Assembly: GCF_028369095.1 (NCBI RefSeq)
Contig: NZ_JAQNDN010000024.1
Coordinates: forward strand, 281,350 to 345,349
Source: Nannocystis radixulma
GTDB taxonomy: Bacteria; Myxococcota_A; Polyangia; Nannocystales; Nannocystaceae
Length of the DNA: 64,000 nt
Direction of reading: 5' to 3'
Shown here: positions 1 to 64,000 of the stretch, one piece after another
How positions within the stretch are numbered: position 1 is the stretch's first letter
How the letters are laid out: every line of letters begins with the position of its first letter
Notes under the pieces: model-generated
Database searches by the model: none
Told to the model about the DNA's origin: nothing
The model's input: only the letters and a program-made list of their open reading frames with translations
Translations under genes and position numbers: made by a program

Positions 1-1
1 C

Positions 2-499
2 CAGCGCCAGCGCGTCGACGTGTACAAGGACCTGACGACCAAGGGCGAGCTCACCGGCGTCACCGTGCAGCCGGTCGGCTTCCTGCACATCGTCACCAGC
101 TCGACGGAGTACCACTCGTTCCAGGGCTGCAACCCGGGCGAGGCGGTGTGCGACGACGAATGCGTCGACGTGCAGTACGACTCCGCCAATTGCGGCGACT
201 GCGGCAACGCCTGCGCGGCCGACGATTCGTGCCTCGAGGGCACCTGCAACGGCAACAACGCCTGCAACGCGTGCGCGGCGGACAACGAGGCCGGCGTCTG
301 CAAGCCGCAGAACGACGCCTGCGCCGCCAACGCCGCCTGCAAGGCGCTCGAGACCTGCATCGAGGGCTGCGATACGCAGGAGTGCTTCTACATGTGCGCC
401 GAGAACGTCGACGCCGCGGTCATCGACCTCTACAACGAGCAGATCTTCTGCACGTGCAATACGGCCTGCGTCGGCGAGTGCGCCGGCCTGTGCGGCTGA
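2..499 (+). CDS. Cys-rich secreted protein, C-terminal part (5' partial)
   Basis: ORF runs open from the window edge. The protein is very Cys-rich (CxxC and CGxC spacing), has normal non-repetitive composition, and ends at TGA 497-499. Confidence 0.5.
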   Translation, partial: QRQRVDVYKDLTTKGELTGVTVQPVGFLHIVTSSTEYHSFQGCNPGEAVCDDECVDVQYDSANCGDCGNACAADDSCLEGTCNGNNACNACAADNEAGVCKPQNDACAANAACKALETCIEGCDTQECFYMCAENVDAAVIDLYNEQIFCTCNTACVGECAGLCG

Positions 500-571
500 G
501 TCCGCGCTGCGAGCGTGAATGACGTGAGGGCGCGGCCGCGTGGCCGCGCCCTCGCGCGTGTCGTGAAATCG

Positions 572-2683
572 TCACTTCGCGGGTCGGCGCGCGAACTCGG
601 CGTCGAGACGGACGCGGCCGCCGACGACGTCGGCGGCCAGGCGGAAGCCGCGGCCGGTCAGCCACGACTGCAGGAAGCCGGCGTCGCGCGGTCCGCCCTC
701 GAAGCTCGAGACCAGGCGCCACAGGTCGGGCAGCTCGCCGTAGAAGGCGGGGTTCGTCTCCTTGTCGCGCTCGAGGTCGGCGAGCATCCACTTCAGGCGG
801 TCCTGGCCGTCGGCGACGACGATCCAGCCGAACTCGACGTCCTTGTCGGCGAGGCGCACGGTGCCCGGGTCGGTGACGAGGAAGAATTGCGCCGGGGCGT
901 CGGCGCCGGCGATGCTGGCCGACTCGACCTTGGCGTCGACGCCGGGGACGGTGGCCGGCGAGAAGCGCAGCGAGGACAGGCCGACGAGCGAGCGGAACAG
1001 CGCCAGATCCTGGCCCTGCACGCGCGAGTAGGCGACGTAGTCGGTCTGCACGTTGCGATCGGCGAATTGCAAGCTGCGCAGGCTGCCGCCGGTGCCCTCG
1101 ACGCGGCCGACGATGTCGAGCACCGTGCGGATGATGCCGGCCTCCATGCCCTTCTGCTCGCGGCCCCACCGCTCGACCATGCCGAGCGCGCTCGGCCAGG
1201 TCTCGAGCATGACGACGACCGGGCCGAAGTCGCCAGCGTTGTCGATCGCGTCCTTGAAGGCCCGCTCGTCGCGGCCGTAGAGGCCGATGGCGAGCTCGCC
1301 GAGCCCGGCGAACGCGGGCAGGCCGGAGCTGCGCCAGCACGCCAGGGCGCCGTCGCACAGCCCGGCCAGCGTGGGCACGCCGACGCCGGCCTGGGCGCGC
1401 GAGAATGTCTTTTCGGCCAGGTCGGCGGCCGCGCCGTCGGCTGGCTCCCAGGACATGGTCATCTGGACAGTCTCGGGATCGACCGAGGCCTCGAGGCGCA
1501 TGCCGGCGAACATGCGCCGGGTCTCGCGCAGCTGCTCGAGCGCGGCGCGCTGGTTCAGCGCGCGGGTGACCCGCTCGGACCGCTGCGACGGTTCGTACCA
1601 GCGCAGGTCGCCGACGGCGTCGGCGATCTCGACGACCTCGGCCAGCGCGGGCACGGCGGCCGCGTCGGCGTAGGCCGCGAAATCGCCGCGCAGGGTCGAG
1701 AGCACCGGCAGGGTCGCCGGGGCGGCGGCGAGGCCCGAGGTGATGGCGGGGACGCGGTCGGGGTCCCACGCCGCGCCGGTGCCGGCGGGGAACATGAACA
1801 GGTCGAGGACCACGGCCGCCTGCTCCTTGCGCACCACCAGCAGCGCGCTGGCGTCGCCGAAGCAGAACTCGCTGGGGCCGATCTGGCCGCACAGGGTCGC
1901 GATCTCGGGCGGCCGCTCCTTGCGGACCTGACGCGCGAGCAGGCCGGGCAGGGCTGCGGGATCCTTGGCCGGCAGATGGGCACGACTGTGGATCGCCAGG
2001 CTACCTGCCCCTCGGGCCATGGCCTCCTGGTCAGGTGACGGACCGGGCGGCGGCGGCGGCTTCCACGGCTCACTCGGCGGGATCGGCGGCACCGGCTGGA
2101 CGGGCACCGAGTCCTGATACGGCCGCGGCGGGCTCGGCGGCGGCGGCTCGGGGGGCCGGATCGGGGGCGGCGTGGGCCGGGGGCCGGGCCAGGGGGCGAC
2201 GTCGGCCGGCGTGGTGGCGGCGCCGGGGAACGGGTTCGGCAGGCCGGGCGCGCTGCCGGCCCGCTGCAGGGCCTCGCGCACGCCGGGCATGGTGGCGGCG
2301 ATCGGGCGGGCGATCGTGACAGTGACGAAGGCCTCGGGATCGAGGCCGAGGCGCGCGCTGATGTCGTCGACGCGCGGATCGAAGCCGAGATCGACGCCGG
2401 CGCGGGCGACGTCGCGGGCCGTGTCGGGGTCGAGCGGCAGCGACTGCAGGTACTTCTGGAGCGCACCTGGCCGCAAGGCCATGTAGACGAAGCCGCCCTC
2501 GACGAACCCGGGCGTCTGGCTCACGGTCGGCCGCTCGAGCGGCGGCATGCGGGCGTGGATCGCCTTGAGGGCGGGATCGGAGGGGTCGTCGCTGCCGCCG
2601 CCGGCGCCGCCGCGGCCGCAGGCGAGGGCGAGGACCGCAGCGAGACCGAGGCCGAGGCGAGGACGCGCGAGGGCGTGAGGCAT
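572..2683 (-). CDS. Hypothetical lipoprotein with Pro-rich linker
   Basis: The N-terminus (LAAVLALACG) looks like a signal peptide with lipobox. A PPxP-rich linker is followed by 500 aa of balanced composition, with a clean stop. Confidence 0.6.
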   Translation of the reverse strand: MPHALARPRLGLGLAAVLALACGRGGAGGGSDDPSDPALKAIHARMPPLERPTVSQTPGFVEGGFVYMALRPGALQKYLQSLPLDPDTARDVARAGVDLGFDPRVDDISARLGLDPEAFVTVTIARPIAATMPGVREALQRAGSAPGLPNPFPGAATTPADVAPWPGPRPTPPPIRPPEPPPPSPPRPYQDSVPVQPVPPIPPSEPWKPPPPPGPSPDQEAMARGAGSLAIHSRAHLPAKDPAALPGLLARQVRKERPPEIATLCGQIGPSEFCFGDASALLVVRKEQAAVVLDLFMFPAGTGAAWDPDRVPAITSGLAAAPATLPVLSTLRGDFAAYADAAAVPALAEVVEIADAVGDLRWYEPSQRSERVTRALNQRAALEQLRETRRMFAGMRLEASVDPETVQMTMSWEPADGAAADLAEKTFSRAQAGVGVPTLAGLCDGALACWRSSGLPAFAGLGELAIGLYGRDERAFKDAIDNAGDFGPVVVMLETWPSALGMVERWGREQKGMEAGIIRTVLDIVGRVEGTGGSLRSLQFADRNVQTDYVAYSRVQGQDLALFRSLVGLSSLRFSPATVPGVDAKVESASIAGADAPAQFFLVTDPGTVRLADKDVEFGWIVVADGQDRLKWMLADLERDKETNPAFYGELPDLWRLVSSFEGGPRDAGFLQSWLTGRGFRLAADVVGGRVRLDAEFARRPAK

Positions 2684-2982
2684 CGCGCGAGGATACGCCG
2701 ACCGCGACGGGTCAGACAGCCCTCATCGTGCGGCCTGGCGATTCGCCACACCGCGGGCGAGCCGAAGCCGCGAAATCGAGCCGCGTGGCGAACGGCGTGC
2801 GCCGACGCGGCCGGGGCCGTGGCGACCGCGAACGCGAGCGGAGCCCCCGCAGCGGCGCTCCGGCGTCGATCCGTCCCACGGCGCGGACGCGGGCGTCGGG
2901 TTCACGAGACCCGGCGACCGCGCTCTCGACAATCACCGCTGCCCCGCGCGGACGCGAACACGGCCGCGGCGGGGCGGGTGGA

Positions 2983-3552
2983 CTACTTGGCGCACCAGAT
3001 CTCGTACTCGACCATCATGCCCGGGATCGCCAGGGCGTCGACGATCCGCAGGGTGCCGGCGGCCGGCTTGATGTTCACCGGGGCGAAGTAGTCGGCGAAC
3101 AGGCCGAGGATCGCGTTGAACTCGCCGTCGGTGATGTCGGTGGTCATCGTGAATTCGATGCGGACGATGTCCTTGCGATCGTAGCCGGCGTCGTCGAGAT
3201 ATTCGTCGAAGTGGTCGAGGATGTACTGCGTCTGGCCGATCGCGTCGCCGGGGAACTGGATCTGCCCGGTCGAGTCGTGGGCGCCGTGACCGGCGATCAA
3301 AAACAGCTCGTCGATGTTGCGCAGCTTCAGGCCCCAATTGAAGATCGCGCCGAAGTCGGGCGCCTCCGGGTTGGGCACCGCGATCTTCTTGAAATGGCCG
3401 TTGCCGTTGCCGTTGCCGTTACCGTTGCCGTTGCCGTTACCCCAACCGTGGCCATTACCTTGGCCCCAGCCGTTACCCGATACGACTTGGGGTACCGCGA
3501 TCGACATCGAGAGCGCGAGGAGAATCGTCGAAATGAAAACAGGCCGCTGCAT
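2983..3552 (-). CDS. RidA/YjgF/L-PSP family protein with signal peptide and GN-repeat linker
   Basis: The C-terminal 120 aa carry the RidA signature (IVRIEFTMTTDITDGEFNAILGLF...PAAGTLRIVDALAIPGMMVEYEIWCAK). The N-terminus is hydrophobic (MQRPVFISTILLALSMSIA) and is followed by GNGWGQGNGHGWGNGNGNGNGNGNGNGH. Confidence 0.7.
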   Translation of the reverse strand: MQRPVFISTILLALSMSIAVPQVVSGNGWGQGNGHGWGNGNGNGNGNGNGNGHFKKIAVPNPEAPDFGAIFNWGLKLRNIDELFLIAGHGAHDSTGQIQFPGDAIGQTQYILDHFDEYLDDAGYDRKDIVRIEFTMTTDITDGEFNAILGLFADYFAPVNIKPAAGTLRIVDALAIPGMMVEYEIWCAK

Positions 3553-4114
3553 CCCACACCTCCAACGCTACCACGTTACGTGCGCGGCGAACCGGGTGTC
3601 AACGATTATCGATGCCGATGCATCAACTTTGGCGCAGCGCCGCGTACCTTGCTTCACTTCACCCACGGCCGCTGACAGGTGGTTGTCGCCGGCGTATTGA
3701 TCTCATGGGGCAAGATCCGGCGGTTCCGGTGATTGAACCCATGATGATTGCTCGGCCGGGTGCGGCGATGCCGTGCCGCGCGCGACGCTCTCGGGCCGCG
3801 CCTGTCCGCGAGCGCGCCCGTGCGCGGGCGCGGACGCGGTGGAGTGAATATCGGGCGCGGCTGCGCTCTGACAATGTATATAGTGGTCGATGCTCGTCGA
3901 CGGATCCGGGGCGCCGCAAATGTCATTTGGGGACCGGGGCCGCTCGGGTCGTGACAGTGTTCGGTGGCAGACGGCCCCGGTGGTGCGGTCACCTGTCCGG
4001 GGGCGGGAAGAGACGGTGCGTTCGCAGAATGGTGATCCAAGGGACATGTCTCGAGGACAGCTTCGCGCGGCCCGACGATCACGGACGCCCGCGTCCGGCG
4101 TATGCTCGCGCGTG

Positions 4115-4402
4115 ATGTACTTCGTGCTCCGCTACGAACTCGTCGACGACTACCTCGAACGCCGCACGCCGCTGCGGCCGGAACACCTGGCGCTGGCCCG
4201 CGCCGCCGTGGAGCGCGGCGAGCTGCGCCTCGGCGGGGCGCTGGCCGAGCCGGCCGACGAGGCGCTGCTGGTGTTCCGCGGCCCCGACGGCGCCGCGGCG
4301 GAGGCGTTCGCGCGCGCCGACCCGTACGTCCGCGAGGGGCTGGTGCGGCGCTGGACCGTGCGGAAGTGGACGGTGGTGATCGGCGCCGACTTCGAGGGCT
4401 AG
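4115..4402 (+). CDS. YciI-like stress-responsive protein (dimeric alpha+beta barrel)
   Basis: This is a 95-aa product from an internal ATG of ORF 3890..4402. MYFVLRYELVDDYLERRTPLRPEHLALARAAVERGELRLGGA...DPYVREGLV matches the YciI fold pattern. Confidence 0.65.
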   Translation: MYFVLRYELVDDYLERRTPLRPEHLALARAAVERGELRLGGALAEPADEALLVFRGPDGAAAEAFARADPYVREGLVRRWTVRKWTVVIGADFEG

Positions 4403-4435
4403 CGGTGAACTCCTCGGCTCGAGGCGACCTGGCCT

Positions 4436-5182
4436 TCAGGTCAGGCGGCGACCGCGGTAGACGGTGACCGCGGAGCCCTCGGCGAGGAATGCCGAGCGCG
4501 GCGGGCCGGCGAGCGCGGGGGCCAGGGCCGGGCCGTAGAGGGCGGCGGCATCGAGACGCAGCAGCGGATCGACGCCGGTCCAGACCCGCCAAGGCGGGTG
4601 CTCGACGCGGTACTCGGTGGTCGGACCGCCGGGGCCGGCGACGTAGCCCCAGTAGTGCTCGGCGATGAATTCGGCCTCGCTGCCGGGGGCAGGCGCGGCC
4701 GGCTCGCCGCGGAAGGCGAGGCCGAACTCGTGCCAGCGCCCGCCGACGCGGGCCCCGTAGGCGACCTCGCCGGCGCCCTCGGAGGTGACTGTTCGGACAT
4801 GTCGCATCGGCCAGGCCTCGTAGCGCTCGCCGTAGAGCCGGCGCGCGACCATGGCGACCGCGGCGCGCGGGACGATCTCCTTGAAGAAGGCGACCCCGCG
4901 CTTGTAGCCGTCGGCGCCGACGTGCGGCTCGTCGGGCCGCCCGGGCCGGCGGACGTAGAAGCGCAGGTTGAGCTCCTCGAATTCGCGGTGCCACGGGACC
5001 GGGCAGCCGAGCAGCCGCGTGCGCAGGAACATGAAGCCGACCAGGCTGACGCAGGCGGCGCCGTCGAACAGATCGAGCTCGGTGCCGGGCGGGACGTGTG
5101 GGGCGAGCACGACCGGGTCGACGGCGAAGTTCAGCATGACGAGGTCGCGCCACTCGGCGGTGAGGAACTCGGCGTCGGACAT
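4436..5182 (-). CDS. DUF2071/COG3361-like conserved hypothetical protein
   Basis: Balanced composition from an internal Met (MSDAEFLTAEWRDLVMLNFAVDP...) with W/F/Y-rich conserved blocks. The family assignment is from memory and is uncertain. Confidence 0.5.
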   Translation of the reverse strand: MSDAEFLTAEWRDLVMLNFAVDPVVLAPHVPPGTELDLFDGAACVSLVGFMFLRTRLLGCPVPWHREFEELNLRFYVRRPGRPDEPHVGADGYKRGVAFFKEIVPRAAVAMVARRLYGERYEAWPMRHVRTVTSEGAGEVAYGARVGGRWHEFGLAFRGEPAAPAPGSEAEFIAEHYWGYVAGPGGPTTEYRVEHPPWRVWTGVDPLLRLDAAALYGPALAPALAGPPRSAFLAEGSAVTVYRGRRLT

Positions 5183-5301
5183 GCGCGCGAGCCTACGCGC
5201 ATCGCCGGGTCGGGGCAGCTCGCGCCGCTGAACGGGCGCGGGATGGGGATTGGCGAAGTCGCTTGACAAGCATGCTTTCCATCGGGGAAAGAGTACGCGT
5301 C

Positions 5302-6411
5302 ATGTCCGAAAACGAGCCCAACCGAGTGCGGGCAGCGCGAGAGGCCTGTGGGATGTCCCAGGTCGAGCTGGCGGAGGCGGCGAACCTGTCGCGCCAGAGC
5401 GTGGGGGCGATCGAGGCCGGGCGGGCGACGCCGGCGGTCGACGTGGCGCTGCGGCTGGCGCGGGCGCTGCACTGTCGCGTCGAGGATCTGTTCGCGGTCC
5501 CGTCCGGCGAGCTGCGGATCGAGGCCGAGCCGGCGTCGGCGGTGCCGACGGGGCGGGTGGCCCTGGCCCACGTCGGCGGGCGCTGGGTGGCGTATCCGCT
5601 GAGCGGCGAGGCGATGCGGCTGGCGGCCGACGCGATCGTGGCGCGGGCGCCCGGGCGGCGCGGTCGGGTCGAGGTCGAGCTGGTGCGGCCGCGGGCCGAG
5701 GCGCAGGGCAACCTGGTGGTGATGGGCTGCGCTGCGGCGCTCGGGGTGCTCGCCGATCGGCTGAGCACCCGCGCCGGGGCCGGTCGCTGCGTGTGGCTGC
5801 CGCGCTCGAGCACGCAGGCTCTGGCGGCGCTGGCGGCCGAGCACACGCACGTGGCCGGGGTGCACCTGGTCGACGGGCGCACCGGCGAGGCCAACGTGCC
5901 CGACGTCCGCAAGCACACCGGCGCGGCGCTGGTGCTGATCACGCTGGCGCGGTGGGAGGCGGGGCTTTTGCTCGCGCCGGGCAATCCGCGGAAGATCCGC
6001 GGCGCCGCCGACCTCGGGCGCCGCGGGCTGCGGCTGGTCGCGCGCGAGGCCGGCTCGGGCGCGCGGCGGTTGCTCGAGCGCGAGCTGCAGCGTGCCGGTC
6101 TGCCGGCGACGCTGGCCGACGCGGCGCCGGTGCGGGCCAGCGGGCACCTCGAGGTCGCGCAGGCGATCGCCAGCGGGGCCGGCGAGGTCGGGGTGGCCAC
6201 GCGCGACGCGGCGCTCGCGTTCGGGCTCGAGTTCGTGCCGCTGGCCGAGGAGCGCTACGACCTGGCGATCCCGCGGGCGCTGCTGGCCGACCCCCGGGTG
6301 CTGCGCTTCCTCGACGCGATGACCTCGGCGGCGTTCCGCCGCGAGCTGTCGTCGCTCGGCTACGACGTGCGCGGCTGCGGCGACCGCGTCGCCGAGCTCG
6401 CGGCCGCCTGA
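5302..6411 (+). CDS. XRE-family HTH transcriptional regulator with C-terminal PBP-like (substrate-binding) domain
   Basis: The HTH_XRE signature is MSQVELAEAANLSRQSVGAIEAGRATPAVDVALRLARAL. A roughly 250-aa binding-protein-like domain follows. ATG at 5302. Confidence 0.7.
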   Translation: MSENEPNRVRAAREACGMSQVELAEAANLSRQSVGAIEAGRATPAVDVALRLARALHCRVEDLFAVPSGELRIEAEPASAVPTGRVALAHVGGRWVAYPLSGEAMRLAADAIVARAPGRRGRVEVELVRPRAEAQGNLVVMGCAAALGVLADRLSTRAGAGRCVWLPRSSTQALAALAAEHTHVAGVHLVDGRTGEANVPDVRKHTGAALVLITLARWEAGLLLAPGNPRKIRGAADLGRRGLRLVAREAGSGARRLLERELQRAGLPATLADAAPVRASGHLEVAQAIASGAGEVGVATRDAALAFGLEFVPLAEERYDLAIPRALLADPRVLRFLDAMTSAAFRRELSSLGYDVRGCGDRVAELAAA

Positions 6412-6462
6412 CCTTCGGGACAGGCAACAACCGACGACGACAATCTGACCTTTGGAGCAGTC

Positions 6463-7470
6463 ATGACGACACGCGTGAAGTTTGTCCTGCTGGCGCTGGC
6501 CGCCGGCTGTGTGCCGGAGCTGGCGACGACGACCGACGAGAGCGAGACCGGGGCGACCGCGGCGACGACCGAGGCCGCGACGGACCCGGGCACGACCACG
6601 AGCGACGACGCGCCGACGACGACCGGGTCGACCGGGGAGCCGGCGCAGTGCGAGACGTTCGCCCAGTACCGCATCGACGTGCAGGCCGAGCCCAACGGGC
6701 TCTACTACCGCGCCGACGAGCAGCGGCTGTACATCGCCGACGACGACAACAACCGCGTGCTGGTGCGCGACGAGGACGGGGCGATCGCGGTGTTCGCGGA
6801 GATCCCCAACCCCTCGAACGACCCCGGCTCGGACGGCCTCGGCGACCTCGACTTCGCGGCCGATGGCACGCTGTTCGTGCCGCGCTTCGGGTTCGGCATG
6901 CCGGGGCTCGGGGCGATCTTCCAGGTCGCGCCCGGCGGCGCGCCGGAGGCGATCGCGGGCGTGAACGACGAGTGGCGGCGGGTCGGGCTCGACCACGACG
7001 ACGCGCGCGGGCTGTTGTGGGTGTCCACGTACTCGCGCGACGCCGACGACGTGTACACCGGCTGGATCGCCAGCGTCGACCCGGTCGCGGGCGTCGAGAC
7101 GATGCTCCTCGGGGGGCTCAGCAAGCCTGTCGGCATCGCGGTGCTCGGCGACACGCTGTTCGTCGGCGACCAGGCGCAGCGGCAGCTGTTCAAGGTCGAC
7201 CTCACGGCCGCCATGCCGGCGCTGACGCTGGTGTCGGACGAGTTCGAGTCGCTCGACCTGATGGAGACGACCCCTGACGGGGCGCTGCTGGTGCTGTCGT
7301 ACGACACCGCCAACAGCACCGGCTACGTCTACCGCGTGACCGCCGATGGCGCGATCACGACGGTCGCGCAGGGCGACTGGGAGCCGCGCGGGATCGCGTT
7401 CGACGGCGTCAGCCGGATCTTCGTGTCGGCCCGCGACACCCAGCAGATCGTGGTCATGCCGGCCTGTTGA
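6463..7470 (+). CDS. Hypothetical lipoprotein (beta-propeller-like)
   Basis: Lipobox LALAAGC, a T/E-rich linker, then a D/G-rich repeat-like body typical of a propeller fold. Confidence 0.55.
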   Translation: MTTRVKFVLLALAAGCVPELATTTDESETGATAATTEAATDPGTTTSDDAPTTTGSTGEPAQCETFAQYRIDVQAEPNGLYYRADEQRLYIADDDNNRVLVRDEDGAIAVFAEIPNPSNDPGSDGLGDLDFAADGTLFVPRFGFGMPGLGAIFQVAPGGAPEAIAGVNDEWRRVGLDHDDARGLLWVSTYSRDADDVYTGWIASVDPVAGVETMLLGGLSKPVGIAVLGDTLFVGDQAQRQLFKVDLTAAMPALTLVSDEFESLDLMETTPDGALLVLSYDTANSTGYVYRVTADGAITTVAQGDWEPRGIAFDGVSRIFVSARDTQQIVVMPAC

Positions 7471-7476
7471 GCACCC

Positions 7477-8883
7477 GTGCTGTCGACGACGATCATCATG
7501 GGAGCGGCGCTGGCGACGGCGCCGGCCGAGGAGGTGACCAGCGTGCCGGTGCCCGAGCGCCCGGGACAGAGCGCTGGCCATTCGCCCGGTGCGGCAGGAG
7601 CAGACGAACCTGTCCGAACGGACATTTCGGTGTCAGGGTCGGCGCCGGGCGGCGAGCAGGCTGGAGGTCCGAAGGAGCATGTCCGAACGGACACGTCTCC
7701 TGCAGGGCCGGCAGGGGCCGCTCCGGCCGACCGTGAGAAGACTGTCCCGAAGAGCATGCCCGAACAGCCAGCCGCGAAGAAGCCGCTGCGCGAGCGGTTC
7801 GAGTTCTTCCCGTACGGGTGGATCCGCACCGACGCGACCTGGTACTCGGCGCCGCGCGAGGGCTACAGCAACATCAGCCTGGCGGGGGCGCGGATCGGCG
7901 GCGGGGTGAACGTCGGGCCGGTGACGGCGTTCGTGACGATCGAGGCGGCGCAGGCCAAGGGGCCGCAGCTGTTCGACGCGTTCGTGGCGTGGGCGGCGGC
8001 GCCGCGGCTGCGCCTGCGCGCGGGCCAGTTCAAGGCGCCGTTCGGGCTCCGCTTCAACGCGCCCGACCTGGTCGACGAGCTGCCGCGGGCGCCGCTGTCG
8101 CTGCTGGCGGCCACGCCGGGCCGGCAGGTCGGGCTCGAGGTGGCGTACGACTTCTGGCGCTGGGCCGAGGTGACGGCGGCGGTGTTCTCCGGCATCGGCC
8201 AGAACCGCGAGGCCAACAACACGAAGATCGCGTTCGCCGGCAAGGTCCAGCTCAACCCGCTGGCGGGGCTGCAGCGCGGGCCGAAGCTGATCCTGGTGGC
8301 GTCGGTGTTCGCGTACCACAAGACCAACGGCTTCACGCCGACGGTGACGACCGCGTTCGGGTTCGACTTCTTCCACGGGCTGCCGAGCAGCGGGGCGTCG
8401 CGGCGCTTCACGGCCGGCGGCGGGCTGTTCTGGCGCTTCCTGTCGGCCCGCGGCGAGTTCTTCTACACGTACGACTCGCGCGAGCGCGACACCGACGGCG
8501 ACCCGTTCACGCCCGGCGACCCGCTGCCGCAGTTCGTCGGCGCCGGCGGCTACGCGCAGCTCGGGGCGGTGGTGACGGGGCAGGAGAAGGACCCGGCGAC
8601 GCTGCTGCCGCGGCTGGCGAGCCGACGCGTGCGCGACAGCGCGGTCGAGCTGTCGGCCCGCTTCGAGCGCTTCCGCGTCGGCGCCCGCGACCTGGCCGGC
8701 AACGGCATCACGGCCGCGTCCGCGGGCGTCAACTGGGTGCTCCTGCAGCACCTGCGGGTGTTCGCGGCCGTCAACTGGCAACGGCTCGAGACGGCGGTCC
8801 CGGAAATCCCGCGCGGGACGTCTTGGGGCGTGACCGGCGGGCTCGCCGGCTTCTTCCTCGGCCGCGCCGGCCGCGGCGACTGA
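7477..8883 (+). CDS. Phosphate-selective porin O/P-like outer-membrane protein (5' end uncertain)
   Basis: The body contains AGQFKAPFGLRFNAPDLVDELPRAPLS and alternating beta-strand-like segments. The first roughly 95 codons are encoded by a tripled motif repeat, so the true start may be near 7756. Confidence 0.55.
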   Translation: MLSTTIIMGAALATAPAEEVTSVPVPERPGQSAGHSPGAAGADEPVRTDISVSGSAPGGEQAGGPKEHVRTDTSPAGPAGAAPADREKTVPKSMPEQPAAKKPLRERFEFFPYGWIRTDATWYSAPREGYSNISLAGARIGGGVNVGPVTAFVTIEAAQAKGPQLFDAFVAWAAAPRLRLRAGQFKAPFGLRFNAPDLVDELPRAPLSLLAATPGRQVGLEVAYDFWRWAEVTAAVFSGIGQNREANNTKIAFAGKVQLNPLAGLQRGPKLILVASVFAYHKTNGFTPTVTTAFGFDFFHGLPSSGASRRFTAGGGLFWRFLSARGEFFYTYDSRERDTDGDPFTPGDPLPQFVGAGGYAQLGAVVTGQEKDPATLLPRLASRRVRDSAVELSARFERFRVGARDLAGNGITAASAGVNWVLLQHLRVFAAVNWQRLETAVPEIPRGTSWGVTGGLAGFFLGRAGRGD

Positions 8884-8904
8884 GCGCCAGGCTGCGCACG
8901 GATG

Positions 8905-9137
8905 GCTTCATGGACATGTCTTCATGGTCACGTTCGCTGCGCGGCCACGGTGTCTCGATGGACATGTCTGATGGGACATGGACGATCGGCGGTCGATCCG
9001 GACATGTCTCTTGGGCCATGTAGGCGCAACAATTTTCGCGTCTCGGGCGCTGAGATAGCGGATGCACGTCCGCCTGCATGCGCGGCGTCCGTGCGGCCCC
9101 GATCCGCGGGGCAGATGTCCGCGAGGACATGTTGTGC
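8905..9137. repeat. Cluster of at least 5 GGACATGTC(T/C) motif copies in the intergenic region upstream of the 9314 lipoprotein gene
   Basis: Copies at about 8912, 8960, 8975, 9001 and 9112-9137; the last is an ATGTCCGCGAGGACATGT inverted pair. Confidence 0.6.
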
Positions 9138-9313
9138 CGCGGTTGCGAAGACGCGCGCGGACGCCCCGGAAGCGGGCTGCGCCGCGCGAAGGCCGGCGCG
9201 CGCGGATCGGCCTGCGACGGGCTGGGCCCGCGTTCGCCGGGCGCCTCGGGCCGTCGCCGGCGCGCTCTCGGGCCCTGCGGTGCGGCGGCCGACATGGTGT
9301 ACCCTGCCGGGCC

Positions 9314-10765
9314 ATGACGCGATGGATTATCGGACCGATGGCCGCGCTGGCGGTCGGGTGCGCAGAGGGAGCGCCGTTCGACGGCGAGACCAGCGGGACG
9401 CTCGCCACGACCTCGGCGACGGCGATGCCGACGTCGACCGACCCGACCACCGGGCCGGAGCCGGCGACCGACACGACCGAGACGACGACGACGACGACGA
9501 CGGGCGACACCCTGACCTCGGAGACAGGTGAGACCGAGACGACGACGACCGGCGAGCCGACGGTGCTCGGCGAGTACTACCCGTTCACCGAGGTGCACTC
9601 GCCGATCACGGCCGACGTGGCAGCGGCGATGACCGCGATCGCGGCCAAGGGGGTCAAGACCGACGGCGTGTTCGCCAAGGTCGGCGGGACGCACACTGCC
9701 AGCAGCAATTTTATGAACTGCCTGGCCGACGCCATGCAGATCGCCGAGCTGCCGCCGGCGCTGCAGCCCACGGTCGACTTTTTCAACGCCACCGCCGCCG
9801 GCATGGGGGCGACGTCGTTCAGCCGCGTCAGCCTGGCGGCGATGCCGGGCTGGACCGGGGCCGAGATCCTGGCCGGCGCCCCGTCGCCGCTGGTGAGCGA
9901 GGTGACCGAGATCAACCCGCGCTTCGCGGTCGTGCTGCTCGGCACCACCGAGCTCGAGGCGCCGCCGCCCGACGGCGTGTTCACGTTCGCCGACAACCTC
10001 GTCGCCGTGGTCGACGCGCTGATCGCCGGCGGCACGGTGCCGATCCTGTCGACCATCCCGGCGCGCACGATGCCGGCCGGGATCGATGTCTACGTGCCGC
10101 GCTACAACGCGTTCATCCGCGCCCTCGCGCAGGGGCGCAAGATCCCGCTGATCGACCTCAACCTCGCGCTCGCGGGCCTGCCCAACGCCGGGCTCGCGGC
10201 CGACGGCATCGACCTCAGCGTCGCCCTCGCGGCCGACATGGTGACGCCGGCTCCGTGCGCGTTCGGCTTCAGCGGCATCACCAGCGGCTACAACCGCCGC
10301 AACCTCGTCACGCTCGAGGCGCTCGCCCGCGGCAAGACGGTGATCGTGGACGGCGGTCCGCCGCCCGATGCGACCGCGCCGACGCTGCTGGGCGCCGGCA
10401 CGCTCGAGGAGCCGATCGTGATCCCGGGCCTGCCGTTCGCCGACATGCGCAGCACCGCCGACAGCCCCAGCGATGCGATCGACGCCTACCAGGGCGCGTG
10501 CATGGCGATGGGCGAGGACGGGCCCGAATTCGTGTACGAGCTGACGATCGACGCGCCGACGACGATCCGGGCGCTGGTGTTCGACCAGGGCAATGTCGAC
10601 GTCGACCTCCACTTGATGACGCTGACCGACGCCGGCACGTGCGTGAAACGGGGCGACCGCGAGCTCGAGGGGCCGCTGCAGCCGGGCACCTACTTCCTGT
10701 CCGTCGACACGCTCGGGACCGCGACGCCCGGCGAGTTCGCGTTCGTGGTGCTGCCCGAGGGCTGA
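9314..10765 (+). CDS. Lipoprotein with SGNH/GDSL-like hydrolase region and C-terminal PPC (pre-peptidase C-terminal) domain
   Basis: ATG 9314 (MTRWIIGPMAALAVGC), a T/E-rich linker, then a hydrolase-like core. The C-terminal 90 aa resemble a PPC domain. Confidence 0.5.
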   Translation: MTRWIIGPMAALAVGCAEGAPFDGETSGTLATTSATAMPTSTDPTTGPEPATDTTETTTTTTTGDTLTSETGETETTTTGEPTVLGEYYPFTEVHSPITADVAAAMTAIAAKGVKTDGVFAKVGGTHTASSNFMNCLADAMQIAELPPALQPTVDFFNATAAGMGATSFSRVSLAAMPGWTGAEILAGAPSPLVSEVTEINPRFAVVLLGTTELEAPPPDGVFTFADNLVAVVDALIAGGTVPILSTIPARTMPAGIDVYVPRYNAFIRALAQGRKIPLIDLNLALAGLPNAGLAADGIDLSVALAADMVTPAPCAFGFSGITSGYNRRNLVTLEALARGKTVIVDGGPPPDATAPTLLGAGTLEEPIVIPGLPFADMRSTADSPSDAIDAYQGACMAMGEDGPEFVYELTIDAPTTIRALVFDQGNVDVDLHLMTLTDAGTCVKRGDRELEGPLQPGTYFLSVDTLGTATPGEFAFVVLPEG

Positions 10766-11071
10766 GCGCGATCCCGCACGAACGCCCGCGCAGGGCCCTT
10801 CGGGCGCCCTTGTTGTCGCGACCGGGATGCCGAATGTCGCGGTCGCGGCACCTGTGTCGCCGCGGGCATTCGAGCTCCCGCACCTGTTTCCGCCGTGTTT
10901 GGTTGCACTTTCGTCCCGGCGCGAGGACGGAGCGAATGCCTAGTGCAGGCCCGGGACCGGCTGACCGAAAGAGCAGGCTTCGCGGTCATCACCGGGCGGG
11001 GTCTCCGGACCGCGGGCCGCGTACGGCGGGGTGAGAACCGAACGGACAGGTGTTACAGTGCGGCCCCGAGC

Positions 11072-12364
11072 ATGAAGCACGCGCAGGACGAGCTGGTCTG
11101 GATCGACGGGACGGGCGCGGCGCATCCTTTGGGCGAGGTGGCGACGCAGCGGATGCGCACCCGTGAGGGCGCCTTCCGCATCATGCCGTCGCCGCGCCAT
11201 CTCGTGTTCATGCGCTACGTCGGCGCCGACGGTCGCCGCGATCGCGAGGACGGCGCGGTGGTCCGGATCGCCGGCGAGATCACGGGGCCAGGCGCGATGG
11301 CCGACGTGATCGCCCTGCTCGCGCAGGTCGGCTGGCGCGGCGAGCTGGTGGTGCAGGACTCGGAGCACTCGCGCAGCCTGTTCTTCGAGCACGGGTCGAT
11401 CGTCGGCGTGCAGTCGGACGCCGGCGACGAGCTGCTCGGCAACATCGCCTACCGCTTCGGCGCGGTCCACGAGGACGTGCTGGGCGACGTGCTGGTGCGC
11501 GCGCGCAAGACCGGCGAGCGCTTCGGCGTGGCGGCGGTGGCGATGGGCGCGCTGACCGAGGAGCAGGTGCTGAGCCTGCTCGGGCGTCAGGTCGAGGAGG
11601 TCGTGTTCGCGGTGCTGATGGCCGACGACGGGCTGTACGCGTTCCTCGACGGCTACGAGGAGGCGCGCCTGCCGTTCCGCCAGGTCCACAGCGCGACGTC
11701 GTTGCTGATGCACCTGATCGTGCGGCTCGACGGGATCCGCTACTTCCGCCCGTGGATCCCGTCGTCGCAGTACATCCCGAAGAAGCGGCCGGGCGCGGTG
11801 GCCCCGGGGACCGAGCTGCTGCCGCTGTGGGACGCGCTCGACGGGGTGCAGAGCGTCGAGCAGCTGGGCCGCTCGACCGGCCTCGGCGAGTTCCAGGTCA
11901 CCGAGATGCTGTTCCAGCTGACGCAGTCGCAGCACGTGATCATCCTGCCGCCGCGGCTGCGCGGCGGGGCGGCCGAGGCGGTCGAGCTGGCCAACACGGC
12001 GCTGCGGGCGATCCACCAGCGCGCCGACATGGCCGGCCGCGGCACCGTGTTCCGCAACGCCATGGCGGGGTTCGCCCGCGGGTCCTACGACGACCTGTTC
12101 CGCGGGGCAGGTCCGTTCGAGCACGGCGGGTTCAACGGGCAGATGATCGACCGCAACGCGAGCAACACCTGCAAGGCCCTCGGCGGCGAGCCCGAGGTGC
12201 TGGTGCGCGAGATGATGTACGACTACGTCGCGTTCGCGCTGCTGTCGTGCGGCGCCTCGATCGGCAAGGCCGACGAGCAGGCGCTGAGCCGCGAGGTCGA
12301 GCCGCTGCTGGCCAAGCTGCGCCCGGCCAGCCAGTCGGGCATGTTCCGCCTCACGCCGACGTGA
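11072..12364 (+). CDS. DUF4388 domain-containing protein
   Basis: Internal ATG 11072. The N-terminal roughly 100 aa (MADVIALLAQVGWRGELVVQD...LFFEHGSIVGVQSDAGDELLGNI) fit the DUF4388 pattern common in Myxococcota. Confidence 0.5.
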   Translation: MKHAQDELVWIDGTGAAHPLGEVATQRMRTREGAFRIMPSPRHLVFMRYVGADGRRDREDGAVVRIAGEITGPGAMADVIALLAQVGWRGELVVQDSEHSRSLFFEHGSIVGVQSDAGDELLGNIAYRFGAVHEDVLGDVLVRARKTGERFGVAAVAMGALTEEQVLSLLGRQVEEVVFAVLMADDGLYAFLDGYEEARLPFRQVHSATSLLMHLIVRLDGIRYFRPWIPSSQYIPKKRPGAVAPGTELLPLWDALDGVQSVEQLGRSTGLGEFQVTEMLFQLTQSQHVIILPPRLRGGAAEAVELANTALRAIHQRADMAGRGTVFRNAMAGFARGSYDDLFRGAGPFEHGGFNGQMIDRNASNTCKALGGEPEVLVREMMYDYVAFALLSCGASIGKADEQALSREVEPLLAKLRPASQSGMFRLTPT

Positions 12365-12377
12365 GGTGGGGCAGCGT

Positions 12378-13325
12378 TCAGCGCGAGGCCTCCTTCACCA
12401 TCTCCTCGAAATGCGCGATGGCGTTTTCGGCCCGCTCCTTGGCGCCGTCGAGGCGGATGTGGGCCTCCTCCATCGCGTCGCCGGTCGTCTTCATTTCGCC
12501 GATGAGGCGCTCCATCTCGGCGCGCTCGGCCTCGCCCTGCGGGGCTGGAATGGGCTTCTGACCGCCCGGCGGTGAGGTCCACGGCTCGTCGAGCTTCGCG
12601 GCTCGCAACATTCGCGCCGCGTACTCTTTCGGCGGCTCCTTGACCTTGCATTTGAAGCTGCCGCTGCGATTGCGCAGCGCGATCGAGGTGAAGTTCGGGA
12701 CCTTGTCGCACCACCCGTCGACCTCTTTTTGCGAGCGCTCCGCGTCCCAGCCGGAGAAGGTCGGCATGTCGACGTCGAGGACCTCGCCCTTCACGGTGGC
12801 GACCAGATGGCCGCGCTCGTCCGGGAACGCGGCGTCGAACTGCTGCTCGAGCGTCGCCGCGACATCCTTGCGCATGGCGGCGTTCTCGCGCTCGACGTCC
12901 GCCTTCTTGGGCTTCGCGGCGGCCTTGCGGCACGGCTCCAGCCCGGCGATCGCGGCGTCGCGTCGCGGCTCGGACACGTACTCGAGCAGAAAATCGTGGA
13001 TCTCGACCAGACGCTCGCGCGTGGCCTTGCACCCGTCGCCCACGTCGCGCGCCTCCGCGAGGACGGCGGTGTACTGCTCGAGCTCGGCGTCGGCGGCCTT
13101 GGCGCGCACCTCGTATTGCTTGGCGGCGTCGATCGCCGCCGCCGCGGCCTCCTCGGCCTTCTTGGCCTCGATCTCGGCCTGCTCCCAGCGGGCCATCGCC
13201 TCCTTGGCGCCCCGCTCCGACTCGTCGACGAGGGCGTCGACCCGGCTGGGCTCGCTCGAGCCTGCGAACATACGACACCCGCCGAGAGCGAGCGCCACCC
13301 CGAAAAACAACGCTGTCTGCTTCAT
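12378..13325 (-). CDS. Hypothetical coiled-coil lipoprotein
   Basis: MKQTALFFGVALALGGC lipobox, then a K/E/A-rich helical body. ATG inferred at 13325. Confidence 0.5.
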   Translation of the reverse strand: MKQTALFFGVALALGGCRMFAGSSEPSRVDALVDESERGAKEAMARWEQAEIEAKKAEEAAAAAIDAAKQYEVRAKAADAELEQYTAVLAEARDVGDGCKATRERLVEIHDFLLEYVSEPRRDAAIAGLEPCRKAAAKPKKADVERENAAMRKDVAATLEQQFDAAFPDERGHLVATVKGEVLDVDMPTFSGWDAERSQKEVDGWCDKVPNFTSIALRNRSGSFKCKVKEPPKEYAARMLRAAKLDEPWTSPPGGQKPIPAPQGEAERAEMERLIGEMKTTGDAMEEAHIRLDGAKERAENAIAHFEEMVKEASR

Positions 13326-13839
13326 ACGTCGAACGTGCGGCGCGAGTGCTGCGGCGTAGAAGGCCGTCGCTCCGCCGCTCGATTGTCGCACCGCCCCGAC
13401 CGCGATTCGGCGTGAGATGGGTGTGTTGTGTCACGATTCGACGCCGGCCCGCGTTCGCCTACGCGCGCGCCCGCGACGGGCCGGGTCGGACAGGTCGGCG
13501 GACGTCTCACCACCGCGGGCCGGAGAGCGCAGAACATGTCGGGTACTCGCACGACGGCCGAAGCCGGATTCGTGTGTGCATTCCGGCGGCGGTATTCGAA
13601 TCATGTCATGAGAATGGCATGCATGACTCACGGCGATGTGTCGCTCGAGATCGGTGAATGGCGCGACCCGCAATTGCCATGAGGCGAGCGATGCGGCGGA
13701 CGCCGCGACGCGCACGCGGAGCCTCTCGGGTCGCCCCTGTCGGCCGGCGAGCTGCCGGGCCCGCCGGCCGGCTGGGTGATTCCACCCTCCATCAGGCGAG
13801 GGCTTGACCTCATCTGTGATGGCGGGATAGCCTGGGTGG

Positions 13840-15240
13840 ATGCGGAGATCCACGTGTGCGTTCGTGGTCGGGGCGATGGTCGTCGGCGCTTGCGGCGATT
13901 CGGTCGGGGACTCGAAGGGGGCGACGGAGACGGCCGGCACGAGCACGACGCCGACGGGCACCGGGGGGCCGACGGGGCCGACGACGACCACGGGGAGCGG
14001 CAGCGACAGCGACGGCGGCACGACGACGACGAGCACGAGCACGGTGCCGACCACCAGCGAGACCAGCGCGGGCGTGACCGTGGACCCGAGCGAGACATCC
14101 GGCGGGTTCAAGTTCGACGCCGGCGTGCTGCCCGACGCCGGGGCGGCCGATTGCGCCAAGATGTGCGGCCAGGCCGACTTCAGCTACATCTGGATCGCCA
14201 ACAGCACCGAGAGCACGGTGTCGAAGATCAATACGCGCACCCTGGTGGAAGAGGGGCGCTACCGGACGCGCGAGACTTTGGGCAATCCGTCGCGCACGTC
14301 GGTGAGCGTCGACGGGCGCGCGGTCGCGGTCGCCAACCGCGAGGGCGGGGTCATCAAGATCTGGGCCCGACCGGAGGATTGCAAGGGCCCCAACACGTCG
14401 AGCGGCGCGGGGGACGTGAAGCCGTGGGGCACCGACGATTGCGTGGCGTGGTACACCGATTTCCCGGAGGCGGCGAGCCAGCGTCCGGTCGCGTGGACCA
14501 CGGGGGTGCGCAATCCGCAGACGTGCGAGTGGGAGAATCAGAAGATCTGGACCGGCGAGGGCCGCGACCCGGGCGGGCAGGGCGGCAGCTTCTGCAACGA
14601 CAGCAAGATCTTCGTCCATCGCCTCGACGGCATGACGGGGGTGGTCGAGGACACCATCGAGATGCCGTTCCCGTGCACGACGTTCGGGCTGTACGGCGGG
14701 GTGGTGGACGCGAGCAACGACCTGTGGCTGACGCGGCTGTTCGAGGGCGGCGCCGGGGCGATCCACGTCGACTTCGAGACGCTGGCGTACGACACGATCG
14801 GGCCGTTCTACGGCTACGGCATCACCGTCGACCACAAGGGCCGGATCTGGGGCGGCACCGGCGTGCCGGGCCAGTGGGACCCGATGGCCCAGGTGTGGAC
14901 GACGATCCAGGGCAACATCAACAACGCGGGGGTCGGCCTCGCCGAGGATCACCAGCACCGCATGTGGGTCGGGATCGTCGGCGGGATCCAGGCGATCGAC
15001 GTCGAGACGATGGCGCTCACCGACACGGTGATGTTCGCCGGCGAGAACGTGCAGTGCAAGGGCATCAGCGTCGACGTCGACGGCTTCATCTGGGCGGTAC
15101 CCGACGCGCAGAACCGGGCCTATCGCGTCGATCCTGACGACCTCAGCTATCAGATGATCGGCGGGCTGGTCGGGGCGTACACGTACTCCGACATGACCGG
15201 CGGGTCGCTCAAGACGGTCGCCTGCAACCCGCCGGGGTGA
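13840..15240 (+). CDS. Hypothetical lipoprotein (G/T-rich linker plus beta-rich domain)
   Basis: ATG 13840, MRRSTCAFVVGAMVVGAC lipobox, T/G linker, and a 380-aa W/C-containing globular region. Confidence 0.6.
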   Translation: MRRSTCAFVVGAMVVGACGDSVGDSKGATETAGTSTTPTGTGGPTGPTTTTGSGSDSDGGTTTTSTSTVPTTSETSAGVTVDPSETSGGFKFDAGVLPDAGAADCAKMCGQADFSYIWIANSTESTVSKINTRTLVEEGRYRTRETLGNPSRTSVSVDGRAVAVANREGGVIKIWARPEDCKGPNTSSGAGDVKPWGTDDCVAWYTDFPEAASQRPVAWTTGVRNPQTCEWENQKIWTGEGRDPGGQGGSFCNDSKIFVHRLDGMTGVVEDTIEMPFPCTTFGLYGGVVDASNDLWLTRLFEGGAGAIHVDFETLAYDTIGPFYGYGITVDHKGRIWGGTGVPGQWDPMAQVWTTIQGNINNAGVGLAEDHQHRMWVGIVGGIQAIDVETMALTDTVMFAGENVQCKGISVDVDGFIWAVPDAQNRAYRVDPDDLSYQMIGGLVGAYTYSDMTGGSLKTVACNPPG

Positions 15241-15252
15241 GCGGGCCCGCTC
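15237..15252. terminator. Perfect GC palindrome GAGCGGGCCCGCTC between convergent genes, putative bidirectional terminator
   Basis: A 14-bp palindrome overlaps the stop of the 13840..15240 gene and lies 11 bp from the stop of the FtsX gene. Confidence 0.3.
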
Positions 15253-15262
15253 CCCCTCGCGC

Positions 15263-17707
15263 TCAATCGTGGCGCAGCACCACCATCGGATCGATGCGGG
15301 TGGCGCGGCGCGCGGGCACGTAGGTCGCCGTCAGCCCGACGACCACGAGGATCAGCGTCACCGCGATGAAGGTCAGCGGGTCGGGGTCGCCGAGGTCGGG
15401 CAGCATCGAGGCCAGCACCCGTGACAGCGCCAGCGCGCCGGCGATGCCGACGACGAGGCCGATGGCGATCAGCCGCGCGCCCTGGCGGACGACGAGGGCG
15501 ACCACCGCCTGCGGCTGCGCCCCCAGGGCCAGGCGCAGGCCGAGCTCGTGCGTCCGCTGGGCCACGGCGTTCGACATCACCGCGTAGAGCCCGACGGCGG
15601 CCAGCAGCAGCGCGAGCCCGGCGAAGATCGCCAGCAGGCGGAGGACGAACCGCGGCGACTCGAGCGTCGTGCCGATGATCTTCTCGTAGGTGTCGATGCT
15701 GTGGACCGCCAGCTTCGGGTCGAGCTCGGCGACGGCCGAGCGGACCTGCGGGGCGAGCTCGCCCGGTTCGCCCTGCGTGCGCACCAGCAGGGTCAACCCC
15801 GAGATCGCCTGCCGAAGCTTGTCGGGCACCTGCGAATAGAGGTAGTACATCTGGTACGGCGCGACCTCCCAGTCGTCGAGCGAGTAGTGCTTCACGTGGT
15901 CGACGACGCCGATGATCTCGACGCTCGGCTGCTCGCTGAGTCGGTCGCGCAGCCGCTGTCCGACCGGGTCCTGGCCGGGGAAGAACTTGTCGGCGAGCAC
16001 CTTGTCGATGATGACCTTCGGCGGCGCCTCGGGCGTGTCCTCGGCGCCGAACGTGCGGCCCGCCAGCAGCCGGTTCCGCAGCATCTCGATGCCGCCGACG
16101 TCGACGAAGTACACCACCGACACCGGGCCGCTGACGATCGGGCGCGGCTCGTCGAGCGGCTGGAAGTTGTCGTGGTGGGCGCCGACGAACGGCGCGCCCA
16201 TCTGCACGCTCACCGCGGTGACCCCGGGGAGCGCGGCGACGCGGCGCTGGAGCTCGCTGACGAACATGCGCAGATGCGCCGCCGTCGCGTTGCGTTCGGG
16301 CGTCACCGGGACGGCGGCGGTCAGCACATGGGTCGAATCGAAGCCCAGGTCGACCGCCTGCAGGCGGGCCAGGCCGCGCATCGTCAGCCCGGCGGCGACC
16401 AGCAGCATCAGCGCCAGCGCCACCTCGCCGACGACCAGCAAGCTGCGCGCGCGCAGGTGCCGGGACCCGGAGGTCGCGCGCTGGTCGCCCTCCTTCATCG
16501 CCTGCGCGAGGTCCTGGCGCGAGGCGTAGACCGCCGGCACCAGCCCGAACAACAGCCCGGTGCCGCTCGCCACCAGCAGTGTGAATATCAACACCGTCCG
16601 GTCGATCGTGATCGGCCCGAAGAGCCCGAGCCCGAGTCGCTGCGGCAGCGCCGCGGTCAGCAGGTCGACGCCCCACAGCGCCAGCAGGAGCCCGAGCCCG
16701 CCGCTGAGCAGCGCGACGAGCGAGCTCTCGACCAGCAATTGGCGGATCAGCCGCCAGCGCCCGGCGCCCAGGGCCGCGCGCACGCTCATCTCCTTCTGGC
16801 GCCGCATCGCCCGCTCGAGCATGAGGTTGGCGACGTTGGCGATCGCGATCAGCAGCACGAAGACCACCGCGCACATCATCATCATCAGCCAGCCGCGGTG
16901 CTGCTGGGTGACCTCCGCGTGCAGGTCCGCGAGAACTGGCCTCGCCTGCCCGTATTCGTGGGGGAAGCTGCGCGCCAGGCCGTCGCCCAGCGCGTTCATG
17001 TCCTCCGTGGCCTGGGCGAGGGTCACGCCGTCCTTCAGGCGCGCGACCGTGAACAGGGCCAGGACCGCGGCGCGATGGCGGAAGCCCTCCTCCTCGGCCC
17101 GCGTGCCGAGCGGGGCGATGATGTGCTTGTCGACATGGAAGGCAAACTGGAAGTCGGGCGGCATCACGCCGACGATCGTCCAGTCGCTGCCGTCGAGGGT
17201 GATCGGACTGCCGATGACCTCGGGATCGGCGGCGAAGCGCCGCGTCCAGAAGCCGTGCGACAGCAGGACCGCCTTCTTGCCGTTCGGCACATCCTCCTCG
17301 GGCAGGAAGTTGCGGCCGAGCGCGGGCGCGACGCCCAGCATCGGCAGCAAGTTCTGCGAGTACCACTCCACGTTCAACCGCTCGGGCTCGCCGCGTCCGG
17401 TCGCCGTCATGTTCGACAGGGTGACCGCCCCGACGTCGTCGAACGAGGCGTTGCCCTCCCGGTAATCGATGTAGTTGGGGTACGACGGCGTCACCATGCC
17501 GAGCTCCGGGCGGCTCTCGTAGATGTACAGGAGCCGCTCGGGGTCGGCGAACGGCAGCGGCTTGAGGAGCACGCGATTGACCGCGCTGAAGATCGCCGTG
17601 TTGGCGCCGATCGCGACCGCCAGGGTGATGATCGACACGCACGCGTAGGCCCGGCTCTTGCCCAGCGTGCGCAGCGCGAAGCGCAGGTCCCTAAGCAGCG
17701 CGGACAT
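15263..17707 (-). CDS. ABC transporter permease, FtsX/MacB-like (ADOP family), orphan
   Basis: 814 aa with an N-terminal TM, a large periplasmic domain, duplicated FtsX-type 4-TM bundles and a C-terminal TM cluster. No ATPase gene is adjacent. Confidence 0.8.
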   Translation of the reverse strand: MSALLRDLRFALRTLGKSRAYACVSIITLAVAIGANTAIFSAVNRVLLKPLPFADPERLLYIYESRPELGMVTPSYPNYIDYREGNASFDDVGAVTLSNMTATGRGEPERLNVEWYSQNLLPMLGVAPALGRNFLPEEDVPNGKKAVLLSHGFWTRRFAADPEVIGSPITLDGSDWTIVGVMPPDFQFAFHVDKHIIAPLGTRAEEEGFRHRAAVLALFTVARLKDGVTLAQATEDMNALGDGLARSFPHEYGQARPVLADLHAEVTQQHRGWLMMMMCAVVFVLLIAIANVANLMLERAMRRQKEMSVRAALGAGRWRLIRQLLVESSLVALLSGGLGLLLALWGVDLLTAALPQRLGLGLFGPITIDRTVLIFTLLVASGTGLLFGLVPAVYASRQDLAQAMKEGDQRATSGSRHLRARSLLVVGEVALALMLLVAAGLTMRGLARLQAVDLGFDSTHVLTAAVPVTPERNATAAHLRMFVSELQRRVAALPGVTAVSVQMGAPFVGAHHDNFQPLDEPRPIVSGPVSVVYFVDVGGIEMLRNRLLAGRTFGAEDTPEAPPKVIIDKVLADKFFPGQDPVGQRLRDRLSEQPSVEIIGVVDHVKHYSLDDWEVAPYQMYYLYSQVPDKLRQAISGLTLLVRTQGEPGELAPQVRSAVAELDPKLAVHSIDTYEKIIGTTLESPRFVLRLLAIFAGLALLLAAVGLYAVMSNAVAQRTHELGLRLALGAQPQAVVALVVRQGARLIAIGLVVGIAGALALSRVLASMLPDLGDPDPLTFIAVTLILVVVGLTATYVPARRATRIDPMVVLRHD

Positions 17708-18163
17708 GGCGGTCCTCCGTGGTCACGCGACCCGCGAACGAATGCATGCGGCCGTCGAAGCCGCGGCTCGGTGCGCTCTCGATATTGATTGGCATTCCGC
17801 GGTCCTCTCGCTGTTCGCGCCGGCGTGTCTCTTGAGTCAGGTCAGACACCCGCTCGCCGCGTCCCCGACATCGTTCGCAATCGCCGTGCCGTCAATGATC
17901 TCGCAGCCTTGGCCGCGGCGTTTCCGGCGTCGTGTCCGGTTCCGGCACCGGCCGTCCCATTTCCGGACACCCGCTTGCGCGGCCGGCGAGGCCTGATCCG
18001 CGACCGAGTTCGCGCCCGCGAACCTCTCGCGCACGGCCTCGCAGGCGCCCCTCCACACGGTTCCGGTTGACCCCAACAAGGATCGGCCTCGACATGCGAT
18101 TGCCCGCCTGAATTACACCAGAAGAGGGAGTCATGGGAGACATGTCGAGGGACGCCGGCGTCG

Positions 18164-18505
18164 ATGCAGGGTTCTCACTTGCGTATCGGGGTTCCTTCGC
18201 CCACGATCGGCCTCATGCGTGCTGCTTTGCTTACCATCTGCTCCTGCTTCGGCCTCGGCCTCGGCCTCGCATCGACCACGCCGGTCGCCAACGCGTGCTC
18301 GTGCGGTGCGGGGAAGGTCTGGTCGATTCAACTCGCGAGTATCGACGGAGAGGGCGAACCCGGCCCGGAACAAAGTTTTTGGCCCGAGGAGGGGTTCGTC
18401 GATCCCTCCGAGATCCTTGTCGACGTCGGCCTCGTCAATTCCGAAGATGATCCCAGCGACGGCCCCCGGGTCGAGCTCGTCCTCGTCAGGGAGGGGGTGC
18501 AGTGA
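18164..18505 (+). CDS. Small hypothetical secreted/lipo-protein
   Basis: Signal-like MRAALLTICSCFGLGLGLA and an acidic C-terminus. It overlaps the next small ORF by ATGA. Confidence 0.3.
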   Translation: MQGSHLRIGVPSPTIGLMRAALLTICSCFGLGLGLASTTPVANACSCGAGKVWSIQLASIDGEGEPGPEQSFWPEEGFVDPSEILVDVGLVNSEDDPSDGPRVELVLVREGVQ

Positions 18506-18783
18506 TGGCGCCGTCACCCACCGTCCTCGCCCGCGCGCTGGTCTTCGGCCTCGGCGTCGCGGCGCTGTTCGCCGGCATGGCTGTCGGCGCCTCGGGTTGC
18601 GGCATCTGCACTCGCCCCTGCCCGGGCTCCATGCCCCTCGATCGCGGGATGTATTCGATTATCGAGAGCCCGGACCGCCCCGAGCTCGTCGGCGGTCAGG
18701 TCGAGATCACCGACGACGCGTTCGTGATCGCCTTCGCCGACGCCGACGGTCACGAATGGGTCGTCGACTACACCTTCGAGTAG
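18502..18783 (+). CDS. Small hypothetical secreted protein
   Basis: Signal-like ARALVFGLGVAALFAGMAVGASGC with translational coupling to the upstream small ORF. Confidence 0.3.
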   Translation: MMAPSPTVLARALVFGLGVAALFAGMAVGASGCGICTRPCPGSMPLDRGMYSIIESPDRPELVGGQVEITDDAFVIAFADADGHEWVVDYTFE

Positions 18784-18820
18784 GGCGATTCACGCTGACG
18801 GCACGCCAGGCGCGACGCGC

Positions 18821-19840
18821 TCACGGGATCGGCGTGTCGTCGTCGTCGTAGACGTTGCCCGAGATGACCGGGTTCGGGTCGTCGATCACCCACGGGCCGT
18901 ACCCGTGGCCGCGGCCGAAGCGGTTGTCGATCACCTGGGTGCCCATCGGCACGGTGTCGCCCTCGCCGCGGATGTTGAGGGTCCAGCCGCCGCCGTCGAA
19001 CCAGTTGCACTCGAGCGTGAGGTCGATGGTGGCGCCGCCGAGGTCGCCGGTCTGCACCGCGGCGTTGCTGGCCCCGGAGATGTCGTTGTGGCGCAAGGTG
19101 ACGCCGGCGCCGCCGGTCGACTGCACGCCGTCGTTGTGCTCACCTTCCCCATTGGACAGGTCGTGCACCCAGCAGTCCTCGATCAGCACGTTGCTGTCGG
19201 CCTTGAAGCCGTCGGCGGTGCCGTGGACGTCGAGCCGGCGCGCGGTGTAGTTGGCGAACGAGATCGCGGCGGTGGCGTTGCCGCTCAGGCCCTCGATCTC
19301 GCTGTCCTCGACCACGAGGCCGACGTTGTCCTCGTCGAAGTAGCGGATCGGGTAGTAGTCTTCGGTGCGGATCCGGACGTTCCGGATCGTGACGTCGTCG
19401 GCCAGGATCGTGATCGTGCCGTCGATGTCGAGGCCCTCGATGACGGCGCCGTCCTCCTCGACGGTGATCGAGCCGCTCGGCACGAGGGTGACGCCCGCCG
19501 GCACGCCCGTGTTGTCGGGCCCGGGCCGCGGGCCGTCACACGGGCCGAGCGGCTCGCCGGTGGTGGCGTCGGTGGTGGTGCCGGTCTCGTCGGCGGTGGT
19601 GGTGCCGCCGGTGGTGGGCGCGTCCGTGGTGGGCGCGGTGGTGGTGGTCGTCGTGGTGCTGCCGGCGCCGTCGGTCGCGCCGCCGGTGGGGTCGGTGGTC
19701 CCGGCGCTGGCGCTGCCTGTCGTGTCCGCCGTGGCGCCGCCGCTGGTGCCCGCTGTCTCGCCGTCGCTGTCGCCGGGTGCCGGCGCACCGCCGCATGCCA
19801 GCACCAGCGCCACGCTCGCGCACCCCATGAAGCTCCGCAT
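18821..19840 (-). CDS. Lipoprotein with right-handed parallel beta-helix (pectate-lyase-like) domain
   Basis: MRSFMGCASVALVLACGG lipobox and a T/G linker. The body shows beta-helix repeats (ITILADDVTIRNVRIRT..., NDISGASNAAVQTGD...). Confidence 0.6.
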   Translation of the reverse strand: MRSFMGCASVALVLACGGAPAPGDSDGETAGTSGGATADTTGSASAGTTDPTGGATDGAGSTTTTTTTAPTTDAPTTGGTTTADETGTTTDATTGEPLGPCDGPRPGPDNTGVPAGVTLVPSGSITVEEDGAVIEGLDIDGTITILADDVTIRNVRIRTEDYYPIRYFDEDNVGLVVEDSEIEGLSGNATAAISFANYTARRLDVHGTADGFKADSNVLIEDCWVHDLSNGEGEHNDGVQSTGGAGVTLRHNDISGASNAAVQTGDLGGATIDLTLECNWFDGGGWTLNIRGEGDTVPMGTQVIDNRFGRGHGYGPWVIDDPNPVISGNVYDDDDTPIP

Positions 19841-19994
19841 CGTCCGCCCCTCCGCGCGGGATCTTCGGGGCACGGAGCGGCAGCGTCAATCCGGGAGAGC
19901 GCGGCGCGCCTGCGCACGCGACGACACGAGACCCCGATGGGGTCCGGGAAACCTCAGGGACAGTGTCGCCGGTATGTCCATCAAGACATGTCCT

Positions 19995-20435
19995 TCAAGG
20001 CAGACCACCGGGATGGAGCCCCTCGACTCCGGCGTCGATGTCGAGCTCGAGGACGACGGGCTCGTCGTGGGGGAAGGTCGCGAGCGCGCGGTCCCAGTCG
20101 CAGGTGACAATGGCGGCGAGGCGCACGCCCGCGGGCGAGGGGGCGAGCGTGAAGCCGAGGGCGCAGACGTCCTGGCCGCCGGGGTAGAGGGTGACGGCGC
20201 GGCCGAGCAGGGCGCCGACGACCTCGTCGAGGGAGCGCAGGTCGACGGTCACCTCGGCGCCCACGAGCTCGGCGGGCGCGCGCGGACCCGGCGTCACGGT
20301 GCCGGCCAGCCACAGCGTCTGCCCGGCGTGATCGAGGGCGAGGTTCCAGTCGGCCTCGGGAGCGTGGCAGTGATAGGCCTCGAGCGAGGCGCGGTCCAAT
20401 GTCCAGCTGTCGTGACCGATCCGGATCCGGCTCAT
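19995..20435 (-). CDS. Hypothetical protein
   Basis: A 146-aa product from internal ATG 20435, with balanced composition. A GTCCGAAGAGACAG motif sits immediately upstream. Confidence 0.35.
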   Translation of the reverse strand: MSRIRIGHDSWTLDRASLEAYHCHAPEADWNLALDHAGQTLWLAGTVTPGPRAPAELVGAEVTVDLRSLDEVVGALLGRAVTLYPGGQDVCALGFTLAPSPAGVRLAAIVTCDWDRALATFPHDEPVVLELDIDAGVEGLHPGGLP

Positions 20436-20715
20436 GGCGGCAGGATGGCACAGAGGTGTCCGAAGAGACAGATGGTACGGAGGCCCGACGCCTGCGTCGC
20501 CCAGTCGCGGCTGCAGGCCAGCGACGACATCGTGGCGTGCCTGAGCACGCGCGATGCGAGAGGCTCGCCGATTCTCCACACTCGATGTGTCGCCCGGCAT
20601 TTGGCCTTGCAATTCACGGCTCGCCGGGTGACCGTCGTTGGGACCGCCCGTGCCGATGGTGCCGCCAATCGCACTCCCGCCCCCGACGACTCCGGGCCGG
20701 CAGGGAAGCGCGCGG

Positions 20716-21423
20716 ATGCGCTGGTGGCAGCCGGTTCTCACGGGTCTGGCCGGGGTCGCGCTGACCTTGGGGCTGATGCTGGGGCTCGCCGTGGCAAACT
20801 CGCAGCCGCCCACTCGACCCGCGCCCCCCGAGCCGACGACGGTGAGCCTGAGCACCGAGGGACAAGGGTTCCGGGCCGCCGACGTGGTCTTCCCGCTCGA
20901 GCGCTACGTGCTCCACGGCGAGACACAATGGCTGCCCCTGCTGCTGCAGCTCGAGGATCCGGAGTTCCTCGCCGGTGACAAGCGGGCGTGCATCTCGCGC
21001 TTGCACGAGATGCCGGAGGACGCGAATTGCCGGGTCGAGTACTCGTTGTGGCTCGACCCCGATCGACGCGGGCGTGTGCTCGGGATCGAGGCGCTCGTGA
21101 CCGCGGGCGAGGCATCGCCATGTCGGGGGTACGTCGAGTGCCGCGTGCCGGGGCTGGCGAGCGTGCAGCTCGAGGTGCCCGAGGACGTCTTTCTCGCGCA
21201 CCCGTCCGGCCTGCGCATCACCGACAAGGTGACGCACGCGACGCGTCGGCCCAACGTGGAAGACGAGGAGCGCGAGCGTGCGGAGCTGACCGCGCTCCTC
21301 GCGGCCCCGGATCCTCCCGACCTCCTCTCGATGCCCCCCGAGGCGCAGCGGCTGCACAGGTTCTTCCGCGAGCGGAAGGCGCAGCTGCTGGCGGTGTTGC
21401 AGCAGCGAGGGCAGCGACGATGA
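20716..21423 (+). CDS. Hypothetical membrane-anchored protein
   Basis: One N-terminal TM (MRWWQPVLTGLAGVALTLGLMLGLAV) followed by a globular body. The stop overlaps the next ATG (ATGA). Confidence 0.45.
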   Translation: MRWWQPVLTGLAGVALTLGLMLGLAVANSQPPTRPAPPEPTTVSLSTEGQGFRAADVVFPLERYVLHGETQWLPLLLQLEDPEFLAGDKRACISRLHEMPEDANCRVEYSLWLDPDRRGRVLGIEALVTAGEASPCRGYVECRVPGLASVQLEVPEDVFLAHPSGLRITDKVTHATRRPNVEDEERERAELTALLAAPDPPDLLSMPPEAQRLHRFFRERKAQLLAVLQQRGQRR

Positions 21424-22010
21424 GTCGCGCGTGGTTGATTCACCTCGGCGCCTGGCTGCTCGGCTGCATGGTCGCGGTGGCCCTGGCGCCGCTGTTGCGC
21501 GGCTTCCTGTCGCCGTGGCGCGCGATCGGGCCCGACAAGATCGCGATGTTCTCCTCCGACGTGTGCAAGACGAGTCGGTCGGCGCTCGAGCACATCCGCG
21601 GCGATCCCCGGCTGGCGGCGTTCATCGTGCCGGTCCCGGCCGACGGACCCGACGCCGAGACGCCGATCGTCTGCGCCGCGGCGCTGGAGATCCTCGCCGC
21701 CGAGAGCTGGCGGGTGCGCTGGCTCCCCGCAGCGCTGGCGTGCCGGTGGCTCAAGGAGGACGCGTTCGCGGTCGTTCCGGAGCAGGGCGTTCCCACGCCG
21801 TCGTGGTATGTGGCGGGCAGGTTCGTCGACGGTGCCCGGAGCGCCGACGAGGCCGCGGTGTTTGCCGCGCGCGGGTGGCGAATCGAGTGGACCTACAGGG
21901 GGCTGCGTCTCTCGCGGCTCGATGCACCGCCTCCGCCCGAGGAGCCGGCGCCGCCGATCCGTCGGCTCGAGGATCTGGGGAAGAGCTCCTATCGCGACGA
22001 CCGCTGGTGA
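21420..22010 (+). CDS. Hypothetical membrane-anchored protein
   Basis: MSRAWLIHLGAWLLGCMVAVALAPLL TM segment, translationally coupled to the upstream ORF. Confidence 0.45.
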   Translation: MSRAWLIHLGAWLLGCMVAVALAPLLRGFLSPWRAIGPDKIAMFSSDVCKTSRSALEHIRGDPRLAAFIVPVPADGPDAETPIVCAAALEILAAESWRVRWLPAALACRWLKEDAFAVVPEQGVPTPSWYVAGRFVDGARSADEAAVFAARGWRIEWTYRGLRLSRLDAPPPPEEPAPPIRRLEDLGKSSYRDDRW

Positions 22011-22247
22011 GAGGTGCTCAGCCCTCGCATCGCGCGATCTGGAGCGAGCATAGGTGCAGCTGCACGCTTCGTATATGTCCTGAGAGACAGGTTGTGTTCG
22101 GCTGTCACGTGGGTCGCGGGGCACGCGCAGATCCGCGTGTGGGTCGACGACCCCCGTCGTGATGCAGGTCCGTGGTGACGCGGGCGCGGTCCCTGGCTCG
22201 CGCGGCGCGGCCCCGGACCACAGTGTGCGCCCGGGGGAACGACGCCG

Positions 22248-23069
22248 ATGCCGCACATCACGACCAAGGACGGGACGACGATCTACTTCAAGGACTGGGG
22301 CACGGGGCAGCCGGTGGTCTTCAGTCACGGCTGGCCGCTCACGGCGGACGCGTGGGACGCCCAGATGATGTACCTGGCCGACCATGGCTTCCGCGCGATC
22401 GGCCACGACCGCCGCGGTCACGGGCGATCGAGTCAGCCGTGGCAAGGCAACGACATGGACCAGTATGCCGACGACCTCGCCGAGCTGTTCGCGGCGCTCG
22501 ACCTGAAGCAGGCGATCATGGTCGGGCACTCGACCGGCGGCGGCGAGGTGGCGCGCTTCATCGGCCGTCACGGCCAGGAGCGCGTGGCGAAGGCGGTGCT
22601 GGTCGGCGCGGTGCCGCCGGTGATGGTGCAGTCGCCGTCGCACCCGAACGGCCTGCCGCTGACGTTCTTCGCCGACATTCGCCGCGGGGTGGCGGCCGAC
22701 CGCTCGCAGTTCTACCGCGACCTGTCGGGGCCGTTCTTCGGCGCCAACCGCCCCGACTCGCAGGTGTCGCAGGGCATGCGCGACAGCTTCTGGCTGCAGG
22801 GCATGATGGGCGGGCTGAAGGGCCAGTACGACTGCATCAAGGCGTTCTCGGAGACGGACTTCACCGAGGACCTCAAGCGCTTCACGGTGCCGACGCTGAT
22901 CATCCATGGCGACGACGACCAGATCGTGCCCTTCGCCAACTCGGCCGCGCTGTCGAGCAAGCTGGTGAAGGGCGCGACGCTGAAGGTGTACGCCGGCGGG
23001 TCGCACGGGCTGGCGCAGACGCGCCAGCAGCAGCTCGACGCCGACTTGCTGGCGTTCGCCAGGGGTTAG
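22248..23069 (+). CDS. Alpha/beta-hydrolase, non-haem chloroperoxidase/arylesterase family
   Basis: Near-canonical family sequence: [31 protein letters not shown]...[17 protein letters not shown]...[14 protein letters not shown]. Confidence 0.85.
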
Positions 23070-24082
23070 TGGATGGCGGCCGCGCAGGCGCCCGGGTCGC
23101 TCTCCCACACGTCGCAGTAGCGGTCGGCGAGGAGGGCGCCGCGGCTGCTGTCGAAGTCGCCGCAGCCGCTGATGTCGTCGAGGGCGTCGAAGCAGCCCGG
23201 GAATTCGTAGGGCACGCCGTTGTCGTCGTACATCTTGAGGCGCAGCTGGTCGCCGATGCACACGGCGCCGTTCGGGCCCCACTCGGCCTCGATGCCCCAG
23301 CTCTGCCGCTCGAGCGTGGCCGGGCTCTGGATCGCCGGGCTGAGCGCGTCGAACACGTCGATCGGCGTGCCGGTGAAGGTGTGCGGGGTGCCGTCGCCGC
23401 AGTAGTCGGCGCGGGCCAATCGCGTGCACGTCTGGTGGTGATCGGCGAGCCCGACGCCGCCGACGGTGGCCCACGGGCGGTAGCCCCACTCGACACACTT
23501 GGCCAGCACGGCGTCGCGGCAGGCGAACGTCACCGCCGTGGGATCGTCGACCCGCGCGCCGGTGGTGGGGTTCCACCAGTTGGCGATCGCTATGGCCTGG
23601 GTCGGCTGGCCGTTGTGGTCGTTGCAGAGGCTCGACCACTGGCTGGTCTCGTTGTCCTGGACGGCGATGTCATAGAACCACACGTCACCGTTCGGGTCGG
23701 CCGGGTCGAGATAGATGTCGTCGAAGCGCAGGACGAAGGTGGTGCCGCCGCCCTCGAGCGTGAGCACCGAACCGATCAGGTCGTCGCCGCTGACGGGCAC
23801 GGGCGTGCCGTCGACGTCATGCGTGGCGGAGAAGCTGCTGCCGACCAGGCTGATGCCGTTGAGGTTCCACCCGTTGAGGTTCCACCCGTTCATGCGCATG
23901 CCGTTGAGGGCGGTGCCGTTCATGCGCATACCGTTGAGGTTCCAGCCGTTGAGCCGCGCGGTATTCAACGCGATGCCGTTGTTTTCGTCGTTGCGTACCG
24001 TAATCGCTGTTCCGTCGTCGTTCCCGACGACATCACAGGCCACCACCGAACCGATGAGCAGAAGGCAGATCCCACGAGTCAT
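23066..24082 (-). CDS. Pentapeptide-repeat lipoprotein
   Basis: [16 protein letters not shown] lipobox and tandem [18 protein letters not shown] pentapeptide-like repeats. It converges on the chloroperoxidase gene with overlapping stop codons. Confidence 0.6.
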
Positions 24083-24398
24083 GAGCTCATCATCTCCTGA
24101 CCGAACTGCATGATCGAGGTCATTGTGGAGCGCAAGCGAGGAGGTTGCGATCCGGATGCAAGCGTCCGGCGTTACGATTGTCCGGTCACGTACGCGCTCG
24201 CATTCGTGCGTCCGTGACACACACCAGGACCGACGCGGCGTGCACCTGCAAAGAAGATCGCAACAATCCCGCTGCGGTCGCCGGCGAGTGATGGGCGCCG
24301 CGGCAGCGATGACACCCGGGCCCACATGCTCGCCGCCGCGAGATGCAGACGGAGGATCGACCGACCCCGATCGACGACCGGGGCCGGTCCGCTGACGA

Positions 24399-25193
24399 TC
24401 ACGCCCCGGAGGCGATCGGCGTCACGTCGGAGGGGATCGGGGCAGTGCGCCCGGGCACGATGCCGCGCTCGGCGAAGTCGGCGATGATCTTGTGGGCCCG
24501 CTCCATGACCTGCGCGAGCTCGGCGTCGGACAGGCCCTTGGTCTCGATCGGCGCGCCGACGTAGATCGTGATCCGGGACGGCGTCAGCAGGTACGAGCCC
24601 TTCTGCATCAGGTCGTACATGCCGTGCGTGGCCAGCGGGATGACCGGCAAGCCGGCGATCCGGGCCATCCAGAACACGCCGCGCTTGAACTCGGCGACCT
24701 TGCCGTCGAGCGTGCGGTGAGCCTCGGGGAAGGCGAGGATCGAGATGCCCTTCTTGGCCCGGTCGCGCGCGGCCTCGGCGATCGCACGGTAGCGGTTGGA
24801 GCCGCTCGGCACCGGGATGCCGTCGGCGAGCTTCATGATCCAGCCGTACATCGGGATCTTGAACTGCCAGGCGTTCATCAGCCCGCAGAAGGCGTGCGGG
24901 ATCGAGGCACAGGCGGCGTGCGCGTCGAGCAGGTTGACGTGATTCTGCATGAACACGCCGCGCCGCTCGGGGTCGAAATCGGGGTCGTAGATGATCTCGA
25001 CGCGGCTCAGCGTGATCTTGAGGACGGCGCCCATGCCGGGCCCGCCGATGTAGTTGTGGGTCTTGCGCGAGGGCACGACGGTGGACACGGCGGCCCACGT
25101 GACGGCGACGGCGCCCATCCACGTGAACGAGACCGTCCAGACGACGGCGGAGTAGACGACCTGAGCTGCCTTCTTGATGAACTTGAACACCAT
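24399..25193 (-). CDS. 1-acyl-sn-glycerol-3-phosphate acyltransferase (PlsC/LPLAT family)
   Basis: The N-terminal TM is followed by the NHVNLLDAH (HxxxxD) motif and the FPEAHRT and ATHGMYD blocks. Confidence 0.8.
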   Translation of the reverse strand: MVFKFIKKAAQVVYSAVVWTVSFTWMGAVAVTWAAVSTVVPSRKTHNYIGGPGMGAVLKITLSRVEIIYDPDFDPERRGVFMQNHVNLLDAHAACASIPHAFCGLMNAWQFKIPMYGWIMKLADGIPVPSGSNRYRAIAEAARDRAKKGISILAFPEAHRTLDGKVAEFKRGVFWMARIAGLPVIPLATHGMYDLMQKGSYLLTPSRITIYVGAPIETKGLSDAELAQVMERAHKIIADFAERGIVPGRTAPIPSDVTPIASGA

Positions 25194-25198
25194 GACGA

Positions 25199-26107
25199 TC
25201 ACGTCCGGACATCGAGCGCGGCCGGGACGACCTCCAGCCGCCGCGGGTTGATCTTGATCATCTCGCCGTCGACCATCACGTCGATGTCGTCGGCGAGGCG
25301 GAGGTCGAGGCCAGGGGCCTGATAGCAGCGCACGGCCGGGTGCTGCACGTGGGTGCCGCTGAAGATCTTGGGGAAGGTGCGCAGGAGCCCGACGCGGCCC
25401 AGGCGGCCGACGCGGATGATGTCGAGCAGGCCGTCGCGCGTGTTGGCGTCGGGCGCCATCATCATCTTGCCGCCGGTGAAGCGGCTGTTGTTGAACGAGA
25501 GGAAGGTCAGCGGCTCCCGATCCTCGGGCTGGCCGTCGATCTGCATCGGGAAGGTGTACGGCCGCAGCGCGGCGACCCGCAGCACGGTGCTCAGGGTGTA
25601 GCCGAACTCGCCCAGGCCGGAGAAGCTGCGGTTGCGGGTGGCGCCGACGTCGGCGACGAAGCCGATGCTGAAGATGTTGATGAAGTGCAGGGCGCCGCGC
25701 GTGTGGGTGCAGCGGATGAGGTCGCACGGGCGCGTCTTGCCGGCGATGATGGCCTCGATCGCGTACTCGGCGCCCTGGTCGGTGAAGTCGCGCAGGAAGG
25801 AGTTGCCTGTCCCGAGAGGCAGCATGCCGAGCGACGGCCGCTCACCCGCGGGCAAGGCGCCGGAGAAGATGCCGTTGATGAGCTCGTAGCTGGTGCCGTC
25901 GCCGCCGACGGCGATGAAGTGGCGCCGCCCGGCGGCGACCGCCTCGCGCGCGACGTCGGTGGCCTGACCGGGCGCCCTGGTCTCGACGACGTCGACCTTG
26001 ACGCCCGACTGCCGCAGCCGCTCGACGGCCGCGGGGGCCCGCTTGCCGCACACGCCGCCGCCGGCGGCTGGATTGACGACTGCGAGGAGTGCGGCCGGAT
26101 CGTGCAT
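25199..26107 (-). CDS. Diacylglycerol-kinase catalytic-domain lipid kinase (YegS/DAGK_cat family)
   Basis: FIAVGGDGTSYELINGI and GMLPLGTGNSF motifs. It ends 5 bp upstream of the plsC start. Confidence 0.8.
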   Translation of the reverse strand: MHDPAALLAVVNPAAGGGVCGKRAPAAVERLRQSGVKVDVVETRAPGQATDVAREAVAAGRRHFIAVGGDGTSYELINGIFSGALPAGERPSLGMLPLGTGNSFLRDFTDQGAEYAIEAIIAGKTRPCDLIRCTHTRGALHFINIFSIGFVADVGATRNRSFSGLGEFGYTLSTVLRVAALRPYTFPMQIDGQPEDREPLTFLSFNNSRFTGGKMMMAPDANTRDGLLDIIRVGRLGRVGLLRTFPKIFSGTHVQHPAVRCYQAPGLDLRLADDIDVMVDGEMIKINPRRLEVVPAALDVRT

Positions 26108-26137
26108 GGGTGCAGCCTATCAGGCCCCGGAGGACGA

Positions 26138-27853
26138 TTACAGCTCGCGCAAGGCGAGGGCGCGGCCGAGCGGCTTGAGCTCGCGGGCGAGAGGGTCGCG
26201 CTTGATCTTCTGCGAGGCGGTGCGCGGGAACTCGCGCTCCCACAGGACGTAGGCGGAGATCCGCTTGTAGTCGGCGAACTGGCGGTTGCGCTTGCGGAAG
26301 GCGTCGATGACGTCGGCCCGCGCGGCCTCGTCGAGGCCGGCCTTGGGCCGCACGACGACGATCAGCTGCTCGTCGGTCATCTTGCCGGTCGGCCAGATGA
26401 AGTTGGCCGCGAACACGCAGAACTCCTCGCAGTCGTCGATGTCGCCGAAGGCGGCCTCGATGTCCTCCGGATAGACGTTCTTGCCGCCCTCGGTGACGAT
26501 CATGTTCTTGGTGCGACCGAGCAGCTTGAGGTGCCCGGCGGCGTCCATGGTGCCGAGGTCGCCGGTCCGCAGCCAACCATCGACGATCGCCTCGCGCGTC
26601 AGCTCGGGCGCGTCGAGATAACCCAACATGACGGTGGGACCGCGCACCCACACCTCGCCGACGCCGCTCTCGTTGACGTCGCGCAGCTCGATCTCGGTGC
26701 CCTCGACCGCCTTGCCGACGCTGTCGCCGCGGAACGGCTTGAGGTCGTTGACGGTGAGGACGGTGCCGGCCTCGGTGAGGCCGTAGCCGATCACGACCGG
26801 CAGCCCGAGCCGGTTGAAGTACTCGGCGCTCTGCCGGTCGACGAAGGCGCCGCCGCAGAACATGAGCCGCAGCTTGCCGCCGAAGTACTCGTGGATCGGG
26901 GCCAGCAAGGTCTTGCTCAGCCCGTGGTTCGGCGCCTGCCGCGTGGCGTACTCGTTGATGTCCATGAGCCCGTCGAGCACGAGCCGCTGCCACTTCGGCA
27001 GCTCGGCGATCTTGTCCTTGATCTTCTTCTCGAGGGTCTTGAGGATCGTCGGCACCAGCGCCATGTGCGTGATGCCGTAACGCTTCATGGTGCTGGCCAG
27101 ATAGGCCGGCCTCAAGGTCCGCTGGTGGACGACGGCGCCGCCCATCATCAGCGCGAGCAGAAAGCCGCACATGAAGTCGATGGCGTGGTTGGTCGGGAGG
27201 ATCGAGAAGTATCGATCACCCTCGCTCAGCGGGTAGAGGTTGCCGAGCGTCTCGGCCTGCGCCATGTAGTTGGCGTGCGAGAGCTGGCAACCCTTGGCGG
27301 CTCCGCCGGTGCCCGAGGAGTAGACGATGCAGGCGACGTCCTCGCGCGCTCGCGCGTGGAAGGTGAAATCTGACCCCTGGGGCAGGTCCTCCCAGCGCAG
27401 CGCCCGGCCGATGTTGGCGCCCTCGGGCGCCTCGGTGACGATGACGAGGGTGCGCTCGAAGATCGAGGGATCCTCGCGCTGCAGCTTGTCCCACGCCGGC
27501 CACTCCGCGAGCACGACCCGCGGCCGACAGTGCGCGAGCAAGGCGTGCTGCTCGGGCGCGGTCAACTTGTAGTCGATGGGGACGAGGACGGCGCCGGCCC
27601 ACAAGGCCCCGGTGGCGCCGATGAGCCACTTCGACTGGTTCTGCATGACGATCGCACAGCGATCGCCAGGCCCGAACCCGTGAACCTGCAGGCCAGCCCC
27701 GAACCGCTCGGCCTGCGCTCGCAGCTCGGCGAAGGTGTGGCGCGAATTCTCGCGGTGCCGATCGGCCTCGATCAGCGCGACGCGGCTCTTGTACGTGATG
27801 GTGGCGTCACGCAGCGCCTCGCCCAGGCAGGACAGCTTTCCCAGGTCGAGCAT
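26138..27853 (-). CDS. Fatty-acyl-AMP ligase / AMP-dependent synthetase
   Basis: YSSGTGGAAKGCQLSHAN (AMP-binding motif), GYGLTEAG, TGDLGTMDAAGHLKLLGRTKNMI. Its start abuts the ACP stop. Confidence 0.85.
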   Translation of the reverse strand: MLDLGKLSCLGEALRDATITYKSRVALIEADRHRENSRHTFAELRAQAERFGAGLQVHGFGPGDRCAIVMQNQSKWLIGATGALWAGAVLVPIDYKLTAPEQHALLAHCRPRVVLAEWPAWDKLQREDPSIFERTLVIVTEAPEGANIGRALRWEDLPQGSDFTFHARAREDVACIVYSSGTGGAAKGCQLSHANYMAQAETLGNLYPLSEGDRYFSILPTNHAIDFMCGFLLALMMGGAVVHQRTLRPAYLASTMKRYGITHMALVPTILKTLEKKIKDKIAELPKWQRLVLDGLMDINEYATRQAPNHGLSKTLLAPIHEYFGGKLRLMFCGGAFVDRQSAEYFNRLGLPVVIGYGLTEAGTVLTVNDLKPFRGDSVGKAVEGTEIELRDVNESGVGEVWVRGPTVMLGYLDAPELTREAIVDGWLRTGDLGTMDAAGHLKLLGRTKNMIVTEGGKNVYPEDIEAAFGDIDDCEEFCVFAANFIWPTGKMTDEQLIVVVRPKAGLDEAARADVIDAFRKRNRQFADYKRISAYVLWEREFPRTASQKIKRDPLARELKPLGRALALREL

Positions 27854-28087
27854 CTAGCGCCTCGCGTCGATCTTCTGCGCCAGAGCAGCGAAGGTCTTGA
27901 TCCCCTGGAGCTCGTAGTCGGGCAGCTCGACGTCGAACTCGTCCTCGACGTCCGAGATGAGCTCGACGGCCTGAAAACTGTCGATGCCCAGGCGCTCGAA
28001 CAGGTCGTCCTCGGCGCGGAGCTTGGCCGGGTCGGCGCCGAAGCGCTTGGCGGCGAGACGGATGAGTGTGTCGAGAGTGTCGCTCAT
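27854..28087 (-). CDS. Acyl carrier protein
   Basis: 78 aa with LGIDSFQAVELI around the phosphopantetheine Ser, followed by an acidic helix. Its stop is adjacent to the ligase start. Confidence 0.7.
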   Translation of the reverse strand: MSDTLDTLIRLAAKRFGADPAKLRAEDDLFERLGIDSFQAVELISDVEDEFDVELPDYELQGIKTFAALAQKIDARR

Positions 28088-28129
28088 CGGATTTGCTCTC
28101 AATGTTCTGCTTCTGCTGTCGGGACGGGA

Positions 28130-29250
28130 ATCAGGCGTCGGGGTTCACGCGTGCTCGGACGCGGGGCGACTCGGGCGGCTCGGACGAGAGGCGTCGAGGC
28201 TCGCGTGTGCGGGGACGCGGGGCCGCGGGGAGCGGCTCAGGCGAGAGGCGTCGAGGCTCGCGTGTGCGGGAACGCGGGGCTGCGAGGAGCGGCTCAGGCG
28301 AGAGGCGTCGAAGATCGCGTGCGCGGGGACGCGGGGCCGTGGGGAGCGGGGAGGGGCGGCCCCGCGGCGGCGGAGCGGGTCCCTCGCGACGCGAGACCTG
28401 CCATGCCACATGCTCGACGCGGAAGGGCGATGGGGCATGTCCGAAGATTGATCCCGCGTCTGCGCGTGAGGCATGGGGCCCCTCGCTGCGTCCCACTCCG
28501 CCGCCGCGAGGCCGCCCCAGAAGATTGTGGTGGGCCCCGCTTGTCGTGAGGCGGAGAGGGTCGCTTCAAGCGCAAGAGAGGAGGCCGTGGCGGGCCCCGC
28601 TTGTCGTGAGACGGAGAGGATCGCTTCGAGCGAGAGAGCGGAGGTCGTGGCGGGCCCCGCTTGTCGTGAGACGGAGAGGATCGCTTCGAGCGAGAGAGCG
28701 GAGGTCGTGGCGGGCCCCGCTTGTCGTGAGACGGAGAGGATCGCTTCGAGCGAGAGAGCGGAGGTCGTGGCGGGCCCCGCTTGTCGAGAGGCGGAGGCGG
28801 TCGCTTCGGCGGCGGTGCCGGAGGCCGCGAAGGGCATCGTCGGTTCAAGCGGAGAAGCGGAGGCCGTGCCTGCTCGTTCAGACATGTTTCTCGAAGCAGG
28901 GCCGAAGGGACAGCCGAGCGGCGATGAGCGGGGCCGCTCGACGATCGTCTGGGTCGGCCCGGGCGCGGCGGAGTGGGACGCAGCGGGGGGCCCCATGCCT
29001 GGCGCGCAGACGGCGAGAGAACCTTCGGAAAGCGGAGAGCAAAACATCGCCGGCGAGCACCTGGCATGGCAGGTCTCGCGTAGCGAGGGACCCGCTCCGC
29101 CGCGCCCGGGCCGACCCACCCGGGTCTTCGTGGCCCCGCGCCCGCGCGGAACAAGAGACGAGCCGCAGTTCGAGACCTCGCGCCCACGCGGAACAAGAGA
29201 CGAGCCGCAACTCGTGAGCCTCTCATCGCCGCGCACAACCAATGCCACGC
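28130..29250. repeat. Composite repeat element: minisatellite A (about 57 bp x3, 28176-28346), core with CATGTCCGAAG motif, minisatellite B (60 bp x5, 28532-28830), partial inverted copy of the core (about 28890-29110), second short tandem (about 42 bp x2, 29120-29200)
   Basis: Direct reading shows near-identical tandem units (GGGCCCCGCTTGTCGTGAGACGGAGAGGATCGCTTCGAGCGAGAGAGCGGAGGTCGTGGC x5). Reverse-complement similarity links 28340-28500 to 28960-29100, and the ORF-track proteins here are repeat-driven. Confidence 0.75.
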
Positions 29251-29313
29251 CACCCGAATGTCTGCGGGTCCTGGTCCGTGGTTGGACGCGAGCAGGGCGG
29301 GCGCGAGCAGGGC

Positions 29314-30087
29314 TCATGGCAGGTAGGGCCGCAGGTCGGTGGATTCGACGAAGCGCTTGAGGGCGGCCAGCAGTGCGGGTCCCTGGGCCAGGCGGACGAA
29401 CAGCTCGCGCTCGGCGAGGAGCTCGTCGGTCGGGAGCTTCTTGATGAAGGCCTTGGCGGCCTTGCGCGCCGTCGGATCGAACTTGGCGGTCTGGGCCGCG
29501 AGGGCGCGCGCGGCGGTGATGCCCTCGCCGCCGGCGACGACCTGGCTGACGAGGCCGGCGGCCTGGGCCTTCTTGGCGTTGATGCTGCGGCCGCTGAGAA
29601 GGAGGTCGCGGATGAGGCCGTTGCCGACGTCGCGGCGCAGGCGCGGGATCCCGCCGAAGCCGGGGACGACACCGAGGCGCAGCTCGGGGAAGCAGAAGCG
29701 GGCCGACTTCTCGGCGATGAGGACGTCGCAGGTGAGCGCGAGCTCGAAGCCGCCGCCGAAGCAGACGCCGTGGACGACGCCGACGGTGGTGAGCGGCAGC
29801 ATGTCGAGGTCGTCCATGACGCCGTGGATCTCGTCGATGAACTTGCGGATCTGCGGGCCGTGCTGCTCGGCCGGGGCGTCGCACAGGCCGCGGTAGAGCT
29901 CGCGCAGGTCGGCGCCGGCGCAGAAGCCCTGGCGCAGGCCGCTGCGGAGGATGAGGGTGTGGGCGTCGCGATCGATCTGGTCGATAAAGCGGCGCAGATC
30001 GGCGAGCATCGCCGTGCCGATCTCGTTGCAGGGCGGCGTGGCGAGGGTGAGCTCGTAGACGCCGCTGTCGTAGGTCCAGTCGATCAT
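29314..30087 (-). CDS. Enoyl-CoA hydratase/isomerase (crotonase family)
   Basis: FCAGADL oxyanion motif and VHGVCFGGGFELALTCD. The ATG overlaps the upstream ligase stop (ATGA). Confidence 0.8.
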   Translation of the reverse strand: MIDWTYDSGVYELTLATPPCNEIGTAMLADLRRFIDQIDRDAHTLILRSGLRQGFCAGADLRELYRGLCDAPAEQHGPQIRKFIDEIHGVMDDLDMLPLTTVGVVHGVCFGGGFELALTCDVLIAEKSARFCFPELRLGVVPGFGGIPRLRRDVGNGLIRDLLLSGRSINAKKAQAAGLVSQVVAGGEGITAARALAAQTAKFDPTARKAAKAFIKKLPTDELLAERELFVRLAQGPALLAALKRFVESTDLRPYLP

Positions 30088-31718
30088 GACGCGTAGGCCC
30101 TGTCGATCTCGGCGCGGTAGCGCTGCTCGACGGCGCGGCGCCGCAGCTTCTGGTTGGCGGTGAGGAGGCCGTTCTCGATGGTGAACGGGTCGGCGACGCG
30201 GATGAAGGCGCGGATCTTCTTGTAGTGCGGGACGCTGGCGTTGACGACCTCGAGCGCGGCGTCGATGTCCTCCTTCGGGACGTCGCCAGGGACGATGATG
30301 CCGAGGAAGGGACGCGCGTGGCCGACGAGCATGCACTGCTCGGCGCGCGGACAGGCGGTCATGAACTTCTCCTCGATCGGCTCGGGGGCGATGTTGTGGC
30401 CCGACTCGGGGACGAGGATGTTCTTGACGCGACCGATGATCCGCAGGTTGCCGGTGTGGTCGAGCTCGCACTGGTCGCCGGTGTGGAACCAGCAGTCGCG
30501 GATGGCCTCGGCGGTGGCCTGCTCGCGCTTCCAGTAGCCGGCGAAGATGCCCGGGCCGCGCACCAGCAGCTCGCCCTCGTCGCTGAGCTTGAGCTCGCAG
30601 CCGCCGATGGCGTGGCCGACGTAGCCGGGGCGCACGCCGCCGGGGGTGTCCATGGTGACGATCGCGGTGGTCTCGGTCAGGCCGTAGACCTGGTAGACCT
30701 GCACGCCGATCAGCTCGAACCACCACTGGGTCTCTTCGGCGAGCGCGGCCGAGCCGCAGATCAAGAACTCGAGGCTGGGGCCGACCTGCTGCTTGATCTT
30801 GCTGAAGACGAGCTTCTTGGCGAGGGCGAGGGTGAGCCTGTCTGCAAGGCCAGCTTTGCCTTCGCGCTGGCGGCGGAAGGCGGCCTGGCCGCGCTGGTAG
30901 AGGGCGAGGGCGACGCCGCCGCGCTCCGCGATCTTCTTGCCGACGCCGTTCTTGATCCGCTCGAGCACGGCGGGGACGTTGAGGTAGTAGTGCGGATCGG
31001 CCGCGCCCATCTCGGCGACGAGGTTCTGCAGGTCGGTCGACAGCAGCAGCGGGTTGCCGCGGTACAGCTGCGTCCACAGCATGATGCGCGAGCCAGCGAA
31101 GCAGAACGGCAGAAAGTGGAACACCTTGTCGGCCCGCTGCCCGCCGGTGATCTTGTCGACGCTGCTGCGGGTCTGCGGCAGCATGTAGTCGACGTTGGCG
31201 CGGGTAAGGACGACGCCCTTGGGCTCGCCGCTGGTGCCGGAGGTGTAGATGATGGTGACCGGATCGGCGGGCGCGACCGGACGCGGCGGCTCGTGCACCG
31301 GGTCGCCGCGGAGGACGTCGCGCAGGTCCTCGATCGGGCAGTGCTCGGGCCAGGCGCCGCGCAGGCCGGCGGCGAGCTCGGGGCCGTCGGCGATGACGAG
31401 CACGGGGCTGCAGTCCTTGACCATGACGGCCAACTCGCGCGGGTCCTGGCGGCTGTAGAGCGGGACGACGATCGCACCTTCGAACAGGATCGAAAGGTCA
31501 GCCGCGACCCACCGCGCGGAGTTGGGGGCGAGCAGGGCGACGCGGTCGCCGGGCTTGACGCCGGCGCGGCGGAGGAAGCCGCGCGCGTGGGCGACGAGGT
31601 GCAGCAGCTGCGCGGCCGAGGTCGGGCGCCGCTCCTTGCCGTGGAGCTCGATGAGCAGGTGATCCTCGCGGGTCTTCTGGACCGCGGCGTGGATGACGTC
31701 GAGGAAGTTGTCGCTCAT
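30084..31718 (-). CDS. Long-chain-fatty-acid--CoA ligase (AMP-dependent synthetase)
   Basis: IIYTSGTSGEPKGVVLTRAN, YGLTETT, TGDQCELDHTGNLRIIGRVKNIL. The ATG overlaps the upstream stop. Confidence 0.85.
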   Translation of the reverse strand: MSDNFLDVIHAAVQKTREDHLLIELHGKERRPTSAAQLLHLVAHARGFLRRAGVKPGDRVALLAPNSARWVAADLSILFEGAIVVPLYSRQDPRELAVMVKDCSPVLVIADGPELAAGLRGAWPEHCPIEDLRDVLRGDPVHEPPRPVAPADPVTIIYTSGTSGEPKGVVLTRANVDYMLPQTRSSVDKITGGQRADKVFHFLPFCFAGSRIMLWTQLYRGNPLLLSTDLQNLVAEMGAADPHYYLNVPAVLERIKNGVGKKIAERGGVALALYQRGQAAFRRQREGKAGLADRLTLALAKKLVFSKIKQQVGPSLEFLICGSAALAEETQWWFELIGVQVYQVYGLTETTAIVTMDTPGGVRPGYVGHAIGGCELKLSDEGELLVRGPGIFAGYWKREQATAEAIRDCWFHTGDQCELDHTGNLRIIGRVKNILVPESGHNIAPEPIEEKFMTACPRAEQCMLVGHARPFLGIIVPGDVPKEDIDAALEVVNASVPHYKKIRAFIRVADPFTIENGLLTANQKLRRRAVEQRYRAEIDRAYAS

Positions 31719-33196
31719 GCGTGGCGCTCCAGCAGGCGCTGGACGTTGGGCGGCAGCGGCGGCAGGTGGGCGTCCCAGGTGCGCGGGAGGTCGCGCCGCG
31801 GGAACTGGGGATAGACGCGCACGACCTCGTCCATGAAGTCGATGCCCATCTGACCCATGAGCTTGAGCTGGGCCGGGACGGCGCGGGCGATGTCGGCGCT
31901 GATGGCGTCGGCGTCGCGCCACAGCCGGCGTAGGGTGTGCAGCAGCTTCTCGCCGAGGTCGTCCTCGTCGACCTCGAAGAACATGTCCGGGTGGCCGCGA
32001 TCGTTCATGAGGTTGCGGATCCGCTCGTCCATGGTGACGCCGGCCGAGGGCACGAGGCCCGGCATCGAGGTGACGATCGCGTGGAAGCGGGAGCTCACCA
32101 TCATGCTGCAATTGCGCAGCACGCTGACGAGGTCGAACATGTCGTGCTCGTCGCTGACGAACAGCGCGCCGCCGCGGTCGAGCCGCGGCTGCAGGTCCTC
32201 GCAGGCGTGGCGGTCGAGCTGCTCCATGCCGACGAGGATGGTGAAGAACTCGCGCTCCTGCGCGAAGGCGTTGACGCCGTCGGCCAGGGCCTGGATGTAG
32301 TTGTTGTACTTCTTCTCCGCCGCCTCGCTGTGGTGGTGGAAGTAGAAGGCGCTGTAGTGCTCGTGCTTGTACTGACCGCCGAGCTTGTAGGCGGCGTACT
32401 TGAGCAGGTCGGGCTTGACCGGCCACCAGAACGGGTTGATCGGGCAGACGACCAGGACCTTCTGGCGGCCGTCCCAGCCGGCGTCGCGCAGGAGCTGAGC
32501 GCCGCGCGACAGCGGCGCGGGGTCGAAGGTCCAGGCGGTGTCGGCCCCGGAGGTGGTGCGGATCCCGAGCTCGCCCAGGACCTGGCGCGAGGGCTCGTTG
32601 CGGCAGATGACCAGCGACTTCTTGCAGGCGTCGCGCACGAAGTCACGCAGCCCCGGGGTCATGTTGCCGGCCTCGGCGCCGTAGCCGACGCTGATCTTGT
32701 TCTCGGCGTTGGCGAGGCCGAGCGAGCCGGCCATGAAGCAGGTCAGCGCGCTCGAGAACTTCGACTTGAACATCGAGCCCTCGCACGCGATGACGCCGTG
32801 GTGCTTGGGGCACTCCTGGGCGATGAACTTGGGGAACACCGCCGGCAGCTCGATCTGGTGGACGGCGCGGAAGTAGCCGCGCGTCAGCTTGGGATCGACG
32901 GTCATGATCGTCAGCTCGAGGTCGTCGTCGCCGACGACGTGGCGCAGCTGGCGGATCATCTCCTCGACGCGGACGTCGGCGCCGGTGTTGCGCGTGCCGA
33001 CGTAGCCGGCCAGCAGCAGCTTGAGCGGCTTGCCCGGCTTCCACGTCTCCGGCGACATGCCGAGGACGTGGCGCACGGCGACGCCCTCGATCGCGGCGGC
33101 GACGGTGGCCTGGAGGGCGCGGTCGGGGTCGACGACCTCCTTGACCTTGTCCCAGATCTTGCTGGTGGTCTTCTTGACGGGTGCGCTCTTGGACAT
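31715..33196 (-). CDS. Polysaccharide pyruvyl transferase family protein (PF04230-like)
   Basis: 493 aa with balanced composition. The glycosyl/pyruvyl-transferase-like Rossmann halves match the family (LLAGYVGTRNTGADVRVEEMIRQL..., SSRFHAIVTSMPGLVPSAGVTMDERIRNLM). Confidence 0.6.
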   Translation of the reverse strand: MSKSAPVKKTTSKIWDKVKEVVDPDRALQATVAAAIEGVAVRHVLGMSPETWKPGKPLKLLLAGYVGTRNTGADVRVEEMIRQLRHVVGDDDLELTIMTVDPKLTRGYFRAVHQIELPAVFPKFIAQECPKHHGVIACEGSMFKSKFSSALTCFMAGSLGLANAENKISVGYGAEAGNMTPGLRDFVRDACKKSLVICRNEPSRQVLGELGIRTTSGADTAWTFDPAPLSRGAQLLRDAGWDGRQKVLVVCPINPFWWPVKPDLLKYAAYKLGGQYKHEHYSAFYFHHHSEAAEKKYNNYIQALADGVNAFAQEREFFTILVGMEQLDRHACEDLQPRLDRGGALFVSDEHDMFDLVSVLRNCSMMVSSRFHAIVTSMPGLVPSAGVTMDERIRNLMNDRGHPDMFFEVDEDDLGEKLLHTLRRLWRDADAISADIARAVPAQLKLMGQMGIDFMDEVVRVYPQFPRRDLPRTWDAHLPPLPPNVQRLLERHA

Positions 33197-33206
33197 GTTC
33201 GAAGGG

Positions 33207-34352
33207 CTAGGCCACCTGCCGCACCTGCGCGCCGCCGGGCCAGGGCTTGTACGGGTAGCTGAAGTTGTGGTCGACCGCGAAGCGGTAGAGCCCGTAGGCG
33301 TAGCGATCGAACGAGGCGGGCGCCTCGCCGAGGGCGTCGACGACCCGGCGGTTGTCGAACACGGTGTCGAAGGTGAGGTAGGGCAGGAACACCTTGAGCA
33401 GCGAGGCCGGGAGCGAGACGCCCCAGTTGCGCGGGGTGTTGGAGGCGGTCTCGACCACGCGGTTGAACGCGCCGTTGAGGCCGGGGACGAAGCGGTGCTT
33501 GACCGGGTGGCCGGCGCGCCGCATGGCGTCGACGACCTGGCGGTAGGTGAGCGAGGCGGTGCCGGAGCTGAGGCTGTAGGCGTCGTGCGGCAGCTTGTCG
33601 CGCTGGTGCAGGGTGACGATCGCCTTGGCGACGTAGTCGACCGGGACGATGTCGAGCCGCCAGTCGGGGTGGAACGGCAAGATCGGCAGCTTGGCGAGCA
33701 TGACGAACGCCCGCACCATGTCGAACTGGGTGGTCTCGGGGAAGCGGCTGTCGCCGAGGACGATCGAGGGCCGCAGCACGAGGCCCGGGACGTCGGGCAG
33801 GAGCTCGTGCAGCATGTGCTCGCAGAACTTCTTGGTCCGCGCGTACGGGTCGTAGTCGGATTTGTCCCAGTCGACGGTGTTGTCCTCGGTGACGACCTCG
33901 CTCTTGCGCTCGCCGGAAACTGCGACGGTGCTGATGTCGGTGAAGCGGCGCAGGCCGTGCTGGTCCTGGGCGTCGCGCGCGAGCTTGAGGACGCTCAGGG
34001 TGCCGCGCAGGTTGACGTTGAAGCAGGCCTTCGACGACTTGCGGTTGAGCGACGCGGCGCAGTGGATGACCGAGTCCATGGTGCGGACCAGCTTCTCGCG
34101 CGCGCCGGCCTCGAGGCCGAGGCCCGGGAAGGTCAGGTCGCCGAGGTAGAGGTCGCAGCGGGTGCGGACGAGGTCGAGGAAGCGCGGGAAGTCCATGTGC
34201 AGCTGCATGGACTTCCACAGCCGCTGCTCGGCCTCGGCGGGATCCTTGGCGCGCACGAGCAGGGCGAGGCGCTCGTTCGGGTGCTCGTCGAGCAGGCCCG
34301 CGGCGACGTACGAGCCGATGTATCCGGTGGCTCCGGTGAGGAAGATGGCCAT
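33207..34352 (-). CDS. NAD(P)-dependent thioester/fatty-acyl reductase-like SDR (extended, 3-beta-HSD/male-sterility type)
   Basis: N-terminal [16 protein letters not shown] Rossmann motif, and [10 protein letters not shown] fits the YxxxK catalytic dyad region. Confidence 0.7.
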
Positions 34353-34356
34353 GGTG

Positions 34357-36042
34357 TCAGACGACCTCGGCGTGGGGCGCGGGCGCGGCCTCGGGCGAGC
34401 GCAGGCGGAAGGGGTGGCGCGGGGAGTAGCTCTCGGGGGTCTTGTTCTCGAACAGCGGGAAGCACCACTTGCGCAGCCCGGGGATGTGCACGTCGATCCA
34501 GTAGTGGCGCCAGTCGATGCTGCGCGGGTCGCAGTCCCACTCGGGCTCGACCACCGGGTGGCGCAGCAGGTTGCGCGTGTAGAACGCGAAGTGGTTGTCG
34601 TGGATGAACGGCAGGTAGAGCTCGCACATGCGCTCGATCTTGTCGATCGCCTCGAGCGCGTCCTCGGTGTGCTCGGCGAAGTCGGTGAGCCGGCGGCGGA
34701 TGAACTCCGGCCACTCCTTCGGCGGGTCGCGCAGCCACTCGTCGACCGACTCGGTCATCTTGCGCACGTTCTCGATCCGCATCGGGTGGTCGGGCGTGAC
34801 GGCGATGGCGTCCCAGCGCGACTTGACGACGCGGTCGAGGGTGGTATCGCCGCGGGTGCGCAGGTGCTTGCGGTGGGCCAGCGCGACCAGCTCGACGGCG
34901 CGGTCGATGGTCAGCAGGTTGAGGTCGGAGCTGCCGCACTGGTAGACGGGCGCGTGCTCGCCCCGCATGAGCGCGGCGCCGGCGACGGTCATGCCGCGGC
35001 AGACGTAGTCGACCGGGATGATGTCGAAGGGGTTGCCCTTCTTGCACGGCAGGTGGCGGAACCAGCTGCCGAGCGCGTAGCTCAGCGGGCCGCAGGTGTT
35101 GAAGCCCTGGTTCCACCCGGGGAACGGGTAGCTCATCGAGCTCTCGACGATGGCCGGGCGGAACATGGCCCAGCGGCCCGGATCGAGGCGGCGGGCGATC
35201 CACGCCTCGGCCATGTTCTTGGTGAAGGTGTAGATGTTGGTGAAGCCCCAGCGGCCGGCGCGGCGCTGGCCCTCGGCCACCATCGCGTCCTTGAGCAGGT
35301 TGCGCTTGATCCGGCGGGCCGTGTTGCGCACCAGCATCGCGTTGTTCTCGTCGCCGCCCTTCTCGCGGATCTGCTTGATCGCGTCGTCCTGGGCGCGCCG
35401 ATCCATCTCGGCCGACTCGTGCTCGGCGAGGATGGCGTCGATGCTGGTCTGGATCTCGGCGTTCTCGGCCTCGACGTCGAAGGCGTCGCCGCTGGGCGCG
35501 AGGTCGGGGCGGATGTCCTCCCCGATCTTGCCGTTCTTCTTGCCGGTGACGTAGCAGGTCGAGATGTGGAGGAGGACGGCCTTGTCGCAGGCGGCGACGA
35601 AGTTGGCGGCGTTGCGGGCGCCCTCGACGTTGGTCGTCATGGCGTCGCGCAGGTCGGGGTCGAAGTCGACGAGGCCGGCGCAGTTGACCACGAGGTCGAT
35701 GTCGCGGCGCAGGCGGGCGAGCACCTCCGGGTCCTCGACGCCCATGTCGGGCAGCGAGACGTCGCCGGAGACGACCTCGACCCGCTCGCTGATGAAGCGG
35801 CTCATGTCGGCGCCGTACTTCTCGTGCAGCGGGCGGAAGCACGGCGAGGTCTGGACCTGGCGCTCGAACCGGTCGGCCGCCGGCCGCAGCGCCTTCTTGC
35901 GGGTGAGCACGTAGATCTTGCCGATCTCGGGCACGTGCTGCAGCACCATCGCCAGCCACACCTTGCCGAGAAAGCCGGTGACGCCGGTGAGCAGGACGTG
36001 GCGGCCGGCGTAGCAGTGCTTGATCGAGAGCGGCGTGTTCAC
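34357..36042 (-). CDS. Fatty acyl-CoA reductase (NAD_binding_4 / male-sterility domain plus C-terminal FAR domain)
   Basis: [18 protein letters not shown] Rossmann motif, YTFTKNMAE (YxxxK), and a roughly 200-aa C-terminal extension typical of FARs. Confidence 0.8.
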
Positions 36043-36070
36043 GGGTGTCCTCCGGTTCCTGTCCGTAAGG

Positions 36071-36748
36071 TCAGTCGCGATAGTCGATGATCGGCCAGTC
36101 GGCGTCCTTGGCGCTGCGGCGCAGGACGAAGTCGGGGTTGACGGCGCACGGCTTGCCGACGCGCGAGAGCAGCAGCATGTCGGGGCCGTGGGCGCCGTAG
36201 GCGGAGCAGCGGGCGAGCTCGAGCTTGTGCACGGCCGCGTAGTCGTCGAGCCAGCGGCCGCCGACGTTGGAGCCGATGACCGGATCGAGCAGCCTGCCGG
36301 TGGCCTCGTCGTCCTCGAACTCGATGTGGTTGAAGACGAGCTCGTCGTAGTGCTTGAGGTGACGCGCGAGCGGCTTCATGATCGGCTCGATGCTGTCGGA
36401 CAGCAGCACGACCCGCCGCCCCTCCGCCTGCAGCCGCTTGAGCAGCTCGAGGCCCTGATCGAGGATGGTGTCCTTCAGGACATCCTCGGCGTACTCCTCG
36501 CACAGGACCTCGACGCGGTCGCGGCTCATGCCACGGATGGCGAGGTGGGCCAGACGGTGGGCCAGCGCGCGGTCGGTCTGGCCGAGCAGGCGGTGGACCG
36601 GGGCGGCGAGACCGACGAGGCCGAGGCGCAGCGCCCGCTCGCCGAACTTCTTGGCGTTGGCGGCCAGGTAGGCCGCCGCGCTGAGCACGCCGCGGGCGAG
36701 CAGGATGCCTTCGACGCGGACGAATGCTGCCGTGTTGGTTTGTGTCAT
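36071..36748 (-). CDS. HAD-IB family hydrolase (phosphoserine-phosphatase-like)
   Basis: The N-terminus is AAFVRVEGILLARGVLSAAAYLAA rather than a canonical DxD motif, but the HAD-IB cap/core pattern is present (LLSDSIEPIMKPLARHL...GKPCAV). It lies 28 bp upstream of the FAR gene. Confidence 0.55.
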   Translation of the reverse strand: MTQTNTAAFVRVEGILLARGVLSAAAYLAANAKKFGERALRLGLVGLAAPVHRLLGQTDRALAHRLAHLAIRGMSRDRVEVLCEEYAEDVLKDTILDQGLELLKRLQAEGRRVVLLSDSIEPIMKPLARHLKHYDELVFNHIEFEDDEATGRLLDPVIGSNVGGRWLDDYAAVHKLELARCSAYGAHGPDMLLLSRVGKPCAVNPDFVLRRSAKDADWPIIDYRD

Positions 36749-37046
36749 CGACCAGACTCGCGGCCTAGTTAGCGCACCCGAGGCCAGCGTTACAAGCATT
36801 CCCAAGCTGACGGAGATGCCTGCGAAGGCCGCTGCGCACGCCGTTTTACGCGTGCACCGGGGTGCGCAGGATCGGCGGCGACGAGGCCTCGGTGGCCGTT
36901 CGGCGGGCTTTGGCGGCGAGGCTCGCGAAGGCCCGAGATGTTTACTCGCACGAGTAAGTAGTTGCCGCGGACGTTTGACCGTGCGTTTAAGAAATTGCTC
37001 CCCGAATCGCGGTGGTCGGGGCGTCACCGGTGGGTCGCGCGTCGAG

Positions 37047-37694
37047 GTGCGCTATCGTGTGGTCGTGACCCCGCCGCTGCTCGTCTGCGCCGCCGAGGTC
37101 GAGGGCCGCGGGCTGCCCTCGGCGCTGCGCCTCGGCGTCGGCAAGGTGGCCGCGGCGGTGGCCATGACCGCGGCGCTGCACGAGCGCCGGCCGGCGTGGG
37201 TGCTGCTGTTCGGGGTCTGCGGCGCCTATCCCGAGGGACATGGCCCGGGGGGCAGGCTGGACGTCGGCGACGTGTGCCTGGTCGGCGACGAGTGGCTCGC
37301 CGACGAGGGGGTGGCGACCGACGACGGGTTCCTGCCGCTGTCGCAGCTGGGGCTGGGGTCGAACGGGCCGTTTCACGCCGACGCGGAGCGTTCGGCGGCG
37401 GCGGCCCGGGTGCTCGGGGCGCCGATCGTGCGCGGGGCGACGGTCAGCGCGTGCAGCGGGACCGACCCGCGCTCGCGCGAGCTGGCGACCCTGACGGGGG
37501 CGACGGTCGAGACGATGGAGGGCGCGGCGGTGGCGTGGGCGTGCGGGCGCGCGGGCGTGCCGTGGGTCCAGCTGCGCTGCGTCAGCAACCGGACCGGACG
37601 ACGGGCCGCGGGCGGCTGGGATCTGCCGCGCGCGGTGACCGGGGTGCAAGAGGCGTTGCGGCGGCTGGAGGCCGCGAACTGGGGGATGGCTTGA
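37047..37694 (+). CDS. mqnB: Futalosine hydrolase (MqnB), MTA/SAH-nucleosidase fold; GTG start tentative
   Basis: VVVTPPLLVCAAEVEGRGL..., ATVETMEGAAVAWACGRAGVPWVQLRCVSNRTG. It is immediately followed by mqnD. Confidence 0.6.
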   Translation: MRYRVVVTPPLLVCAAEVEGRGLPSALRLGVGKVAAAVAMTAALHERRPAWVLLFGVCGAYPEGHGPGGRLDVGDVCLVGDEWLADEGVATDDGFLPLSQLGLGSNGPFHADAERSAAAARVLGAPIVRGATVSACSGTDPRSRELATLTGATVETMEGAAVAWACGRAGVPWVQLRCVSNRTGRRAAGGWDLPRAVTGVQEALRRLEAANWGMA

Positions 37695-37695
37695 G

Positions 37696-38520
37696 ATGAG
37701 CGCGAGCGAACCACTGCCGATCGGGTTCTCGCCGTGTCCGAACGACACGTGGATGTTCGACGCGCTGGTGCGCGTGCCGGAGTTCGTGCCGGGGCTGCGG
37801 CCGCTGCCGTGGCTGGCCGACATCGAGGCGCTCAACGAGCGCGCGCTGGCCGGCGAGGAGCCGCTGCCGGTGACGAAGCTGAGCGCGCACGGGCTGTTCT
37901 GGGTCGAGCACAACTACATGGTCTTGCGGACAGGTGCGGCGCTGGGCCGCGGCTGCGGGCCGCTGGTGGTCGCGCGCGAGGCGGGCGAGCTCGGCGGGCT
38001 GGCGGGGCGCAAGATCGCCATCCCGGGCGCCTACACGACGGCGCACCTGCTGCTGCGCTGCTTCGCCCCGGCGTCGGCGACGGTGGTGCCGATGCGCTTC
38101 GATCGCATCATGCCGGCGGTCGCTGCCGGCGAGGTCGACGCGGGGCTGGTGATCCACGAGGCGCGGTTCGTGTTCCGCGACCACGGGCTGTTGCAGGTGG
38201 CAGACCTCGGCGAGGTGTGGGAGGCCGCCACGGGCCTGCCGCTGCCGCTCGGGGTGATCGCGGCCCACCGCTCGCTGCCGGCCTGGCAGGTGCGCGCGGT
38301 CGAGGAGGGGATCGCCCGCTCGATCGCGGCGGCGGAGGCCGACCCGGCCGCGGCGTGGCCGTTCGTCAAGGCGCATTCGCAGGAGCTGAGCGACGAGGTG
38401 TGCCGGCAACACATCGCCCTCTACGTCAATCAGTTCTCGCGCGACATGGGGGCCGAGGGCGCGGCGGCGCTGGCCGAGCTGCGCGCGCGCGGGCAGGCGG
38501 CGGGGCTCTTGCCGCGCTGA
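37696..38520 (+). CDS. mqnD: 1,4-dihydroxy-6-naphthoate synthase (MqnD, futalosine pathway)
   Basis: N-terminal PIGFSPCPNDTWMFDALV family hallmark; 274 aa. Confidence 0.8.
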   Translation: MSASEPLPIGFSPCPNDTWMFDALVRVPEFVPGLRPLPWLADIEALNERALAGEEPLPVTKLSAHGLFWVEHNYMVLRTGAALGRGCGPLVVAREAGELGGLAGRKIAIPGAYTTAHLLLRCFAPASATVVPMRFDRIMPAVAAGEVDAGLVIHEARFVFRDHGLLQVADLGEVWEAATGLPLPLGVIAAHRSLPAWQVRAVEEGIARSIAAAEADPAAAWPFVKAHSQELSDEVCRQHIALYVNQFSRDMGAEGAAALAELRARGQAAGLLPR

Positions 38521-38626
38521 GGTGCGGGGGGCGGGGCATCTGCCCTGCGGAGTGGCGGGCGACCGGGTATGTCGCCCGGGACATGTCCGAGAGTGCAGGC
38601 GGCCCGGGGCGGCGGGAGCGCGGGCG

Positions 38627-39289
38627 TCAGCCGCACTCGGGGTCGTAGGCGCAGATGGCGGCGAGCTCCTCGCTGCGGCTGACGCTGAGCTGGTCGTTGC
38701 AGGCGCACACGGGTCGGCAGCAATTGGCGCCGAGGCGGCTGACGATCACGCAGGAGACATCGGTCTGGCAACCCGGGATGTCCGGGCAGTCGGCGGCGGT
38801 CTCGCAGGCCTTGGTGCAGCGGGTGTGCTCGGCGACGTACTCGGGCGCCAGCGCGCAGTGGCCGGAACCGGCGCAGATGAGCTCGGGCTTGCCGCAGTCG
38901 GCGTCGGTCTCGCAGTCGATCAACCGGTAGTCGTCGTAGGTCAGGAGGCACATGCCGGACAGGCACTGCTCGCTCACCGACAGCGCGCTGGCCATCGGCT
39001 GAGCCGCGTCGTCCTCGTCGGGCGGGTCGGCGGTCTCTTCCCACACCTCGGCGACGAGCTCGCACGGCTGGCCGTAGAGCAGCGGGTTCGGGTTGGCGCT
39101 GGATTCGGTGGTGTCACCGGGAGAGTCGGTGGGGCTGGGGTCCGGGGCCACGGTGCCGGCGGAGCTGGTAGCGACGGAGTCGCCGTGGGTGAGCGTCTCG
39201 CCGATGATCTCGGGGGGGAGCACACAGGCGGGGGCGGCGGTGATGAGGGCGAGGGATAGGGCGAGACATGGCGGGCGCGAGGCGGTCAT
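38627..39289 (-). CDS. Cys-rich secreted protein
   Basis: MTASRPPCLALSLALITAAPAC signal and 20+ cysteines in a C-terminal module. Confidence 0.5.
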   Translation of the reverse strand: MTASRPPCLALSLALITAAPACVLPPEIIGETLTHGDSVATSSAGTVAPDPSPTDSPGDTTESSANPNPLLYGQPCELVAEVWEETADPPDEDDAAQPMASALSVSEQCLSGMCLLTYDDYRLIDCETDADCGKPELICAGSGHCALAPEYVAEHTRCTKACETAADCPDIPGCQTDVSCVIVSRLGANCCRPVCACNDQLSVSRSEELAAICAYDPECG

Positions 39290-39349
39290 GACCTGTGAAG
39301 TCCCCGGCACCGGCGAGCGTCGTCGAATTATTTTGCGGCGCGCCGGCGC

Positions 39350-40447
39350 TCACCGGCGGCGGCGGACGAGCAGGAACAAGGCCAGCAGCGGGGGCGGACA
39401 GGCGCCGGCGAGGTTACAGGATGTTCTGATGGACATGTCCTCGGAGACCTGTCCTCCGGTGCCGGATCGATCCTCGCAGTCGACGGCGGGCAGCTCAGGG
39501 CCGGGGATGCGGCAGATGTCGGGCGCGGGGTCGGGGATGGACGGCTCGGCGCTCTCGCCGGGGACCGCGAGGATGTGGACGAGCTCCGGGGCGACGGCGG
39601 TGGCGGTGCGCCCGGACAGGTCGCGGATGTCGACGCGCAGGCGCAGCTCGGTGGCCGCGAGCTCGGGGCGCGGGTCCCAGGGGACGTGCAGGCGATCGCC
39701 GGCGATCGGCAGGTCGGCGGCGATCGGGAACCAGGTGTCGGGGGCGGTGTGCAAGGCGTAGGCGAGGTCGGCGGTGGCGCCCGGCTCGGCGCCGACGCAG
39801 ACCTCGAGGTCGAGGGCCTCGCCTTCGTACACGAAGGTCTCGCGGTTGGCGAACGCGGCGGCGGGGGGCAGCTCGCCGGCGGCGCTGTCGACGATCCGGA
39901 ACAGGCCGCGGCGCGGGGTCCACAGGTTGACGGGCGGGTGGAAGGTGTAGGCCGCGACCGCGTATGTCCCGGGGGACATGTCGTGAAGAGCCCAGAGGAT
40001 GGGCTCGCGCGCGGCCTCGCAGTCGATCGCGCGCGGGGCGGCGATCCGGGTGATGCAGCCCGACCACGCGGGGTTGAAGGCGACGATGTCGGCGGGGACG
40101 ACTGGCGGGAGGAGGACGCCGGTCGCGAGGGCGGCGTGCAGGTCGAGCTCGGACAGCCACTGCGGGAGTGACTCGCCGGGGGCGAGCGCGCGGCAGAGGG
40201 CGAAGAATTGGTGGGTCGGCGCGGCGTGGGGGAGGTCGCAGGTGTCCTCGTACGGGATCGTGTACGCGAGCGCGGCGGTGGGCGTGACGGCGCGATCGAG
40301 GGTGACGAGGCAGGCCTCGTCGAGGTGGACGACGGGGGTGCGCGGGCGGACGGGGTTGCCGGCGCGCGCGCGGACGGCGGGCAGGGCCGTGAACAGGAGG
40401 ACGAGGAGGGCGAGCGGCGGGGAGGCGGCCCGCTCGCGGCGGGGCAT
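39350..40447 (-). CDS. Secreted hypothetical protein with C-terminal Cys-plus-TM-plus-Arg sorting-signal-like tail
   Basis: ATG 40447, signal peptide MPRRERAASPPLALLVLLFTALPAVRA, globular body, and a C-terminus ...SCNLAGACPPPLLALFLLVRRRR*. Confidence 0.55.
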   Translation of the reverse strand: MPRRERAASPPLALLVLLFTALPAVRARAGNPVRPRTPVVHLDEACLVTLDRAVTPTAALAYTIPYEDTCDLPHAAPTHQFFALCRALAPGESLPQWLSELDLHAALATGVLLPPVVPADIVAFNPAWSGCITRIAAPRAIDCEAAREPILWALHDMSPGTYAVAAYTFHPPVNLWTPRRGLFRIVDSAAGELPPAAAFANRETFVYEGEALDLEVCVGAEPGATADLAYALHTAPDTWFPIAADLPIAGDRLHVPWDPRPELAATELRLRVDIRDLSGRTATAVAPELVHILAVPGESAEPSIPDPAPDICRIPGPELPAVDCEDRSGTGGQVSEDMSIRTSCNLAGACPPPLLALFLLVRRRR

Positions 40448-40454
40448 GGTGTTG

Positions 40455-40500
40455 ACGTGTTCTTCAAGACATGTTCGTGTGAGCATGTCTCGAAGAACAC
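40455..40500. other. Long imperfect inverted repeat (GTGTTCTTCAAGACATG ... CATGTCTCGAAGAACAC) between the lysyl-oxidase-like gene and the downstream gene
   Basis: 17-bp arms with one mismatch and a 10-nt loop, built around two ACATG cores. Possible terminator or processing hairpin. Confidence 0.45.
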
Positions 40501-40503
40501 GGG

Positions 40504-42369
40504 TCACAGCGGCATGCACGCGACCTCGACGCCCGGGTCGCTGCGCAGGAGCGGGGCGGTGAACAGGGAGACCTCGCCGCCGGGCTCGTCGGCGGCGAGC
40601 GGGGCGGGGCAGGTGAAGCGGACGGTGGTCATGGCGCTGTCGGCGACGATGCCGGTTCCGAGCGCGTGGACGTACGTGCACGCGAGCGGGACGCCGAGGA
40701 CGGCGCTGACGGGGCACACGCGCACGGCCATCGGCGCGGCGCCGGCGGGGATCGTGCACCCGAGCTCGACGGTCTCGCCGGCGTTGCAGGCGATGGCGGC
40801 GGTCTGCTCGGCGAAGCCGCAGTTGCGCAGCGGACCCTCCTGCTCGCGGTCGCAGGCGGCGGTGACGTAGCTGCCGACGGCGGGGATCTCGACCGGGCGC
40901 TCGCCGACGTTGTTGTCGTCCCAGCCGCTGCTGAACTCGCACATCGGCCGCTCGATGACGGCGCCGGTCTCGGTCCTGAGGTCGGTGGGCTCGTAGCGGA
41001 GGGCGCCGGCGTCGTCGAGCACGGGGGCGCCCTCGCAGAGGAAGCGATCGGGGTTGGAGGTGAAGACCAGCGGGGCGGTGACGGAGGCGCCCGGGATGGC
41101 GACGTCGGTGACGTCGACCCACTGACAGTCGAGGCCGGCGATGTAGTCGTCGCCCCAGCCGGCGGCGATGCCCTGGTAGTCGCAGCTGCCGTAGGGGGTG
41201 TTGAGCGAGCTGTGCTCGTGGTTGCCGGCGCGCGAGGTGGTCTGGAGGCAGAACGACTGCTTGAAGCCCTCGGCGGGCTCGTCGGTGGCGTACATGAAGT
41301 CGCCGTAGAAGCGGAAGTGATAGTGCTGGTGGCAGTCGCTGTACTCGTAGATGTTGTGGGCGGCGAGCTCGCTGGCGACCTCGCCGAGGTGGAGGTCGGC
41401 GCCGCCGACGTTCTGCACGCTGGCGTCGAACTGCAGCAGGCGGCGCCAGCCGGACCCGCCGACGCAGCCCTCGTGCATGGTGCAGCTGTCGGGGGCGATG
41501 TAGCGGTAGACGAGGCGGGCGGAGCTGCCGATGACGTCGCCGACGACGGCGAGGTCGGGCGCGTCGGGGGTGGTGACCTCGCCGAGGCGCACCTCGTCGG
41601 CGCGCTGCGGGTCCCAGGCGCGCCGCTCGAAGCGGACGACGGTGTCGACGGCGCCGACGTGGTCGTGCAGCGCGTCGACGCACGACTCGGTCGGCCGCGG
41701 CTCGCTGAGGTGACAGCCGTAGTCGGGCGCGACCTCGACGTCGCACTCGTGATCGAAGAAGTCGGCGATGTTCTCCTCGTCGGAGGAGTTGGGCGGGAAG
41801 TCCTCCTCGTCGACGCAGGCGTAGCCGGTACGCTGGCGCAGGTAGTCGGGGTCGAGCGGGAGGACGAAGGGCTCCTCCCAGGTGCCGCCGATGTCGACGA
41901 GCGCGGGCTCGGAGGCGGAGATCGAGGCGAGGTCGCTCAGGAGGGTGCCGGTGAGGGTGTAGTCGATGATGACGACGTCGTGGCCGTCGACGCTGTCGCG
42001 GCGCGCGCCGTCGCCGGCGAACTCGTAGTGAAGGCCGGCGTCGGGCGGGAGCGGCAGCTGCAGCTTGTCGTCGTGGAAGAACTGACGGAAGGCGAGGCGG
42101 TAGTTGGTCATGCGGGTCTGCCGGCGCGCGCGGGCCTCCCAGAACGCGAGCGGCTTGGCGAGGAAAAGCTCGGCGGCGCGGTCGCGCGAGCCCGCGGGGA
42201 ACTCGTCGAGGACGACACCGACGCGGCTGGTCATGACGACGTCGATGAGGGCTCCCGGATCGTCGGCGGTGTCGGCGGGCTCGCACGCGAGGACGAGCGC
42301 GGCGAGCGAGACGGTCATGCAGTCGACGAGCAGTGAGCGGGCGTAATTCGGCTCGGTTCGCGCGGACAT
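40504..42369 (-). CDS. Lysyl-oxidase-like copper amine oxidase lipoprotein
   Basis: NIYEYSDCHQHYHFRFYGDF (LOX copper-binding HxHxH) and CDYQGIAAGWGDDYIAGLDCQWVDVTDV, which parallels the LOX lysyl-tyrosylquinone region. The N-terminal lipobox is LAALVLAC. The start may be 42369 or 42318. Confidence 0.65.
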   Translation of the reverse strand: MSARTEPNYARSLLVDCMTVSLAALVLACEPADTADDPGALIDVVMTSRVGVVLDEFPAGSRDRAAELFLAKPLAFWEARARRQTRMTNYRLAFRQFFHDDKLQLPLPPDAGLHYEFAGDGARRDSVDGHDVVIIDYTLTGTLLSDLASISASEPALVDIGGTWEEPFVLPLDPDYLRQRTGYACVDEEDFPPNSSDEENIADFFDHECDVEVAPDYGCHLSEPRPTESCVDALHDHVGAVDTVVRFERRAWDPQRADEVRLGEVTTPDAPDLAVVGDVIGSSARLVYRYIAPDSCTMHEGCVGGSGWRRLLQFDASVQNVGGADLHLGEVASELAAHNIYEYSDCHQHYHFRFYGDFMYATDEPAEGFKQSFCLQTTSRAGNHEHSSLNTPYGSCDYQGIAAGWGDDYIAGLDCQWVDVTDVAIPGASVTAPLVFTSNPDRFLCEGAPVLDDAGALRYEPTDLRTETGAVIERPMCEFSSGWDDNNVGERPVEIPAVGSYVTAACDREQEGPLRNCGFAEQTAAIACNAGETVELGCTIPAGAAPMAVRVCPVSAVLGVPLACTYVHALGTGIVADSAMTTVRFTCPAPLAADEPGGEVSLFTAPLLRSDPGVEVACMPL

Positions 42370-42646
42370 CGGCGGCTCCTTGAGGGCGACAGGAGAAAGT
42401 GACAGCTGTACGAAGAACAATTGCTTGGTTGACTTCGTTCACGCGACTGTCGCCGCGCGAGCCCAGGAGCGGGTCGCGAGGCCTCGTGTGTCGCGGCGAA
42501 CGATGTTGGACGGCGCCGCTTCTTCGCGGCTCGCCGGCCTGTCAGCGCGTGCGAATGGATCGACGTTCGACGCTGTCAGTGTCGCGAACCATGTTCGGCG
42601 CGCGCGGCTTCGTCTTCGCGGCTCGCCGGCGATCGATCGACGTTCG

Positions 42647-43414
42647 CTAGGTGGACGCCTCGAACCACAGGCGGCCGTCTCGCTCGCGGGCGACCACGCC
42701 GAACGCGGCGCCGAGGTGCTCGGGGCTGAAGACGGCGCTGCAGGGGCCGACGCGGGCGCGGCCGGCGGCCAGGAGGACGGCGTCGTCGGCGTGGCGACGG
42801 GCGAGGTCGAGGTCGTGCTCGGCGACGAGGACGGCGACGCCCTCGCCTGCGAGCGCCCGCAGGTGGCGGTAGAGGCCGAGCGCGTGGCCGATGTCGAGGC
42901 CGGCCGCCGGCTCGTCGAGGATGACGACGGCGGCGTCGGCAGCGAGCATGCGCGCGAGCATGACGCGCTGGCGCTCGCCGCCGCTGAGCTGGCCGACCGG
43001 CCTGTCGGCGAACGCGCCGAGGCCGAGCCGCTCGAGGGCGGCGGCGGCCGCGGCGGCGTCGACGTCGCGCGGCGGGCCGAAGCGCGGGAGGTTGGGCAGG
43101 CGGCCGAGGAGGACGACCTCGCGGACCAGCAGGTCGGGCTCAGCCGGGCAGTGCTGCGGCAAATAGGCCAGCCGGCGGGCGCGCGCGGCGGGCGAGAGGG
43201 CGGCGAGCGAGTCGCCGAGCAGTTCGATGCGGCCGGCCTGGGGGCGGTCGAGGCCGGCGAGGGTGCGCAGGAGGGTCGACTTGCCGGCGCCGTTGGGGCC
43301 GGCGACCACGCAGATCCGGCCGCGGCGGAGGTCGAGGTCGAGGCCGTCGTAGAGGACCCGATCGGCGAGCCGGTGCGACAGGCCGCGAGCGGCGAGGGCG
43401 GGCGCGTCGGTCAT
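42647..43414 (-). CDS. ABC transporter ATP-binding protein (FecE/BtuD-like), orphan
   Basis: Walker A GPNGAGKST, signature LSGGERQRV, Walker B ILDEPAAGLD. No permease or binding protein is adjacent. Confidence 0.75.
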   Translation of the reverse strand: MTDAPALAARGLSHRLADRVLYDGLDLDLRRGRICVVAGPNGAGKSTLLRTLAGLDRPQAGRIELLGDSLAALSPAARARRLAYLPQHCPAEPDLLVREVVLLGRLPNLPRFGPPRDVDAAAAAAALERLGLGAFADRPVGQLSGGERQRVMLARMLAADAAVVILDEPAAGLDIGHALGLYRHLRALAGEGVAVLVAEHDLDLARRHADDAVLLAAGRARVGPCSAVFSPEHLGAAFGVVARERDGRLWFEAST

Positions 43415-43522
43415 GCGAGGCATTAATAGGAGGAAGCCGGGGGGGCCGGGCAAGCCCGCGGCAAGAGGTGGCGCACGCGCGGGAGCGGGCGCGCCGGCGC
43501 GGGATCGACTAGTGTTCGCCGC

Positions 43523-45463
43523 ATGTCGCTCGTCCAGCTCAGGGCCAGCAAGACGGCGCCGCCGCGCGACCTGCGGGCGTTCCTGCCGATGACCCGCGAG
43601 GAGATGGACGCGCGCGGGTGGGACGAGCTCGACGTCCTCATCATCAACGGCGACGCGTACGTCGACCACCCGGCGTTCGGCGGGGCGCTGATCGGCCGGT
43701 TCCTCGAGGGCCGCGGGCTGCGGGTCGGGATGATCGCGCAGCCGCGCTGGGATGACCCGAAGGACATCTCACGCCTGGGTCGGCCCCGGCTGTTCGTCGG
43801 CATCACCGCGGGCAACCTCGACTCGATGCTCAACAAGCTGACGGCGCAGAAGAAGATCCGCGGCGAGGACCAGTACTCGCCCGACGGCGCGCTCGAGCAG
43901 CGGCCGAACCGCGCCAGCATCGTCTACGCGAACCTGGCCCGGCAGGCGTTCCCGGGGCTGCCGGTGGTGCTCGGCGGCATCGAGGCGAGCCTGCGGCGGA
44001 TCGCCCACTACGACTACTGGAGCGACCAGGTGCGCCGCTCGGTGCTGGTCGACAGCAAGGCCGACCTGCTGATCTTCGGCATGGGCGAGCGGCCGGTGTG
44101 GGAGGTCGCGCGGCGCCTCAAGGCCGGCGAAGACATCAGCACGCTCCGCGACGTCCGCGGCACCGCGGTGATGCTGCCCAAGGGGCAGTGGGAGCACCTG
44201 CCGAAGAGCCGCTACGTGCGCGACGGGCTGCCGCTGCACCTGCCGAGCTTCGAAGAGGTGAGCGCCGACAAGGACGCGTTCCTCGAGATGTCGCGGGCGT
44301 TCCAGCACGAGACCAACCCCGGCAACGGGCGCCCGCTGATCCAGCCGCACGGCGACCGGGCGCTCTACTGCAACCCGCCGGCGCTGCCGCTCGACATGCG
44401 CGACATGGATCAGCTGTACGACCTGCCGTTCGTGCGCCGCCCGCACTGGACGTACGAGGGCAGCAAGATCCCGGCGTTCGAGACGGTCAAGCACTCGATC
44501 GTGACGATGCGCGGCTGCTTCGGCGGCTGCACGTTCTGCTCGATCACGGAGCACGAGGGCCGCATCATCCAGTCGCGCTCGGCCGAGAGCGTGCTGCGCG
44601 AGATCCGGGCGCTGCGCCGCATGGACGACTTCCGCGGGGTGATCTCCGACGTCGGCGGGCCGACGGCCAACATGTATCGCATGCGCTGCAAGAGCGAGGA
44701 GATCGAGCGCGCGTGCCGGAAGCTGTCGTGCGTGCACCCCGGTGTGTGCGAGAACCTCGACACCGACCACGCGCCGCTGGTCGACCTGCTGAAGAAGGTG
44801 CGCCAGGCCGAGGGTGTGCGCCGCGTGTTCATCGCGTCGGGTGTTCGCTACGACCTGGCTGAACGATCTCCGGCGTTCATCCGCGAGCTCGCCACACACC
44901 ATACCGGCGGACAATTGTCCGTGGCTCCGGAGCACGTGAAGGACGAAGTGCTCGCGCGGATGAAGAAGCCGGGTGTCGCCAGCTACGAGCGCTTCGCCGA
45001 GCAGTTCGCGTGCGCGAGCGAGGCCGCCGGCAAGGATCAGCATTTGGTGCCGTACTTCATTTCGGGGCACCCGGGCAGCACGCTCGACGACATGGTCGAC
45101 CTTGCGCTATGGCTCAAGGCGCGGGGCGTCCGGCCGCGACAGGTGCAGGACTTCATTCCCACGCCGATGAGCATGGCGACCTGCATGTACTACACGGGTC
45201 GCGATCCCTTCACGCGCGCGCCGGTCTACACGGCGAAAGAGCTGCGCGAGAAGAAGCTGCAGAAGTCGCTACTTCTTTATTGGGACGAGTCGCAGCATCA
45301 CCTCGCCCGCGAGGCGCTGCGGCGAGCCGGTCGCGGTGCTCTCATCGGCCACGGACCTTCGTGTCTGGTGCCACCGGAGGGAGGAGCGTCGCGTACATCG
45401 AGCGTGTCGCATGTCGCGGGCGGCAGGCGGCCGCGGCGCGGGCTCAGGCCCGCGGGACCGTGA
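43523..45463 (+). CDS. YgiQ-family radical SAM protein (UPF0313)
   Basis: FLPMTREEMDARGWDELDVLIINGDAYVDHP N-domain and radical-SAM cysteine cluster CFGGCTFCS. The 3' end may run long before the first stop. Confidence 0.85.
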   Translation: MSLVQLRASKTAPPRDLRAFLPMTREEMDARGWDELDVLIINGDAYVDHPAFGGALIGRFLEGRGLRVGMIAQPRWDDPKDISRLGRPRLFVGITAGNLDSMLNKLTAQKKIRGEDQYSPDGALEQRPNRASIVYANLARQAFPGLPVVLGGIEASLRRIAHYDYWSDQVRRSVLVDSKADLLIFGMGERPVWEVARRLKAGEDISTLRDVRGTAVMLPKGQWEHLPKSRYVRDGLPLHLPSFEEVSADKDAFLEMSRAFQHETNPGNGRPLIQPHGDRALYCNPPALPLDMRDMDQLYDLPFVRRPHWTYEGSKIPAFETVKHSIVTMRGCFGGCTFCSITEHEGRIIQSRSAESVLREIRALRRMDDFRGVISDVGGPTANMYRMRCKSEEIERACRKLSCVHPGVCENLDTDHAPLVDLLKKVRQAEGVRRVFIASGVRYDLAERSPAFIRELATHHTGGQLSVAPEHVKDEVLARMKKPGVASYERFAEQFACASEAAGKDQHLVPYFISGHPGSTLDDMVDLALWLKARGVRPRQVQDFIPTPMSMATCMYYTGRDPFTRAPVYTAKELREKKLQKSLLLYWDESQHHLAREALRRAGRGALIGHGPSCLVPPEGGASRTSSVSHVAGGRRPRRGLRPAGP

Positions 45464-45583
45464 CTCGGGGGCCGCGCCGGTCCGCCGTCGGGCCCTGCGC
45501 CGGCGTCGCCGGAGCAGGTTCGCCCGCGTGACCCGCTAGCGCACACGCTTTGGCGAAAGAGTAGTTCCGGGTCACAGGGGTTC

Positions 45584-46378
45584 ATGGCTAAGATGCCCCA
45601 ACTTATGACGATGATGCGGAGCACGCGACGCGTTGTGTTGGCGACCCTGGCGACGATGAGCCTGGCATCTTGCGAGTCGCTGTTGAACCCGACGACGAAG
45701 GTTTCGCTGGCCATCTCGCACCACGGTACGCGCGACGCGAACGGAGTTCTGCCGGATCTCGGCGAGCCCGAGGCCGCCCGCGTGTTCGTCAACGACAAGG
45801 GCTGGGAAATCTCGTTGGCCGAGGGCGTGATCGTGATGACCGCGGCGCAGATCGAGTCGTGCGCCGGCGAGAGCTTCGACTTCGAGCTGCCCTACGGTCC
45901 GTTCCCCGAGTACCAGCTGGCGCAGGACCAGGACCTCGTCGACTTCGCCATGGTCGACCTGCCCGAAGGGTCATATTGCAAGCTGCGCGTCGAGTACGGC
46001 CGCTACCAGTCGTCGCTGGCCGAGCAGGCGTTCGACACGCCGTACGCGGTCCAGGGCCACGCGCCGATCGAGGGGCTCACGGTCTACCTCGCCGGCACGG
46101 CGCGAGACCTGGCGAACGGGAGCGAGGGCGCCAACTTCGGCTTCGAGACCAATCAGACGGCGATCGTCGAGCTCGACCTGAGCACCTCGGTGGAGGGCCG
46201 CCCGCTCGTGATCACCGGCAAGGAGCCTGGCGGCAAGGCGCTGACGGTCGCCAAGACCTACGACGCGTTCTTCCGCGGCCTCGACTTCGCCAACTACGAC
46301 AAGGCGGCGCTCGAGGCCGGGCTGCTCGAGGTGCTCAAGGCCGAGACGTACGTCGTCGTCGGGCCCCAGGTCTTCTGA
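45584..46378 (+). CDS. Hypothetical lipoprotein
   Basis: LATLATMSLASC lipobox and balanced composition. Confidence 0.5.
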   Translation: MAKMPQLMTMMRSTRRVVLATLATMSLASCESLLNPTTKVSLAISHHGTRDANGVLPDLGEPEAARVFVNDKGWEISLAEGVIVMTAAQIESCAGESFDFELPYGPFPEYQLAQDQDLVDFAMVDLPEGSYCKLRVEYGRYQSSLAEQAFDTPYAVQGHAPIEGLTVYLAGTARDLANGSEGANFGFETNQTAIVELDLSTSVEGRPLVITGKEPGGKALTVAKTYDAFFRGLDFANYDKAALEAGLLEVLKAETYVVVGPQVF

Positions 46379-47249
46379 GACCGGCCAGCGCGAGCAACAC
46401 GGCGAGCCCGAGCGGGCCGCCGTCGTCGCCGCTGCGGCAGTTGCAGCCTTCGTCCGACTTGGGCGAGATGTCGAGGCAGTCGCAGGCCTCGCACGCGTCG
46501 GTGCGCAGGTCGACGCCTGTCTCTTGGTTCAGCCAGCACAGCGCGGCGTAAGGGATGGCGTAGAAGCCGCCCTTGCCGCAGGTGTAGCCGCGCGAGACGA
46601 CGCCCGCGAGCACGACCTCACCGGAGGCGAGCGTGGCGAACGCGGGGCCGCCGGAGTCGCCCTGGCACGAGTCGAAGCCCATGCCGCCGGCCTGGAACTC
46701 GAGGCCGGTGGTGCTGAAGCGGACGATCTCGACGTCGACCTGGCGCTTGAAGCCCTTGAGCATCTTCTCGTCGTCGCCGAAGCCGACCAAGGTGAGCGGC
46801 GCGCCGACGTACATCGCTTCGTTCCACTCGGCCTGGCTGGTAATCGGCAGGGTCGGCTCGACGCTGGTGATCGGCCGCTCGAGCACGACGTAGCCGTAGT
46901 CCCAGATGTCGACCTTGCACACCTCGGTGTCCGTGCCGCAGAAGTCGGGGTGCGAGCCGTGCTCGACGACCCCGACGACCTCGTCGAACTGAGAGAACAC
47001 GTCGTCGCCGATCACGACTTGCATGAGCGCCGGCGACGGGTTGCTGTCGAGGCAGTGCGCGGCGGTGAGGACGACGGTGTCGCTGACGAGGGTGCCGGTG
47101 CACAGCACGTCGCCCATGAGGATCGCCACGGCGCTCGGCCACGAGCCCGGCTCGACGAGGTCGCCGCCGTAGATCGGACTGGGCGCGGGCGCAGGCGCGG
47201 TCCACGGGAGCGGCGAGGCGAGGATGGCGACGAGGCCGAACTGCAACAT
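46335..47249 (-). CDS. Trypsin-like serine protease (S1) with MYXO-CTERM-like tail
   Basis: TAAHC (His), GDSGGP (Ser), and a C-terminus EGCNCRSGDDGGPLGLAVLLALAGLRRPGARRRR. Confidence 0.75.
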   Translation of the reverse strand: MLQFGLVAILASPLPWTAPAPAPSPIYGGDLVEPGSWPSAVAILMGDVLCTGTLVSDTVVLTAAHCLDSNPSPALMQVVIGDDVFSQFDEVVGVVEHGSHPDFCGTDTEVCKVDIWDYGYVVLERPITSVEPTLPITSQAEWNEAMYVGAPLTLVGFGDDEKMLKGFKRQVDVEIVRFSTTGLEFQAGGMGFDSCQGDSGGPAFATLASGEVVLAGVVSRGYTCGKGGFYAIPYAALCWLNQETGVDLRTDACEACDCLDISPKSDEGCNCRSGDDGGPLGLAVLLALAGLRRPGARRRRTSRP

Positions 47250-47311
47250 GCGACAAGAATAACCCGGGTCGCGGGCGATCCACGGCGCTCCGCCCCGCGT
47301 ACCGCGCAGCC

Positions 47312-48682
47312 GTGGGCGAGATCGAAATTGCCCGGGGCGCGCGGGAGCAGACGAGGACAGCGCCCCGGCGATCTGGTACCGATCTGTTCGACCCGGGGAG
47401 ACGCGTGCCGACGAATCTCTTCGCCTATCCTAACCTGGTCTCCGAGCCAGGTCCCCTCCCGCTCCGCTCGCAGCTCGACCACGACTTCACCGACGCGCTG
47501 GCCCACATCGCCCGGATCCGCACGCGCCGGCGCCTGGAGCGAGACCCGGTGTTCCGCACGATCCGCCCGCAGCTGGAGCGGGTCCTCCGCGGCTTCGAGT
47601 GGGATCTGGAGCCGACGCTCGGCCACTCGCTGGCACCGCGGCGGCCGGGGATCGTCCGCGCGGTCGCCTGGAACGTGGAGCGCGGGAAGCGCTTCGAGGG
47701 CCTGCACACGCTCCTGACCTCCGACCCCGAGCTGACCGCGGCCGACCTGCTGCTGCTGACCGAGGTCGACATCGGCATGGGTCGCTCGGGCAACCGCAAC
47801 GTGCCCAAGGAGCTGGCCCACGCGCTCGGCATGGGCTACGTGTTCGCCAACTATCACATCGTGCTGGTCGAGGGCGACCGCGGCGAACGTGGCCACGGGG
47901 TGCCGAACACCAAGGCGATGCACGGCTGCGCCCTGCTGACCCGCTTCCCGGTGCTGCGCTTCGAGGCGGTCGAGCTGCACGAGCGGCGCGACAAGTTCCA
48001 CGCGACGGAGAAGCGGATCGGCAACAAGCGCGCGCTGCTGTGCGAGCTGCTGCTGCCCGACGGGCCGCTGACGGTCGCGCTGGTCCACCTCGACCCGTTC
48101 GCCGGCCCGCGCGACCGGGCTCGCCACATCCGCGAGATCGTGGCCCGCCTGCGCGAGTTCGGCGGCGAACGCATGCTCCTCGGCGGCGACCTCAACACCA
48201 ACACGTACGACCTGAGCAGCGGCCGCGGCCTGGCCTACAACTTCTTCTACAAGCTGACGCGCTTCGGCATCGAGGGCATGGCGGCCCAGTACATGAAGCC
48301 GGAGGAGCACTTCGAGCGGGCGGTGTTCGCGGCGATGCGCGAGGGCGGGTTCGAGATCGACGGCTTCAACGACTTCACCCGCGGGACCATCTACTACGAC
48401 ATCTACGACCCCGAGATCTTCCGCAAGGCGCTCGACTACATGCCGAAGGCGATGCGCCGGGTGATGTGGACGTACCTCGAGCGCCGGCTGGCGCCGTGGG
48501 GCGGGCGGGTGCCGCTGCGCGTCGACTGGTTCGCCGGCAAGGGGCTGCGCCCGCGCGCGCCGCAGGTCATCGAGCGGCCGGTCGCCGAGGGCAAGCTGGT
48601 GTCGGATCACAACCCGATCCTGGTCGACATCGAGCTCGGACCGGATGGCGAATCGGACATGTCCGAAGAGTCCGATGAGTGA
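47312..48682 (+). CDS. Endonuclease/exonuclease/phosphatase (EEP) family protein; start uncertain
   Basis: AVAWNVERG...LLLLTEVD...SDHNPILVDIEL. The acidic C-terminal tail DGESDMSEESDE is encoded by the dispersed motif. Confidence 0.6.
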   Translation: MGEIEIARGAREQTRTAPRRSGTDLFDPGRRVPTNLFAYPNLVSEPGPLPLRSQLDHDFTDALAHIARIRTRRRLERDPVFRTIRPQLERVLRGFEWDLEPTLGHSLAPRRPGIVRAVAWNVERGKRFEGLHTLLTSDPELTAADLLLLTEVDIGMGRSGNRNVPKELAHALGMGYVFANYHIVLVEGDRGERGHGVPNTKAMHGCALLTRFPVLRFEAVELHERRDKFHATEKRIGNKRALLCELLLPDGPLTVALVHLDPFAGPRDRARHIREIVARLREFGGERMLLGGDLNTNTYDLSSGRGLAYNFFYKLTRFGIEGMAAQYMKPEEHFERAVFAAMREGGFEIDGFNDFTRGTIYYDIYDPEIFRKALDYMPKAMRRVMWTYLERRLAPWGGRVPLRVDWFAGKGLRPRAPQVIERPVAEGKLVSDHNPILVDIELGPDGESDMSEESDE

Positions 48683-48685
48683 GCG

Positions 48686-49711
48686 TCACTCGCGGCGGTA
48701 GGCGCCGAGCCAGGCGCGGGCGTTGCCGCCGAGCACGCGCGAGACCGCGGGGTCGGCGAGCGCGAGGCCGTGGTAGACGCCGGGGGTGAACGCGCCGATC
48801 CGGGCGGTGTGGCGCCAGAACTCGAAGCGCTCGCGCTCGAGCAACCCGAGGTTGGCGGACAGCTGCAGGTCCCACTCGCGCGCGGCGTCGGCCTCGCGGC
48901 CCGGCGCGCGGGTGGTGACGAGGTCGGAGCCGAACAGGAAGCGCTCGGGCTGGACCTCGATCAGGGCGCGCAGGCGATCGCGGTCGGTCTCGATCGCGGT
49001 GAAGCCGTCGACGCCGGGCAGGCCGGCGCCGTGGCTGGTGTCGACGCGCAGCCGCGGGAACTCGCGCAGGAGGCCGGCGAGGCGATCGAGGTCGGTCCGG
49101 CTGCCGCACAGGTGGGCGCACACCAGCTCGAGCCGCGGGTGGGCGCGCAGGAGCCGGGCCAGCTCGTCGCGGTAGCGGACGGTGTTGACGTGGGCGAGCA
49201 CAGGGACGGAGTGATGCTCGAGCCACTCGAACAGCGAGGCGTGGGCCGGGTCGTCGAGCGGGCGCGCGTGCAGCTCCTGGTGGCCGGCGTAGAGCTTGAC
49301 CCCGCGAGCGCCGCGCTGAAACCAGCGCTCGAGCTCGGCGATGCCGACCTCGGCCGGCTCGACGGTGATGAAGGGGAACAGACGATCGCGGTGGTCGGCG
49401 GTGGCGGCGAGCAGGGTCTCGTTGGCCTCCCGCCAGCCGCGCAGGCGGGCGTCGCGGCCAGGCTCGAGGCCGAGGGCGGGATCGAGGTGCGGCGAGGCGA
49501 TGACGACGGCGGCCGCGATCGCCTGGCGGTCGAGCGCGGCCAGCAGCTCGTCGACGGCGCCGCCGACGAGGTGGACGTGGACGTCGACGCGATCGCGGAC
49601 GGCCTCGTCGTCGGTGCTCGTGGGCTCGGTCGGCGTCGGCGCGCTACAGGTCAGCGCGAGGCCGGCGAGGACCGCGATCGCGGCGCGCCACGGTGCGGGC
49701 TCAGCACTCAC
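48686..49711 (-). CDS. Amidohydrolase-2-type TIM-barrel metal-dependent hydrolase, lipoprotein
   Basis: LAGLALTCS lipobox, VDVHVHLVGG metal-binding start, and the HxH ... D pattern. Confidence 0.6.
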   Translation of the reverse strand: MSAEPAPWRAAIAVLAGLALTCSAPTPTEPTSTDDEAVRDRVDVHVHLVGGAVDELLAALDRQAIAAAVVIASPHLDPALGLEPGRDARLRGWREANETLLAATADHRDRLFPFITVEPAEVGIAELERWFQRGARGVKLYAGHQELHARPLDDPAHASLFEWLEHHSVPVLAHVNTVRYRDELARLLRAHPRLELVCAHLCGSRTDLDRLAGLLREFPRLRVDTSHGAGLPGVDGFTAIETDRDRLRALIEVQPERFLFGSDLVTTRAPGREADAAREWDLQLSANLGLLERERFEFWRHTARIGAFTPGVYHGLALADPAVSRVLGGNARAWLGAYRRE

Positions 49712-50321
49712 ACTCGTCCTCGCCTTCGTAGTTGCGCATGGAGATGCTCAGCCGGTACGGGTACTCGGCCGTCGGCGTGTCGCTGTGGACGCGCAGCAGC
49801 AGGCCGTCGGCGTAGTCGTCGCCGGAGCCGGCGAGCGCGAGCACGCCGTCGTCGGCGGTCTGGGCGATCAGCGGCTCGTGGGTGTCGGCGCGGTAGACCT
49901 CGATCGTCATCGCGTTCTCGGGGCCGGCAGCGAGCACCGGCTCCCCGCAGGCGGCGCCGCACAGTCCGGCGTCCTTCACCAGCGCGCGGACGTAAAGGTA
50001 GTGCACGGTGTAGCCGAGGTCGGCGACCTCGATGCGGTACCAGTCGTCCTCGCCAGGGCACAGGTAGGCGTCATGGACCTCGTGCCAGGCCGACGCCTTG
50101 TCGGCCGAGTCCCAGTTCATGTCGGTCGGATCCTCGGGGTCGTCGTTCGGCTCCCACGCGTCGTTGAGCGGGCAGGCGACCGCCCCGCCGGTGTCGTCGC
50201 CGCTGCCGGCGTCGCCGTCGCCGGACGAGAGGTCGCAGGCGGCCATCGACAGCACGATGGCAGCCTGTCGCAAGAGACAGGTCGAACGCGGCGTCGCGGG
50301 CGAGGTCGAGGGGGGCAGCAT
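49701..50321 (-). CDS. Hypothetical acidic lipoprotein
   Basis: IVLSMAAC lipobox and a D/E-rich body with paired cysteines. Confidence 0.45.
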   Translation of the reverse strand: MLPPSTSPATPRSTCLLRQAAIVLSMAACDLSSGDGDAGSGDDTGGAVACPLNDAWEPNDDPEDPTDMNWDSADKASAWHEVHDAYLCPGEDDWYRIEVADLGYTVHYLYVRALVKDAGLCGAACGEPVLAAGPENAMTIEVYRADTHEPLIAQTADDGVLALAGSGDDYADGLLLRVHSDTPTAEYPYRLSISMRNYEGEDECEC

Positions 50322-50469
50322 CGGTCGTGTGCTGCAAACGTGGACTGCCCACGGTGCCGGTCAACCGGTCGCGCCGCGTGGGGGCCGAGGGCAGGGGGGT
50401 GGCCGCCAGCGCGGCGACGAAGGAGCCGGGCGAGCCGCGAGGGGCCGCGCAGGCGCCGCCCGCACGGGC

Positions 50470-50625
50470 GCGCGAGGACATGTCCCGGAGGACAGGCGAT
50501 GCGCGCAACGATGGGTCCGGCGCTCTGCGCGAGCGAGTGGGGGACGCGGCATGTCCGAAGAGACAGAGCGTGCAGCGCCGCCCGCCCTGCGGCGCTTGCT
50601 GTCCCATAGGACATGTGAGGCGACG
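50470..50625. repeat. Three motif copies (GGACATGTCCCGGAGGACAG; CATGTCCGAAGAGACAG; GGACATGTGAGG) in the 308-bp gap between the lipoprotein gene and the SPFH gene
   Basis: Read directly at about 50476, 50551 and 50609. Confidence 0.6.
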
Positions 50626-50629
50626 GGGC

Positions 50630-52201
50630 TCACCGGCCCGGCTGGTTGCTGTCTGCAGGGACAGGCGCGGCCGGCGTGGCGAGCAGGTCGGTGCCGACCT
50701 TGCGGGCGAGCGCGAGGACCTCGCCGATCCCGCGGGCGACCATGGCCGAGGGGTCGGCGCCCTCGCCGAACGAGGTGATCTTGACCTCGCCGAACTTCTG
50801 CGCGAACGCGCCGGCGATCGCGGGCAGGCCGGTCTCGACCAGGGCCATGCGGATCCGGTCGTCGGAGACGAGGTTGTCGACCTCGCGGGCGGCCCGGGCC
50901 ACGGCGGCCCGGACCTCGCCGGCGAGCCGCTCGAGCTGCAGCTCGCGCTCCTTGAGCCGCGCGGCCGCGGCGCTCTCGAGGTCCTTGAGCTCGGTGCTGG
51001 CCTTGCTGCGGTTCATCGCCAGCTGGGCGGCGAGCTCGGCCTCGCGCTGCTGCGTGGTGTGCTTGACCTCGAGCAGCTGGCGCTCGGCCTCGGCGTACTT
51101 GCGCTCGCGTGCGAGCTGGGCCAGCCGCACGGCCTCGGCCTGGGCGGCCTTCTCCTGCTCGATCTGGGTCTTGGCCCGCAGCTCGCCGAGCAGGCGCGCC
51201 TGCTCGCGCGCGCCTCGCTCCTCGGCGAGCTCGGTGGCGGCCTTGAGCTCGGCGAGGGCCCGCGCCTGCTCGCGGGCGGCTCGCTCCTCGGCGAGCTCGG
51301 TGGACGCCTTGAGCTCGGCGAACAGGCGCATCTGGTCGCGCACGCGCTGCTCCTCGGCGGCGCGCGCCTCGAGCTCGTCGCGCTTGGCGGCCTCGGCCAG
51401 CTCGATCTGCATGGTGCGGCTCTCGGCCTGGGCCTTGAGCTCGCGCGTGGCGGTCTCGCTGGCGATCTTGGCCTCCTCGATCTGGCGCGAGGAGGTCGCC
51501 TCGAGCGTGGCGATCTCGCGGGCGCTCTCCATCTCGGCCATGCGCGCGCGCAGGGCCAGCTCGGCGCGGAACCTGGCCTGCATGTCCTGGAACACGGTGT
51601 CCGACAGGATCTGCACGTTCTGGATCTCGACGGTGTCGATGATCACGCCCCAGCCGGTGGCGGTGGTGTCGTCGGTGCGGCCGCGGCCCTCGACGATCGG
51701 CACGAGCTCCGCCATCAGCTCGCGCGCGATCGACTCCTTGCGCCGGGTCATGGCGTCCTCGACGCGCAGGTTGGCGACCAGGCGCCGGGTGGCGCCGACG
51801 AACATCTCGGTGAGGATCTCGCCGAGCTTCTCCTGCGCGCGCTCGCTGTAGGAGAAGTTGAGCATGCGGAAGGTCAGCTCCGGCTCGGCGATCCGGTAGA
51901 CGGCGAGGCCGGTGATCTGCACGCCGACCTTCTCGAGCGTGACCTGATCGGCGGTGAACTGCAGCCGGTTGATGGTGGTCGGGATGACGGCCACGCTGTC
52001 CCACGGCCACTTGAAGCAGCTCGCGCCCTGGCCGGTGCTGGCGCGCCGGATCCGTCCGCGGCGCACGTGGATGAGGTACTCGGACGGCTTGGCGGTGATG
52101 AAGCCCCAACGCTTCATCTTCTCGGGGTCCTCCACGGGCTTGCCCTGGCGCCATTGGCTGTCGTGGGTGGCGGGCGTGGTGGTGGCGGGCTTGGTGGTCA
52201 T
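50630..52201 (-). CDS. SPFH/Band-7 (flotillin-like) protein with long EA-rich coiled coil
   Basis: N-terminal SPFH domain followed by a roughly 150-aa AEERAAREQARALAELKA repeat coiled coil. Confidence 0.75.
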   Translation of the reverse strand: MTTKPATTTPATHDSQWRQGKPVEDPEKMKRWGFITAKPSEYLIHVRRGRIRRASTGQGASCFKWPWDSVAVIPTTINRLQFTADQVTLEKVGVQITGLAVYRIAEPELTFRMLNFSYSERAQEKLGEILTEMFVGATRRLVANLRVEDAMTRRKESIARELMAELVPIVEGRGRTDDTTATGWGVIIDTVEIQNVQILSDTVFQDMQARFRAELALRARMAEMESAREIATLEATSSRQIEEAKIASETATRELKAQAESRTMQIELAEAAKRDELEARAAEEQRVRDQMRLFAELKASTELAEERAAREQARALAELKAATELAEERGAREQARLLGELRAKTQIEQEKAAQAEAVRLAQLARERKYAEAERQLLEVKHTTQQREAELAAQLAMNRSKASTELKDLESAAAARLKERELQLERLAGEVRAAVARAAREVDNLVSDDRIRMALVETGLPAIAGAFAQKFGEVKITSFGEGADPSAMVARGIGEVLALARKVGTDLLATPAAPVPADSNQPGR

Positions 52202-52383
52202 CGTTCGACTCCTGCGCGAGACCACTTAGCAGGCGCCGTGCCAGCGACCGCGGCGGGCGCCGGACGCGAGGTTGTCGGGCGCCGCGCCCGCGACCGCGCG
52301 GGGAGGCCACGGACGGGGTGCATCGAAACGATACACGTGGATCGATATGAGACAGGTACAGCGAACGGCGCTGGAGCCGGAGC

Positions 52384-53937
<1,554 letters not shown>

Positions 53938-54096
53938 CCGCGCCGAGTGTATCAGAATGAGACGGTGGCTCAATCCGAGTCCGGGCGTTCGCGCGCCGCT
54001 GCGTCGGCGCTGGAGCCGCGAGACTAGGGGCATGGAGCAGCGCCGCGCGGATGCAGGCGTTGACTGCCGCGCAGGCGGCACGCGATAAAAATCGTC

Positions 54097-55041
54097 ATGA
54101 TTGAGAAGCTGGGAAGCGTGAAGGGCTTGGGCATTGCAGCGCTCGTCGGCGCGCTGCTGACCGCGGGGTGCGGCGAGAAGGGGCAGGACACCGAGACCGA
54201 CACGAGCACTCCGACGACCGATCCGACGACGGATCCGGGGACGGAGTCGAACACGGGGCCGACGACCGGGCCGACGACCGGGTCGACGACGGAACCGACG
54301 ACCCCGACGGGCACGAGCACGGAGGGCGACACCGACTCGCCGACGACCACCGACCCGACGACGGAGGGCGGCACGAGCATGTGCAACCCGAAGATCCAGG
54401 ACTGTCCCGAAGGCCAGAAGTGCGTGGCCTACGACTCGATGGCGATGAACTACTGGGACGCCAACAAGTGCGTCGATGAGCCGGTGAACGGTGGCGTCGT
54501 CGGCGACCCGTGCAACATCAACGCGGGCGAGTCGGTCTTCAGTGGGCTCGACAACTGCTCGAAGGGCACGATCTGCCTCAACTTCGACTTCGAGACCGGT
54601 CAGGGCGGCACGTGCACGGCGTACTGCGGCGAGGGCAACAGCTGCGGCGACGGTGAGCTCTGCCTCGAGACGGCCAACGAGGGCGTGCTGCCGATCTGCC
54701 TGAAGTCCTGCGACCCGCTGTTGCAGGACTGCGAAGGCATGCAGGGCTGCTACGGCGACGCGTCGTTCGGCGGCTTCATCTGCTTCTCGCCCGACCCGGG
54801 CGCCAACACCGGCGACGACAACTCCCCCTGCGAGTACACGAACGCCTGCCTCGCGGGCTTCAGCTGCCAGGCCGCCGAGACGGTCGAAGGCTGCGACGAG
54901 GGCTCGACCGGCTGCTGCACGCCCTTCTGCTCGGTGTCCGGCGGCGACGCCGACTGCGCCCCGAGCGAAGACTGCGTGCCGTTCTTCGCCGACCCACCGC
55001 CGGGCACCGATGACGTCGGTGTCTGCGTGATCCCGAGCTGA
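54097..55041 (+). CDS. Cys-rich repeat lipoprotein (myxobacterial Cys-rich repeat-like)
   Basis: LLTAGC lipobox, T/P/E linker, and repeated C..C...G.C modules. Confidence 0.55.
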   Translation: MIEKLGSVKGLGIAALVGALLTAGCGEKGQDTETDTSTPTTDPTTDPGTESNTGPTTGPTTGSTTEPTTPTGTSTEGDTDSPTTTDPTTEGGTSMCNPKIQDCPEGQKCVAYDSMAMNYWDANKCVDEPVNGGVVGDPCNINAGESVFSGLDNCSKGTICLNFDFETGQGGTCTAYCGEGNSCGDGELCLETANEGVLPICLKSCDPLLQDCEGMQGCYGDASFGGFICFSPDPGANTGDDNSPCEYTNACLAGFSCQAAETVEGCDEGSTGCCTPFCSVSGGDADCAPSEDCVPFFADPPPGTDDVGVCVIPS

Positions 55042-55407
55042 GACACGAGACGCTGCGACGACGAAGAGCCGCGACGAGGGACCGTCGCGGCTCTGGTCGC
55101 GAGAAGCGAGGGGACGGCGAGCGCGAGTGGTTGGTGCGCAGCGGCTCGGTAGCGATGAAGGGCGGGGACGGCGAGGCGAGCCACATGACGCGGCGCGTCA
55201 GGCGGGGAGCGTGGGGATGACGAGGTGCACGAGACGCGAGCCGCGTGACGAGAACGCCGACGACTCAACGGGAGACGCACGGCGAGACGAGACGCGGACA
55301 GGTCGCTACGGCGAGGTGCGTCGCAGCTAGCGACTCGAGCGACGCAAAGAGCCGCGACGCTAAAACGTCGCGGCTCTCGGAGCGCGCGTCGTGACGCGAG
55401 GAGGATC

Positions 55408-55791
55408 TCAGTTCGCGGTCCGCTGCGAGGGGCGGGCGAAGATCCGGTCGAAGGCGTCCTGGACCTCTTCGGACATGTCGGTGAGCGTGCCGAAGCCGAT
55501 GAGGTAGAAGGGCCGATCGCGGACGGTGACGCGCCACACCTGCATCGGCTGGCCGTCCGTCAGCTCGTCGATCAGACCGGCGCGCAGGGACGCGGGCTCT
55601 TCGACGTACATGGGGGCGACCGCGGCGACGCGGTTGCCGAGGTCCTTGTCACCCGCGCCCGCCAGGAGCAGGCCCTCATGCGTGGCGAGCGTGAGGTGCT
55701 CCAGGCCGGTCCGCTGGGCGACCGCCCGAAGGTAGAGATCCCCGGCGAGGCAGGGGTTTTCGCTGCGATCTTGGCGTCGTTCGTGCGTCAT
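55408..55791 (-). CDS. Hypothetical protein (possibly Roadblock/LC7-like)
   Basis: 127 aa with balanced composition. The domain call is a weak impression only. Confidence 0.3.
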   Translation of the reverse strand: MTHERRQDRSENPCLAGDLYLRAVAQRTGLEHLTLATHEGLLLAGAGDKDLGNRVAAVAPMYVEEPASLRAGLIDELTDGQPMQVWRVTVRDRPFYLIGFGTLTDMSEEVQDAFDRIFARPSQRTAN

Positions 55792-55869
55792 CCGACAAAA
55801 CTCCGGTGTGGGTGATGTAGGATAACTGCCGACTTCGGCGGGGACAAAATTTCTGCGGATCGGGCCGGC

Positions 55870-56073
55870 TCAACGCGAAGTGCGCGCGTTCTTGCGCTTC
55901 TTCTGCGGCGACGGAGAACCGAAGACCTCCCGCAGCACCTGATCGGCGGGGATGAGCTCGACCTCACCGCGGTCAAGCTCCGCCAACCTGCGCTTCAGCG
56001 CCTTGGCCAGCGTGACCTCATCGGCGTCCGTGAGGATCCGCGGCGGGCCTCCTGCAAAAGAGTCGCTCGTCAT
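55870..56073 (-). CDS. Addiction-module antitoxin (TIGR02574-like)
   Basis: PRILTDADEVTLAKALKRRLAELDRGEVELIPADQVLREVF matches the family C-terminal motif. ATG inferred at 56073. Confidence 0.55.
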   Translation of the reverse strand: MTSDSFAGGPPRILTDADEVTLAKALKRRLAELDRGEVELIPADQVLREVFGSPSPQKKRKNARTSR

Positions 56074-56087
56074 TCCGATTCCGTAGC

Positions 56088-56400
56088 ATGACGCGCGAGT
56101 TTGAGCTGGGAAAAAGAGTCGGCTTTCATCCGGAGGCGCAACGCGAAACCGAAGAGGCACGCGGCTTTGCCGCGCGCCTCGGGCCGGTCCACGTCCGACG
56201 CGTCGAGCTGGCTATCCGCAAGGCCCTCGATGACATCGCTCGATTCCCCCAGGCCTGGCCGCCGTACTTGTACGGCACCCGGCGCTGTTTCCTCGTCGGG
56301 CTGCCGTATTTCTTCGTCTATCGCCGGCGGCGGCGGCTGGAGGTCATCGCGCTTTGCCATCACCGGCAACGGCCGGGGCTCTGGCTCGTGCGACTGTCAG
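56088..56400 (+). pseudogene. RelE/ParE-family toxin lacking its expected stop (reads through antisense to ung)
   Basis: FHPEAQRETEEARGFAARL...FPQAWPPYLYGTRRCFLVGLPYFFVYRRRRRLEVIALCHHRQRPGLW is a strong family match for about 100 codons. There is then no in-frame stop until 57224. Confidence 0.45.
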
Positions 56401-57083
56401 AAGATTTGCCAGTCGATCGCCGGGTAGCCGAGGTCCTCGAGGGCGGTGTTGATGGCCGAGAACGGCCGGCTGCCGAGAAACTTCGGACCCTTGCCGAGGA
56501 TCGGCGAGGGGTGGGGGGCGGCCACGACGCGGTGGCGGCGCTGGTCGACCAGGGTGGCTTTCTTCTTGGCGAAGTCACCCCACAGGGCGAACACCACCGG
56601 CTCGTTGCGCTCGCCGAGGGCGCGGATGACGGCGTCGGTGAACTTCTCCCAGCCCTTGTTCTTGTGCGAGCCGGGGGTGTGGGCGCGGACGGTAAGGACG
56701 GTGTTGAGCAGCAGGACGCCCTGCTCGGCCCACGATTGCAGGTTGCCGTGCGGGGGGACGCTGCACCCGCGGTCGGCGGCCAGCTCCTTGAAGATGTTGG
56801 CCAGCGAGGCCGGCGGCTTGACCCCCGGCAGGACCGAGAAGCACAGGCCGTGGGCCTGACCCTCGTCGTGGTACGGGTCCTGTCCGAGCAGCACGACCTT
56901 GACCTGCTCGAAGGGGGTCAGCTCGAAGGCGCGAAAGACGTCTTCCTCGGGCGGATAAACCGTATTGTTTTCGCGCTCATAGTTGACGAAGTCGACGAGG
57001 TCCTTGAAGTATGGCTTGGCCATCTCGTCGGCCAGCACCGCGTGCCAGCTGCCAGGCAGAGTCCAGTTGCCGTAGCCGTACAT
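56397..57083 (-). CDS. ung: Uracil-DNA glycosylase (family 1)
   Basis: VVLLGQDPYH, GLCFSV, LLLNTVLTV, HPSPIL motifs, with ATG from an internal Met. Confidence 0.85.
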   Translation of the reverse strand: MYGYGNWTLPGSWHAVLADEMAKPYFKDLVDFVNYERENNTVYPPEEDVFRAFELTPFEQVKVVLLGQDPYHDEGQAHGLCFSVLPGVKPPASLANIFKELAADRGCSVPPHGNLQSWAEQGVLLLNTVLTVRAHTPGSHKNKGWEKFTDAVIRALGERNEPVVFALWGDFAKKKATLVDQRRHRVVAAPHPSPILGKGPKFLGSRPFSAINTALEDLGYPAIDWQIF

Positions 57084-57094
57084 GCCGCACCTCC

Positions 57095-58573
57095 TCAGGG
57101 GATCCGGCGGATCGTCTCCGACAGCAGCGCCACGCCGAAGCCCGTACCGCGGTTCTTCGGGAAGCTCGGCCCCGCCAGGTCGATGTGGCACCACAACGCC
57201 TTGGTGTCGTCCATGTGCCAGTAGACGAACTGCGCCGCGCAGGCCGACTGGGCGTTCATGCGATTCTTTACAGAATTGACCATATCTGCGATATTACTCT
57301 CGAATTCTTGCTTGTAGAATTCGGGTGCGAACGGCAGCGGGTGGACGAGGTCGCCGCAGTGCTTGCCGGCGGCGATGATGGTCTGCTCGAGGAACTCGTC
57401 GTTGCTGACGATGGCGGCGTGGAGCAGGCCGGTCGAGATCAGCTGGGCGCCGGTGAGGGTTGCGGCGTCGAACACGACCTCGGCGCCGAGCGCTCGCGTG
57501 GCGTAGCTGACGCCGTCGGCGAGCAGCAGGCGGCCCTCCGCGTCGGTGTTGTTGATCTCGACGGTCTTGCCGGAGTGCATGCGGAGGATGTCGTCGGGCT
57601 TGTAGGCGCCCGGGCCGACGGCGTTCTCGGCGATGCAGAGGATCAGCGAGAGCTTGTGCTTGCAATGATTGGCGGCCAGCACGCAGAAGGCCCCGAGCAC
57701 GGCGGCCGCGCCGCCGCAGTCGCCCTTCATCGTGTTCATCGCGCCGCTGATCTTGAGACTGAGACCGCCGGTGTCGTACGTGATGCCCTTGCCGACCAGC
57801 GCGATCGAGCGGCCACCACCGGCCGCCGGGGTGTACTGGGCGATGAGCATGCGCGGCGGCTTGACCGCGCAGCGGCCGACGGCGTGGATGCCGGCGAGGC
57901 CCTCCTGGAGCAGGGCGTCGCCGACGATCTCGCGCAATTCGACCCGCGGAATCGCGGTCAACAAGTCGCGCGCGCGCGCGGCGAACTCCTCGGGATTGAG
58001 CTCGGTCGGCGGGGTATCCACGTGCAGCGCGGCGATCCGCGTGGCGTGCATCGTCGACTCGACCTCGGGCGGGATCGGGATCGGTTGACCGGCGAGGTCG
58101 AGCGCGAGGATCTGGACCTCGGCGCCGCTGCTCGCGCCGCTCTTGCTCGAATAGAGCGGGAGAGCGCGGCCGACCGCGTTGACCGTGGCCAGCAGGTGCG
58201 CCGGATCCGGCAGGATCAGGATGATGCCGGCCTTGGTGCTGCCGAGGTCTGCTCCGGCCACCACGCGGCGGACGCTCTCGGCGCGGCTCGGCGAATTGTA
58301 GCGAGACCCGTGGTCGGGCAGCACGCCGAGGAGCAATCGGCGCGGCTCCGACAGGCCGGTCAGCGTTCCGGATACCGCTCCGAGCTCGCCCGGTTTGGTG
58401 TCCCGCGCGAGTTCGGCGAGCAGCGCCTGCGCCGGCGCCGGCAGGAACGCCGGCAACTCACCGGTGAGGACGCCGGCCGCCGCGACGACGAGGACGGCGC
58501 GGCTGCCGTGGAGCAGAGCGGGAATGGTCGGGGCGAAGCTCAGGGTCGTGGGCACGGCCGCAGCATGCCACAA
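57095..58573 (-). CDS. Leucyl aminopeptidase (M17 family)
   Basis: NTDAEGRLLLAD signature and VGKGITYDTGGLSLK. Confidence 0.85.
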   Translation of the reverse strand: MWHAAAVPTTLSFAPTIPALLHGSRAVLVVAAAGVLTGELPAFLPAPAQALLAELARDTKPGELGAVSGTLTGLSEPRRLLLGVLPDHGSRYNSPSRAESVRRVVAGADLGSTKAGIILILPDPAHLLATVNAVGRALPLYSSKSGASSGAEVQILALDLAGQPIPIPPEVESTMHATRIAALHVDTPPTELNPEEFAARARDLLTAIPRVELREIVGDALLQEGLAGIHAVGRCAVKPPRMLIAQYTPAAGGGRSIALVGKGITYDTGGLSLKISGAMNTMKGDCGGAAAVLGAFCVLAANHCKHKLSLILCIAENAVGPGAYKPDDILRMHSGKTVEINNTDAEGRLLLADGVSYATRALGAEVVFDAATLTGAQLISTGLLHAAIVSNDEFLEQTIIAAGKHCGDLVHPLPFAPEFYKQEFESNIADMVNSVKNRMNAQSACAAQFVYWHMDDTKALWCHIDLAGPSFPKNRGTGFGVALLSETIRRIP

Positions 58574-58697
58574 GCTGTCGACTGCGTCGTCCCGCGCTTC
58601 TACGAGCGCGCCATTGCGGCAACTGCCGCCGGGTTTTGCCGAAGACGCGCAACACCGGGGGAAGGTGTGTTAACGTCACAGGGTCCCCCGAGAAGCC

Positions 58698-60773
58698 ATG
58701 AGCAAACCGGAAGACCAAGCACAAGCAGACCCCCTGCTGGGGACGACTTTCGCTCGGCGCTACCTGATCGAGCGCCGGCTCGGCCGCGGTGGGATGGGCG
58801 TCGTGTACCAGGCGACGCAGATCGACCTGAATCGCCCGGTGGTCCTCAAGGTGCTGGCGCCCGACTGGGTCGGCGATTCGGAGGCCCTGGCCCGCTTCGA
58901 ACGCGAGGCCCGCGGGCTTTCCAGCCTGCAGCACCCGAACATCGTGACCATCCACGACTTCGGCCGGATCGACGGACGGGCCTTCATCGTCATGGAGTAC
59001 GTCCAGGGCGAGACGCTCGACCGGTTCGTCCGCCGCCGCGGCCACCTCACGCTGGCCGACTTCGTGCCGATCGCCGCGCAGGTGCTCAAAGGCCTCGGTG
59101 AGGCCCATTCGCGCGGGATCATCCACCGCGACATCAAGCCCGCCAACATCATGCTGTGCGAGCGGCAGGGCCGGGCCAACTACGTCAAAATCCTCGATTT
59201 CGGGCTCGCCAAGCTGGTCTCCGGCTCGTCCGACATCACCAAGCAGAACGTCCTTGGCACGCCCACCTGCCTGTCTCCGGAGCAGATCCTGGGCGAGAAG
59301 ATCGACCAGCGCGTCGATGTTTACGCGGTCGGCATCCTGTTCTACTTCATGCTGACCGGCGTGATGCCGTTCCAGGCCGACAACGACGCGTCGGTCCTGT
59401 ACAAGCACGTCCACGAGAAGGCGCAGCCGATCCAGGACCTCCTGCCGCCCGACAACGGCGTCCCCGAAGGGGTCCTGGAGCTCATCAGCCGGTGCCTCGA
59501 GAAGAGCCGGGAACGCCGCCCGCGCGACGCCAACGAGGTCGTCGAGGGGCTCATCGACCAGGTGCCGTTCTCGATGTTCCGCCTGCCGCGCGCCCAGCCG
59601 CGGACGGAGCCGCTCGAGCCGGAGGAGCCGCAGAGCAGCACCGAACACAGCAAGCCGATCCCGTCGCCGGAGAATATCGTGGTCGGCACGTTCGGCCGGC
59701 CGCGGTCGGCACCGGCCGCTGCCGCCGCGCCCCTTGCGCAGCCGATGTCGGGGGCCGGTGCACTGGCACAGTCGATGCCGTCGCCGGTGATGCCGATCAC
59801 GGCTCAGTTTCCGCAGGCGACGCTCGACCAGCTCAAGGCCCAGGGCATCCCGCTCGAGGGCGGGAGCCTGGTGCAGAGCCAGGACGGGCGCACGCTGTTG
59901 GTGGTCGGTCCGCAGGCGCAAGAGGCCGCGGCCCGCCAGCGGACCTTCAACCTGATCCTGGTCGGCGCGGCGGCCTTCTCGGTGCTGGCGTTGCTGCTGT
60001 ACGCGTTCGGCGGCGGCAGCAACGAGGCCGAGGCCGACCGCCCCGAGGTCGCGACCCGCGAGGAGGGCGGGCGCGAGCAGCTCGAGAGCAACCTCGACAA
60101 GATCGCGCAGCTCATCGACGAGGGCAAGCTGCCGCAGGCCGAGCGCAAGCTCGAGATCGCCGAGGAGGAGTTCGCCCGCGACCCGGAGCTGTCCGACCGC
60201 GCCGACGAGCTGCGGTCGAAGCTCGAGGTGCAGAAGGCGCTGGCCAGCGCCCGCAAGTACGAGCGCGACGGCGATCGCATCAGCGCGGTCAAGGGTTACC
60301 GCGACGTGCTGGCGCTCGACGCCGCCAACGAGGAGGCGAAGCAGCGCATCAAGGGGCTGTTCCCCGAGCTGAACCCGGACATGGGGTTCGCGATCATCAC
60401 GATCCGGTCGGCCCCGGTGACTGCGGAGGTCACGCTCGACGGGCGGCCGCTCGGCTCGACCACGGTCGAGGTGCCGCTGCACGCCGGCAAATACAACCTG
60501 ACGCTGGCCGCGCCCGGCTACGGGCCGATGCAGACCGCGCTGAGCGTCAGCGCGGCCAAGGACCAGCCCTACGACTACATGCTGACGGCCAAGGCCGGGA
60601 CGACGCCGATCCCGCAGCCGCCGGTGGAGCAGCCGAAGCCGCCGCCGGGCGGCGGGACCAAAAAACCGGGGGGCGGCGGGACCAAGCGGCCGCCCGACGG
60701 GCAGGTCAAGCAGAAGCCGAACCCCGCGCCGGATGACGATTTGTTGCCGGTCGGTCCGAGCAAAAAGCGTTAG
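58698..60773 (+). CDS. Hanks-type Ser/Thr protein kinase with C-terminal PEGA domain
   Basis: GRGGMGVVY, VLK, HRDIKPANI, DFGLAK, and a C-terminal TLDGRPLGSTTVEVPLHAGKYNLTLAAPGY (PEGA). Confidence 0.85.
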   Translation: MSKPEDQAQADPLLGTTFARRYLIERRLGRGGMGVVYQATQIDLNRPVVLKVLAPDWVGDSEALARFEREARGLSSLQHPNIVTIHDFGRIDGRAFIVMEYVQGETLDRFVRRRGHLTLADFVPIAAQVLKGLGEAHSRGIIHRDIKPANIMLCERQGRANYVKILDFGLAKLVSGSSDITKQNVLGTPTCLSPEQILGEKIDQRVDVYAVGILFYFMLTGVMPFQADNDASVLYKHVHEKAQPIQDLLPPDNGVPEGVLELISRCLEKSRERRPRDANEVVEGLIDQVPFSMFRLPRAQPRTEPLEPEEPQSSTEHSKPIPSPENIVVGTFGRPRSAPAAAAAPLAQPMSGAGALAQSMPSPVMPITAQFPQATLDQLKAQGIPLEGGSLVQSQDGRTLLVVGPQAQEAAARQRTFNLILVGAAAFSVLALLLYAFGGGSNEAEADRPEVATREEGGREQLESNLDKIAQLIDEGKLPQAERKLEIAEEEFARDPELSDRADELRSKLEVQKALASARKYERDGDRISAVKGYRDVLALDAANEEAKQRIKGLFPELNPDMGFAIITIRSAPVTAEVTLDGRPLGSTTVEVPLHAGKYNLTLAAPGYGPMQTALSVSAAKDQPYDYMLTAKAGTTPIPQPPVEQPKPPPGGGTKKPGGGGTKRPPDGQVKQKPNPAPDDDLLPVGPSKKR

Positions 60774-60831
60774 TCTCTAGCTCTCGGGTTCATGAGGGTC
60801 GCCGCCGTCGACCCCGCCCCACAGGCCCCCC

Positions 60832-61698
60832 ATGAAGAAGCCGATCGTCACTCTCGTGGCCGCAGCGATTCTCGCCTCGAGCATGCCCGCCCGCTCGGCG
60901 GCCGCCGCGGTGTACGTCCCGATCGCCGTGCGTGCGGCGCTGGCCGAGCCGCCGCCGACCGACGCCAACGGCGAGACGTTCGAGAGCCTGGCCGAGCAGG
61001 CGCGGGCGAAGTACCGCGAGAAGGACTACGCCGCCGCGGTGGCGCTGTTCGAGCGCGCCTACAAGGTGCAGCCCGACCCGAACATCTTGTTCAACATCGG
61101 CCGGATCCAGGAGCAGGCCAACAACGTCGACGCGGCGATCTCCTACTACCAGAGGTTCATCGCCGACGAGTCGGTCGACATCGGCCTGCGTGACACGGCG
61201 CTGCAGCGGCTGGCGACGCTCGAGAAGATCGTCGAGATCCGCGAGAAGGAAGAGGCCAAGCAGAAGCCGAAGCAGCCCGAGCCGGCCAAGCAGCCGGAGG
61301 CGACGCAGCCGGTCGGGCCGCAGCTCGGCCCGCAGCCGCCGCCGGGCGACGACAAGTCGTCGCAGAACAAGGCCAAGATCCTGCGGCCGATCGGCTACAC
61401 GATGTTCGGCGTCGGCGCGGCGCTGCTGATCGGCGGCGGGATCGCGGGCGGCCTGGCGAAGGGGCAAGAGAACAAGTTCGAGGCCGCGGAGACGCTCGAC
61501 GACCAGCGCGACGCCGGTCAGAAGGGCAAGTCGCTGGCGGCCGCGGCCGACGGCCTGTTCATCGCCGGCGGCGTGATGGCGGTGGTCGGCATGGTGCTCT
61601 TGCTGGTGCCGAAGGCGCGCAAGTCGAAGGCCGTGCAGGCGATGCAGCCCAAGGTCTCGCCGAGCCAGCTCGGCCTCGGTTACGTCTATCGCTTCTGA
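60832..61698 (+). CDS. TPR-like secreted protein with C-terminal transmembrane anchor
   Basis: Signal peptide, TPR-like helices (YAAAVALFERAYKVQPDPNILFNIGRIQEQANNVDAAISYYQRF), and two C-terminal TM segments. Confidence 0.55.
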   Translation: MKKPIVTLVAAAILASSMPARSAAAAVYVPIAVRAALAEPPPTDANGETFESLAEQARAKYREKDYAAAVALFERAYKVQPDPNILFNIGRIQEQANNVDAAISYYQRFIADESVDIGLRDTALQRLATLEKIVEIREKEEAKQKPKQPEPAKQPEATQPVGPQLGPQPPPGDDKSSQNKAKILRPIGYTMFGVGAALLIGGGIAGGLAKGQENKFEAAETLDDQRDAGQKGKSLAAAADGLFIAGGVMAVVGMVLLLVPKARKSKAVQAMQPKVSPSQLGLGYVYRF

Positions 61699-61724
61699 GC
61701 CGCGAACGCTGGAGCTTTGCGACC

Positions 61725-63290
61725 ATGTCGTCTGTCTTCTCGCATATGCTGACCCGGATCTCTGTCTGCGGCGTCCTCGGGGTGATCGCGGGCGCGTGCT
61801 CGGCGACGCTCGACTTCACCGAGTGCTACGAGGACGCCGACTGTGCGGCCTTCTTCGACGACAACAAGCCGATGTACTGCGCGGCCAACACCTGCCAGGT
61901 CCGCGAGAAAGGCTGCGACGCCAACTCGCAGTGCGCGGGCCTCGGCGAGGCGTTCATCTGCGCCACCTCGAGCGCGCCGCGCGAGTGTGCGTCGACCGAG
62001 ACCGACGAGTGCGGCGCGCCGATCTACCCCGGCGGCGAGGTCAGCGACGACGTCGCGTTCATCGGCGTGATGCTGCCGAAGACCGGCGCCGACGCGGCGC
62101 TCGGCGAGGCGATGGAGAAGGGCGTGCTGGCGGCGGTCGAGGAGTTCAACGGCTCCGGCGAGCTGCCGAACGGCGACAAGATCGCGCTGGTGGTCTGCGA
62201 CACCAAGAGCGAGGTCGCGTCGGCGACGTCGGCCGGCCGGCATCTCGGCGACACGCTGGCGATCCCGGTGCTCATCGGCCCGGTCGACGACGTCGAGTTC
62301 ACGGCAGTGGTCGACCAGGTCACGTTCGCCCCCGGCGTCAACGCGTTCACGATGGGGCCGATGGTCACGGCCGACATGAGCGAGCTCGACACCTCGGCCA
62401 ACCTGGTCTTCCAGGCGATGGCCGGCGCCAAGTACCAGGGCCCGGCGCTCGGCGCCCGGATCGGCGCCGACTTCATGGGCGTCCCCGACGCGAACGCGGT
62501 GCTGCTGCTGGCGGAGGACGCGTACGGGCTCAGCCTCTACAACGCGGTGGCGACCGAGGAGACCGGCGGTCCGAGTCAGATCCCGCAGGTCCCCGGCAAC
62601 CAGTTCATCGCCTCGTACCGCGGGCTCGACGACGCCACCAAGGGCGCAAAGGCCAAGCTCGACGCGGCGCTCACGAGCTTCGACATGCCGCAGATGTTGG
62701 TCCTGCTCGGCCGCGCCGAGGTCGCCGACATCATCAAGTACTACAAGACCACCGGCGCCCCGCTGCCGCAGAAGATCTACGTGCCGCAGCGGGCGATGGC
62801 CGCGGTCGCCGCGCTCAAGGACAAGGACCTCGCCGGCGTCGTCGTCGCCATCACCCCGGATCTCGATACCCCGCAGCTCGCCAAGCTGCGCACCCGCCTC
62901 GGCGAGTCGTCGCTGGCGCCCGAGGCCGGCCTCGCCTACGACGCGACGATGGCGTCGCTGATCGGCATGGCCGCCGTGAAGTCCGGCGACATCGTCGTCG
63001 GCCTGCGCGTCGCCGACGCGATGGAGAAGCTGTCCGACAAGTCCGGCGTGCCGGTCGACTTCGGCACGGGGCCGAAGATGTTCGTGCCCGCCGCGCTGTC
63101 GGCGTTCGCCACCGGCAAGTCCGTCGACCTCACGGGCATCACCGGGCCGCTCGACTTCGACGCCAAGGGCGAGGTGTGCAGCCCGCTCGCGGCCCACACG
63201 CTCGACGAATCCGGCGAGGCGTGGGTGAAGACGGCCGTGTTCACGCCCGCGTGCCCCGACACCACCGGCGAGTGGGCCGCGGTGCCCTGA
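61725..63290 (+). CDS. Type-I periplasmic-binding-protein lipoprotein (Leu/Ile/Val-binding-like) with Cys-rich N-terminal module
   Basis: VCGVLGVIAGAC lipobox (alternative ATG 61746), a Cys-rich 80-aa module, then a PBP-1 fold. Confidence 0.6.
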   Translation: MSSVFSHMLTRISVCGVLGVIAGACSATLDFTECYEDADCAAFFDDNKPMYCAANTCQVREKGCDANSQCAGLGEAFICATSSAPRECASTETDECGAPIYPGGEVSDDVAFIGVMLPKTGADAALGEAMEKGVLAAVEEFNGSGELPNGDKIALVVCDTKSEVASATSAGRHLGDTLAIPVLIGPVDDVEFTAVVDQVTFAPGVNAFTMGPMVTADMSELDTSANLVFQAMAGAKYQGPALGARIGADFMGVPDANAVLLLAEDAYGLSLYNAVATEETGGPSQIPQVPGNQFIASYRGLDDATKGAKAKLDAALTSFDMPQMLVLLGRAEVADIIKYYKTTGAPLPQKIYVPQRAMAAVAALKDKDLAGVVVAITPDLDTPQLAKLRTRLGESSLAPEAGLAYDATMASLIGMAAVKSGDIVVGLRVADAMEKLSDKSGVPVDFGTGPKMFVPAALSAFATGKSVDLTGITGPLDFDAKGEVCSPLAAHTLDESGEAWVKTAVFTPACPDTTGEWAAVP

Positions 63291-63308
63291 GGTTCAGCGG
63301 CGCAACAG

Positions 63309-63340
63309 CATGACCGCCGGGACATGTCCTGGCGGTCATG
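63309..63340. terminator. 32-bp near-perfect palindrome CATGACCGCCGGGACATGTCCTGGCGGTCATG followed by T-rich run, 19 bp after the PBP gene stop
   Basis: 13-bp arms around the ACATGT core, then GCTTTCTGC. Confidence 0.4.
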
Positions 63341-63379
63341 TCGCTTTCTGCGGGTCGGTCGCCGGCCTGGAGCGTCACC

Positions 63380-63670
63380 ACCCCGGCAGGTACGGCGAGA
63401 GGCGTCGAGGATCGCGTGCGCGAGGACGCGGGGCCGTGGGGAGCGGGGAGGGGCGGCCTCGCGGCGGCGGCGCGGGTCCCTCGCGACGCGAGACCTGCCA
63501 TGCCACATGCTCGACGCGGATGAGCGATGGGGCATGTCCGAGGATTGATCCCGCGTCTGCGCGTGAGGCATGGGGCCCCTCGCTGCGTCCCACTCCGCCG
63601 CCGCGAGGCCGCCCCAGAAGAGTGTGGCGGGCCCCGCTTGTCGTGAGGCGGAGGTGGTCGCTTCGAACGA
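63380..63670. repeat. Second copy (about 290 bp, single-unit version) of the composite repeat found at 28.3-28.6 kb
   Basis: About 95% identical by eye to 28290-28590 and includes the GGGGCATGTCCGAGGATTGATCCCGCGTCTGCGCGTGAGGCATGGGGCCCCTCGCTGCGTCCCACTCCGCCGCCGCGAGGCCGCCCCAGAAG core. Confidence 0.7.
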
Positions 63671-63715
63671 GGGCGTCGCTCGATCGGCAGGGGGGGTCTT
63701 GTATGCCCGAACGAA

Positions 63716-63747
63716 CAGGGCCGTGGGGACATATCCTCACGGCCCTG
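63716..63747. terminator. Hairpin CAGGGCCGTG-GGGACATATCCT-CACGGCCCTG followed by TCTTTTCGC; likely bidirectional terminator 24 bp after the stop of the minus-strand edge gene
   Basis: 10-bp GC stem, a loop containing a degenerate ACATGTCC motif, and a T-run. Confidence 0.4.
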
Positions 63748-63770
63748 TCTTTTCGCACCTGCCTGAACGC

Positions 63771-64000
63771 TCAGGTGAAAAGGGCCGGGTCGAGGGCGCT
63801 CTCGTCGTTCGACTGGATGCTCTTGCCGAGGGCGATCGCCTGGGGGAGGAGCGCGGCGACGAAGAACTCGAGGTTGCGCTGCTTGCCGACCAGCAGCGGG
63901 TCGTCGCCGCGGGCTTCGCGGAGGCGGGCGGCGACGAGGGCCTGCTCGACGCACTCGATGGCGAGCAGCACCAGGCCGAACATGCGGGTGAAGGGGACGG
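63771..64000 (-). CDS. C-terminal fragment of a gene continuing beyond the window (3' partial window edge)
   Basis: Open frame to the window end on the minus strand with helical, balanced composition. Function not assignable. Confidence 0.3.
   Translation of the reverse strand, partial: VPFTRMFGLVLLAIECVEQALVAARLREARGDDPLLVGKQRNLEFFVAALLPQAIALGKSIQSNDESALDPALFT

Follow-up and report, generated by a model that had tools for sequence, protein, structure and literature searches.

The palindrome GGACATGTCC defines a real repeat family, not described before, of Nannocystis-type myxobacteria, whose units form arrays in a 14-bp register and gather just past stop codons. We tentatively interpret these arrays as gene-end punctuation elements, akin to REP/BIME or TRIT, that a putative dimeric factor would read by sequence.

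A phased palindromic repeat

In the window (the whole stretch of 64,000 nucleotides from Nannocystis radixulma analysed here), the 8-mer ACATGTCC is found 22 times, both strands counted, where shuffles that preserve dinucleotides give 1.19 +/- 1.16, and GGACATGT/ACATGTCC is the top over-represented 8-mer under an order-2 Markov model, which bears out the excess claimed in a preliminary description of this DNA. Matches to GGACATGTCC number 5 in the window, against 0.10 expected, and by grade there are 5 at 10/10 (0.02 expected), 14 at 9/10 (1.8 expected) and 46 at 8/10 (24.8 expected). Nearly all coordinates listed in that description carry the motif or a variant with one or two mismatches, four of them (39963, 40487, 50551 and 50611) being covered by the array table only (Table 1). 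Exact 8-mers at 31981, 33191 and 55471 are absent from its list. By extrapolation, a genome would hold thousands of sites.

The unit consensus is a 10-bp palindrome, GGRCATGYCC, with CATG as its best-conserved core, followed by a weakly constrained 4-nt spacer, S-W-W-S; unit and spacer together are shown to be equivalent to abutting 14-bp palindromes, WR-GGACATGTCC-YW. In the window, 22 pairs of units lie 14 bp apart, whereas no other distance between 1 and 40 has more than 3, and TGTCC-N4-GGACA occurs 7 times (0.03 expected). The same spacing ladder extends across 816 kb (161 pairs at 14 bp, 60 at 28, 51 at 42, 20 at 56 and 10 at 84, with a background of about 2). Arrays comprise 1-9 units and occur in the window roughly once per 2-2.5 kb, as local AT-rich islands of ~50% GC in a genome of 71% GC. 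In each 14-bp period only the 10 bp of the unit are conserved; spacers and flanks are unrelated between copies, so that there is no defined transposable unit; position frequencies are symmetric, with neither polarity nor a GTAG/CGTC tag at the unit ends. The arrangement ACATGTCC-N4-6-GACAG singled out earlier is indeed present, and is subsumed by the stricter rule of exactly 14 bp, which had not been stated. Neither this phasing nor the restriction to Nannocystis had been noticed.

Table 1. Sites of the palindromic motif in the window, with their gene context
Feature	Position	Strand	Context
Single unit GGACATGTCT, then cgagGACAG	4042-4060	.	66 bp upstream of YciI-like gene (4112-4402), divergent spacer
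Isolated 9/10 unit	4795-4804	.	Within DUF2071 gene
Degenerate unit CGTCATGTCC	5298-5307	+	ATG 5302 is the likely start of an XRE/PBP_like regulator
Two phased pairs (7606-7629, 7675-7698), each with TGTCCgaacGGACA	7606-7698	.	Co-directional spacer upstream of porin-like gene
Four phased pairs (8912-8935, 8960-8983, 9000-9023, 9111-9134)	8912-9134	.	Cluster begins 29 bp past stop of porin-like gene (7756-8883)
Phased pair	19970-19993	.	Ends 1 bp from stop of minus-strand gene 19995-20435
Degenerate pair GGTGTCCgaagAGACAG	20453-20476	.	~20 bp upstream of 20435 start; spacer-centred dyad intact
Pair GTATATGTCCtgagAGACAGGTTG	22071-22094	.	61 bp past stop of 21435-22010
Unit GGGCATGTCC	28433-28442	.	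Apex of ~271-bp palindromic dispersed element; second copy of the unit at 63530-63539
Further isolated coding units	31979, 33191, 37236, 55471		33191 is the start codon of 31715-33196
Pair	38565-38588	.	Convergent spacer after MqnA-like gene
Pair	39431-39454	.	Within hypothetical ORF 39350-40447; conserved in L103
Pair	39960-39983	.	Within hypothetical ORF 39350-40447; conserved in L103
Three-unit array	40453-40490	.	13 bp past stop of lysyl-oxidase-like gene; part of 20-bp-stem palindrome; position conserved in L103
Perfect unit	48655-48664	.	Last 28 nt of Exo_endo_phos gene
Three sites (50476-50499, 50547-50570, ~50595-50618)	50476-50618	.	11-150 bp past stop of minus-strand gene 50630-52201
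Three-unit array, strong palindrome	63306-63343	.	Convergent spacer, 15 bp past stop of 61725-63290
Three to four-unit array	63713-63764	.	Ends few bp from stop of minus-strand gene 63771-63998

Among 185,579 species genomes scanned, the phased pair is all but confined to Nannocystis/Nannocystaceae (Myxococcota), which account for ~95 of the 102 matching genomes; the ~7 matches elsewhere compare with ~9 expected by chance in 596 Gb, by our own estimate. The motif is absent from Enhygromyxa and nearly absent from two syntenic metagenomic relatives at 83% nucleotide identity (L104 and L106). Outside Nannocystis, the same double palindrome was found in promoter regions.

Arrays at gene ends and their retention

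The motif is mostly intergenic, as the preliminary description had it: units matching at least 9/10 number 11 in the 9.2 kb of window spacer, against 0.26 expected (~42-fold), and 8 in the 54.8 kb of coding DNA, against 1.56 expected (~5-fold). The isolated coding units (4795, 31979, 33191, 37236 and 55471) are partly a matter of chance or coding coincidence. The degenerate unit at the XRE regulator probably supplies its ATG, as had been proposed, and the reading frame opening at 5302 begins a plausible XRE helix-turn-helix protein (MSENEPNRVRAAREACGMSQVELAE...).

Among Nannocystis loci, which were ascertained through the perfect pair and whose gene calls are our own GC3-based approximations, arrays of at least two units are intergenic in 293 cases and coding in 140, in DNA that is 84.5% coding. 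Their density is highest in convergent spacers (~5.8/kb), intermediate in co-directional ones (2.2/kb) and lowest in divergent ones (1.0/kb). Mapping to starts and stops, a check proposed earlier, reveals a clear bias: array edges peak at +5..+14 bp past stop codons, 95 of 229 edges falling within 0-19 bp, while array-to-start distances are flat, with no peak just ahead of start codons. Long co-directional spacers still show arrays biased toward the upstream stop. In the window, a site is present at 14 of the 31 gene 3' ends followed by a spacer, so about half of the gene ends are without one; canonical terminators are scarce, with 9 weak terminator-like sites in 36-56 kb (3.9 expected).

Orthologous arrays retain their position, phase and CATG core, while spacers and unit number turn over. 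Between them, units diverge by 8.8% and spacers by 22.9% (p=0.01, from 17 arrays only), the CATG core of the same 17 arrays diverging by 0-4%. In L057 and L095, register and cores are kept and the other positions have diverged. An array stands at the 3' end of MqnA in five lineages (the window, L103, L110, L107 and L108), whose MqnA proteins are 66-96% identical to that of the window.

Candidate functions and origins

On our preferred yet still tentative reading, a putative clade-specific dimeric factor would recognise the sequence of the arrays, most likely in duplex DNA; such a readout is proposed because conservation acts on each position separately and is symmetrical between the strands. 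The factor would bind adjacent dyads side by side, and at 14 bp per unit successive dimers would be rotated by ~120 degrees, so that three units would span four helical turns. Its binding may flag the ends of transcripts or insulate them, in either direction, possibly through roadblock or termination, through 3'-end protection, or through supercoil relief between converging genes. Arrays would be held in place by constraint acting on the CATG core and on register, and would change through point turnover in spacers, through 14-bp units being gained or lost and, occasionally, through duplications bounded by arrays.

It is possible, though we consider it unlikely, that the arrays are selfish REP-like repeats, mobile or self-propagating and devoid of host function, spread by a RAYT-type or other enzyme or by gene conversion and slippage; they would then have accumulated past stops and between convergent genes because insertion is least harmful there. 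The arrays are patchy among close relatives, many of them having been gained or lost by indels at ~85% identity, and some bound segmental duplications, features that commonly mark selfish or neutral repeats. Arrays grow and shrink by whole 14-bp units, and some are plainly tandem copies. CATGTCCGAAGAG at 48655 recurs at 50550, so that two direct copies bound a gene block absent from L104, and one unit occupies the apex of the 271-bp dispersed palindromic element. The location bias is also that of REPs, which are found past ORF ends where neighbouring genes are unidirectional or convergent (PMC3733652). Against a selfish origin stand the conservation of just 10 bp in 14 amid unrelated sequence, the lack of tag and strand polarity, the slower divergence of units than of spacers, the persistence of the MqnA array in five lineages, and the sharp edge distribution after stops, long spacers included. 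No recurrent gene family or transposase-like family was found beside the arrays in the sampled DNA, and a tblastn search with E. coli RayT, limited to the 0.99 Mb of sampled loci, gave no ORF resembling RAYT, the IS200/IS605-type Y1 transposase whose gene REPs flank (best E-value 0.49). A slippage minisatellite was rejected, since neighbouring units with their spacers are not near-identical: adjacent spacers are identical in 2.8% of cases (1.2% expected) and alternate ones in 5.0% (1.4% expected), so that slippage accounts for less than ~5% of arrays, although clear cases exist.

Quite improbably, the arrays could instead be sites for a putative nucleoid-associated or topology-managing protein acting at converging transcription, rather than transcript-end signals as such, in the way that BIME-2 elements serve gyrase and BIME-1 elements IHF. 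The peak of array density between convergent genes, the AT-rich islands in a GC-rich genome, the symmetry of the sites at the duplex level and the published links of REP/BIME elements to gyrase and IHF (PMC2817692, PMC3733652) are all consistent with such a protein. However, the +5..+14 stop offset is tighter than a topological role alone needs; this reading overlaps with gene-end punctuation, and the sequence data do not separate the two.

We assign a similarly low probability to pure nucleic-acid hairpins, that is, factor-independent bidirectional intrinsic terminators or stabilisers of mRNA 3' ends. The placement of arrays directly past stop codons and in convergent spacers would suit them, neighbouring units pair as a 10-bp stem around a 4-nt loop, and of the intergenic arrays 59-74% have folds at z<-2. 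The hairpins cited in the preliminary description at 63309-63340 (z = -5.6) and 40455-40500 (z = -5.75) do fold far better than shuffles, but the other four of the six window sites tested fold no better. Adjacent units pair no better than per-position base frequencies predict, and 620 unique unit pairs gave no base-pair covariation across the spacer (z from -1.5 to 2.4); since pairing is not preserved beyond the consensus level, there are no compensatory changes. The arrays show no strand asymmetry relative to transcription, including none of the G.U type, and no T-tract, there being no T enrichment beyond 3 nt downstream, which led us to reject a canonical intrinsic (Rho-independent) terminator; mycobacterial RNA polymerase is reported to require a U-tract (PMC3993855), which further argues against the hairpin reading. 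A search of Rfam gave no match. A structural role would need neither a fixed CATG-centred sequence nor a strict 14-bp register. Given the share of arrays that fold, a hairpin role in RNA or single-stranded DNA is conceivable, because the palindromic consensus masks strand information. The earlier suggestion of a terminator or processing hairpin stands as regards the position of array edges past stops, and fails on T-tract, strand asymmetry and covariation.

We judge it very unlikely that the units serve a promoter-controlling global transcription factor as operators, one of the possibilities first raised. A minority of copies do lie 20-150 bp upstream of starts (4042, 7606-7698, 9111 and 20453), and of the copies reported at 20-80 bp a few hold up (4042, 7689 and 20458); the spacer-centred dyad ATGT-N8-ACAT fits the canonical operator of the PadR family (PMC3506622), and the promoter location of the double palindrome outside Nannocystis agrees with such a role. 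Yet arrays avoid divergent (start/start) spacers, where they are least dense, and show no proximal peak at start codons; the sites would run to thousands per genome, as extrapolated, and operators do not typically form arrays with as many as 9 abutting units.

Equally remote are DNA-uptake signals like the DUS of Neisseria or the USS of Haemophilus, enriched by biased uptake and recombination: the short 10-bp core with unrelated flanks, the very high copy number and the clade-specific, patchy distribution fit them, as does the frequent pairing of DUS at terminators, but neither a strict 14-bp register nor arrays as long as 9 units would be expected of uptake signals, short cores enriched genome-wide, coding DNA included, with no fixed tandem register; enrichment in coding DNA is only ~5-fold against ~42-fold in spacers, and we have no evidence of competence in Nannocystis.

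Comparison with known systems

Like DUS/USS and HIP1-type palindromes, the repeats have a short core with unrelated flanks at very high, clade-specific copy number, whereas neither of those classes is known to show a strict tandem register or a strong bias toward stop-proximal spacers. The architecture recalls the metboxes of MetJ, which are likewise abutting palindromic units with two alternating dyad axes and variable unit number, an arrangement that implies cooperative side-by-side binding of dimers. Metboxes, however, have an 8-bp period and occur a handful of times per genome, at promoters, while the present period is 14 bp and the sites, by extrapolation in the thousands, are at gene ends.

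PadR-family operators take the form ATGT-N8-10-ACAT (PMC3506622), and the spacer-centred dyad described here, ATGTCC-N4-GGACAT, reads ATGT-N8-ACAT; but PadR sites are single promoter operators and not arrays at 3' ends, the best-conserved core here is CATG and not ATGT/ACAT, and the window revealed no PadR gene.

A REP-like element is supported as the closest known kind. The resemblance to the REP/BIME elements of proteobacteria, repetitive extragenic palindromes and the mosaic arrays they form (PMC3733652, PMC2817692), extends to high copy number, extragenic and clade-restricted occurrence that varies among relatives, a position downstream of ORFs and mostly between unidirectional and convergent genes, and regularly spaced units in arrays with occasional copies within genes. 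In contrast to the REP unit, an imperfect palindrome of 20-40 nt conserved as a stem-loop, the unit here is a perfect dyad of 10-14 bp lacking the GTAG/CGTC tag and polarity; the register is strict and the 4-nt spacers are unconstrained in place of defined linker motifs, stem covariation was not detected, and the 0.99 Mb sampled yielded no RAYT. The REP-like character proposed in the preliminary description therefore holds for copy number, extragenic location, downstream and convergent placement, arrays and clade restriction, and not for unit length or tag.

The other close parallel is TRIT (Tuberculosis Rho-independent terminator), a palindromic, genus-restricted motif at stop codons in Mycobacterium described in the RNIE paper, whose authors likewise inferred a putative factor from its sequence conservation (PMC3152330). 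Both motifs belong to high-GC genomes poor in canonical terminators, and both are genus-restricted, sequence-conserved palindromes with a narrow distribution around stop codons (PMC3152330); being palindromic, both are bidirectional. TRIT is a single longer hairpin of ~147 copies centred at about -8, inside the coding end (PMC3152330), whereas the Nannocystis motif forms multi-unit phased arrays with a mode at +5..+14 past the stop, and its sequence is unrelated to that of TRIT, so that the likeness is one of analogy and not of homology.

Palindromic units in a 14-bp register

The palindromic motif is over-represented in the window (GC content ~71%), where the 8-mer ACATGTCC has 22 matches on the two strands against 1.19 ± 1.16 expected from dinucleotide-preserving shuffles, the complete palindrome GGACATGTCC has five against 0.10, and GGACATGT/ACATGTCC is the top over-represented 8-mer under an order-2 Markov model. 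Graded by agreement with the 10-mer, five units match at all ten positions (0.02 expected), 14 at nine (1.8) and 46 at eight (24.8). Units with at least nine matching positions are found in non-coding DNA in 11 of 19 cases, although it makes up only 9.2 kb of the window according to our own GC3-based gene map, i.e., an enrichment of ~42-fold there versus ~5-fold in coding DNA. Within the window, these counts bear out the over-representation and the mostly intergenic location claimed in a preliminary description of the motif, the listed positions of which are essentially right; it had also assigned the start codon of an XRE regulator to one copy, and the ATG at 5302, within CGTCATGTCC, indeed opens a plausible XRE/PBP_like regulator.

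Absent from that description is a strict 14-bp phasing. The distances between units in the window include 22 pairs at 14 bp versus at most three at every other distance from 1 to 40 bp, and TGTCC-N4-GGACA occurs seven times versus 0.03 expected. The same register shows up as a ladder in 816 kb of related DNA when the seeding pair is left out of the counts (161 pairs at 14 bp, 60 at 28, 51 at 42, 20 at 56, seven at 70 and ten at 84, over a background of ~2). Arrays comprise one to nine units of consensus GGRCATGYCC, with CATG as the most strongly conserved part and CCTG or CAGG as a frequent variant centre, separated by 4-nt spacers that prefer an S-W-W-S pattern (GAAG, CTTC, CAAG, GAAA, GAAC). 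Register, consensus and spacer preference are therefore best described together as abutting 14-bp palindromes, WR-GGACATGTCC-YW. As far as we could find, this design, in which 10-bp dyads keep a rigid 14-bp register while their spacers are free to vary, is previously undescribed; the searchable literature on the motif and on Nannocystis or myxobacterial REPs yielded nothing relevant.

Gene-end placement and clade restriction

A position survey based on GC3 gene calls in 96 loci and the window places 293 arrays of at least two units in intergenic DNA versus 140 in DNA called coding, which accounts for 84.5% of the total. Density is highest in convergent spacers (5.8/kb), followed by co-directional (2.2/kb) and divergent ones (1.0/kb). 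Array edges peak 5 to 14 bp past stop codons (95 of 229 within 0-19 bp), whereas distances to start codons are flat, and even in co-directional spacers of at least 200 bp the arrays remain concentrated near the upstream stop (counts by decile from the stop: 21, 12, 7, 12, 5, 10, 6, 5, 3, 2), 47% of these spacers having an array no more than 20 bp from it. In the window, which serves as an unbiased sample for gene-end occupancy, a site is present at 14 of the 31 (~45%) gene ends with a spacer of at least 30 bp. Spacer-type densities, stop-proximal edges and flat start distances thus place the family among gene-end elements. Arrays apparently also occur inside coding sequence, as in one window ORF (see table).

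The distribution is restricted to one clade. A single scan of 185,579 species genomes for the phased pair GACATGTCC-N4-GGACATGTC returned at least 102 stretches. Among the matches listed, ~95 belong to Nannocystis (exedens, pusilla, punicea, bainbridge, sp. RBIL2 and MAGs), Nannocystaceae or unclassified Myxococcales MAGs, and seven fall outside the Nannocystis group, versus ~9 by chance (our own estimate, 596 Gb / 4^18). Owing to this chance-level number and to their heterogeneous flanking genes, the outside matches do not point reliably to any family of binding proteins. When 698 ORFs from the loci were clustered all against all, the recurrent neighbours of the arrays were kinases, response regulators, histidine kinases and SDRs, and no associated gene emerged beyond such common myxobacterial families. 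A phage origin was rejected, a single viral contig carrying one isolated pair. The window itself has myxobacterial gene content (a sigma-54 activator with a GAF domain, DUF4388, lysyl oxidase, Ser/Thr kinases, an ADYC domain).

Among syntenic relatives fetched via the MqnA-like gene, arrays are dense in L103 (MqnA protein 96% identical to that of the window) and present in L110 (79%), L108 (68%) and L107 (66%). They are almost lacking in L104 and L106 (81%), which are fully syntenic at 83% nucleotide identity, and absent from the Enhygromyxa salina locus L109 (58%). A substitute motif in the two array-poor loci was rejected, no other k-mer being enriched there.

Conservation, turnover and a proposed sequence readout

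Pairing of adjacent units can give a 10-bp stem closed by a 4-nt loop. Folding at z < -2 is seen in 59-74% of intergenic arrays versus 4% of control spacers, which is automatic given the palindromic consensus; of six window sites, four do not outperform their shuffles. Covariation across the spacer is absent from 620 unique unit pairs, in which Watson-Crick pairs are as frequent as the product of the marginals predicts (z -1.5 to 2.4); the compensatory changes seen by eye (TGCTC/GAGCA, TGCCC/GGGCA) were therefore cherry-picked and were dropped after this shuffle-controlled test. Arrays oriented by their flanking genes display no asymmetry among unit positions (p 0.03 to 0.3) and no T-tract downstream, and both an RNA-level strand asymmetry and a T-tract were rejected. 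The 20 kb of the window scanned for canonical terminator-like sites contain few, all of them weak, and Rfam has no match in the window, including its repeat block at 28-29 kb. What is seen is thus a sequence constraint that acts symmetrically and position by position within a rigid register, a pattern that would be expected if a dimeric factor read duplex DNA sequence-specifically, although a hairpin-binding factor may instead read the arrays.

Between loci of 92-96% identity, arrays occupy orthologous positions and differ mostly within spacers. In a comparison of only 17 arrays ascertained in one genome, divergence reaches 22.9% in spacers versus 8.8% in units (p=0.01), with 0-4% in the CATG core. 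The 3' end of MqnA carries an array in five lineages whose proteins are 66-96% identical to that of the window, and an array of ~7 units is kept in register between the loci L057 and L095 despite differences at most non-core positions and single-unit shifts. At ~85% identity, many arrays differ through indels. Clear tandem copies are seen in a few arrays and identical neighbouring spacers are only slightly in excess, which led us to reject replication slippage as the source of the register. Segmental duplications can have arrays as boundaries, and a difference in copy number between N. pusilla and N. exedens suggests that arrays promote local duplication; they are likely hotspots for such duplication and for indels of gene blocks. 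Units at insertion junctions were rejected as a general rule, since they bound the 48.7-50.6 kb block of the window and not that at 28.1-29.3 kb.

Features of the window and of loci from other genomes
Locus	Coordinates	Feature	Remarks
Window	26138-36748	Operon: acyl-AMP ligase, carrier protein, enoyl-CoA hydratase, second AMP ligase, polysaccharide pyruvyl transferase, epimerase/reductases, HAD hydrolase; product may be lipid or polysaccharide-modifying	Conserved in all relatives fetched except L109
Window	28088-29313	1.2-kb non-coding repeat-rich block between PP-binding (27854-28087) and enoyl-CoA-hydratase (29314-30087) genes; 57-bp (x3) and 60-bp (x4-5) tandem repeats, ~271-bp element	In four relatives (L104, L106, L108, L110), these genes adjoin or overlap
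Window	63394-63664; 28927-29148	Copies of the ~271-bp element, 96% identical and 78% identical (inverted), respectively; long imperfect palindrome whose apex carries a GGGCATGTCC unit	No Rfam match; no copy among Nannocystis loci
Window	38627-42420	Block of two hypothetical genes and a lysyl-oxidase-like gene	Missing from L104 (83% identical, syntenic)
Window	39350-40447	ORF of 365 aa, high GC3, no Pfam match; internal phased pairs at 39431 and 39960	Pairs kept in L103, spacers included; gene also called there (389 aa)
Window	48686-50629	Block of amidohydrolase and hypothetical gene; 13-bp direct repeat CATGTCCGAAGAG at its boundaries (48657 and 50550)	Missing from L104
L050 (N. pusilla)	3150-3850	Tandemly repeated ~150-bp segment: gene 3' end plus its array	Compared with L070 (N. 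exedens); three copies in one species, two in the other
L102 (Nannocystis sp. RBIL2)	2886-6141	~3-kb gene-free region of 36-, 69-, 84- and 96-bp tandem repeats	Longer repeats contain phased pairs of variant unit GGACCTGTCC
L071, L098, L093 (Pseudomonas oryzihabitans group)	2646-2667; 6019-6040; 6512-6533	Conserved perfect double palindrome GACATGTCCAGCTGGACATGTC between GAF/PAS sigma-54 activator gene and divergent GFO/IDH/MocA oxidoreductase operon	Unrelated to the Nannocystis family; possibly upstream binding site of the adjoining activator

Readings of the arrays and known systems

Duplex-level symmetry, lack of covariation, strict register and offset from stop codons point toward punctuation read by a protein. 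Our leading reading, tentative and close to an even call, is that the arrays are a clade-specific gene-end punctuation element that a putative dimeric factor would recognise by sequence, binding the phased dyads side by side; that a protein reads them, like any consequence for transcription or topology, is our inference. In a more elaborate version, unlikely as a whole although the features just named point toward it, an abundant dimeric DNA-binding protein specific to the Nannocystis group would polymerise on stop-adjacent, 14-bp-phased GGACATGTCC arrays and make of them a punctuation code, i.e., a bidirectional, sequence-specified, factor-dependent terminator or insulator, or a supercoil-relief station, replacing the canonical hairpin-plus-U-tract terminator in a genome of 71% GC.

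The preliminary description, of which the observation is confirmed and extended and the interpretation partly supported, had considered a REP-like element, a terminator or processing-hairpin family and the operator of an abundant global regulator. A selfish REP-like repeat appears unlikely. With REP/BIME the family shares its high copy number, its location outside genes, downstream of them and between convergent ones, its arrays and its lineage specificity (PMC3733652, PMC2817692), but it departs from them in unit length, tag and polarity, the features by which they are defined. E. coli RayT as a tblastn query has no match in 0.99 Mb of loci, a weak negative. That the arrays are sites for DNA topology or for nucleoid proteins seems improbable. 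Plain hairpin terminators would account for the position just after stop codons but not for the lack of covariation, strand asymmetry and T-tract, and are quite improbable. Promoter operators are ruled out as a general role by lowest density in divergent spacers, stop-proximal edges and flat start distances, and are, like uptake sequences, a very improbable explanation.

A protein-read punctuation element would touch on how transcription units end in high-GC bacteria lacking many canonical terminators; one report describes canonical intrinsic terminators as under-represented in mycobacteria (PMC3993855). A clade-restricted motif 5 to 14 bp past stops offers a concrete, testable handle on such transcript ends, a marker of Nannocystis-group DNA in metagenomes, and a landmark for gene-end calls and better annotation of these genomes (11-13 Mb). 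If the arrays were only selfish repeats, the family would still be unusual in spreading or persisting without a recognisable mobile unit.

Among known systems, the mycobacterial TRIT resembles the family in being genus-restricted, palindromic, conserved in sequence and associated with stop codons of a high-GC host, and its authors likewise inferred an unknown factor (PMC3152330); however, TRIT consists of one longer hairpin, and its sequence is unrelated. The spacer-centred dyad ATGT-N8-ACAT has the form of a PadR operator (PMC3506622), which we treat as a lead only. In its design, the array differs from REP/BIME, TRIT, DUS and HIP1.

Follow-up and report, generated by a model that had tools for sequence, protein, structure and literature searches.

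A ten-gene operon of Nannocystis radixulma as a candidate sibling of Elb, the ether-lipid system of myxobacteria

Introduction

Which lipid would be made by a group of genes that looks like a multifunctional ether-lipid enzyme taken apart, but which includes further enzymes that the known pathway does not use? This question is raised by positions 24399-36748 of the window, i.e. the whole stretch of 64,000 nucleotides of Nannocystis radixulma DNA analysed here. The ten co-oriented minus-strand genes originally predicted in this region (g1-g10; table 1) are borne out by a third-codon-position GC frame plot and by ORF tables. In Myxococcus, a core of FAR, ACS, ACP and AT makes 1-O-alkyl lipids without a pyruvyl transferase. 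As a reference we used the elbA-E genes of M. stipitatus (locus L085; MIBiG BGC0000871), in which ElbD has the architecture FAR-ACS-ACP-AGPAT. Our literature search found no paper describing the operon or its lipid product, none on Nannocystis ether lipids and, in line with the original view of an undescribed system, none in which ether-lipid or fatty-alcohol genes are connected with a pyruvyl transferase.

Results

The domains of all ten genes exceed their Pfam gathering scores in a Pfam profile search, which upholds the FAR, ACP and AGPAT assignments of the original prediction together with the rest, with the exception of the fatty-acyl-AMP ligase (FAAL) that g8 had been taken for. Start/stop overlaps, claimed for the upstream six genes as a group, occur only at g4/g5 and g5/g6 (4 nt each); g7 and g8 abut without a gap, and the remaining junctions, g6/g7 apart, have gaps of 4-30 nt. 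Neither an acyl-CoA dehydrogenase nor a thiolase gene was found in the ten-gene operon.

Table 1. Features of the operon and of the insertion dividing it, with predicted products and Pfam scores.
Feature	Position	Strand	Description
g1	36071..36748	-	225 aa; ElbB-like HAD-fold protein; Pfam HAD 66 bits
g2	34357..36042	-	561 aa; fatty acyl reductase, ElbD/FARAT N-terminal type; NAD_binding_4 168 bits
g3	33207..34352	-	381 aa; thioester-reductase-type SDR; NAD_binding_4 153 bits
g4	31715..33196	-	493 aa; pyruvyl-transferase-family GT-B enzyme; PS_pyruv_trans 44 bits
g5	30084..31718	-	544 aa; acyl-CoA ligase, FadD11/CAR-A-domain-like; AMP-binding 205 bits and AMP-binding_C_3
g6	29314..30087	-	257 aa; enoyl-CoA hydratase; ECH_1 126 bits
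non-coding repeat insertion	28088..29313	.	no GC3 phase signal; between g6 and g7
g7	27854..28087	-	77 aa; acyl carrier protein; PP-binding 51 bits
g8	26138..27853	-	571 aa; ElbD-ACS-like adenylating ligase; AMP-binding 239 bits
g9	25199..26107	-	302 aa; soluble lipid kinase, YegS/Rv2252/BmrU family; DAGK_cat and YegS_C
g10	24399..25193	-	264 aa; PlsC-type acyltransferase, hydrophobic N-terminus; Acyltransferase 54 bits

The order g1-g10 is kept in Myxococcota, Acidobacteriota, Bdellovibrionota and one Planctomycetes MAG, and at least eight genes are colinear in 34 of 48 adequately flanked loci; because this order recurs so often and in several phyla, the grouping of the genes is not due to chance. 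At least 598 GTDB species have g4, and a gene for a CDP-alcohol phosphatidyltransferase adjoins the operon in 7 Terriglobia loci. The operon is carried by species from soil and sediment that number in the hundreds.

A repeat element of 1226 nt, overlooked in the original prediction, separates g6 from g7; it has no coding signal and is built of tandem arrays (a 57-nt unit in 3.8 copies at 28133-28349 and a 60-nt unit in 4.7 copies at 28527-28808) and of inverted arms of about 220 nt each (28322-28538 and 28931-29148). A 271-nt unit of it is found again at 63394-63664 with 96% identity, and ATGAGC is present twice, once at each end. The element is not present in N. exedens, N. pusilla and RBIL2, the three other Nannocystis genomes compared, in which the g6 stop and the g7 start overlap as ATGA. 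It is a strain-specific insertion that splits the operon by parting the hydratase gene from that of the ACP; in the other genomes these two genes are translationally coupled.

The idea of a disaggregated ElbD domain set is confirmed by homology. M. stipitatus ElbD aligns with g2 over its residues 7-560 (33% identity, E 4e-81) and with g8 over residues 569-1106 (30% identity, E 5e-74); the full length of g8 is 30-34% identical to the A domains of ElbD and ElbD-like proteins (285 bits), g7 matches the ACP domain of other ElbD-like proteins with 37% identity, and g10 shares 25-31% identity with the AT domain of ElbD and ElbD-like proteins (25% with that of M. stipitatus ElbD). These alignments show that the modules united in ElbD, namely FAR, ACS, ACP and AT, have free-standing homologs here in g2, g8, g7 and g10, respectively; the homolog of ElbB is g1 (32% identity to the M. 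stipitatus protein, E 1e-39). Synteny with the Myxococcus elb genes holds in part. In both cases lipid genes of Myxococcota form a co-directional operon, and components are homologous, including g1 and ElbB, but the present operon has a gene of its own for each of the four ElbD modules and another order of these, ElbC (LarA-like, Lar_N) and ElbA, both features of elb, are absent, and g3 is of the thioester-reductase type and no ortholog of ElbE, to which it has weak similarity (24%, E 7e-6). Conversely, g4, g5, g6 and g9 have no elb counterpart: the three canonical elbD neighbourhoods examined contain no pyruvyl-transferase-like gene, ECH, second ligase or lipid kinase, and near fused ElbD an ElbE-like partner is found alone, without a pyruvyl transferase.

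A further difference concerns g1, which has the HAD fold of the phosphatase it was originally assigned as, but not the catalytic aspartates; the catalytic residues are lost in all its orthologs. Its motif I reads F-R-V-E-G as against F-D-V-D-G in ElbB, which keeps DVDGT; the Lys of motif III is changed to Gly and the first Asp of motif IV to Ala, and the altered residues R11 and E13 are themselves kept in 35 and 34, respectively, of 36 aligned orthologs. We predict that g1 is a pseudo-phosphatase, so that the presumed lipid kinase/phosphatase pair does not hold up. A natural HAD-FAR fusion with the g1-type motif ties g1 to g2. The kinase g9 scores 151.5 against TIGR00147 (curated cut-off 118.65). 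Whereas in canonical elb the phosphatase is intact and a kinase is absent, the present operon combines a kinase with a dead phosphatase.

Catalytic motifs of g2, g3, g6, g7, g9 and g10 proved to be conserved in alignments of 31-69 orthologs. The reductase g2, in which the Sterile domain is weak (20.5 versus a cut-off of 35.4), keeps GxxGxxG and YxxxK in 63 orthologs; Y170 and K174 of g3 are invariant in 69, E115 and E135, the two catalytic glutamates that mark g6 as a true hydratase, in 61, Ser37 in the D-S motif of g7 in 57 and GGDGT of g9 in 50, and the HX4D and FPExxR motifs of g10 are kept in its orthologs. The best NCBIfam match of g3 is the thioester-reductase domain TIGR01746 (140 bits, under the cut-off of 213). 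Proteins of at least 1300 aa account for 34 of the 150 best 50%-identity representatives of g2; six long g2 relatives were scanned, and the five full-length ones all have the architecture FAR-ACS-ACP-AT.

Among the ligases, g5 is related in the PDB to CoA ligases and to the A domain of CAR, to which it aligns over residues 134-542; it is missing from the orthologous operons L012, L017, L018, L024, L026, L028 and L043. For g8, the closest solved structures are CoA ligases, with no FAAL structure among the 46 chains listed, and its assignment as a FAAL is not supported.

The pyruvyl-transferase-like g4 resembles the PF04230 enzymes WcaK, CsaB and Pvg1 in its Pfam score, its GT-B fold and the motifs R(D/E/N)xxS, DTAW and RxH common to g4 and E. 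coli WcaK, of which R, D-T-A-W and R-x-H are invariant across 84 sequences; it differs from them in sitting among lipid rather than polysaccharide genes. It is far under the equivalog cut-offs for CsaB (72 bits versus 213) and WcaK (20 bits versus 399), and has a C-terminal helical extension as well as an invariant aromatic insert, PINPFWWPVKPD, that is peculiar to it. Judged by median identity across orthologous operons (53% versus 36-43% for g10, g2 and g1), g4 ranks with the best-conserved operon genes.

Discussion

With a probability that we put at roughly 0.45, the operon may use fatty acids to make a lipid of the phosphatidic-acid type that comes from a fatty alcohol, most likely has an ether link and owes its three-carbon backbone to phosphoenolpyruvate (PEP), a source which we only infer. 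Acyl-CoA from g5, or from a housekeeping FadD where g5 is missing, would be reduced to a fatty alcohol by the FAR g2, with g1 as its non-catalytic partner. The enolpyruvyl group of PEP would be moved onto this alcohol by g4, which would form the ether bond and yield a 2-alkoxyacrylate; g8 would load the latter onto the ACP g7, g6 would hydrate its terminal methylene to give a 2-O-alkyl-glyceroyl thioester, and g3 would reduce this to 2-O-alkylglycerol. Since such a backbone would arise without phosphate, it would have to be phosphorylated by g9, before g10 would acylate the free hydroxyl and the product would enter head-group synthesis. We know of no 2-O-alkyl-1-acyl glycerolipids from Nannocystis. 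For g4 and g6, the mechanistic analogy we have in mind is with MurA and MurB, where an enolpyruvyl group from PEP is likewise transferred to a hydroxyl to form an ether and the vinyl group is processed afterwards, although MurA is from an unrelated fold family and uses UDP-GlcNAc as acceptor.

The PEP scheme is supported by the WcaK-shared motifs kept in g4, the natural HAD-FAR fusion, the g6/g7 coupling in other genomes and the adjoining CDP-alcohol phosphatidyltransferase, and it assigns a function to the two ligases and the two reductases as well as to the carrier, hydratase, kinase and acyltransferase. That g5 is dispensable in some operons would be expected if it only makes ordinary acyl-CoA, and a backbone that starts out unphosphorylated agrees with the presence of a kinase and an inactive phosphatase in place of an intact one. 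Against the scheme stands that the pyruvyl transferases characterised to date, to our knowledge, act on sugars and form ketals, not fatty-alcohol enol ethers. Moreover, since the Elb core makes 1-O-alkyl lipids without such an enzyme, the ether bond may come from the shared core, with g4 playing another role. The splitting of g8/g7/g3 and g5/g2 between two branches of the scheme is arbitrary.

Other known systems share parts of this logic. The aerobic FAR/GNPAT/AGPS plasmalogen route (MXAN_1676-1674; eukaryotic FARAT) has the same FAR subfamily and also a PlsC-type acyltransferase, and FAR-acyltransferase fusions of 700-790 aa are among the best g2 relatives; because neither the operon nor the ORFs scanned in the window include an AGPS (FAD-linked alkylglycerone-phosphate synthase), the ether-forming enzyme cannot be the same. 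With carboxylic acid reductases and NRPS-like A-T-R proteins the operon shares a three-step logic of ligase (g8 or g5), g7 and g3, here distributed over three separate proteins and with g3 under the TIGR01746 cut-off.

A possible, if rather unlikely, alternative to the PEP scheme is Elb-like chemistry on a glycerol-phosphate/DHAP backbone, leading to a 1-O-alkyl-2-acyl glycerophospholipid. Here g8 and g7 would load a fatty acid, g2 and g3 would reduce it to the aldehyde or alcohol, and the ether bond would be made as in the ElbD/ElbE route; g4 would pyruvylate or otherwise modify the lipid or its head group, g5 and g6 would supply or trim acyl chains, and g9 would recycle a dephosphorylated intermediate. 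The homology of the FAR, ACS, ACP, AT and HAD components to ElbD and ElbB, the strongest signal in our data, argues for this, as does the fact that fused ElbD works without a pyruvyl transferase and with only an ElbE-like partner in its vicinity; and as Nannocystis is reported to be without a canonical elb cluster (PMC12224551), the operon could replace elb. The conservation of g4 is, however, unusual for a decorating enzyme, an ElbE ortholog is lacking, g6 is left without an enoyl substrate because there is no acyl-CoA dehydrogenase in the operon, and this reading does not account for a g1 stripped of its phosphatase residues in an operon that has gained a kinase.

We consider it quite improbable that the product is no ether lipid but a glycerol-free or unusual anionic lipid, for instance a long-chain 1,3-diol made via g5, g6 and g2 with its hydroxyls bridged by a pyruvate ketal from g4, or a fatty-alcohol phosphate or diol phosphate ester from g9/g10. 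CsaB, WcaK and Pvg1 do bridge the 4,6-hydroxyls of a sugar, i.e. a 1,3-diol arrangement, and the smallest enzyme set that can make a 1,3-diol out of an enoyl or 3-hydroxyacyl thioester consists of ligase, hydratase and FAR. Yet enoyl-CoA would again have to be supplied without an acyl-CoA dehydrogenase in the operon, the ACP, second ligase, thioester reductase, kinase and PlsC-type transferase would be largely unexplained, and both the Elb homology and the neighbouring CDP-alcohol phosphatidyltransferase point to glycerophospholipid-type products. A chance neighbourhood of housekeeping genes for fatty-acid activation, beta-oxidation and phospholipids without a common product is close to refuted and carries almost no weight: an acyl-CoA ligase and an enoyl-CoA hydratase do represent typical beta-oxidation families, and the 1.2-kb insertion does part the operon halves in this strain, but neither dehydrogenase nor thiolase is present, three other Nannocystis genomes are free of the insertion, start/stop overlaps exist, HAD-FAR and FAR-ACS-ACP-AT fusions are known among homologs, and gene order is conserved across phyla.

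Overall, the view that an Elb-related operon would make a reduced-acyl glycerolipid stands on much firmer ground than the PEP scheme, and in our best reading, based on sequence comparison, this operon is probably an undescribed system and the evolutionary sibling of Elb, the ether-lipid system of myxobacteria.

Gene organization and genomic setting

At a G+C content of about 70%, the raw ORF lists of the window are full of spurious frames. Genes were called from a GC frame plot of third codon positions together with ORF translations, which resolved ten minus-strand genes (g1–g10; see table), all of which carry the domains named for them in the original prediction, above the Pfam gathering score, when searched with HMMs. 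Start/stop overlaps had been proposed for the upstream six genes; they are found at g4/g5 and g5/g6 only (4 nt each), the other upstream junctions being gapped. The g7 and g8 genes abut, and the remaining gaps measure 4–30 nt, apart from a repeat stretch between g6 and g7. The flanks of the operon, i.e. divergent futalosine-pathway genes upstream and a gene for an ADYC-domain protein downstream, bear no relation to lipid metabolism, and no other lipid-related gene was found among the window ORFs scanned. A promoter and terminator scan gave sites no more numerous than in shuffled sequence, and searches of the complete window for Rfam families and tRNAs returned zero matches. As listed, the first ORF of the futalosine pair extends about 40 nt into g1, and its actual start therefore probably lies further downstream. 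The window also encodes a protein with a lysyl-oxidase domain, which is uncommon among bacteria.

The stretch between g6 and g7, which had been overlooked in the first account of this locus, shows no coding phase signal in the GC frame plot. It contains two tandem arrays (a 57-nt unit repeated 3.8 times and a 60-nt unit repeated 4.7 times) as well as inverted arms of about 220 nt, and a 271-nt unit of it is found a second time in the window, i.e. the element is dispersed and intergenic; neither copy matches an Rfam family. In N. exedens, N. pusilla and Nannocystis sp. RBIL2 the insertion is absent and the g6 stop and g7 start overlap as ATGA, which is exactly the insertion point in the window, where ATGAGC is present at both ends. 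The stretch looks like a strain-specific insertion of a dispersed MITE- or REP-like mobile repeat, which we read as having broken the translational coupling of g6 and g7 while leaving both ORFs intact.

Features of the lipid operon, its surroundings and comparison loci; positions refer to the window unless a locus is named. The last column gives matches to Elb proteins of Myxococcus stipitatus (amino-acid identity, E value).
Feature	Position	Strand	Domains and remarks	Match
Operon g1–g10	24399-36748	-	ten genes	
g1, HAD-fold/ElbB-like		-	HAD	ElbB (32%, 2e-38)
g2, FAR		-	NAD_binding_4; Sterile domain sub-threshold	ElbD FAR (33%, 4e-81)
g3, thioester-reductase type		-	NAD_binding_4; top NCBIfam match thioester-reductase domain	ElbE (24%, 7e-6)
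g4, pyruvyl-transferase family		-	PS_pyruv_trans	
g5, acyl-CoA ligase		-	AMP-binding + AMP-binding_C_3	ElbD ACS (28%, 7e-46)
g6, enoyl-CoA hydratase (ECH)		-	ECH_1 (126 bits)	
g7, ACP		-	PP-binding	
g8, adenylating ligase		-	AMP-binding	ElbD ACS (30%, 5e-74)
g9, lipid kinase		-	DAGK_cat + YegS_C; above curated TIGR00147 lipid-kinase cut-off	
g10, PlsC-type acyltransferase		-	Acyltransferase	ElbD AT (25%, 7e-13)
Repeat stretch between g6 and g7	28088-29313		1226 nt	
Second copy of 271-nt repeat unit	63394-63664		96% identity	
Futalosine menaquinone pathway genes	36705-38520	+	MqnB-like nucleosidase (PNP_UDP_1); MqnD-type VitK2_biosynth	
Lysyl-oxidase-domain protein	40504-42420	-	638 aa	
ADYC-domain protein	23066-24325	-	repeat run close to N-terminus	
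ElbC, M. stipitatus elb operon (L085)	L085 6382-7992		Lar_N (lactate racemase/nickel-pincer enzyme family), precomputed Pfam annotation	
'23S rRNA intervening sequence protein', Planctomycetes MAG	L001 10636-11106		PF05635; small gene, between g4 and g5 of a split operon	
'23S rRNA intervening sequence protein', Planctomycetes MAG	L087 8011-8337		PF05635; small gene, upstream of a fused elbD	

Catalytic motifs of the encoded enzymes

The label of a HAD phosphatase, originally given to g1, does not survive a look at its catalytic residues. In the alignment with ElbB, motif I of g1 reads FVRVEGIL opposite FFDVDGTL, i.e. F-R-V-E-G stands where HAD phosphatases carry F-D-x-D-G and an arginine and a glutamate replace both motif I aspartates, which Myxococcus ElbB retains; moreover, the motif III lysine of ElbB is a glycine in g1 and the first motif IV aspartate an alanine. 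R11 is kept in 35 and E13 in 34 of the 36 aligned g1 orthologs, the motif is visible in about 60 loci, and g1 scores under the cut-offs of both TIGR01490 and TIGR01488. Because of these losses in motifs I, III and IV the g1 family is, judged by its residues, a HAD-fold pseudo-phosphatase throughout. At least one acidobacterial protein (P0261) is a natural HAD-FAR fusion bearing the g1-type motif, which suggests that g1 works together with g2.

Motif conservation was assessed over 31–84 orthologs per gene. GxxGxxG and YxxxK are retained in g2 and g3 orthologs, as are the phosphopantetheine serine in those of g7 and the HX4D motif in those of g10; the catalytic glutamates GGGFE115 and FPE135 do not vary among 61 g6 orthologs, and GGDGT is invariant in 50 orthologs of g9, which scores 151.5 bits against TIGR00147 (cut-off 118.65). 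Judged by its relatives, g8 is not the FAAL it was initially taken for: the 46 solved structures listed as its relatives comprise CoA ligases, luciferases and aryl-acid AMP ligases (e.g. salicylate-AMP ligase) but no FAAL, the best being feruloyl-CoA, malonyl-CoA and oxalyl-CoA ligases and FadD13, and its top NCBIfam matches are long-chain fatty-acid-CoA ligases. From its context, g8 likely loads the adjacent ACP g7. The second ligase, g5, is in addition similar to carboxylic acid reductase A domains.

By sequence, g4 belongs with the pyruvyl transferases. It scores 44.2 bits against PF04230 (cut-off 25.3), and a g4 profile reaches E. coli WcaK with an E value of 5e-4, pairing CRNEPS with LRESVS, DTAW with DTAW and SSRFHA with GTRLHS; four residues aligned to WcaK (R199, D219, R370 and H372) are invariant across 84 sequences, and g4 proteins share a specific, invariant aromatic insert, PINPFWWPVKPD. 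The protein falls below the equivalog cut-offs of both CsaB and WcaK, and sequence and profile searches of the PDB gave chance matches only. To our knowledge, the pyruvyl transferases known so far use sugars as acceptors; neither the operon nor the other window ORFs scanned include a polysaccharide gene in the vicinity of g4. Stand-alone g4 loci (L016, L023, L025, L040 and L063) have unrelated neighbours, e.g. genes for FG-GAP proteins, SecDF, RecJ and PFK.

Relation to the Elb system

The idea that this locus represents a disaggregated ElbD is borne out by sequence comparison, with g2, g8, g7 and g10 being homologous to ElbD-type modules and g1 to ElbB. In an exhaustive search with g2, 34 of the 150 best representatives considered are proteins of at least 1300 aa, in each of which the aligned part is the N-terminal ~550 residues. 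Six of these long matches were scanned, and all five full-length ones show the order NAD_binding_4/Sterile - AMP-binding - PP-binding - Acyltransferase, i.e. the architecture of ElbD, with g8, g7 and g10 aligning to the matching modules. One fused protein used as a query retrieved named ElbD orthologs in Myxococcus, Archangium, Corallococcus and others; fused ElbD-type proteins elsewhere have 1440–1700 aa. The carrier g7 and the ACP of other ElbD-like proteins share 37% identity. The g3 protein fits the ElbD FAR domain better than it does ElbE, the NAD-dependent epimerase/dehydratase partner in Elb, and its best family is thioester reductase. We firmly regard g1–g10 as partly homologous to the Elb ether-lipid system.

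The differences are just as clear. The canonical M. stipitatus operon consists of genes for the epimerase ElbA, the HAD protein ElbB, the 536-aa LarA-like ElbC (Lar_N), ElbD and ElbE, with which the published description agrees (PMC9131029). Whereas a single ElbD polypeptide comprises FAR-ACS-ACP-AGPAT, these modules are here distributed over the separate g2, g8, g7 and g10, in the order FAR ... ACP, ACS, kinase, AT. ElbC, situated between ElbB and ElbD in Elb, is missing from the g1–g10 operon; no window protein matches ElbC or ElbA, and the Pfam scan gave no Lar_N hit. Finally, the phosphatase of canonical Elb is intact and a kinase is lacking there, whereas the g1–g10 operon combines a kinase with a putatively dead phosphatase. 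The accessory enzyme set and the phosphorylation logic both differ. AGPS-dependent ether-lipid synthesis relies on a FAD-linked alkylglycerone-phosphate synthase along with FAR and acyltransferase; the operon contains no gene for such an enzyme, with no FAD_binding_4 or AGPS match in its genes or in 28 other window ORFs scanned.

Two further connections were considered and rejected. ElbC is LarA-like and not a homolog of g4, and in three loci examined the neighbourhood of fused elbD is free of genes for a pyruvyl transferase, an ECH or a DAGK-type kinase. Reviews call ElbC a protein of unknown function; its Lar_N domain may be a clue to Elb chemistry. Published elb-like clusters are all centred on an ElbD, either fused or split in two. 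According to a pan-genome study, conservation of the elb (VEPE/AEPE) cluster does not extend to Nannocystis, Polyangium or Sorangium (PMC12224551), and it would fit that the g1–g10 operon fills the elb niche in these genera.

Conservation and distribution

Homologs of g4 form more than 7000 clusters at 90% identity and are encoded in at least 598 species among GTDB species genomes, the best matches (95–96% amino-acid identity) being those of N. exedens DSM 71, N. pusilla Na p29 and Nannocystis sp. RBIL2. A synteny map, generated by tblastn with all ten proteins over 83 fetched loci, shows the g1–g10 order to be kept in Nannocystaceae, Paraliomyxa, Polyangiales, Sandaracinaceae, Bradymonadia, Bdellovibrionota, many Terriglobia and Blastocatellia and one 'Xenobia' MAG, with a Planctomycetes MAG keeping it for g4–g10 only. 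At least eight genes are colinear in 34 of the 48 loci with enough flank, and all ten in 17 of these 48; g5 is absent from seven otherwise complete operons. Recurrent accessory genes encode a CDP-alcohol phosphatidyltransferase (7 Terriglobia loci), FabH between g6 and g7 (Blastocatellia) and a TetR regulator (~10 Myxococcota loci). With an acidobacterial g4 ortholog as a query for cultured hosts, matches came from uncultured Terriglobales only. In L049, L055, L061, L062, L066 and related Acidobacteriaceae loci, where g10 went undetected, g9 is followed by a thioredoxin-like ORF, a VKOR-family ORF and an esterase gene, a set that lies on the same strand as the kinase gene in 8–11 loci.

We are confident that g1–g10 is one conserved unit. 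It is spread over hundreds of species, most of them from uncultured lineages of soil and sediment, a much broader range than one would expect from the elb literature. An assembly of housekeeping genes is essentially excluded, with a role in beta-oxidation in particular being rejected because the synteny is conserved and gene fusions exist.

A possible route to an ether lipid

The predicted activities are firm: two ligases for activating carboxylic acids, one of them adjoining a carrier, two reductases for thioesters, an enoyl-thioester hydratase, a PEP-type transferase, a lipid-alcohol kinase and an acyltransferase for a glycerolipid-type acceptor. An eight-step scheme drawing on PEP would find a use for every gene. 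Either g5 or a housekeeping FadD would turn a fatty acid into acyl-CoA, which g2 would reduce to a fatty alcohol; g4 would place the enolpyruvyl group of PEP onto this alcohol, yielding an enolpyruvyl ether, and the resulting acid would become an ACP thioester through g8 and g7. Hydration by g6 would give 2-O-alkylglyceroyl-ACP, from which g3 would generate 2-O-alkylglycerol, to be phosphorylated by g9 and acylated at the free hydroxyl by g10. The dispensability of g5, the g6/g7 translational coupling in other genomes, the kinase plus putatively dead phosphatase (the reverse of canonical Elb) and the CDP-alcohol transferase adjoining the operon in some genomes all fit this scheme.

In the most far-reaching reading, the operon would encode an unrecognised, oxygen-tolerant ether-lipid route: g4 would form the ether bond by moving enolpyruvyl from PEP to a fatty alcohol, and the lipid itself would then be the site where hydration, thioester reduction, phosphorylation and acylation produce a glycerol-like backbone, rather than this being taken from glycerol phosphate or DHAP. 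We consider this reading doubtful, with a probability of roughly one in six. The Elb core that the operon shares yields 1-O-alkyl lipids without any pyruvyl transferase, and this core may form the ether bond here too, with g4 serving another purpose. It is less likely that the product is a non-ether diol or ketal lipid. Uncultured Terriglobales and Blastocatellia from soil very commonly carry the operon. For this reason the enolpyruvyl route, should it exist, would also be a candidate source of ether bonds in the membrane lipids of Acidobacteriota; we know of no established aerobic ether-forming enzymes for these lipids.

Significance

In the literature we found no description of the g1–g10 operon, no link between a pyruvyl transferase and ether-lipid, fatty acyl-CoA reductase or fatty-alcohol genes, and no lipid data concerning ether lipids or alkylglycerols of Nannocystis. 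The operon is clearly Elb-related, yet differs in accessory enzymes and phosphorylation logic. It represents a second, much more widespread configuration, in which a PEP-type transferase, a hydratase and a kinase take the place of the LarA-like ElbC; the phosphatase, for its part, has apparently become a pseudoenzyme.

The ether-bond step of the Elb route in aerobic bacteria is still unresolved (PMC9131029; bioRxiv 10.64898/2026.06.23.733905). The operon presents ElbD in a naturally dissected form, with one function per gene, and each step is therefore separately testable; since culturable Nannocystis and Paraliomyxa carry it, genetics and lipidomics are feasible. It is also abundant in uncultured soil Acidobacteriota, a group discussed as a source of ether lipids with environmental importance. 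If the PEP idea is true, lipid biochemistry would gain a novel type of ether-bond chemistry; even if it is not, the operon points to a putative lipid of hundreds of species.

Follow-up and report, generated by a model that had tools for sequence, protein, structure and literature searches.

The crotonase and ACP genes of a lipid gene cluster, both on the minus strand, border a gap of more than a kilobase (28088-29313) in the 64-kb window, which is the whole stretch of Nannocystis DNA analyzed here. The gap is filled with tandem and inverted repeats, and this raises the question of what the block is and how it came to separate the two genes. Its parts, their immediate neighbors, and one further copy of the same module elsewhere in the window are as follows.

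27854-28087, minus strand: ACP gene, 77 aa, the flank downstream of the element (Pfam PP-binding, E 1.8e-13).
28119-28349, plus strand: array A, a 57-bp unit in 3.8 copies plus a degenerate outermost unit (TRF 28133-28349, 85% matches; alignment to IS termini).
28353-28518, plus strand: core 1, a 166-nt imperfect hairpin with a 27-nt terminal stem (inverted repeat; core HMM, E 1e-51).
28527-28808, plus strand: array B, a 60-bp unit in 4.7 copies, the three central units being identical (TRF, 94% matches; alignment).
28809-28949, no strand: junction between the ends, with a degenerate B-like unit at 28839-28868 and the inner segment of the second terminal inverted repeat, TIR-2 (GAGCGGCCCCGCTCATCG, minus strand).
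28950-29118, minus strand: core 2, an inverted hairpin whose terminal stem spans 28 nt with 96% complementarity (inverted repeats; core HMM, E 9.5e-47).
29127-29210, minus strand: a 42-bp unit in two copies (direct-repeat search, 88%).
29211-29313, no strand: residual spacer adjoining the crotonase stop codon, containing a 15-bp direct repeat in two copies (29284-29313).
29314-30087, minus strand: crotonase/enoyl-CoA hydratase gene, stop codon 29314-29316, the flank upstream of the element (Pfam ECH_1, E 1.6e-35).
63394-63671, plus strand: solo module consisting of one A unit, a core (63450-63615), and one B unit (BLAST, 96%; core HMM, E 2e-50).

TRF and a repeat search recovered the 57-bp array A, the 60-bp array B, and the two 42-bp repeats essentially where the first-pass annotation had placed them, and the core string that it quoted was found at 28433-28483. 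The inverted, diverged second core that it described was also confirmed, as 28927-29148 matches 28541-28322 with 77.8% identity over 225 nt (BLAST, E 1e-42). However, the core is not unique, as had been claimed: a BLAST search within the window revealed that 28297-28567 recurs at 63394-63664 with 96% identity over 271 nt, at a site between two convergent genes and the terminator hairpins of both. In all, the core HMM detects three cores at two loci in the window. Arrays A and B had likewise been taken as weakly related to each other; however, the similarity between their units does not rise above chance (shuffle p = 0.24), and unit A instead resembles the reverse complement of the 42-bp unit (p = 0.006). 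Each unit of array B opens with GGCGGGCCCCGCTTGTCG, and in every IS copy described below this motif is located immediately inward of the core. The B-unit motif has 6 matches in the window compared to 0.76 expected, all of them within element copies, and the matches to the A-unit motif also fall within element copies, except for one chance-level match with three mismatches at 16231. This confinement rules out that the A- and B-unit motifs are general genome-wide short repeats.

The identity of the module emerged from related loci. A two-block core pattern, scanned against metagenomes, led to three contigs (L020, L021, and L022). In L020, a core on the plus strand and a core on the minus strand enclose a 460-aa ORF that encodes an IS1182-family transposase (NCBIfam NF033551, 362.9 bits with a cutoff of 270; Pfam DUF772 and DDE_Tnp_1_6). 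In L021, two inverted cores surround fragments of the L020-type transposase, and in L022, two inverted cores have tandem repeats alone between them. A protein search further identified a homologue of the transposase, 84% identical, in N. pusilla, where it is present in two genomic copies (L023 and L024); the IS1182-type transposase is also present in the related locus L026. The two N. pusilla copies are 99.86% identical over exactly 2087 bp, with unrelated flanks and different contexts. This unit has CTAG on both sides and inverted ends of 295 bp, which are 95.6% identical to each other and contain the core HMM matches. Because the identity spans the cores and the ends, the hairpin core together with both adjoining segments constitutes the terminal inverted repeat (TIR) of a mobile IS. 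Full-length IS with window-type cores were found in metagenome contigs only and not in cultured genomes. A scan of genome contigs with the 19-mer ACGCGAGACCTGCCATGCC, which is invariant in all known window-type cores, gave 13 matches; 11 of these were chance matches in unrelated taxa, while the real ones came from N. bainbridge and N. punicea, once each.

Eleven copies, among them the three of the window, could be aligned colinearly, and the alignment covers the terminus (CTAGGAGCCTG...ATCGCG...GACGCGGGGCC), the core, and the inner motif GGCCCCGCTTGTCG. The ends of L023 and L020 show this colinearity with the two inverted modules of the window (28322-28541 and 28927-29148), and array A aligns colinearly with the ~57 nt at which the IS end begins (CTAGGAGCCTG...GACGCGGGGCC). 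Thus, unit A and the 42-bp unit correspond to outer terminal segments, and unit B corresponds to the inner segment. Judged from this alignment, array A is the tandemly amplified outer terminal segment of TIR-1, the 42-bp array is the amplified outer terminal segment of TIR-2, and array B is the amplified inner segment of TIR-1, with cores 1 and 2 as the central modules of TIR-1 and TIR-2, respectively. The alternative arrangement, in which the B-like motif is the true IS end and the cores are a mere target, was ruled out, as the identity between L023 and L024 crosses the cores and extends to CTAG. The fact that the outer terminus is common to a distant relative, L030, also argues against it.

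In this relative (L030/L032/L033), the transposase is 74% identical, and the IS is 1801 bp long with CTAG ends and ordinary 19-bp inverted repeats. The terminus shared with the Nannocystis IS is GAGCCTGCGCA. The relative carries the module of terminal segment, core, and inner segment at its 3' end only, directly after the transposase stop codon. Because the module is found at the 3' end alone, the long Nannocystis ends appear to stem from a duplication of that end in inverted orientation. A typical member of the family, ISPse1, is 1653 bp long, with 16-bp inverted repeats and a 4-bp target duplication (PMC3281130). The Nannocystis element agrees with the IS1182 family in that the parent transposase passes the NCBIfam IS1182 equivalog cutoff, and the CTAG ends of L023, L024, and L030 are compatible with a 4-bp target duplication. 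In contrast to the ~16 bp of inverted repeat in the family, each terminal inverted repeat of the Nannocystis IS1182-family elements measures 230-295 bp and includes a 166-nt hairpin, in an IS of 2087 bp.

The state of the locus before the insertion can be read from orthologous operons. The crotonase and ACP genes overlap by 4 nt in L028, where the neighboring AMP-binding protein is 83% identical to that of the window, and lie 10 nt apart in L029, where it is 73% identical. The spacing is 94 nt in L027 (AMP-binding protein 89% identical) and 117 nt in L002 (92% nucleotide identity, with homology to the window ending at 29298), as compared to 1226 nt for the window and 1330 nt for strain SCPEA4. 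Of these loci, only the window and SCPEA4 contain the block, which L002, L027, L028, and L029 lack. Since the orthologous genes overlap or are only 10 nt apart, the block represents a derived state, an insertion into a junction that was once coupled. To describe it as lying between two sub-operons, as was done at first, is misleading, for the ancestral junction was tight and translationally coupled. The ~100-nt spacers of L002 and L027 keep a stretch that is 88% identical to unit A (shuffle p about 3e-4), which indicates that the history of the insertion involved more than one clean step.

SCPEA4 (GCA_026626685.1) is a sister strain, as its flanks are 97% identical to those of the window, and the layout of its gap is the same. 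Its AMP-binding protein is 99% identical, and the crotonase is called there as a 257-aa gene. The ACP protein is identical in SCPEA4 and four Logan contigs; an exact-protein look-up of the crotonase returned no record. The 42-bp array has 2 copies in the window versus 8.2 copies in SCPEA4 (TRF on L001), and thus its length differs between strains, in line with the earlier expectation that unit copy number would vary. Array A has 3.8 versus 3.4 copies and array B 4.7 versus 4.5 copies, with indels. Tandem amplification beside the cores is also seen at L011 and L022. The instability of the arrays lends slight weight, and no more than that, to the suggestion that the region is a recombination hotspot.

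Together, these data make it very probable that the block is a decayed non-autonomous (MITE- or foldback-like) derivative of a Nannocystis IS1182-family IS, and the derivation of the block from IS1182 ends is well supported. This is in agreement with the MITE-like insertion put forward in the first-pass annotation, as both cores and array units share homology with the long TIRs of an IS1182-family IS and the block is absent from the orthologous operons. Each end of the parent IS consists of a terminal segment of ~57 nt, a long hairpin of ~166 nt, and an inner segment with GGCCCCGCTTGTCG, and the window contains two ends of this kind, oriented toward each other, without the transposase gene. 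Following insertion into the translationally coupled crotonase-ACP junction, the segments flanking the hairpins grew into the 57-, 60-, and 42-bp tandem arrays, likely by replication slippage or unequal exchange, and the arrays still change among strains. Slippage associated with the hairpins would fit the recurrent amplification beside the cores. A tblastn search of the window with the L020 IS1182 transposase found nothing better than E = 4, and thus no transposase remnant; neither a target-site duplication nor CTAG nor the canonical terminus CTAGGAGCC is recognizable at the borders of the window element.

The block resembles several known types of element without fully matching any of them. 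Like an autonomous IS1182 element, it has inverted terminal modules at both ends, but it lacks a transposase. As in MITEs, its inverted ends are homologous to an autonomous IS, it has no transposase, it is intergenic and may exist in several dispersed copies, and its presence or absence differs at orthologous sites, with L002 and L027 keeping the A-like stretch. Unlike MITEs, which are usually under ~600 bp, it is inflated by its arrays to about 1.1-1.2 kb, its two ends have drifted apart to 78% identity, and its eroded termini show no recognizable target duplication. BOX elements of Streptococcus pneumoniae are modular, and their boxB module varies in tandem copy number, while the Foldback elements of Drosophila have long inverted ends composed of tandem subrepeats and often lack coding capacity. 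The window element is similarly modular and variable in tandem copy number; however, it has no sequence relationship to either, the family of its parent transposase is identified, and its arrays flank a long hairpin on both sides.

The derivative could have formed in more than one way. The loss of the interior of a single IS seems somewhat the better account. A weaker though sizable candidate is that two or more solo-end modules, each a near-palindrome of ~290 bp spreading as a foldback-type MITE, inserted independently and met head-to-head. The two window ends are 78% identical (78-80% when the L022 pair is included), as compared to 93-98% in transposase-bearing copies, and may thus represent two solo ends that were acquired independently. 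Moreover, the flanks of the short-spacer relative differ by just 8%, which makes it unlikely that one insertion accumulated so much divergence between its own two ends in place. In the identity matrix, cores 1 and 2 group with different copies. Solo modules do exist, at 63394-63671, L011, and L015; the first of these shares 96% identity with the core-1 module, and this implies that one end was recently copied by itself; in N. pusilla, the whole IS end folds as one extended palindrome. Against independent insertion of solo ends, inverted pairs recur (in the window, L022, L021, and L020), as a two-ended element predicts, and L021 directly shows that internal deletion of the transposase occurs. 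In addition, the inner border of the solo module has neither a target duplication nor an inverted terminus.

On the transcribed strand, the RNA fold of core 1 has a free energy of -121.7 kcal/mol (z -6.8), and 13 cores from five genomes and metagenomes show compensatory double changes in 24 of the 53 predicted pairs. Thus, covariation maintains the hairpin. Window-type cores show almost no variation in two internal motifs, CTCGCGACGCGAGACCTGCCATGCC and GGCATGGGGCCCCTCGCTGCGTCCC. We infer that the original role of the hairpin belongs to the IS, either as a terminator/insulator or in end recognition, because in the short-ended relative the module lies directly 3' of the transposase gene.

A palindrome kept by compensatory changes in extragenic locations, including the site between convergent terminators, is also reminiscent of REP/BIME/REPIN-type host repeats, which would be mobilized by a RAYT (Y1) transposase and merely attract insertion sequences; in SCPEA4, IS110-family elements insert into the module as they do into REPs (Choi et al., 2003, as cited in PMC11187229). 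We nevertheless consider such a host repeat highly improbable. The module and an IS1182 DDE transposase move together as one unit, and in the distant relative it is located inside the IS. Its palindrome spans 166 nt within a ~290-nt module, as compared to 20-40 nt for REPs and about 100 nt for REPINs. No RAYT gene (PF01797) is present among the called genes of the loci examined, and in N. punicea, the exact motif occurs in 1 copy per 13-Mb genome.

The very stable, covarying fold of the transcribed strand could also suggest a dedicated cis-regulatory or attenuator RNA of the lipid operon, as the first-pass annotation had proposed, or else an sRNA or retron-like gene. There is little reason to believe either, as the module is missing from orthologous operons, where the genes overlap or are 10 nt apart, and is found in unrelated contexts and in both orientations. 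The whole window contains no Rfam match at the gathering score, and the region 27900-29500 has none even at E<=1, with retron msr/msd and riboswitches included in the search; no reverse transcriptase gene is located nearby. A promoter scan of the gap, limited to sigma-70-type sites, detected no sigma-70-like site, and a terminator scan yielded a single weak terminator-like site, located in the 42-bp unit and within shuffle expectation. The genes downstream of the block are presumably still expressed, because they are intact and conserved; their transcripts may either include the 1.2 kb of structured RNA through read-through or start at a promoter borne by the element.

That the gap encodes a repeat-rich protein can be practically dismissed, as the ORFs of 295-383 aa that cross it in several frames are expected in all frames at 70-80% GC, the five largest have no Pfam match at E<=0.01, gene calling found nothing in the corresponding gap of SCPEA4, and the array lengths differ among strains, with units of 42 and 60 bp and with indels; in this respect the first-pass annotation, which saw no credible protein in the gap, was right.

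The preferred reading, a decayed derivative of an IS1182-family element, would explain the puzzling 1.2-kb non-coding block in the lipid gene cluster as transposon debris rather than a regulatory device. It would also mean that a translationally coupled gene pair can be separated by 1.2 kb of highly structured DNA with the downstream genes left intact. The arrays act as a variable-number tandem-repeat marker among near-identical Nannocystis strains, and the loci compared here document an IS1182 lineage with hairpin-bearing ends of ~295 bp, apparently derived from an inverted duplication of the 3' end.

Two different IS110-family elements are located precisely inside hairpins of this type in SCPEA4 (L019 and L025); neither is present in the window. 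One of them, 1308 bp long, splits the SCPEA4 solo copy equivalent to window positions 63450-63615 between GGCATGGGGCCCCT and CGCTGCG, with CT on both sides. A full IS1182 copy of SCPEA4 (L025) carries another IS110-family element in each of its ends, inserted between GCGGGTCCCT and CGCGACGG, also with CT on both sides. The proteins of the two IS110 elements are 42% identical, and each element uses a different arm of the hairpin.

Both IS110 elements encode DEDD and Transposase_20 domains (Pfam; NCBIfam NF033542, 238 bits). In the 5' non-coding region of each, one string matches the left flank of its own target, ATGGGGCCCC in one element and GGGTCCCT in the other, and another string matches its own right end (ACGGTTG and ACAACTG). 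The non-coding region of the L025 element also holds the reverse complement of the right flank of its target, TCGCGAG. This arrangement of strings is the pattern expected for bridge/seek RNAs (PMC11208160, PMC11187229), which both elements would be predicted to carry. A weak Rfam match to sX15 in the non-coding region (E 0.26, 23.8 bits as compared to a gathering score of 55) was disregarded.

A broader and decidedly speculative proposal is that the ~290-nt end module is a self-mobile foldback unit whose flanks grow as minisatellites and which, in addition, serves as a dedicated landing pad for at least two separately programmed bridge-RNA IS110 lineages, one per hairpin arm. If this were true, it would amount to a hierarchy of parasites on three levels, in which the host operon bears the IS1182 end, this end in turn bears IS110, and the insertion of IS110 disables the IS1182 ends. 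The two IS110-family elements aimed at the two arms of one hairpin are a natural example that may help to study the natural retargeting of bridge/seek-RNA recombinases.

According to work cited in PMC11187229, IS621 targets REPs, and IS4321/IS5075 target the ends of Tn21. The IS110 elements of SCPEA4 resemble these cases in that they are found at fixed positions in the end of another transposon; in contrast to the known targets, theirs is the hairpin of an IS1182-family end.

In metagenome contigs (L030 1376-3176, L032 and L033), we found a related IS of 1801 bp with a 74% identical transposase. The element has CTAG ends and 19-bp inverted repeats, and its 3′ end is the sole site of the hairpin module. 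That this relative carries the module at the 3′ end only suggests an inverted duplication of the IS 3′ end as the origin of the 295-bp inverted ends in the Nannocystis elements.

We also found hairpin cores bordered by tandem arrays on both flanks in N. bainbridge (L011 6600-7650) and in a metagenome contig (L022 1100-2500). These arrays comprise 40-bp x4, 113-204-bp repeats, 186-bp x2, and 90-bp x2. Thus, array growth beside the hairpin is a recurrent trait of the core repeat family.

In the sister strain SCPEA4, a 1308-bp IS110-family element (L019 9840-11147) occupies the hairpin of the solo copy, at the equivalent of window 63579/63580. It encodes a 318-aa DEDD transposase and is flanked on either side by CT. 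The insertion point falls exactly within the motif that is best conserved in the hairpin core, between GGCATGGGGCCCCT and CGCTGCG. The 5′ non-coding region of the element contains both ATGGGGCCCC, the left flank of the target, and ACGGTTG, which is also the element's own right end.

A full IS1182 copy in the same strain (L025, contig JAPNJX010000004.1) likewise contains IS110-family elements, at 2307-3684 and 5457-6834. They are of a second kind, with one in each of the two inverted ends, inserted between GCGGGTCCCT and CGCGACGG, and their 323-aa protein is 42% identical to its counterpart in the solo-copy hairpin. The IS1182 transposase of this copy is shortened, at 415 aa. Here, the IS110 elements look like parasites of the IS1182 ends, which their insertion has probably disabled.

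The solo copy itself (window 63394-63671) is bracketed by two GC-rich hairpins, at 63308-63345 and 63717-63753, each followed by a T-rich tract. They look like the terminators of two convergent genes, and the solo copy would therefore lie exactly between two terminators.

The repeat block at window 28088-29313 splits the crotonase and ACP genes of the following cluster:

24172-33200, minus strand: lipid cluster, with PS_pyruv_trans, AMP-binding enzyme, crotonase, ACP, second AMP-binding enzyme, DAGK/YegS-type lipid kinase, and acyltransferase

Its gene order is kept across Nannocystaceae metagenome contigs (L028, L029). In two element-free relatives (L002 396-485, L027 112-205), the crotonase-ACP spacers are short (~100 nt) and hold a stretch 88% identical to the 57-bp unit A of the window element (p about 3e-4), which may be a trace left by a previous insertion or deletion. 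In relatives further removed, the spacer is absent altogether. Adjoining the crotonase stop codon of the window, a 15-bp direct repeat x2 (GGACGCGAGCAGGGC / GGGCGCGAGCAGGGC, 29284-29313) lies outside the IS-derived modules.

Synteny between SCPEA4 and the window ends near window 23074. Where the alignment stops, SCPEA4 carries an HTH_32/DDE_3 (IS630-like) transposase pair (L001 11097-12234), which is a further strain-specific IS insertion adjoining the lipid cluster.

Follow-up and report, generated by a model that had tools for sequence, protein, structure and literature searches.

Lysyl oxidases (LOX) have been known from bacteria since 2015 (PMC4448552), and LOX homologues of myxobacteria have already been published (PMC4448552, PMC6508830, PMC6452851). 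Those of Sorangium, Stigmatella and Plesiocystis are listed with the conserved Lys, Tyr and His residues (PMC6508830). In the literature that we searched, the only characterised LOX from a prokaryote was archaeal and none was bacterial; neither biochemical nor genetic characterisation of a myxobacterial LOX was found. The archaeal enzyme, HTU-LOX, is an active, BAPN-sensitive amine oxidase of relaxed specificity, whose substrates include many small amines as well as aminoglycosides and polymyxin (PMC6452851). Its native role is cryptic (PMC6452851), and the role of prokaryotic LOX as a whole has likewise been called enigmatic, or again cryptic (PMC6452851, PMC4448552).

We analysed a 64,000-nucleotide stretch of the Nannocystis radixulma genome (hereafter, the window), in which a LOX-family gene is located on the minus strand at 40504..42369. 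The gene encodes 621 amino acids plus a stop codon, and its product is predicted to be a Cu/LTQ amine oxidase that is exported and probably anchored by a lipid. The reading frame runs from an ATG at 42369 to the stop codon at 40504-40506. Mechanically, the same frame reaches further, to a TTG at 42420. We preferred the ATG because a Shine-Dalgarno sequence, AAGGAG (42376..42381, minus strand; read directly from the sequence), lies 6 nt upstream of it. The 628-aa gene calls of two Nannocystis genomes also match the length from this ATG, given a 7-aa deletion in the window allele. The codon GC3 of the gene (0.96) is in line with that of the real genes of the window. A scan of the 38-44 kb region for sigma-70 promoters, terminators and Rfam families yielded nothing relevant.

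In a Pfam search, the protein matched PF01186 well beyond what chance would give (E=1e-18; 68.2 bits, where the gathering score is 20.4); the match spans aa 307-425, corresponding to profile positions 50-163 of 204 only. A phmmer search against all PDB chains gave human LOXL2 (5ZE3, E=2e-15) as the sole match, and a family-profile search also retrieved 5ZE3 with the same residue alignment. In this alignment, the copper site CHQHYH (41317..41334, minus strand; H347, H349 and H351) pairs with H626/H628/H630 of LOXL2. The predicted LTQ lysine, K370 (codon at 41260..41262, minus strand), pairs with K653, and the predicted LTQ tyrosine, Y409 (codon at 41143..41145, minus strand), with Y689; the LOXL2 residue numbers are the 5ZE3 chain index plus 317. 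Following the LOXL2 structure paper, we take H626/H628/H630 to be the copper ligands, and K653 and Y689 to be the LTQ pair. The roles given to the conserved Lys, Tyr and His residues in PMC6452851 and PMC6508830 agree with this assignment.

These residues are conserved throughout the family. In an alignment of 31 diverse homologues, C346, H347, H351 and Y409 are invariant, and conservation is 90% or more at H349 and K370. Among the best 120 of at least 547 matches, the CHxHxH pattern is almost universal and the KxxFC motif occurs in 118. A sequence-only reading of this DNA had proposed a bacterial homologue of the copper LOX, to be given up if PF01186, the LTQ Lys/Tyr or the copper His were missing. 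The PF01186 match is significant, the HxHxH copper site is present, and alignment with human LOXL2 places both the Lys and the Tyr. The motif CHQHYHFRFYGDF and the DCQWVDVTDV block on which that reading was based were also found, at aa 346-358 (nt 41296-41334) and aa 414-423 (nt 41101-41130), respectively. Judged from its sequence, the window protein is a true LOX-family homologue with all the catalytic residues intact, for which Cu/LTQ amine oxidase activity and cofactor formation are predicted. It is a new member of an already known and annotated family, and not a new kind of enzyme.

The window protein is 27% identical to LOXL2. It has no SRCR domains; instead, its catalytic part is preceded by a lipoprotein signal and a ~250-aa N-terminal domain specific to the family, and followed by a domain rich in Cys. 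In the catalytic part, Cys296, 302, 346, 374 and 415 align with C573, C579, C625, C657 and C695 of LOXL2, and C396 falls near C673. The animal catalytic domain has five disulfides, with the pairings known from the LOXL2 structure paper. Neither cysteine of the LOXL2 disulfide C663-C685 is matched in the window protein. Relative to LOXL2, the strand order of the structural model would fit an insertion ahead of the WDxNN segment. Compared with the orthologues of 93-95% identity, the window allele lacks 7 aa in a loop that lies ~13 residues ahead of the copper motif; this loop is variable, and is missing in several homologues and in LOXL2 as well.

The first 29 residues, MSARTEPNYARSLLVDCMTVSLAALVLAC (42283..42369, minus strand), form a signal peptide with a lipobox that follows a PROSITE-like pattern, Cys29 being the predicted lipidated residue. 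The segment TVSLAALVLAC, ending in Cys29, fits the PS51257-like pattern; its Leu at -2 obeys the PROSITE rule and departs from the strict Escherichia coli consensus. The Cys29 column is common to most of the sequences in the 31-sequence alignment, and 73 of the best 120 of at least 547 matches have a lipobox. The low pLDDT (<50) of this segment is consistent with a signal peptide or a linker. The earlier claim of a lipoprotein is thus plausible by the lipobox match and the likeness of these homologues, and the protein is probably lipid-anchored.

Three domains follow the signal. No model in Pfam covers the family-specific N-terminal domain (aa 35-285; 41515..42267, minus strand), and a search of solved structures gave no significant neighbour for it. 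The LOX catalytic domain extends over about aa 286-500 (40870..41514, minus strand; the boundaries are approximate). It is followed by a β-rich, Cys-rich domain at about aa 501-621 (40507..40869, minus strand), the eight cysteines of which are invariant in the alignment of 31 homologues. The AF2 model of the protein (pLDDT 89.6, pTM 0.88) places a LOX-type fold in the predicted catalytic domain. NCBIfam has no model matching this protein or the products of the two genes downstream of it.

Set beside the prokaryotic proteins already described, the window protein shares several features with its myxobacterial relatives. By their descriptions, the published myxobacterial LOX, including WP_012233967.1, come from the same phylum and have the same conserved Lys, Tyr and His residues (PMC6508830, PMC6452851), and likewise a Cys-rich C-terminal domain. 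Compared in the same manner, HTU-LOX likewise comes from a prokaryote and belongs to PF01186, has a hydrophobic signal at its N-terminus and retains the conserved His, Lys and Tyr. It differs in being archaeal and in having a short autoinhibitory N-terminal stretch, where the window protein has a folded 250-aa domain and, in addition, the C-terminal domain.

The family is large. We obtained at least 547 matches to the LOX protein at E<=0.001, and the best 120 of these all contain PF01186 and cover 92-100% of the query. The three-domain architecture of ~620 aa is found in hundreds of relatives from Myxococcota, Chloroflexota and Binatia, and it is present in full in metagenome-assembled genomes (MAGs) labelled as Chloroflexota and Binatia. 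Entries from Minicystis, Polyangiaceae, Binatia, Promineifilaceae and Chloroflexota bear the name 'lysyl oxidase family protein'. The ~250-aa N-terminal domain, used by itself as the query, retrieved 284 clusters (50% identity) from a set of 1.84 billion representatives. Among the 50 listed matches of at least 560 aa, 49 have this domain within the first ~430 residues and 42 have the strict CHxHxH pattern. The statement that LOX are rare in bacteria is true of cultured genomes in general (PMC6452851); for environmental bacteria it is overstated, in view of the at least 547 matches, the 284 clusters and the published myxobacterial LOX. A search of the genome contigs with the single LOX protein gave distant LOX-domain loci only (L001-L007).

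The closest counterparts of the locus are in Nannocystis sp. SCPEA4 and N. pusilla, to which the window DNA is 97-99% identical over most of ~17 kb. Their LOX orthologues, 95% and 93% identical, respectively, both have PF01186. The gene order is also shared: an ABC ATPase gene, the LOX gene, a partner gene, a gene for a Cys-rich protein and, convergent to these, the mqnA-like and PNP_UDP_1 genes.

The partner gene (39350..40447, minus strand; 365 aa) is separated from the LOX stop codon by 56 nt, and the top matches of its product are from Nannocystis sp. SCPEA4 and N. pusilla. The protein is laid out as a signal peptide, a folded core with an Ig/FnIII-like β-sandwich, a disordered linker and a MYXO-CTERM-like tail. 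It contains no Lys among its 365 residues, and no Lys column is conserved across the alignment of its family. We had also considered lysine depletion as a means of self-protection (Lys is 0.5-0.6% of the LOX protein and 0% of the partner). This idea was dropped, as such values are unremarkable in the window, where 11 of the 39 genes have a Lys content of 1.0% or less.

The C-terminal tail of the partner, SCNLAGACPPPLLALFLLVRRRR (39353..39421, minus strand), resembles a sorting signal, with three parts read directly from the sequence: SCNLAGAC, then PPPLLALFLLV, then RRRR. This layout is kept across the alignment of the partner family, and a helix is modelled at aa 354-364. MYXO-CTERM signals consist of a Cys-containing motif, a TM helix and a short Arg-rich end, and are processed by a myxosortase (PMC11980579). 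The MYXO-CTERM proteins sorted by the myxosortase MrtX, TraA for example, have the same three-part C-terminus as the partner. The tail of the window partner differs from the members of the MYXO-CTERM models in falling below the HMM threshold: neither the whole protein nor the isolated tail matched TIGR03901 or TIGR03382, even at E<=10. Some partner homologues bear MYXO-CTERM protein names, and two match these models at the equivalent position, P0138 (N. exedens) with TIGR03901 (25.9 bits; cut-off 20) and P0130 with TIGR03382 (19.1 bits; cut-off 15.85). No LPXTG-type motif was found in the last 26 residues of the partner (RTSCNLAGACPPPLLALFLLVRRRR) or in the aligned tail. The earlier description of the tail as 'sortase-like' is therefore right by analogy only, the layout being that of MYXO-CTERM, a substrate of myxosortase (PMC11980579) without LPXTG. 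From these features of its sequence, the partner probably has a surface anchor of the MYXO-CTERM type.

Between the LOX and partner genes, an inverted repeat with 21-nt arms, 90% complementary, forms a hairpin (40456..40501, minus strand) that begins 2 nt past the LOX stop codon and ends 8 nt before the partner ATG. Its predicted RNA fold has an energy of -33.2 kcal/mol (z=-6.9). Among the related loci, it is present in L013, degraded in L014, and absent from L008 and L010; within the window, the arm motif does not occur as a repeated element. The third gene on the same strand (38627..39310) encodes a small exported Cys-rich protein of 227 aa from a GTG, or 220 aa from an ATG at 39289, for which neither Pfam nor NCBIfam gave a match. 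Its conservation is limited to L008, L013 and L014, which are close Nannocystis relatives, and this protein may be functionally outside the LOX/partner group. Upstream of the LOX gene, an ABC-transporter ATPase gene (42647..43414, minus strand; PF00005, E=1.2e-32) occupies the same position in L008, L013 and L014, but not in L009, L011 and L012. By Pfam, neither an amine transporter nor an aldehyde dehydrogenase is encoded in the operon, and catabolic genes are absent from it.

The pairing of LOX and partner genes recurs in other genomes. The two are in tandem, with LOX first, in the Nannocystis clade and also at L009/L010, where the LOX protein is 66% and the partner 44% identical to those of the window. 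L016/L017 has two partner paralogues, of which one lies at a distance of 1.6 kb from a LOX gene; at L018 the partner gene and a LOX gene are divergent, 50 bp apart. The LOX proteins of L016 and L018 have PF01186 at the C-terminus and unrelated N-terminal regions, so that they have only the catalytic domain in common with the window protein (39-43% identity). The LOX genes that the partner family adjoins therefore have two architectures, and the genes are arranged in three ways. The partner homologues L015 and L020 have no LOX gene within 7-10 kb, and the LOX homologues of 53-54% identity (L011, from a Minicystis MAG, and L012) have no adjacent partner gene. Leaving out L019, where the contig ends at the partner gene, a LOX gene stands beside the partner gene in four of the six informative contexts. 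We estimate this to be far above the chance expectation, because LOX genes are few per genome; the figure is an estimate and not a computed statistic. This pairing was not mentioned in the literature that we searched, which included the papers on myxobacterial LOX. The repeated pairing with a gene for a cell-surface protein is the only fresh lead at the locus.

Taking these observations together, the reading that we favour, and consider probable, is that of a LOX-family Cu/LTQ amine oxidase of the cell envelope that works with the adjacent Ig-like partner. After Sec export and lipidation, the enzyme would be seated in the cell envelope and bind Cu(II), as expected from LOX chemistry. From this chemistry and the example of HTU-LOX (PMC6452851), LTQ would form autocatalytically from Y409 and K370, and primary amines would be converted to aldehydes, with the release of NH3 and H2O2. 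The likeliest targets would be the ε-amino groups of lysines in proteins of the envelope or surface, or exposed amines of other kinds, and the resulting aldehydes may condense into covalent cross-links. Gene context suggests that the enzyme would cooperate in this with the Ig-like, probably MYXO-CTERM-anchored protein. As the partner contains no lysine, it is more likely to serve as a scaffold, tether or recipient than as a lysine donor. Cross-linking of matrix or surface proteins by the window LOX, as the sequence-only reading had suggested, is possible. The specific tie to myxobacterial multicellularity that was drawn in the same reading is weakened, because the LOX family is also found in the MAGs labelled as Chloroflexota and Binatia.

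An active LOX could also act as an envelope amine oxidase of broad specificity and not as a protein cross-linker. Its uses might include the scavenging of nitrogen from free amines or the inactivation of amine-bearing antibiotics. As Nannocystis is a myxobacterium that preys on other organisms, the H2O2 and aldehydes produced might also be directed at its prey. We regard this explanation as unlikely, with a small but appreciable probability. It would fit the absence of lysine from the partner, the occurrence of the same architecture in the Chloroflexota- and Binatia-labelled MAGs, and the fact that most of the homologues of 53-54% identity have no partner and occur in unrelated settings, in one case next to a gene for an aminotransferase. 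The wide substrate range of HTU-LOX, an enzyme with no known native function (PMC6452851), points in the same direction. On the other hand, the repeated adjacency of the partner to LOX genes of two architectures favours a partnership at the level of surface proteins over a metabolism of free amines, and the operon lacks the transporter, dehydrogenase and catabolic genes that were looked for.

The remaining two explanations are effectively excluded. A catalytically inactive protein of LOX fold, serving the envelope as a structural or binding element, could be imagined from the 7-aa deletion close to the copper motif and from the missing animal disulfide. However, none of the three copper His or the two LTQ residues is missing, all of them are conserved across the family, and the deleted loop is a variable one, absent from other homologues and from LOXL2, so that we consider inactivity very improbable. 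A foreign origin, either by animal or other eukaryotic contamination or by a very recent eukaryotic transfer, might be suspected since LOX is best known from animals, and horizontal transfer has been proposed for its patchy distribution (PMC4448552). This is refuted by the GC3 of the gene, which is like that of its neighbours, and by the synteny of the context in at least three Nannocystis-like genomes. The low identity to LOXL2 and the hundreds of bacterial relatives with the full architecture also argue against it, leaving a foreign origin with a negligible probability.

The envelope amine oxidase working with its partner can be taken one step further. In this bolder form, LOX and the Ig-like MYXO-CTERM-type protein would constitute a dedicated two-component module that makes aldehyde-derived cross-links in the surface or matrix, the partner being the scaffold or acceptor that gives specificity. 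We put this forward as a speculative and rather improbable proposal. If true, the module would be a bacterial counterpart of animal matrix cross-linking, and the pairing with two unrelated LOX architectures would reflect selection for the interaction between enzyme and partner.

The enzyme that cross-links the animal matrix is tied in its origin to the bacterial LOX relatives. The pairing makes the function of bacterial LOX somewhat more testable, and Nannocystis includes cultured species. If the pair does not cross-link surface material, the window protein would be one more annotated 'lysyl oxidase family protein'; if it does, this would be the first physiological function for a bacterial LOX.

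Two very long spurious ORFs overlap the lysyl oxidase (LOX) gene, one of 1030 aa in another frame (39350-42442, minus strand) and one of 556 aa on the opposite strand (40666-42336, plus strand), as is expected at a GC content of about 72%. The longer of the two contains, in frame at its 3' end, the adjoining partner gene, the start of which is therefore easily misplaced.

The LOX and partner genes are separated by 56 nt, almost wholly taken up by an inverted repeat (40456-40501) with 21-nt arms that are 90% complementary. The repeat is AT-rich relative to the genome and its RNA fold has an energy of -33 kcal/mol (z = -6.9). No T-run follows it, and it is not a repeated element within the window. 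Nannocystis sp. SCPEA4 retains the hairpin, N. pusilla has a degraded form of it, and more distant relatives lack it. It may serve to stabilise the transcript or to modulate translation.

The partner protein (39353-40447, minus strand) has no lysine among its 365 residues. Conservation across its family is unusually high directly after the predicted signal-peptide cleavage site, where the consensus is AGNxxHPRTPV and the window protein reads AGNPVRPRTPV. One MAG contig (L016) carries two partner-family paralogues (1816-2775 and 7043-7861), both less than 10 kb from a LOX gene of the C-terminal type and separated by a PEMT/ICMT-like methyltransferase gene.

The N-terminal domain of the window LOX also occurs, together with a LOX-type region, in P0261, a 1260-aa protein found in a library search with this domain alone. 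The copper motif of P0261 is a variant, AHGHCH, and its LOX-type region is preceded by a stretch of repeated sequence, about 600 aa long and richer in Lys, which appears non-myxobacterial. The architecture of N-terminal domain plus LOX may also exist as a fusion with further modules, perhaps in a eukaryote.

A trypsin-family serine protease gene (46335-47249, minus strand; PF00089, E = 3e-24) lies less than 5 kb from the LOX gene. Its product carries a genuine MYXO-CTERM tail, which scores 28.8 bits with TIGR03901 (cut-off 20). It is a second protein in this vicinity that is predicted to be sorted to the surface. Two adjoining genes with PNP_UDP_1 and VitK2_biosynth (MqnA-like) domain matches (36705-38520, plus strand) run convergently to the LOX operon. 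The former is futalosine hydrolase-like, and the pair marks the futalosine route to menaquinone.

Compared with both Nannocystis orthologues, the window LOX gene lacks 21 nt at 41377-41378, an in-frame deletion between the codons for residues 331 and 332. The seven residues lost, approximately DYYGEG(V/L), belong to a variable loop that precedes the copper motif by about 13 residues; several distant homologues and LOXL2 also lack this loop. In Nannocystis sp. SCPEA4, a short GTCGAC direct repeat flanks the stretch that is deleted here. The segment comprising the LOX, partner and Cys-rich genes (38619-42573) is only 92% identical to N. pusilla DNA, compared to 97-98% for the flanks on both sides. 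Therefore, we concluded that these envelope genes diverge faster than the adjoining housekeeping genes.
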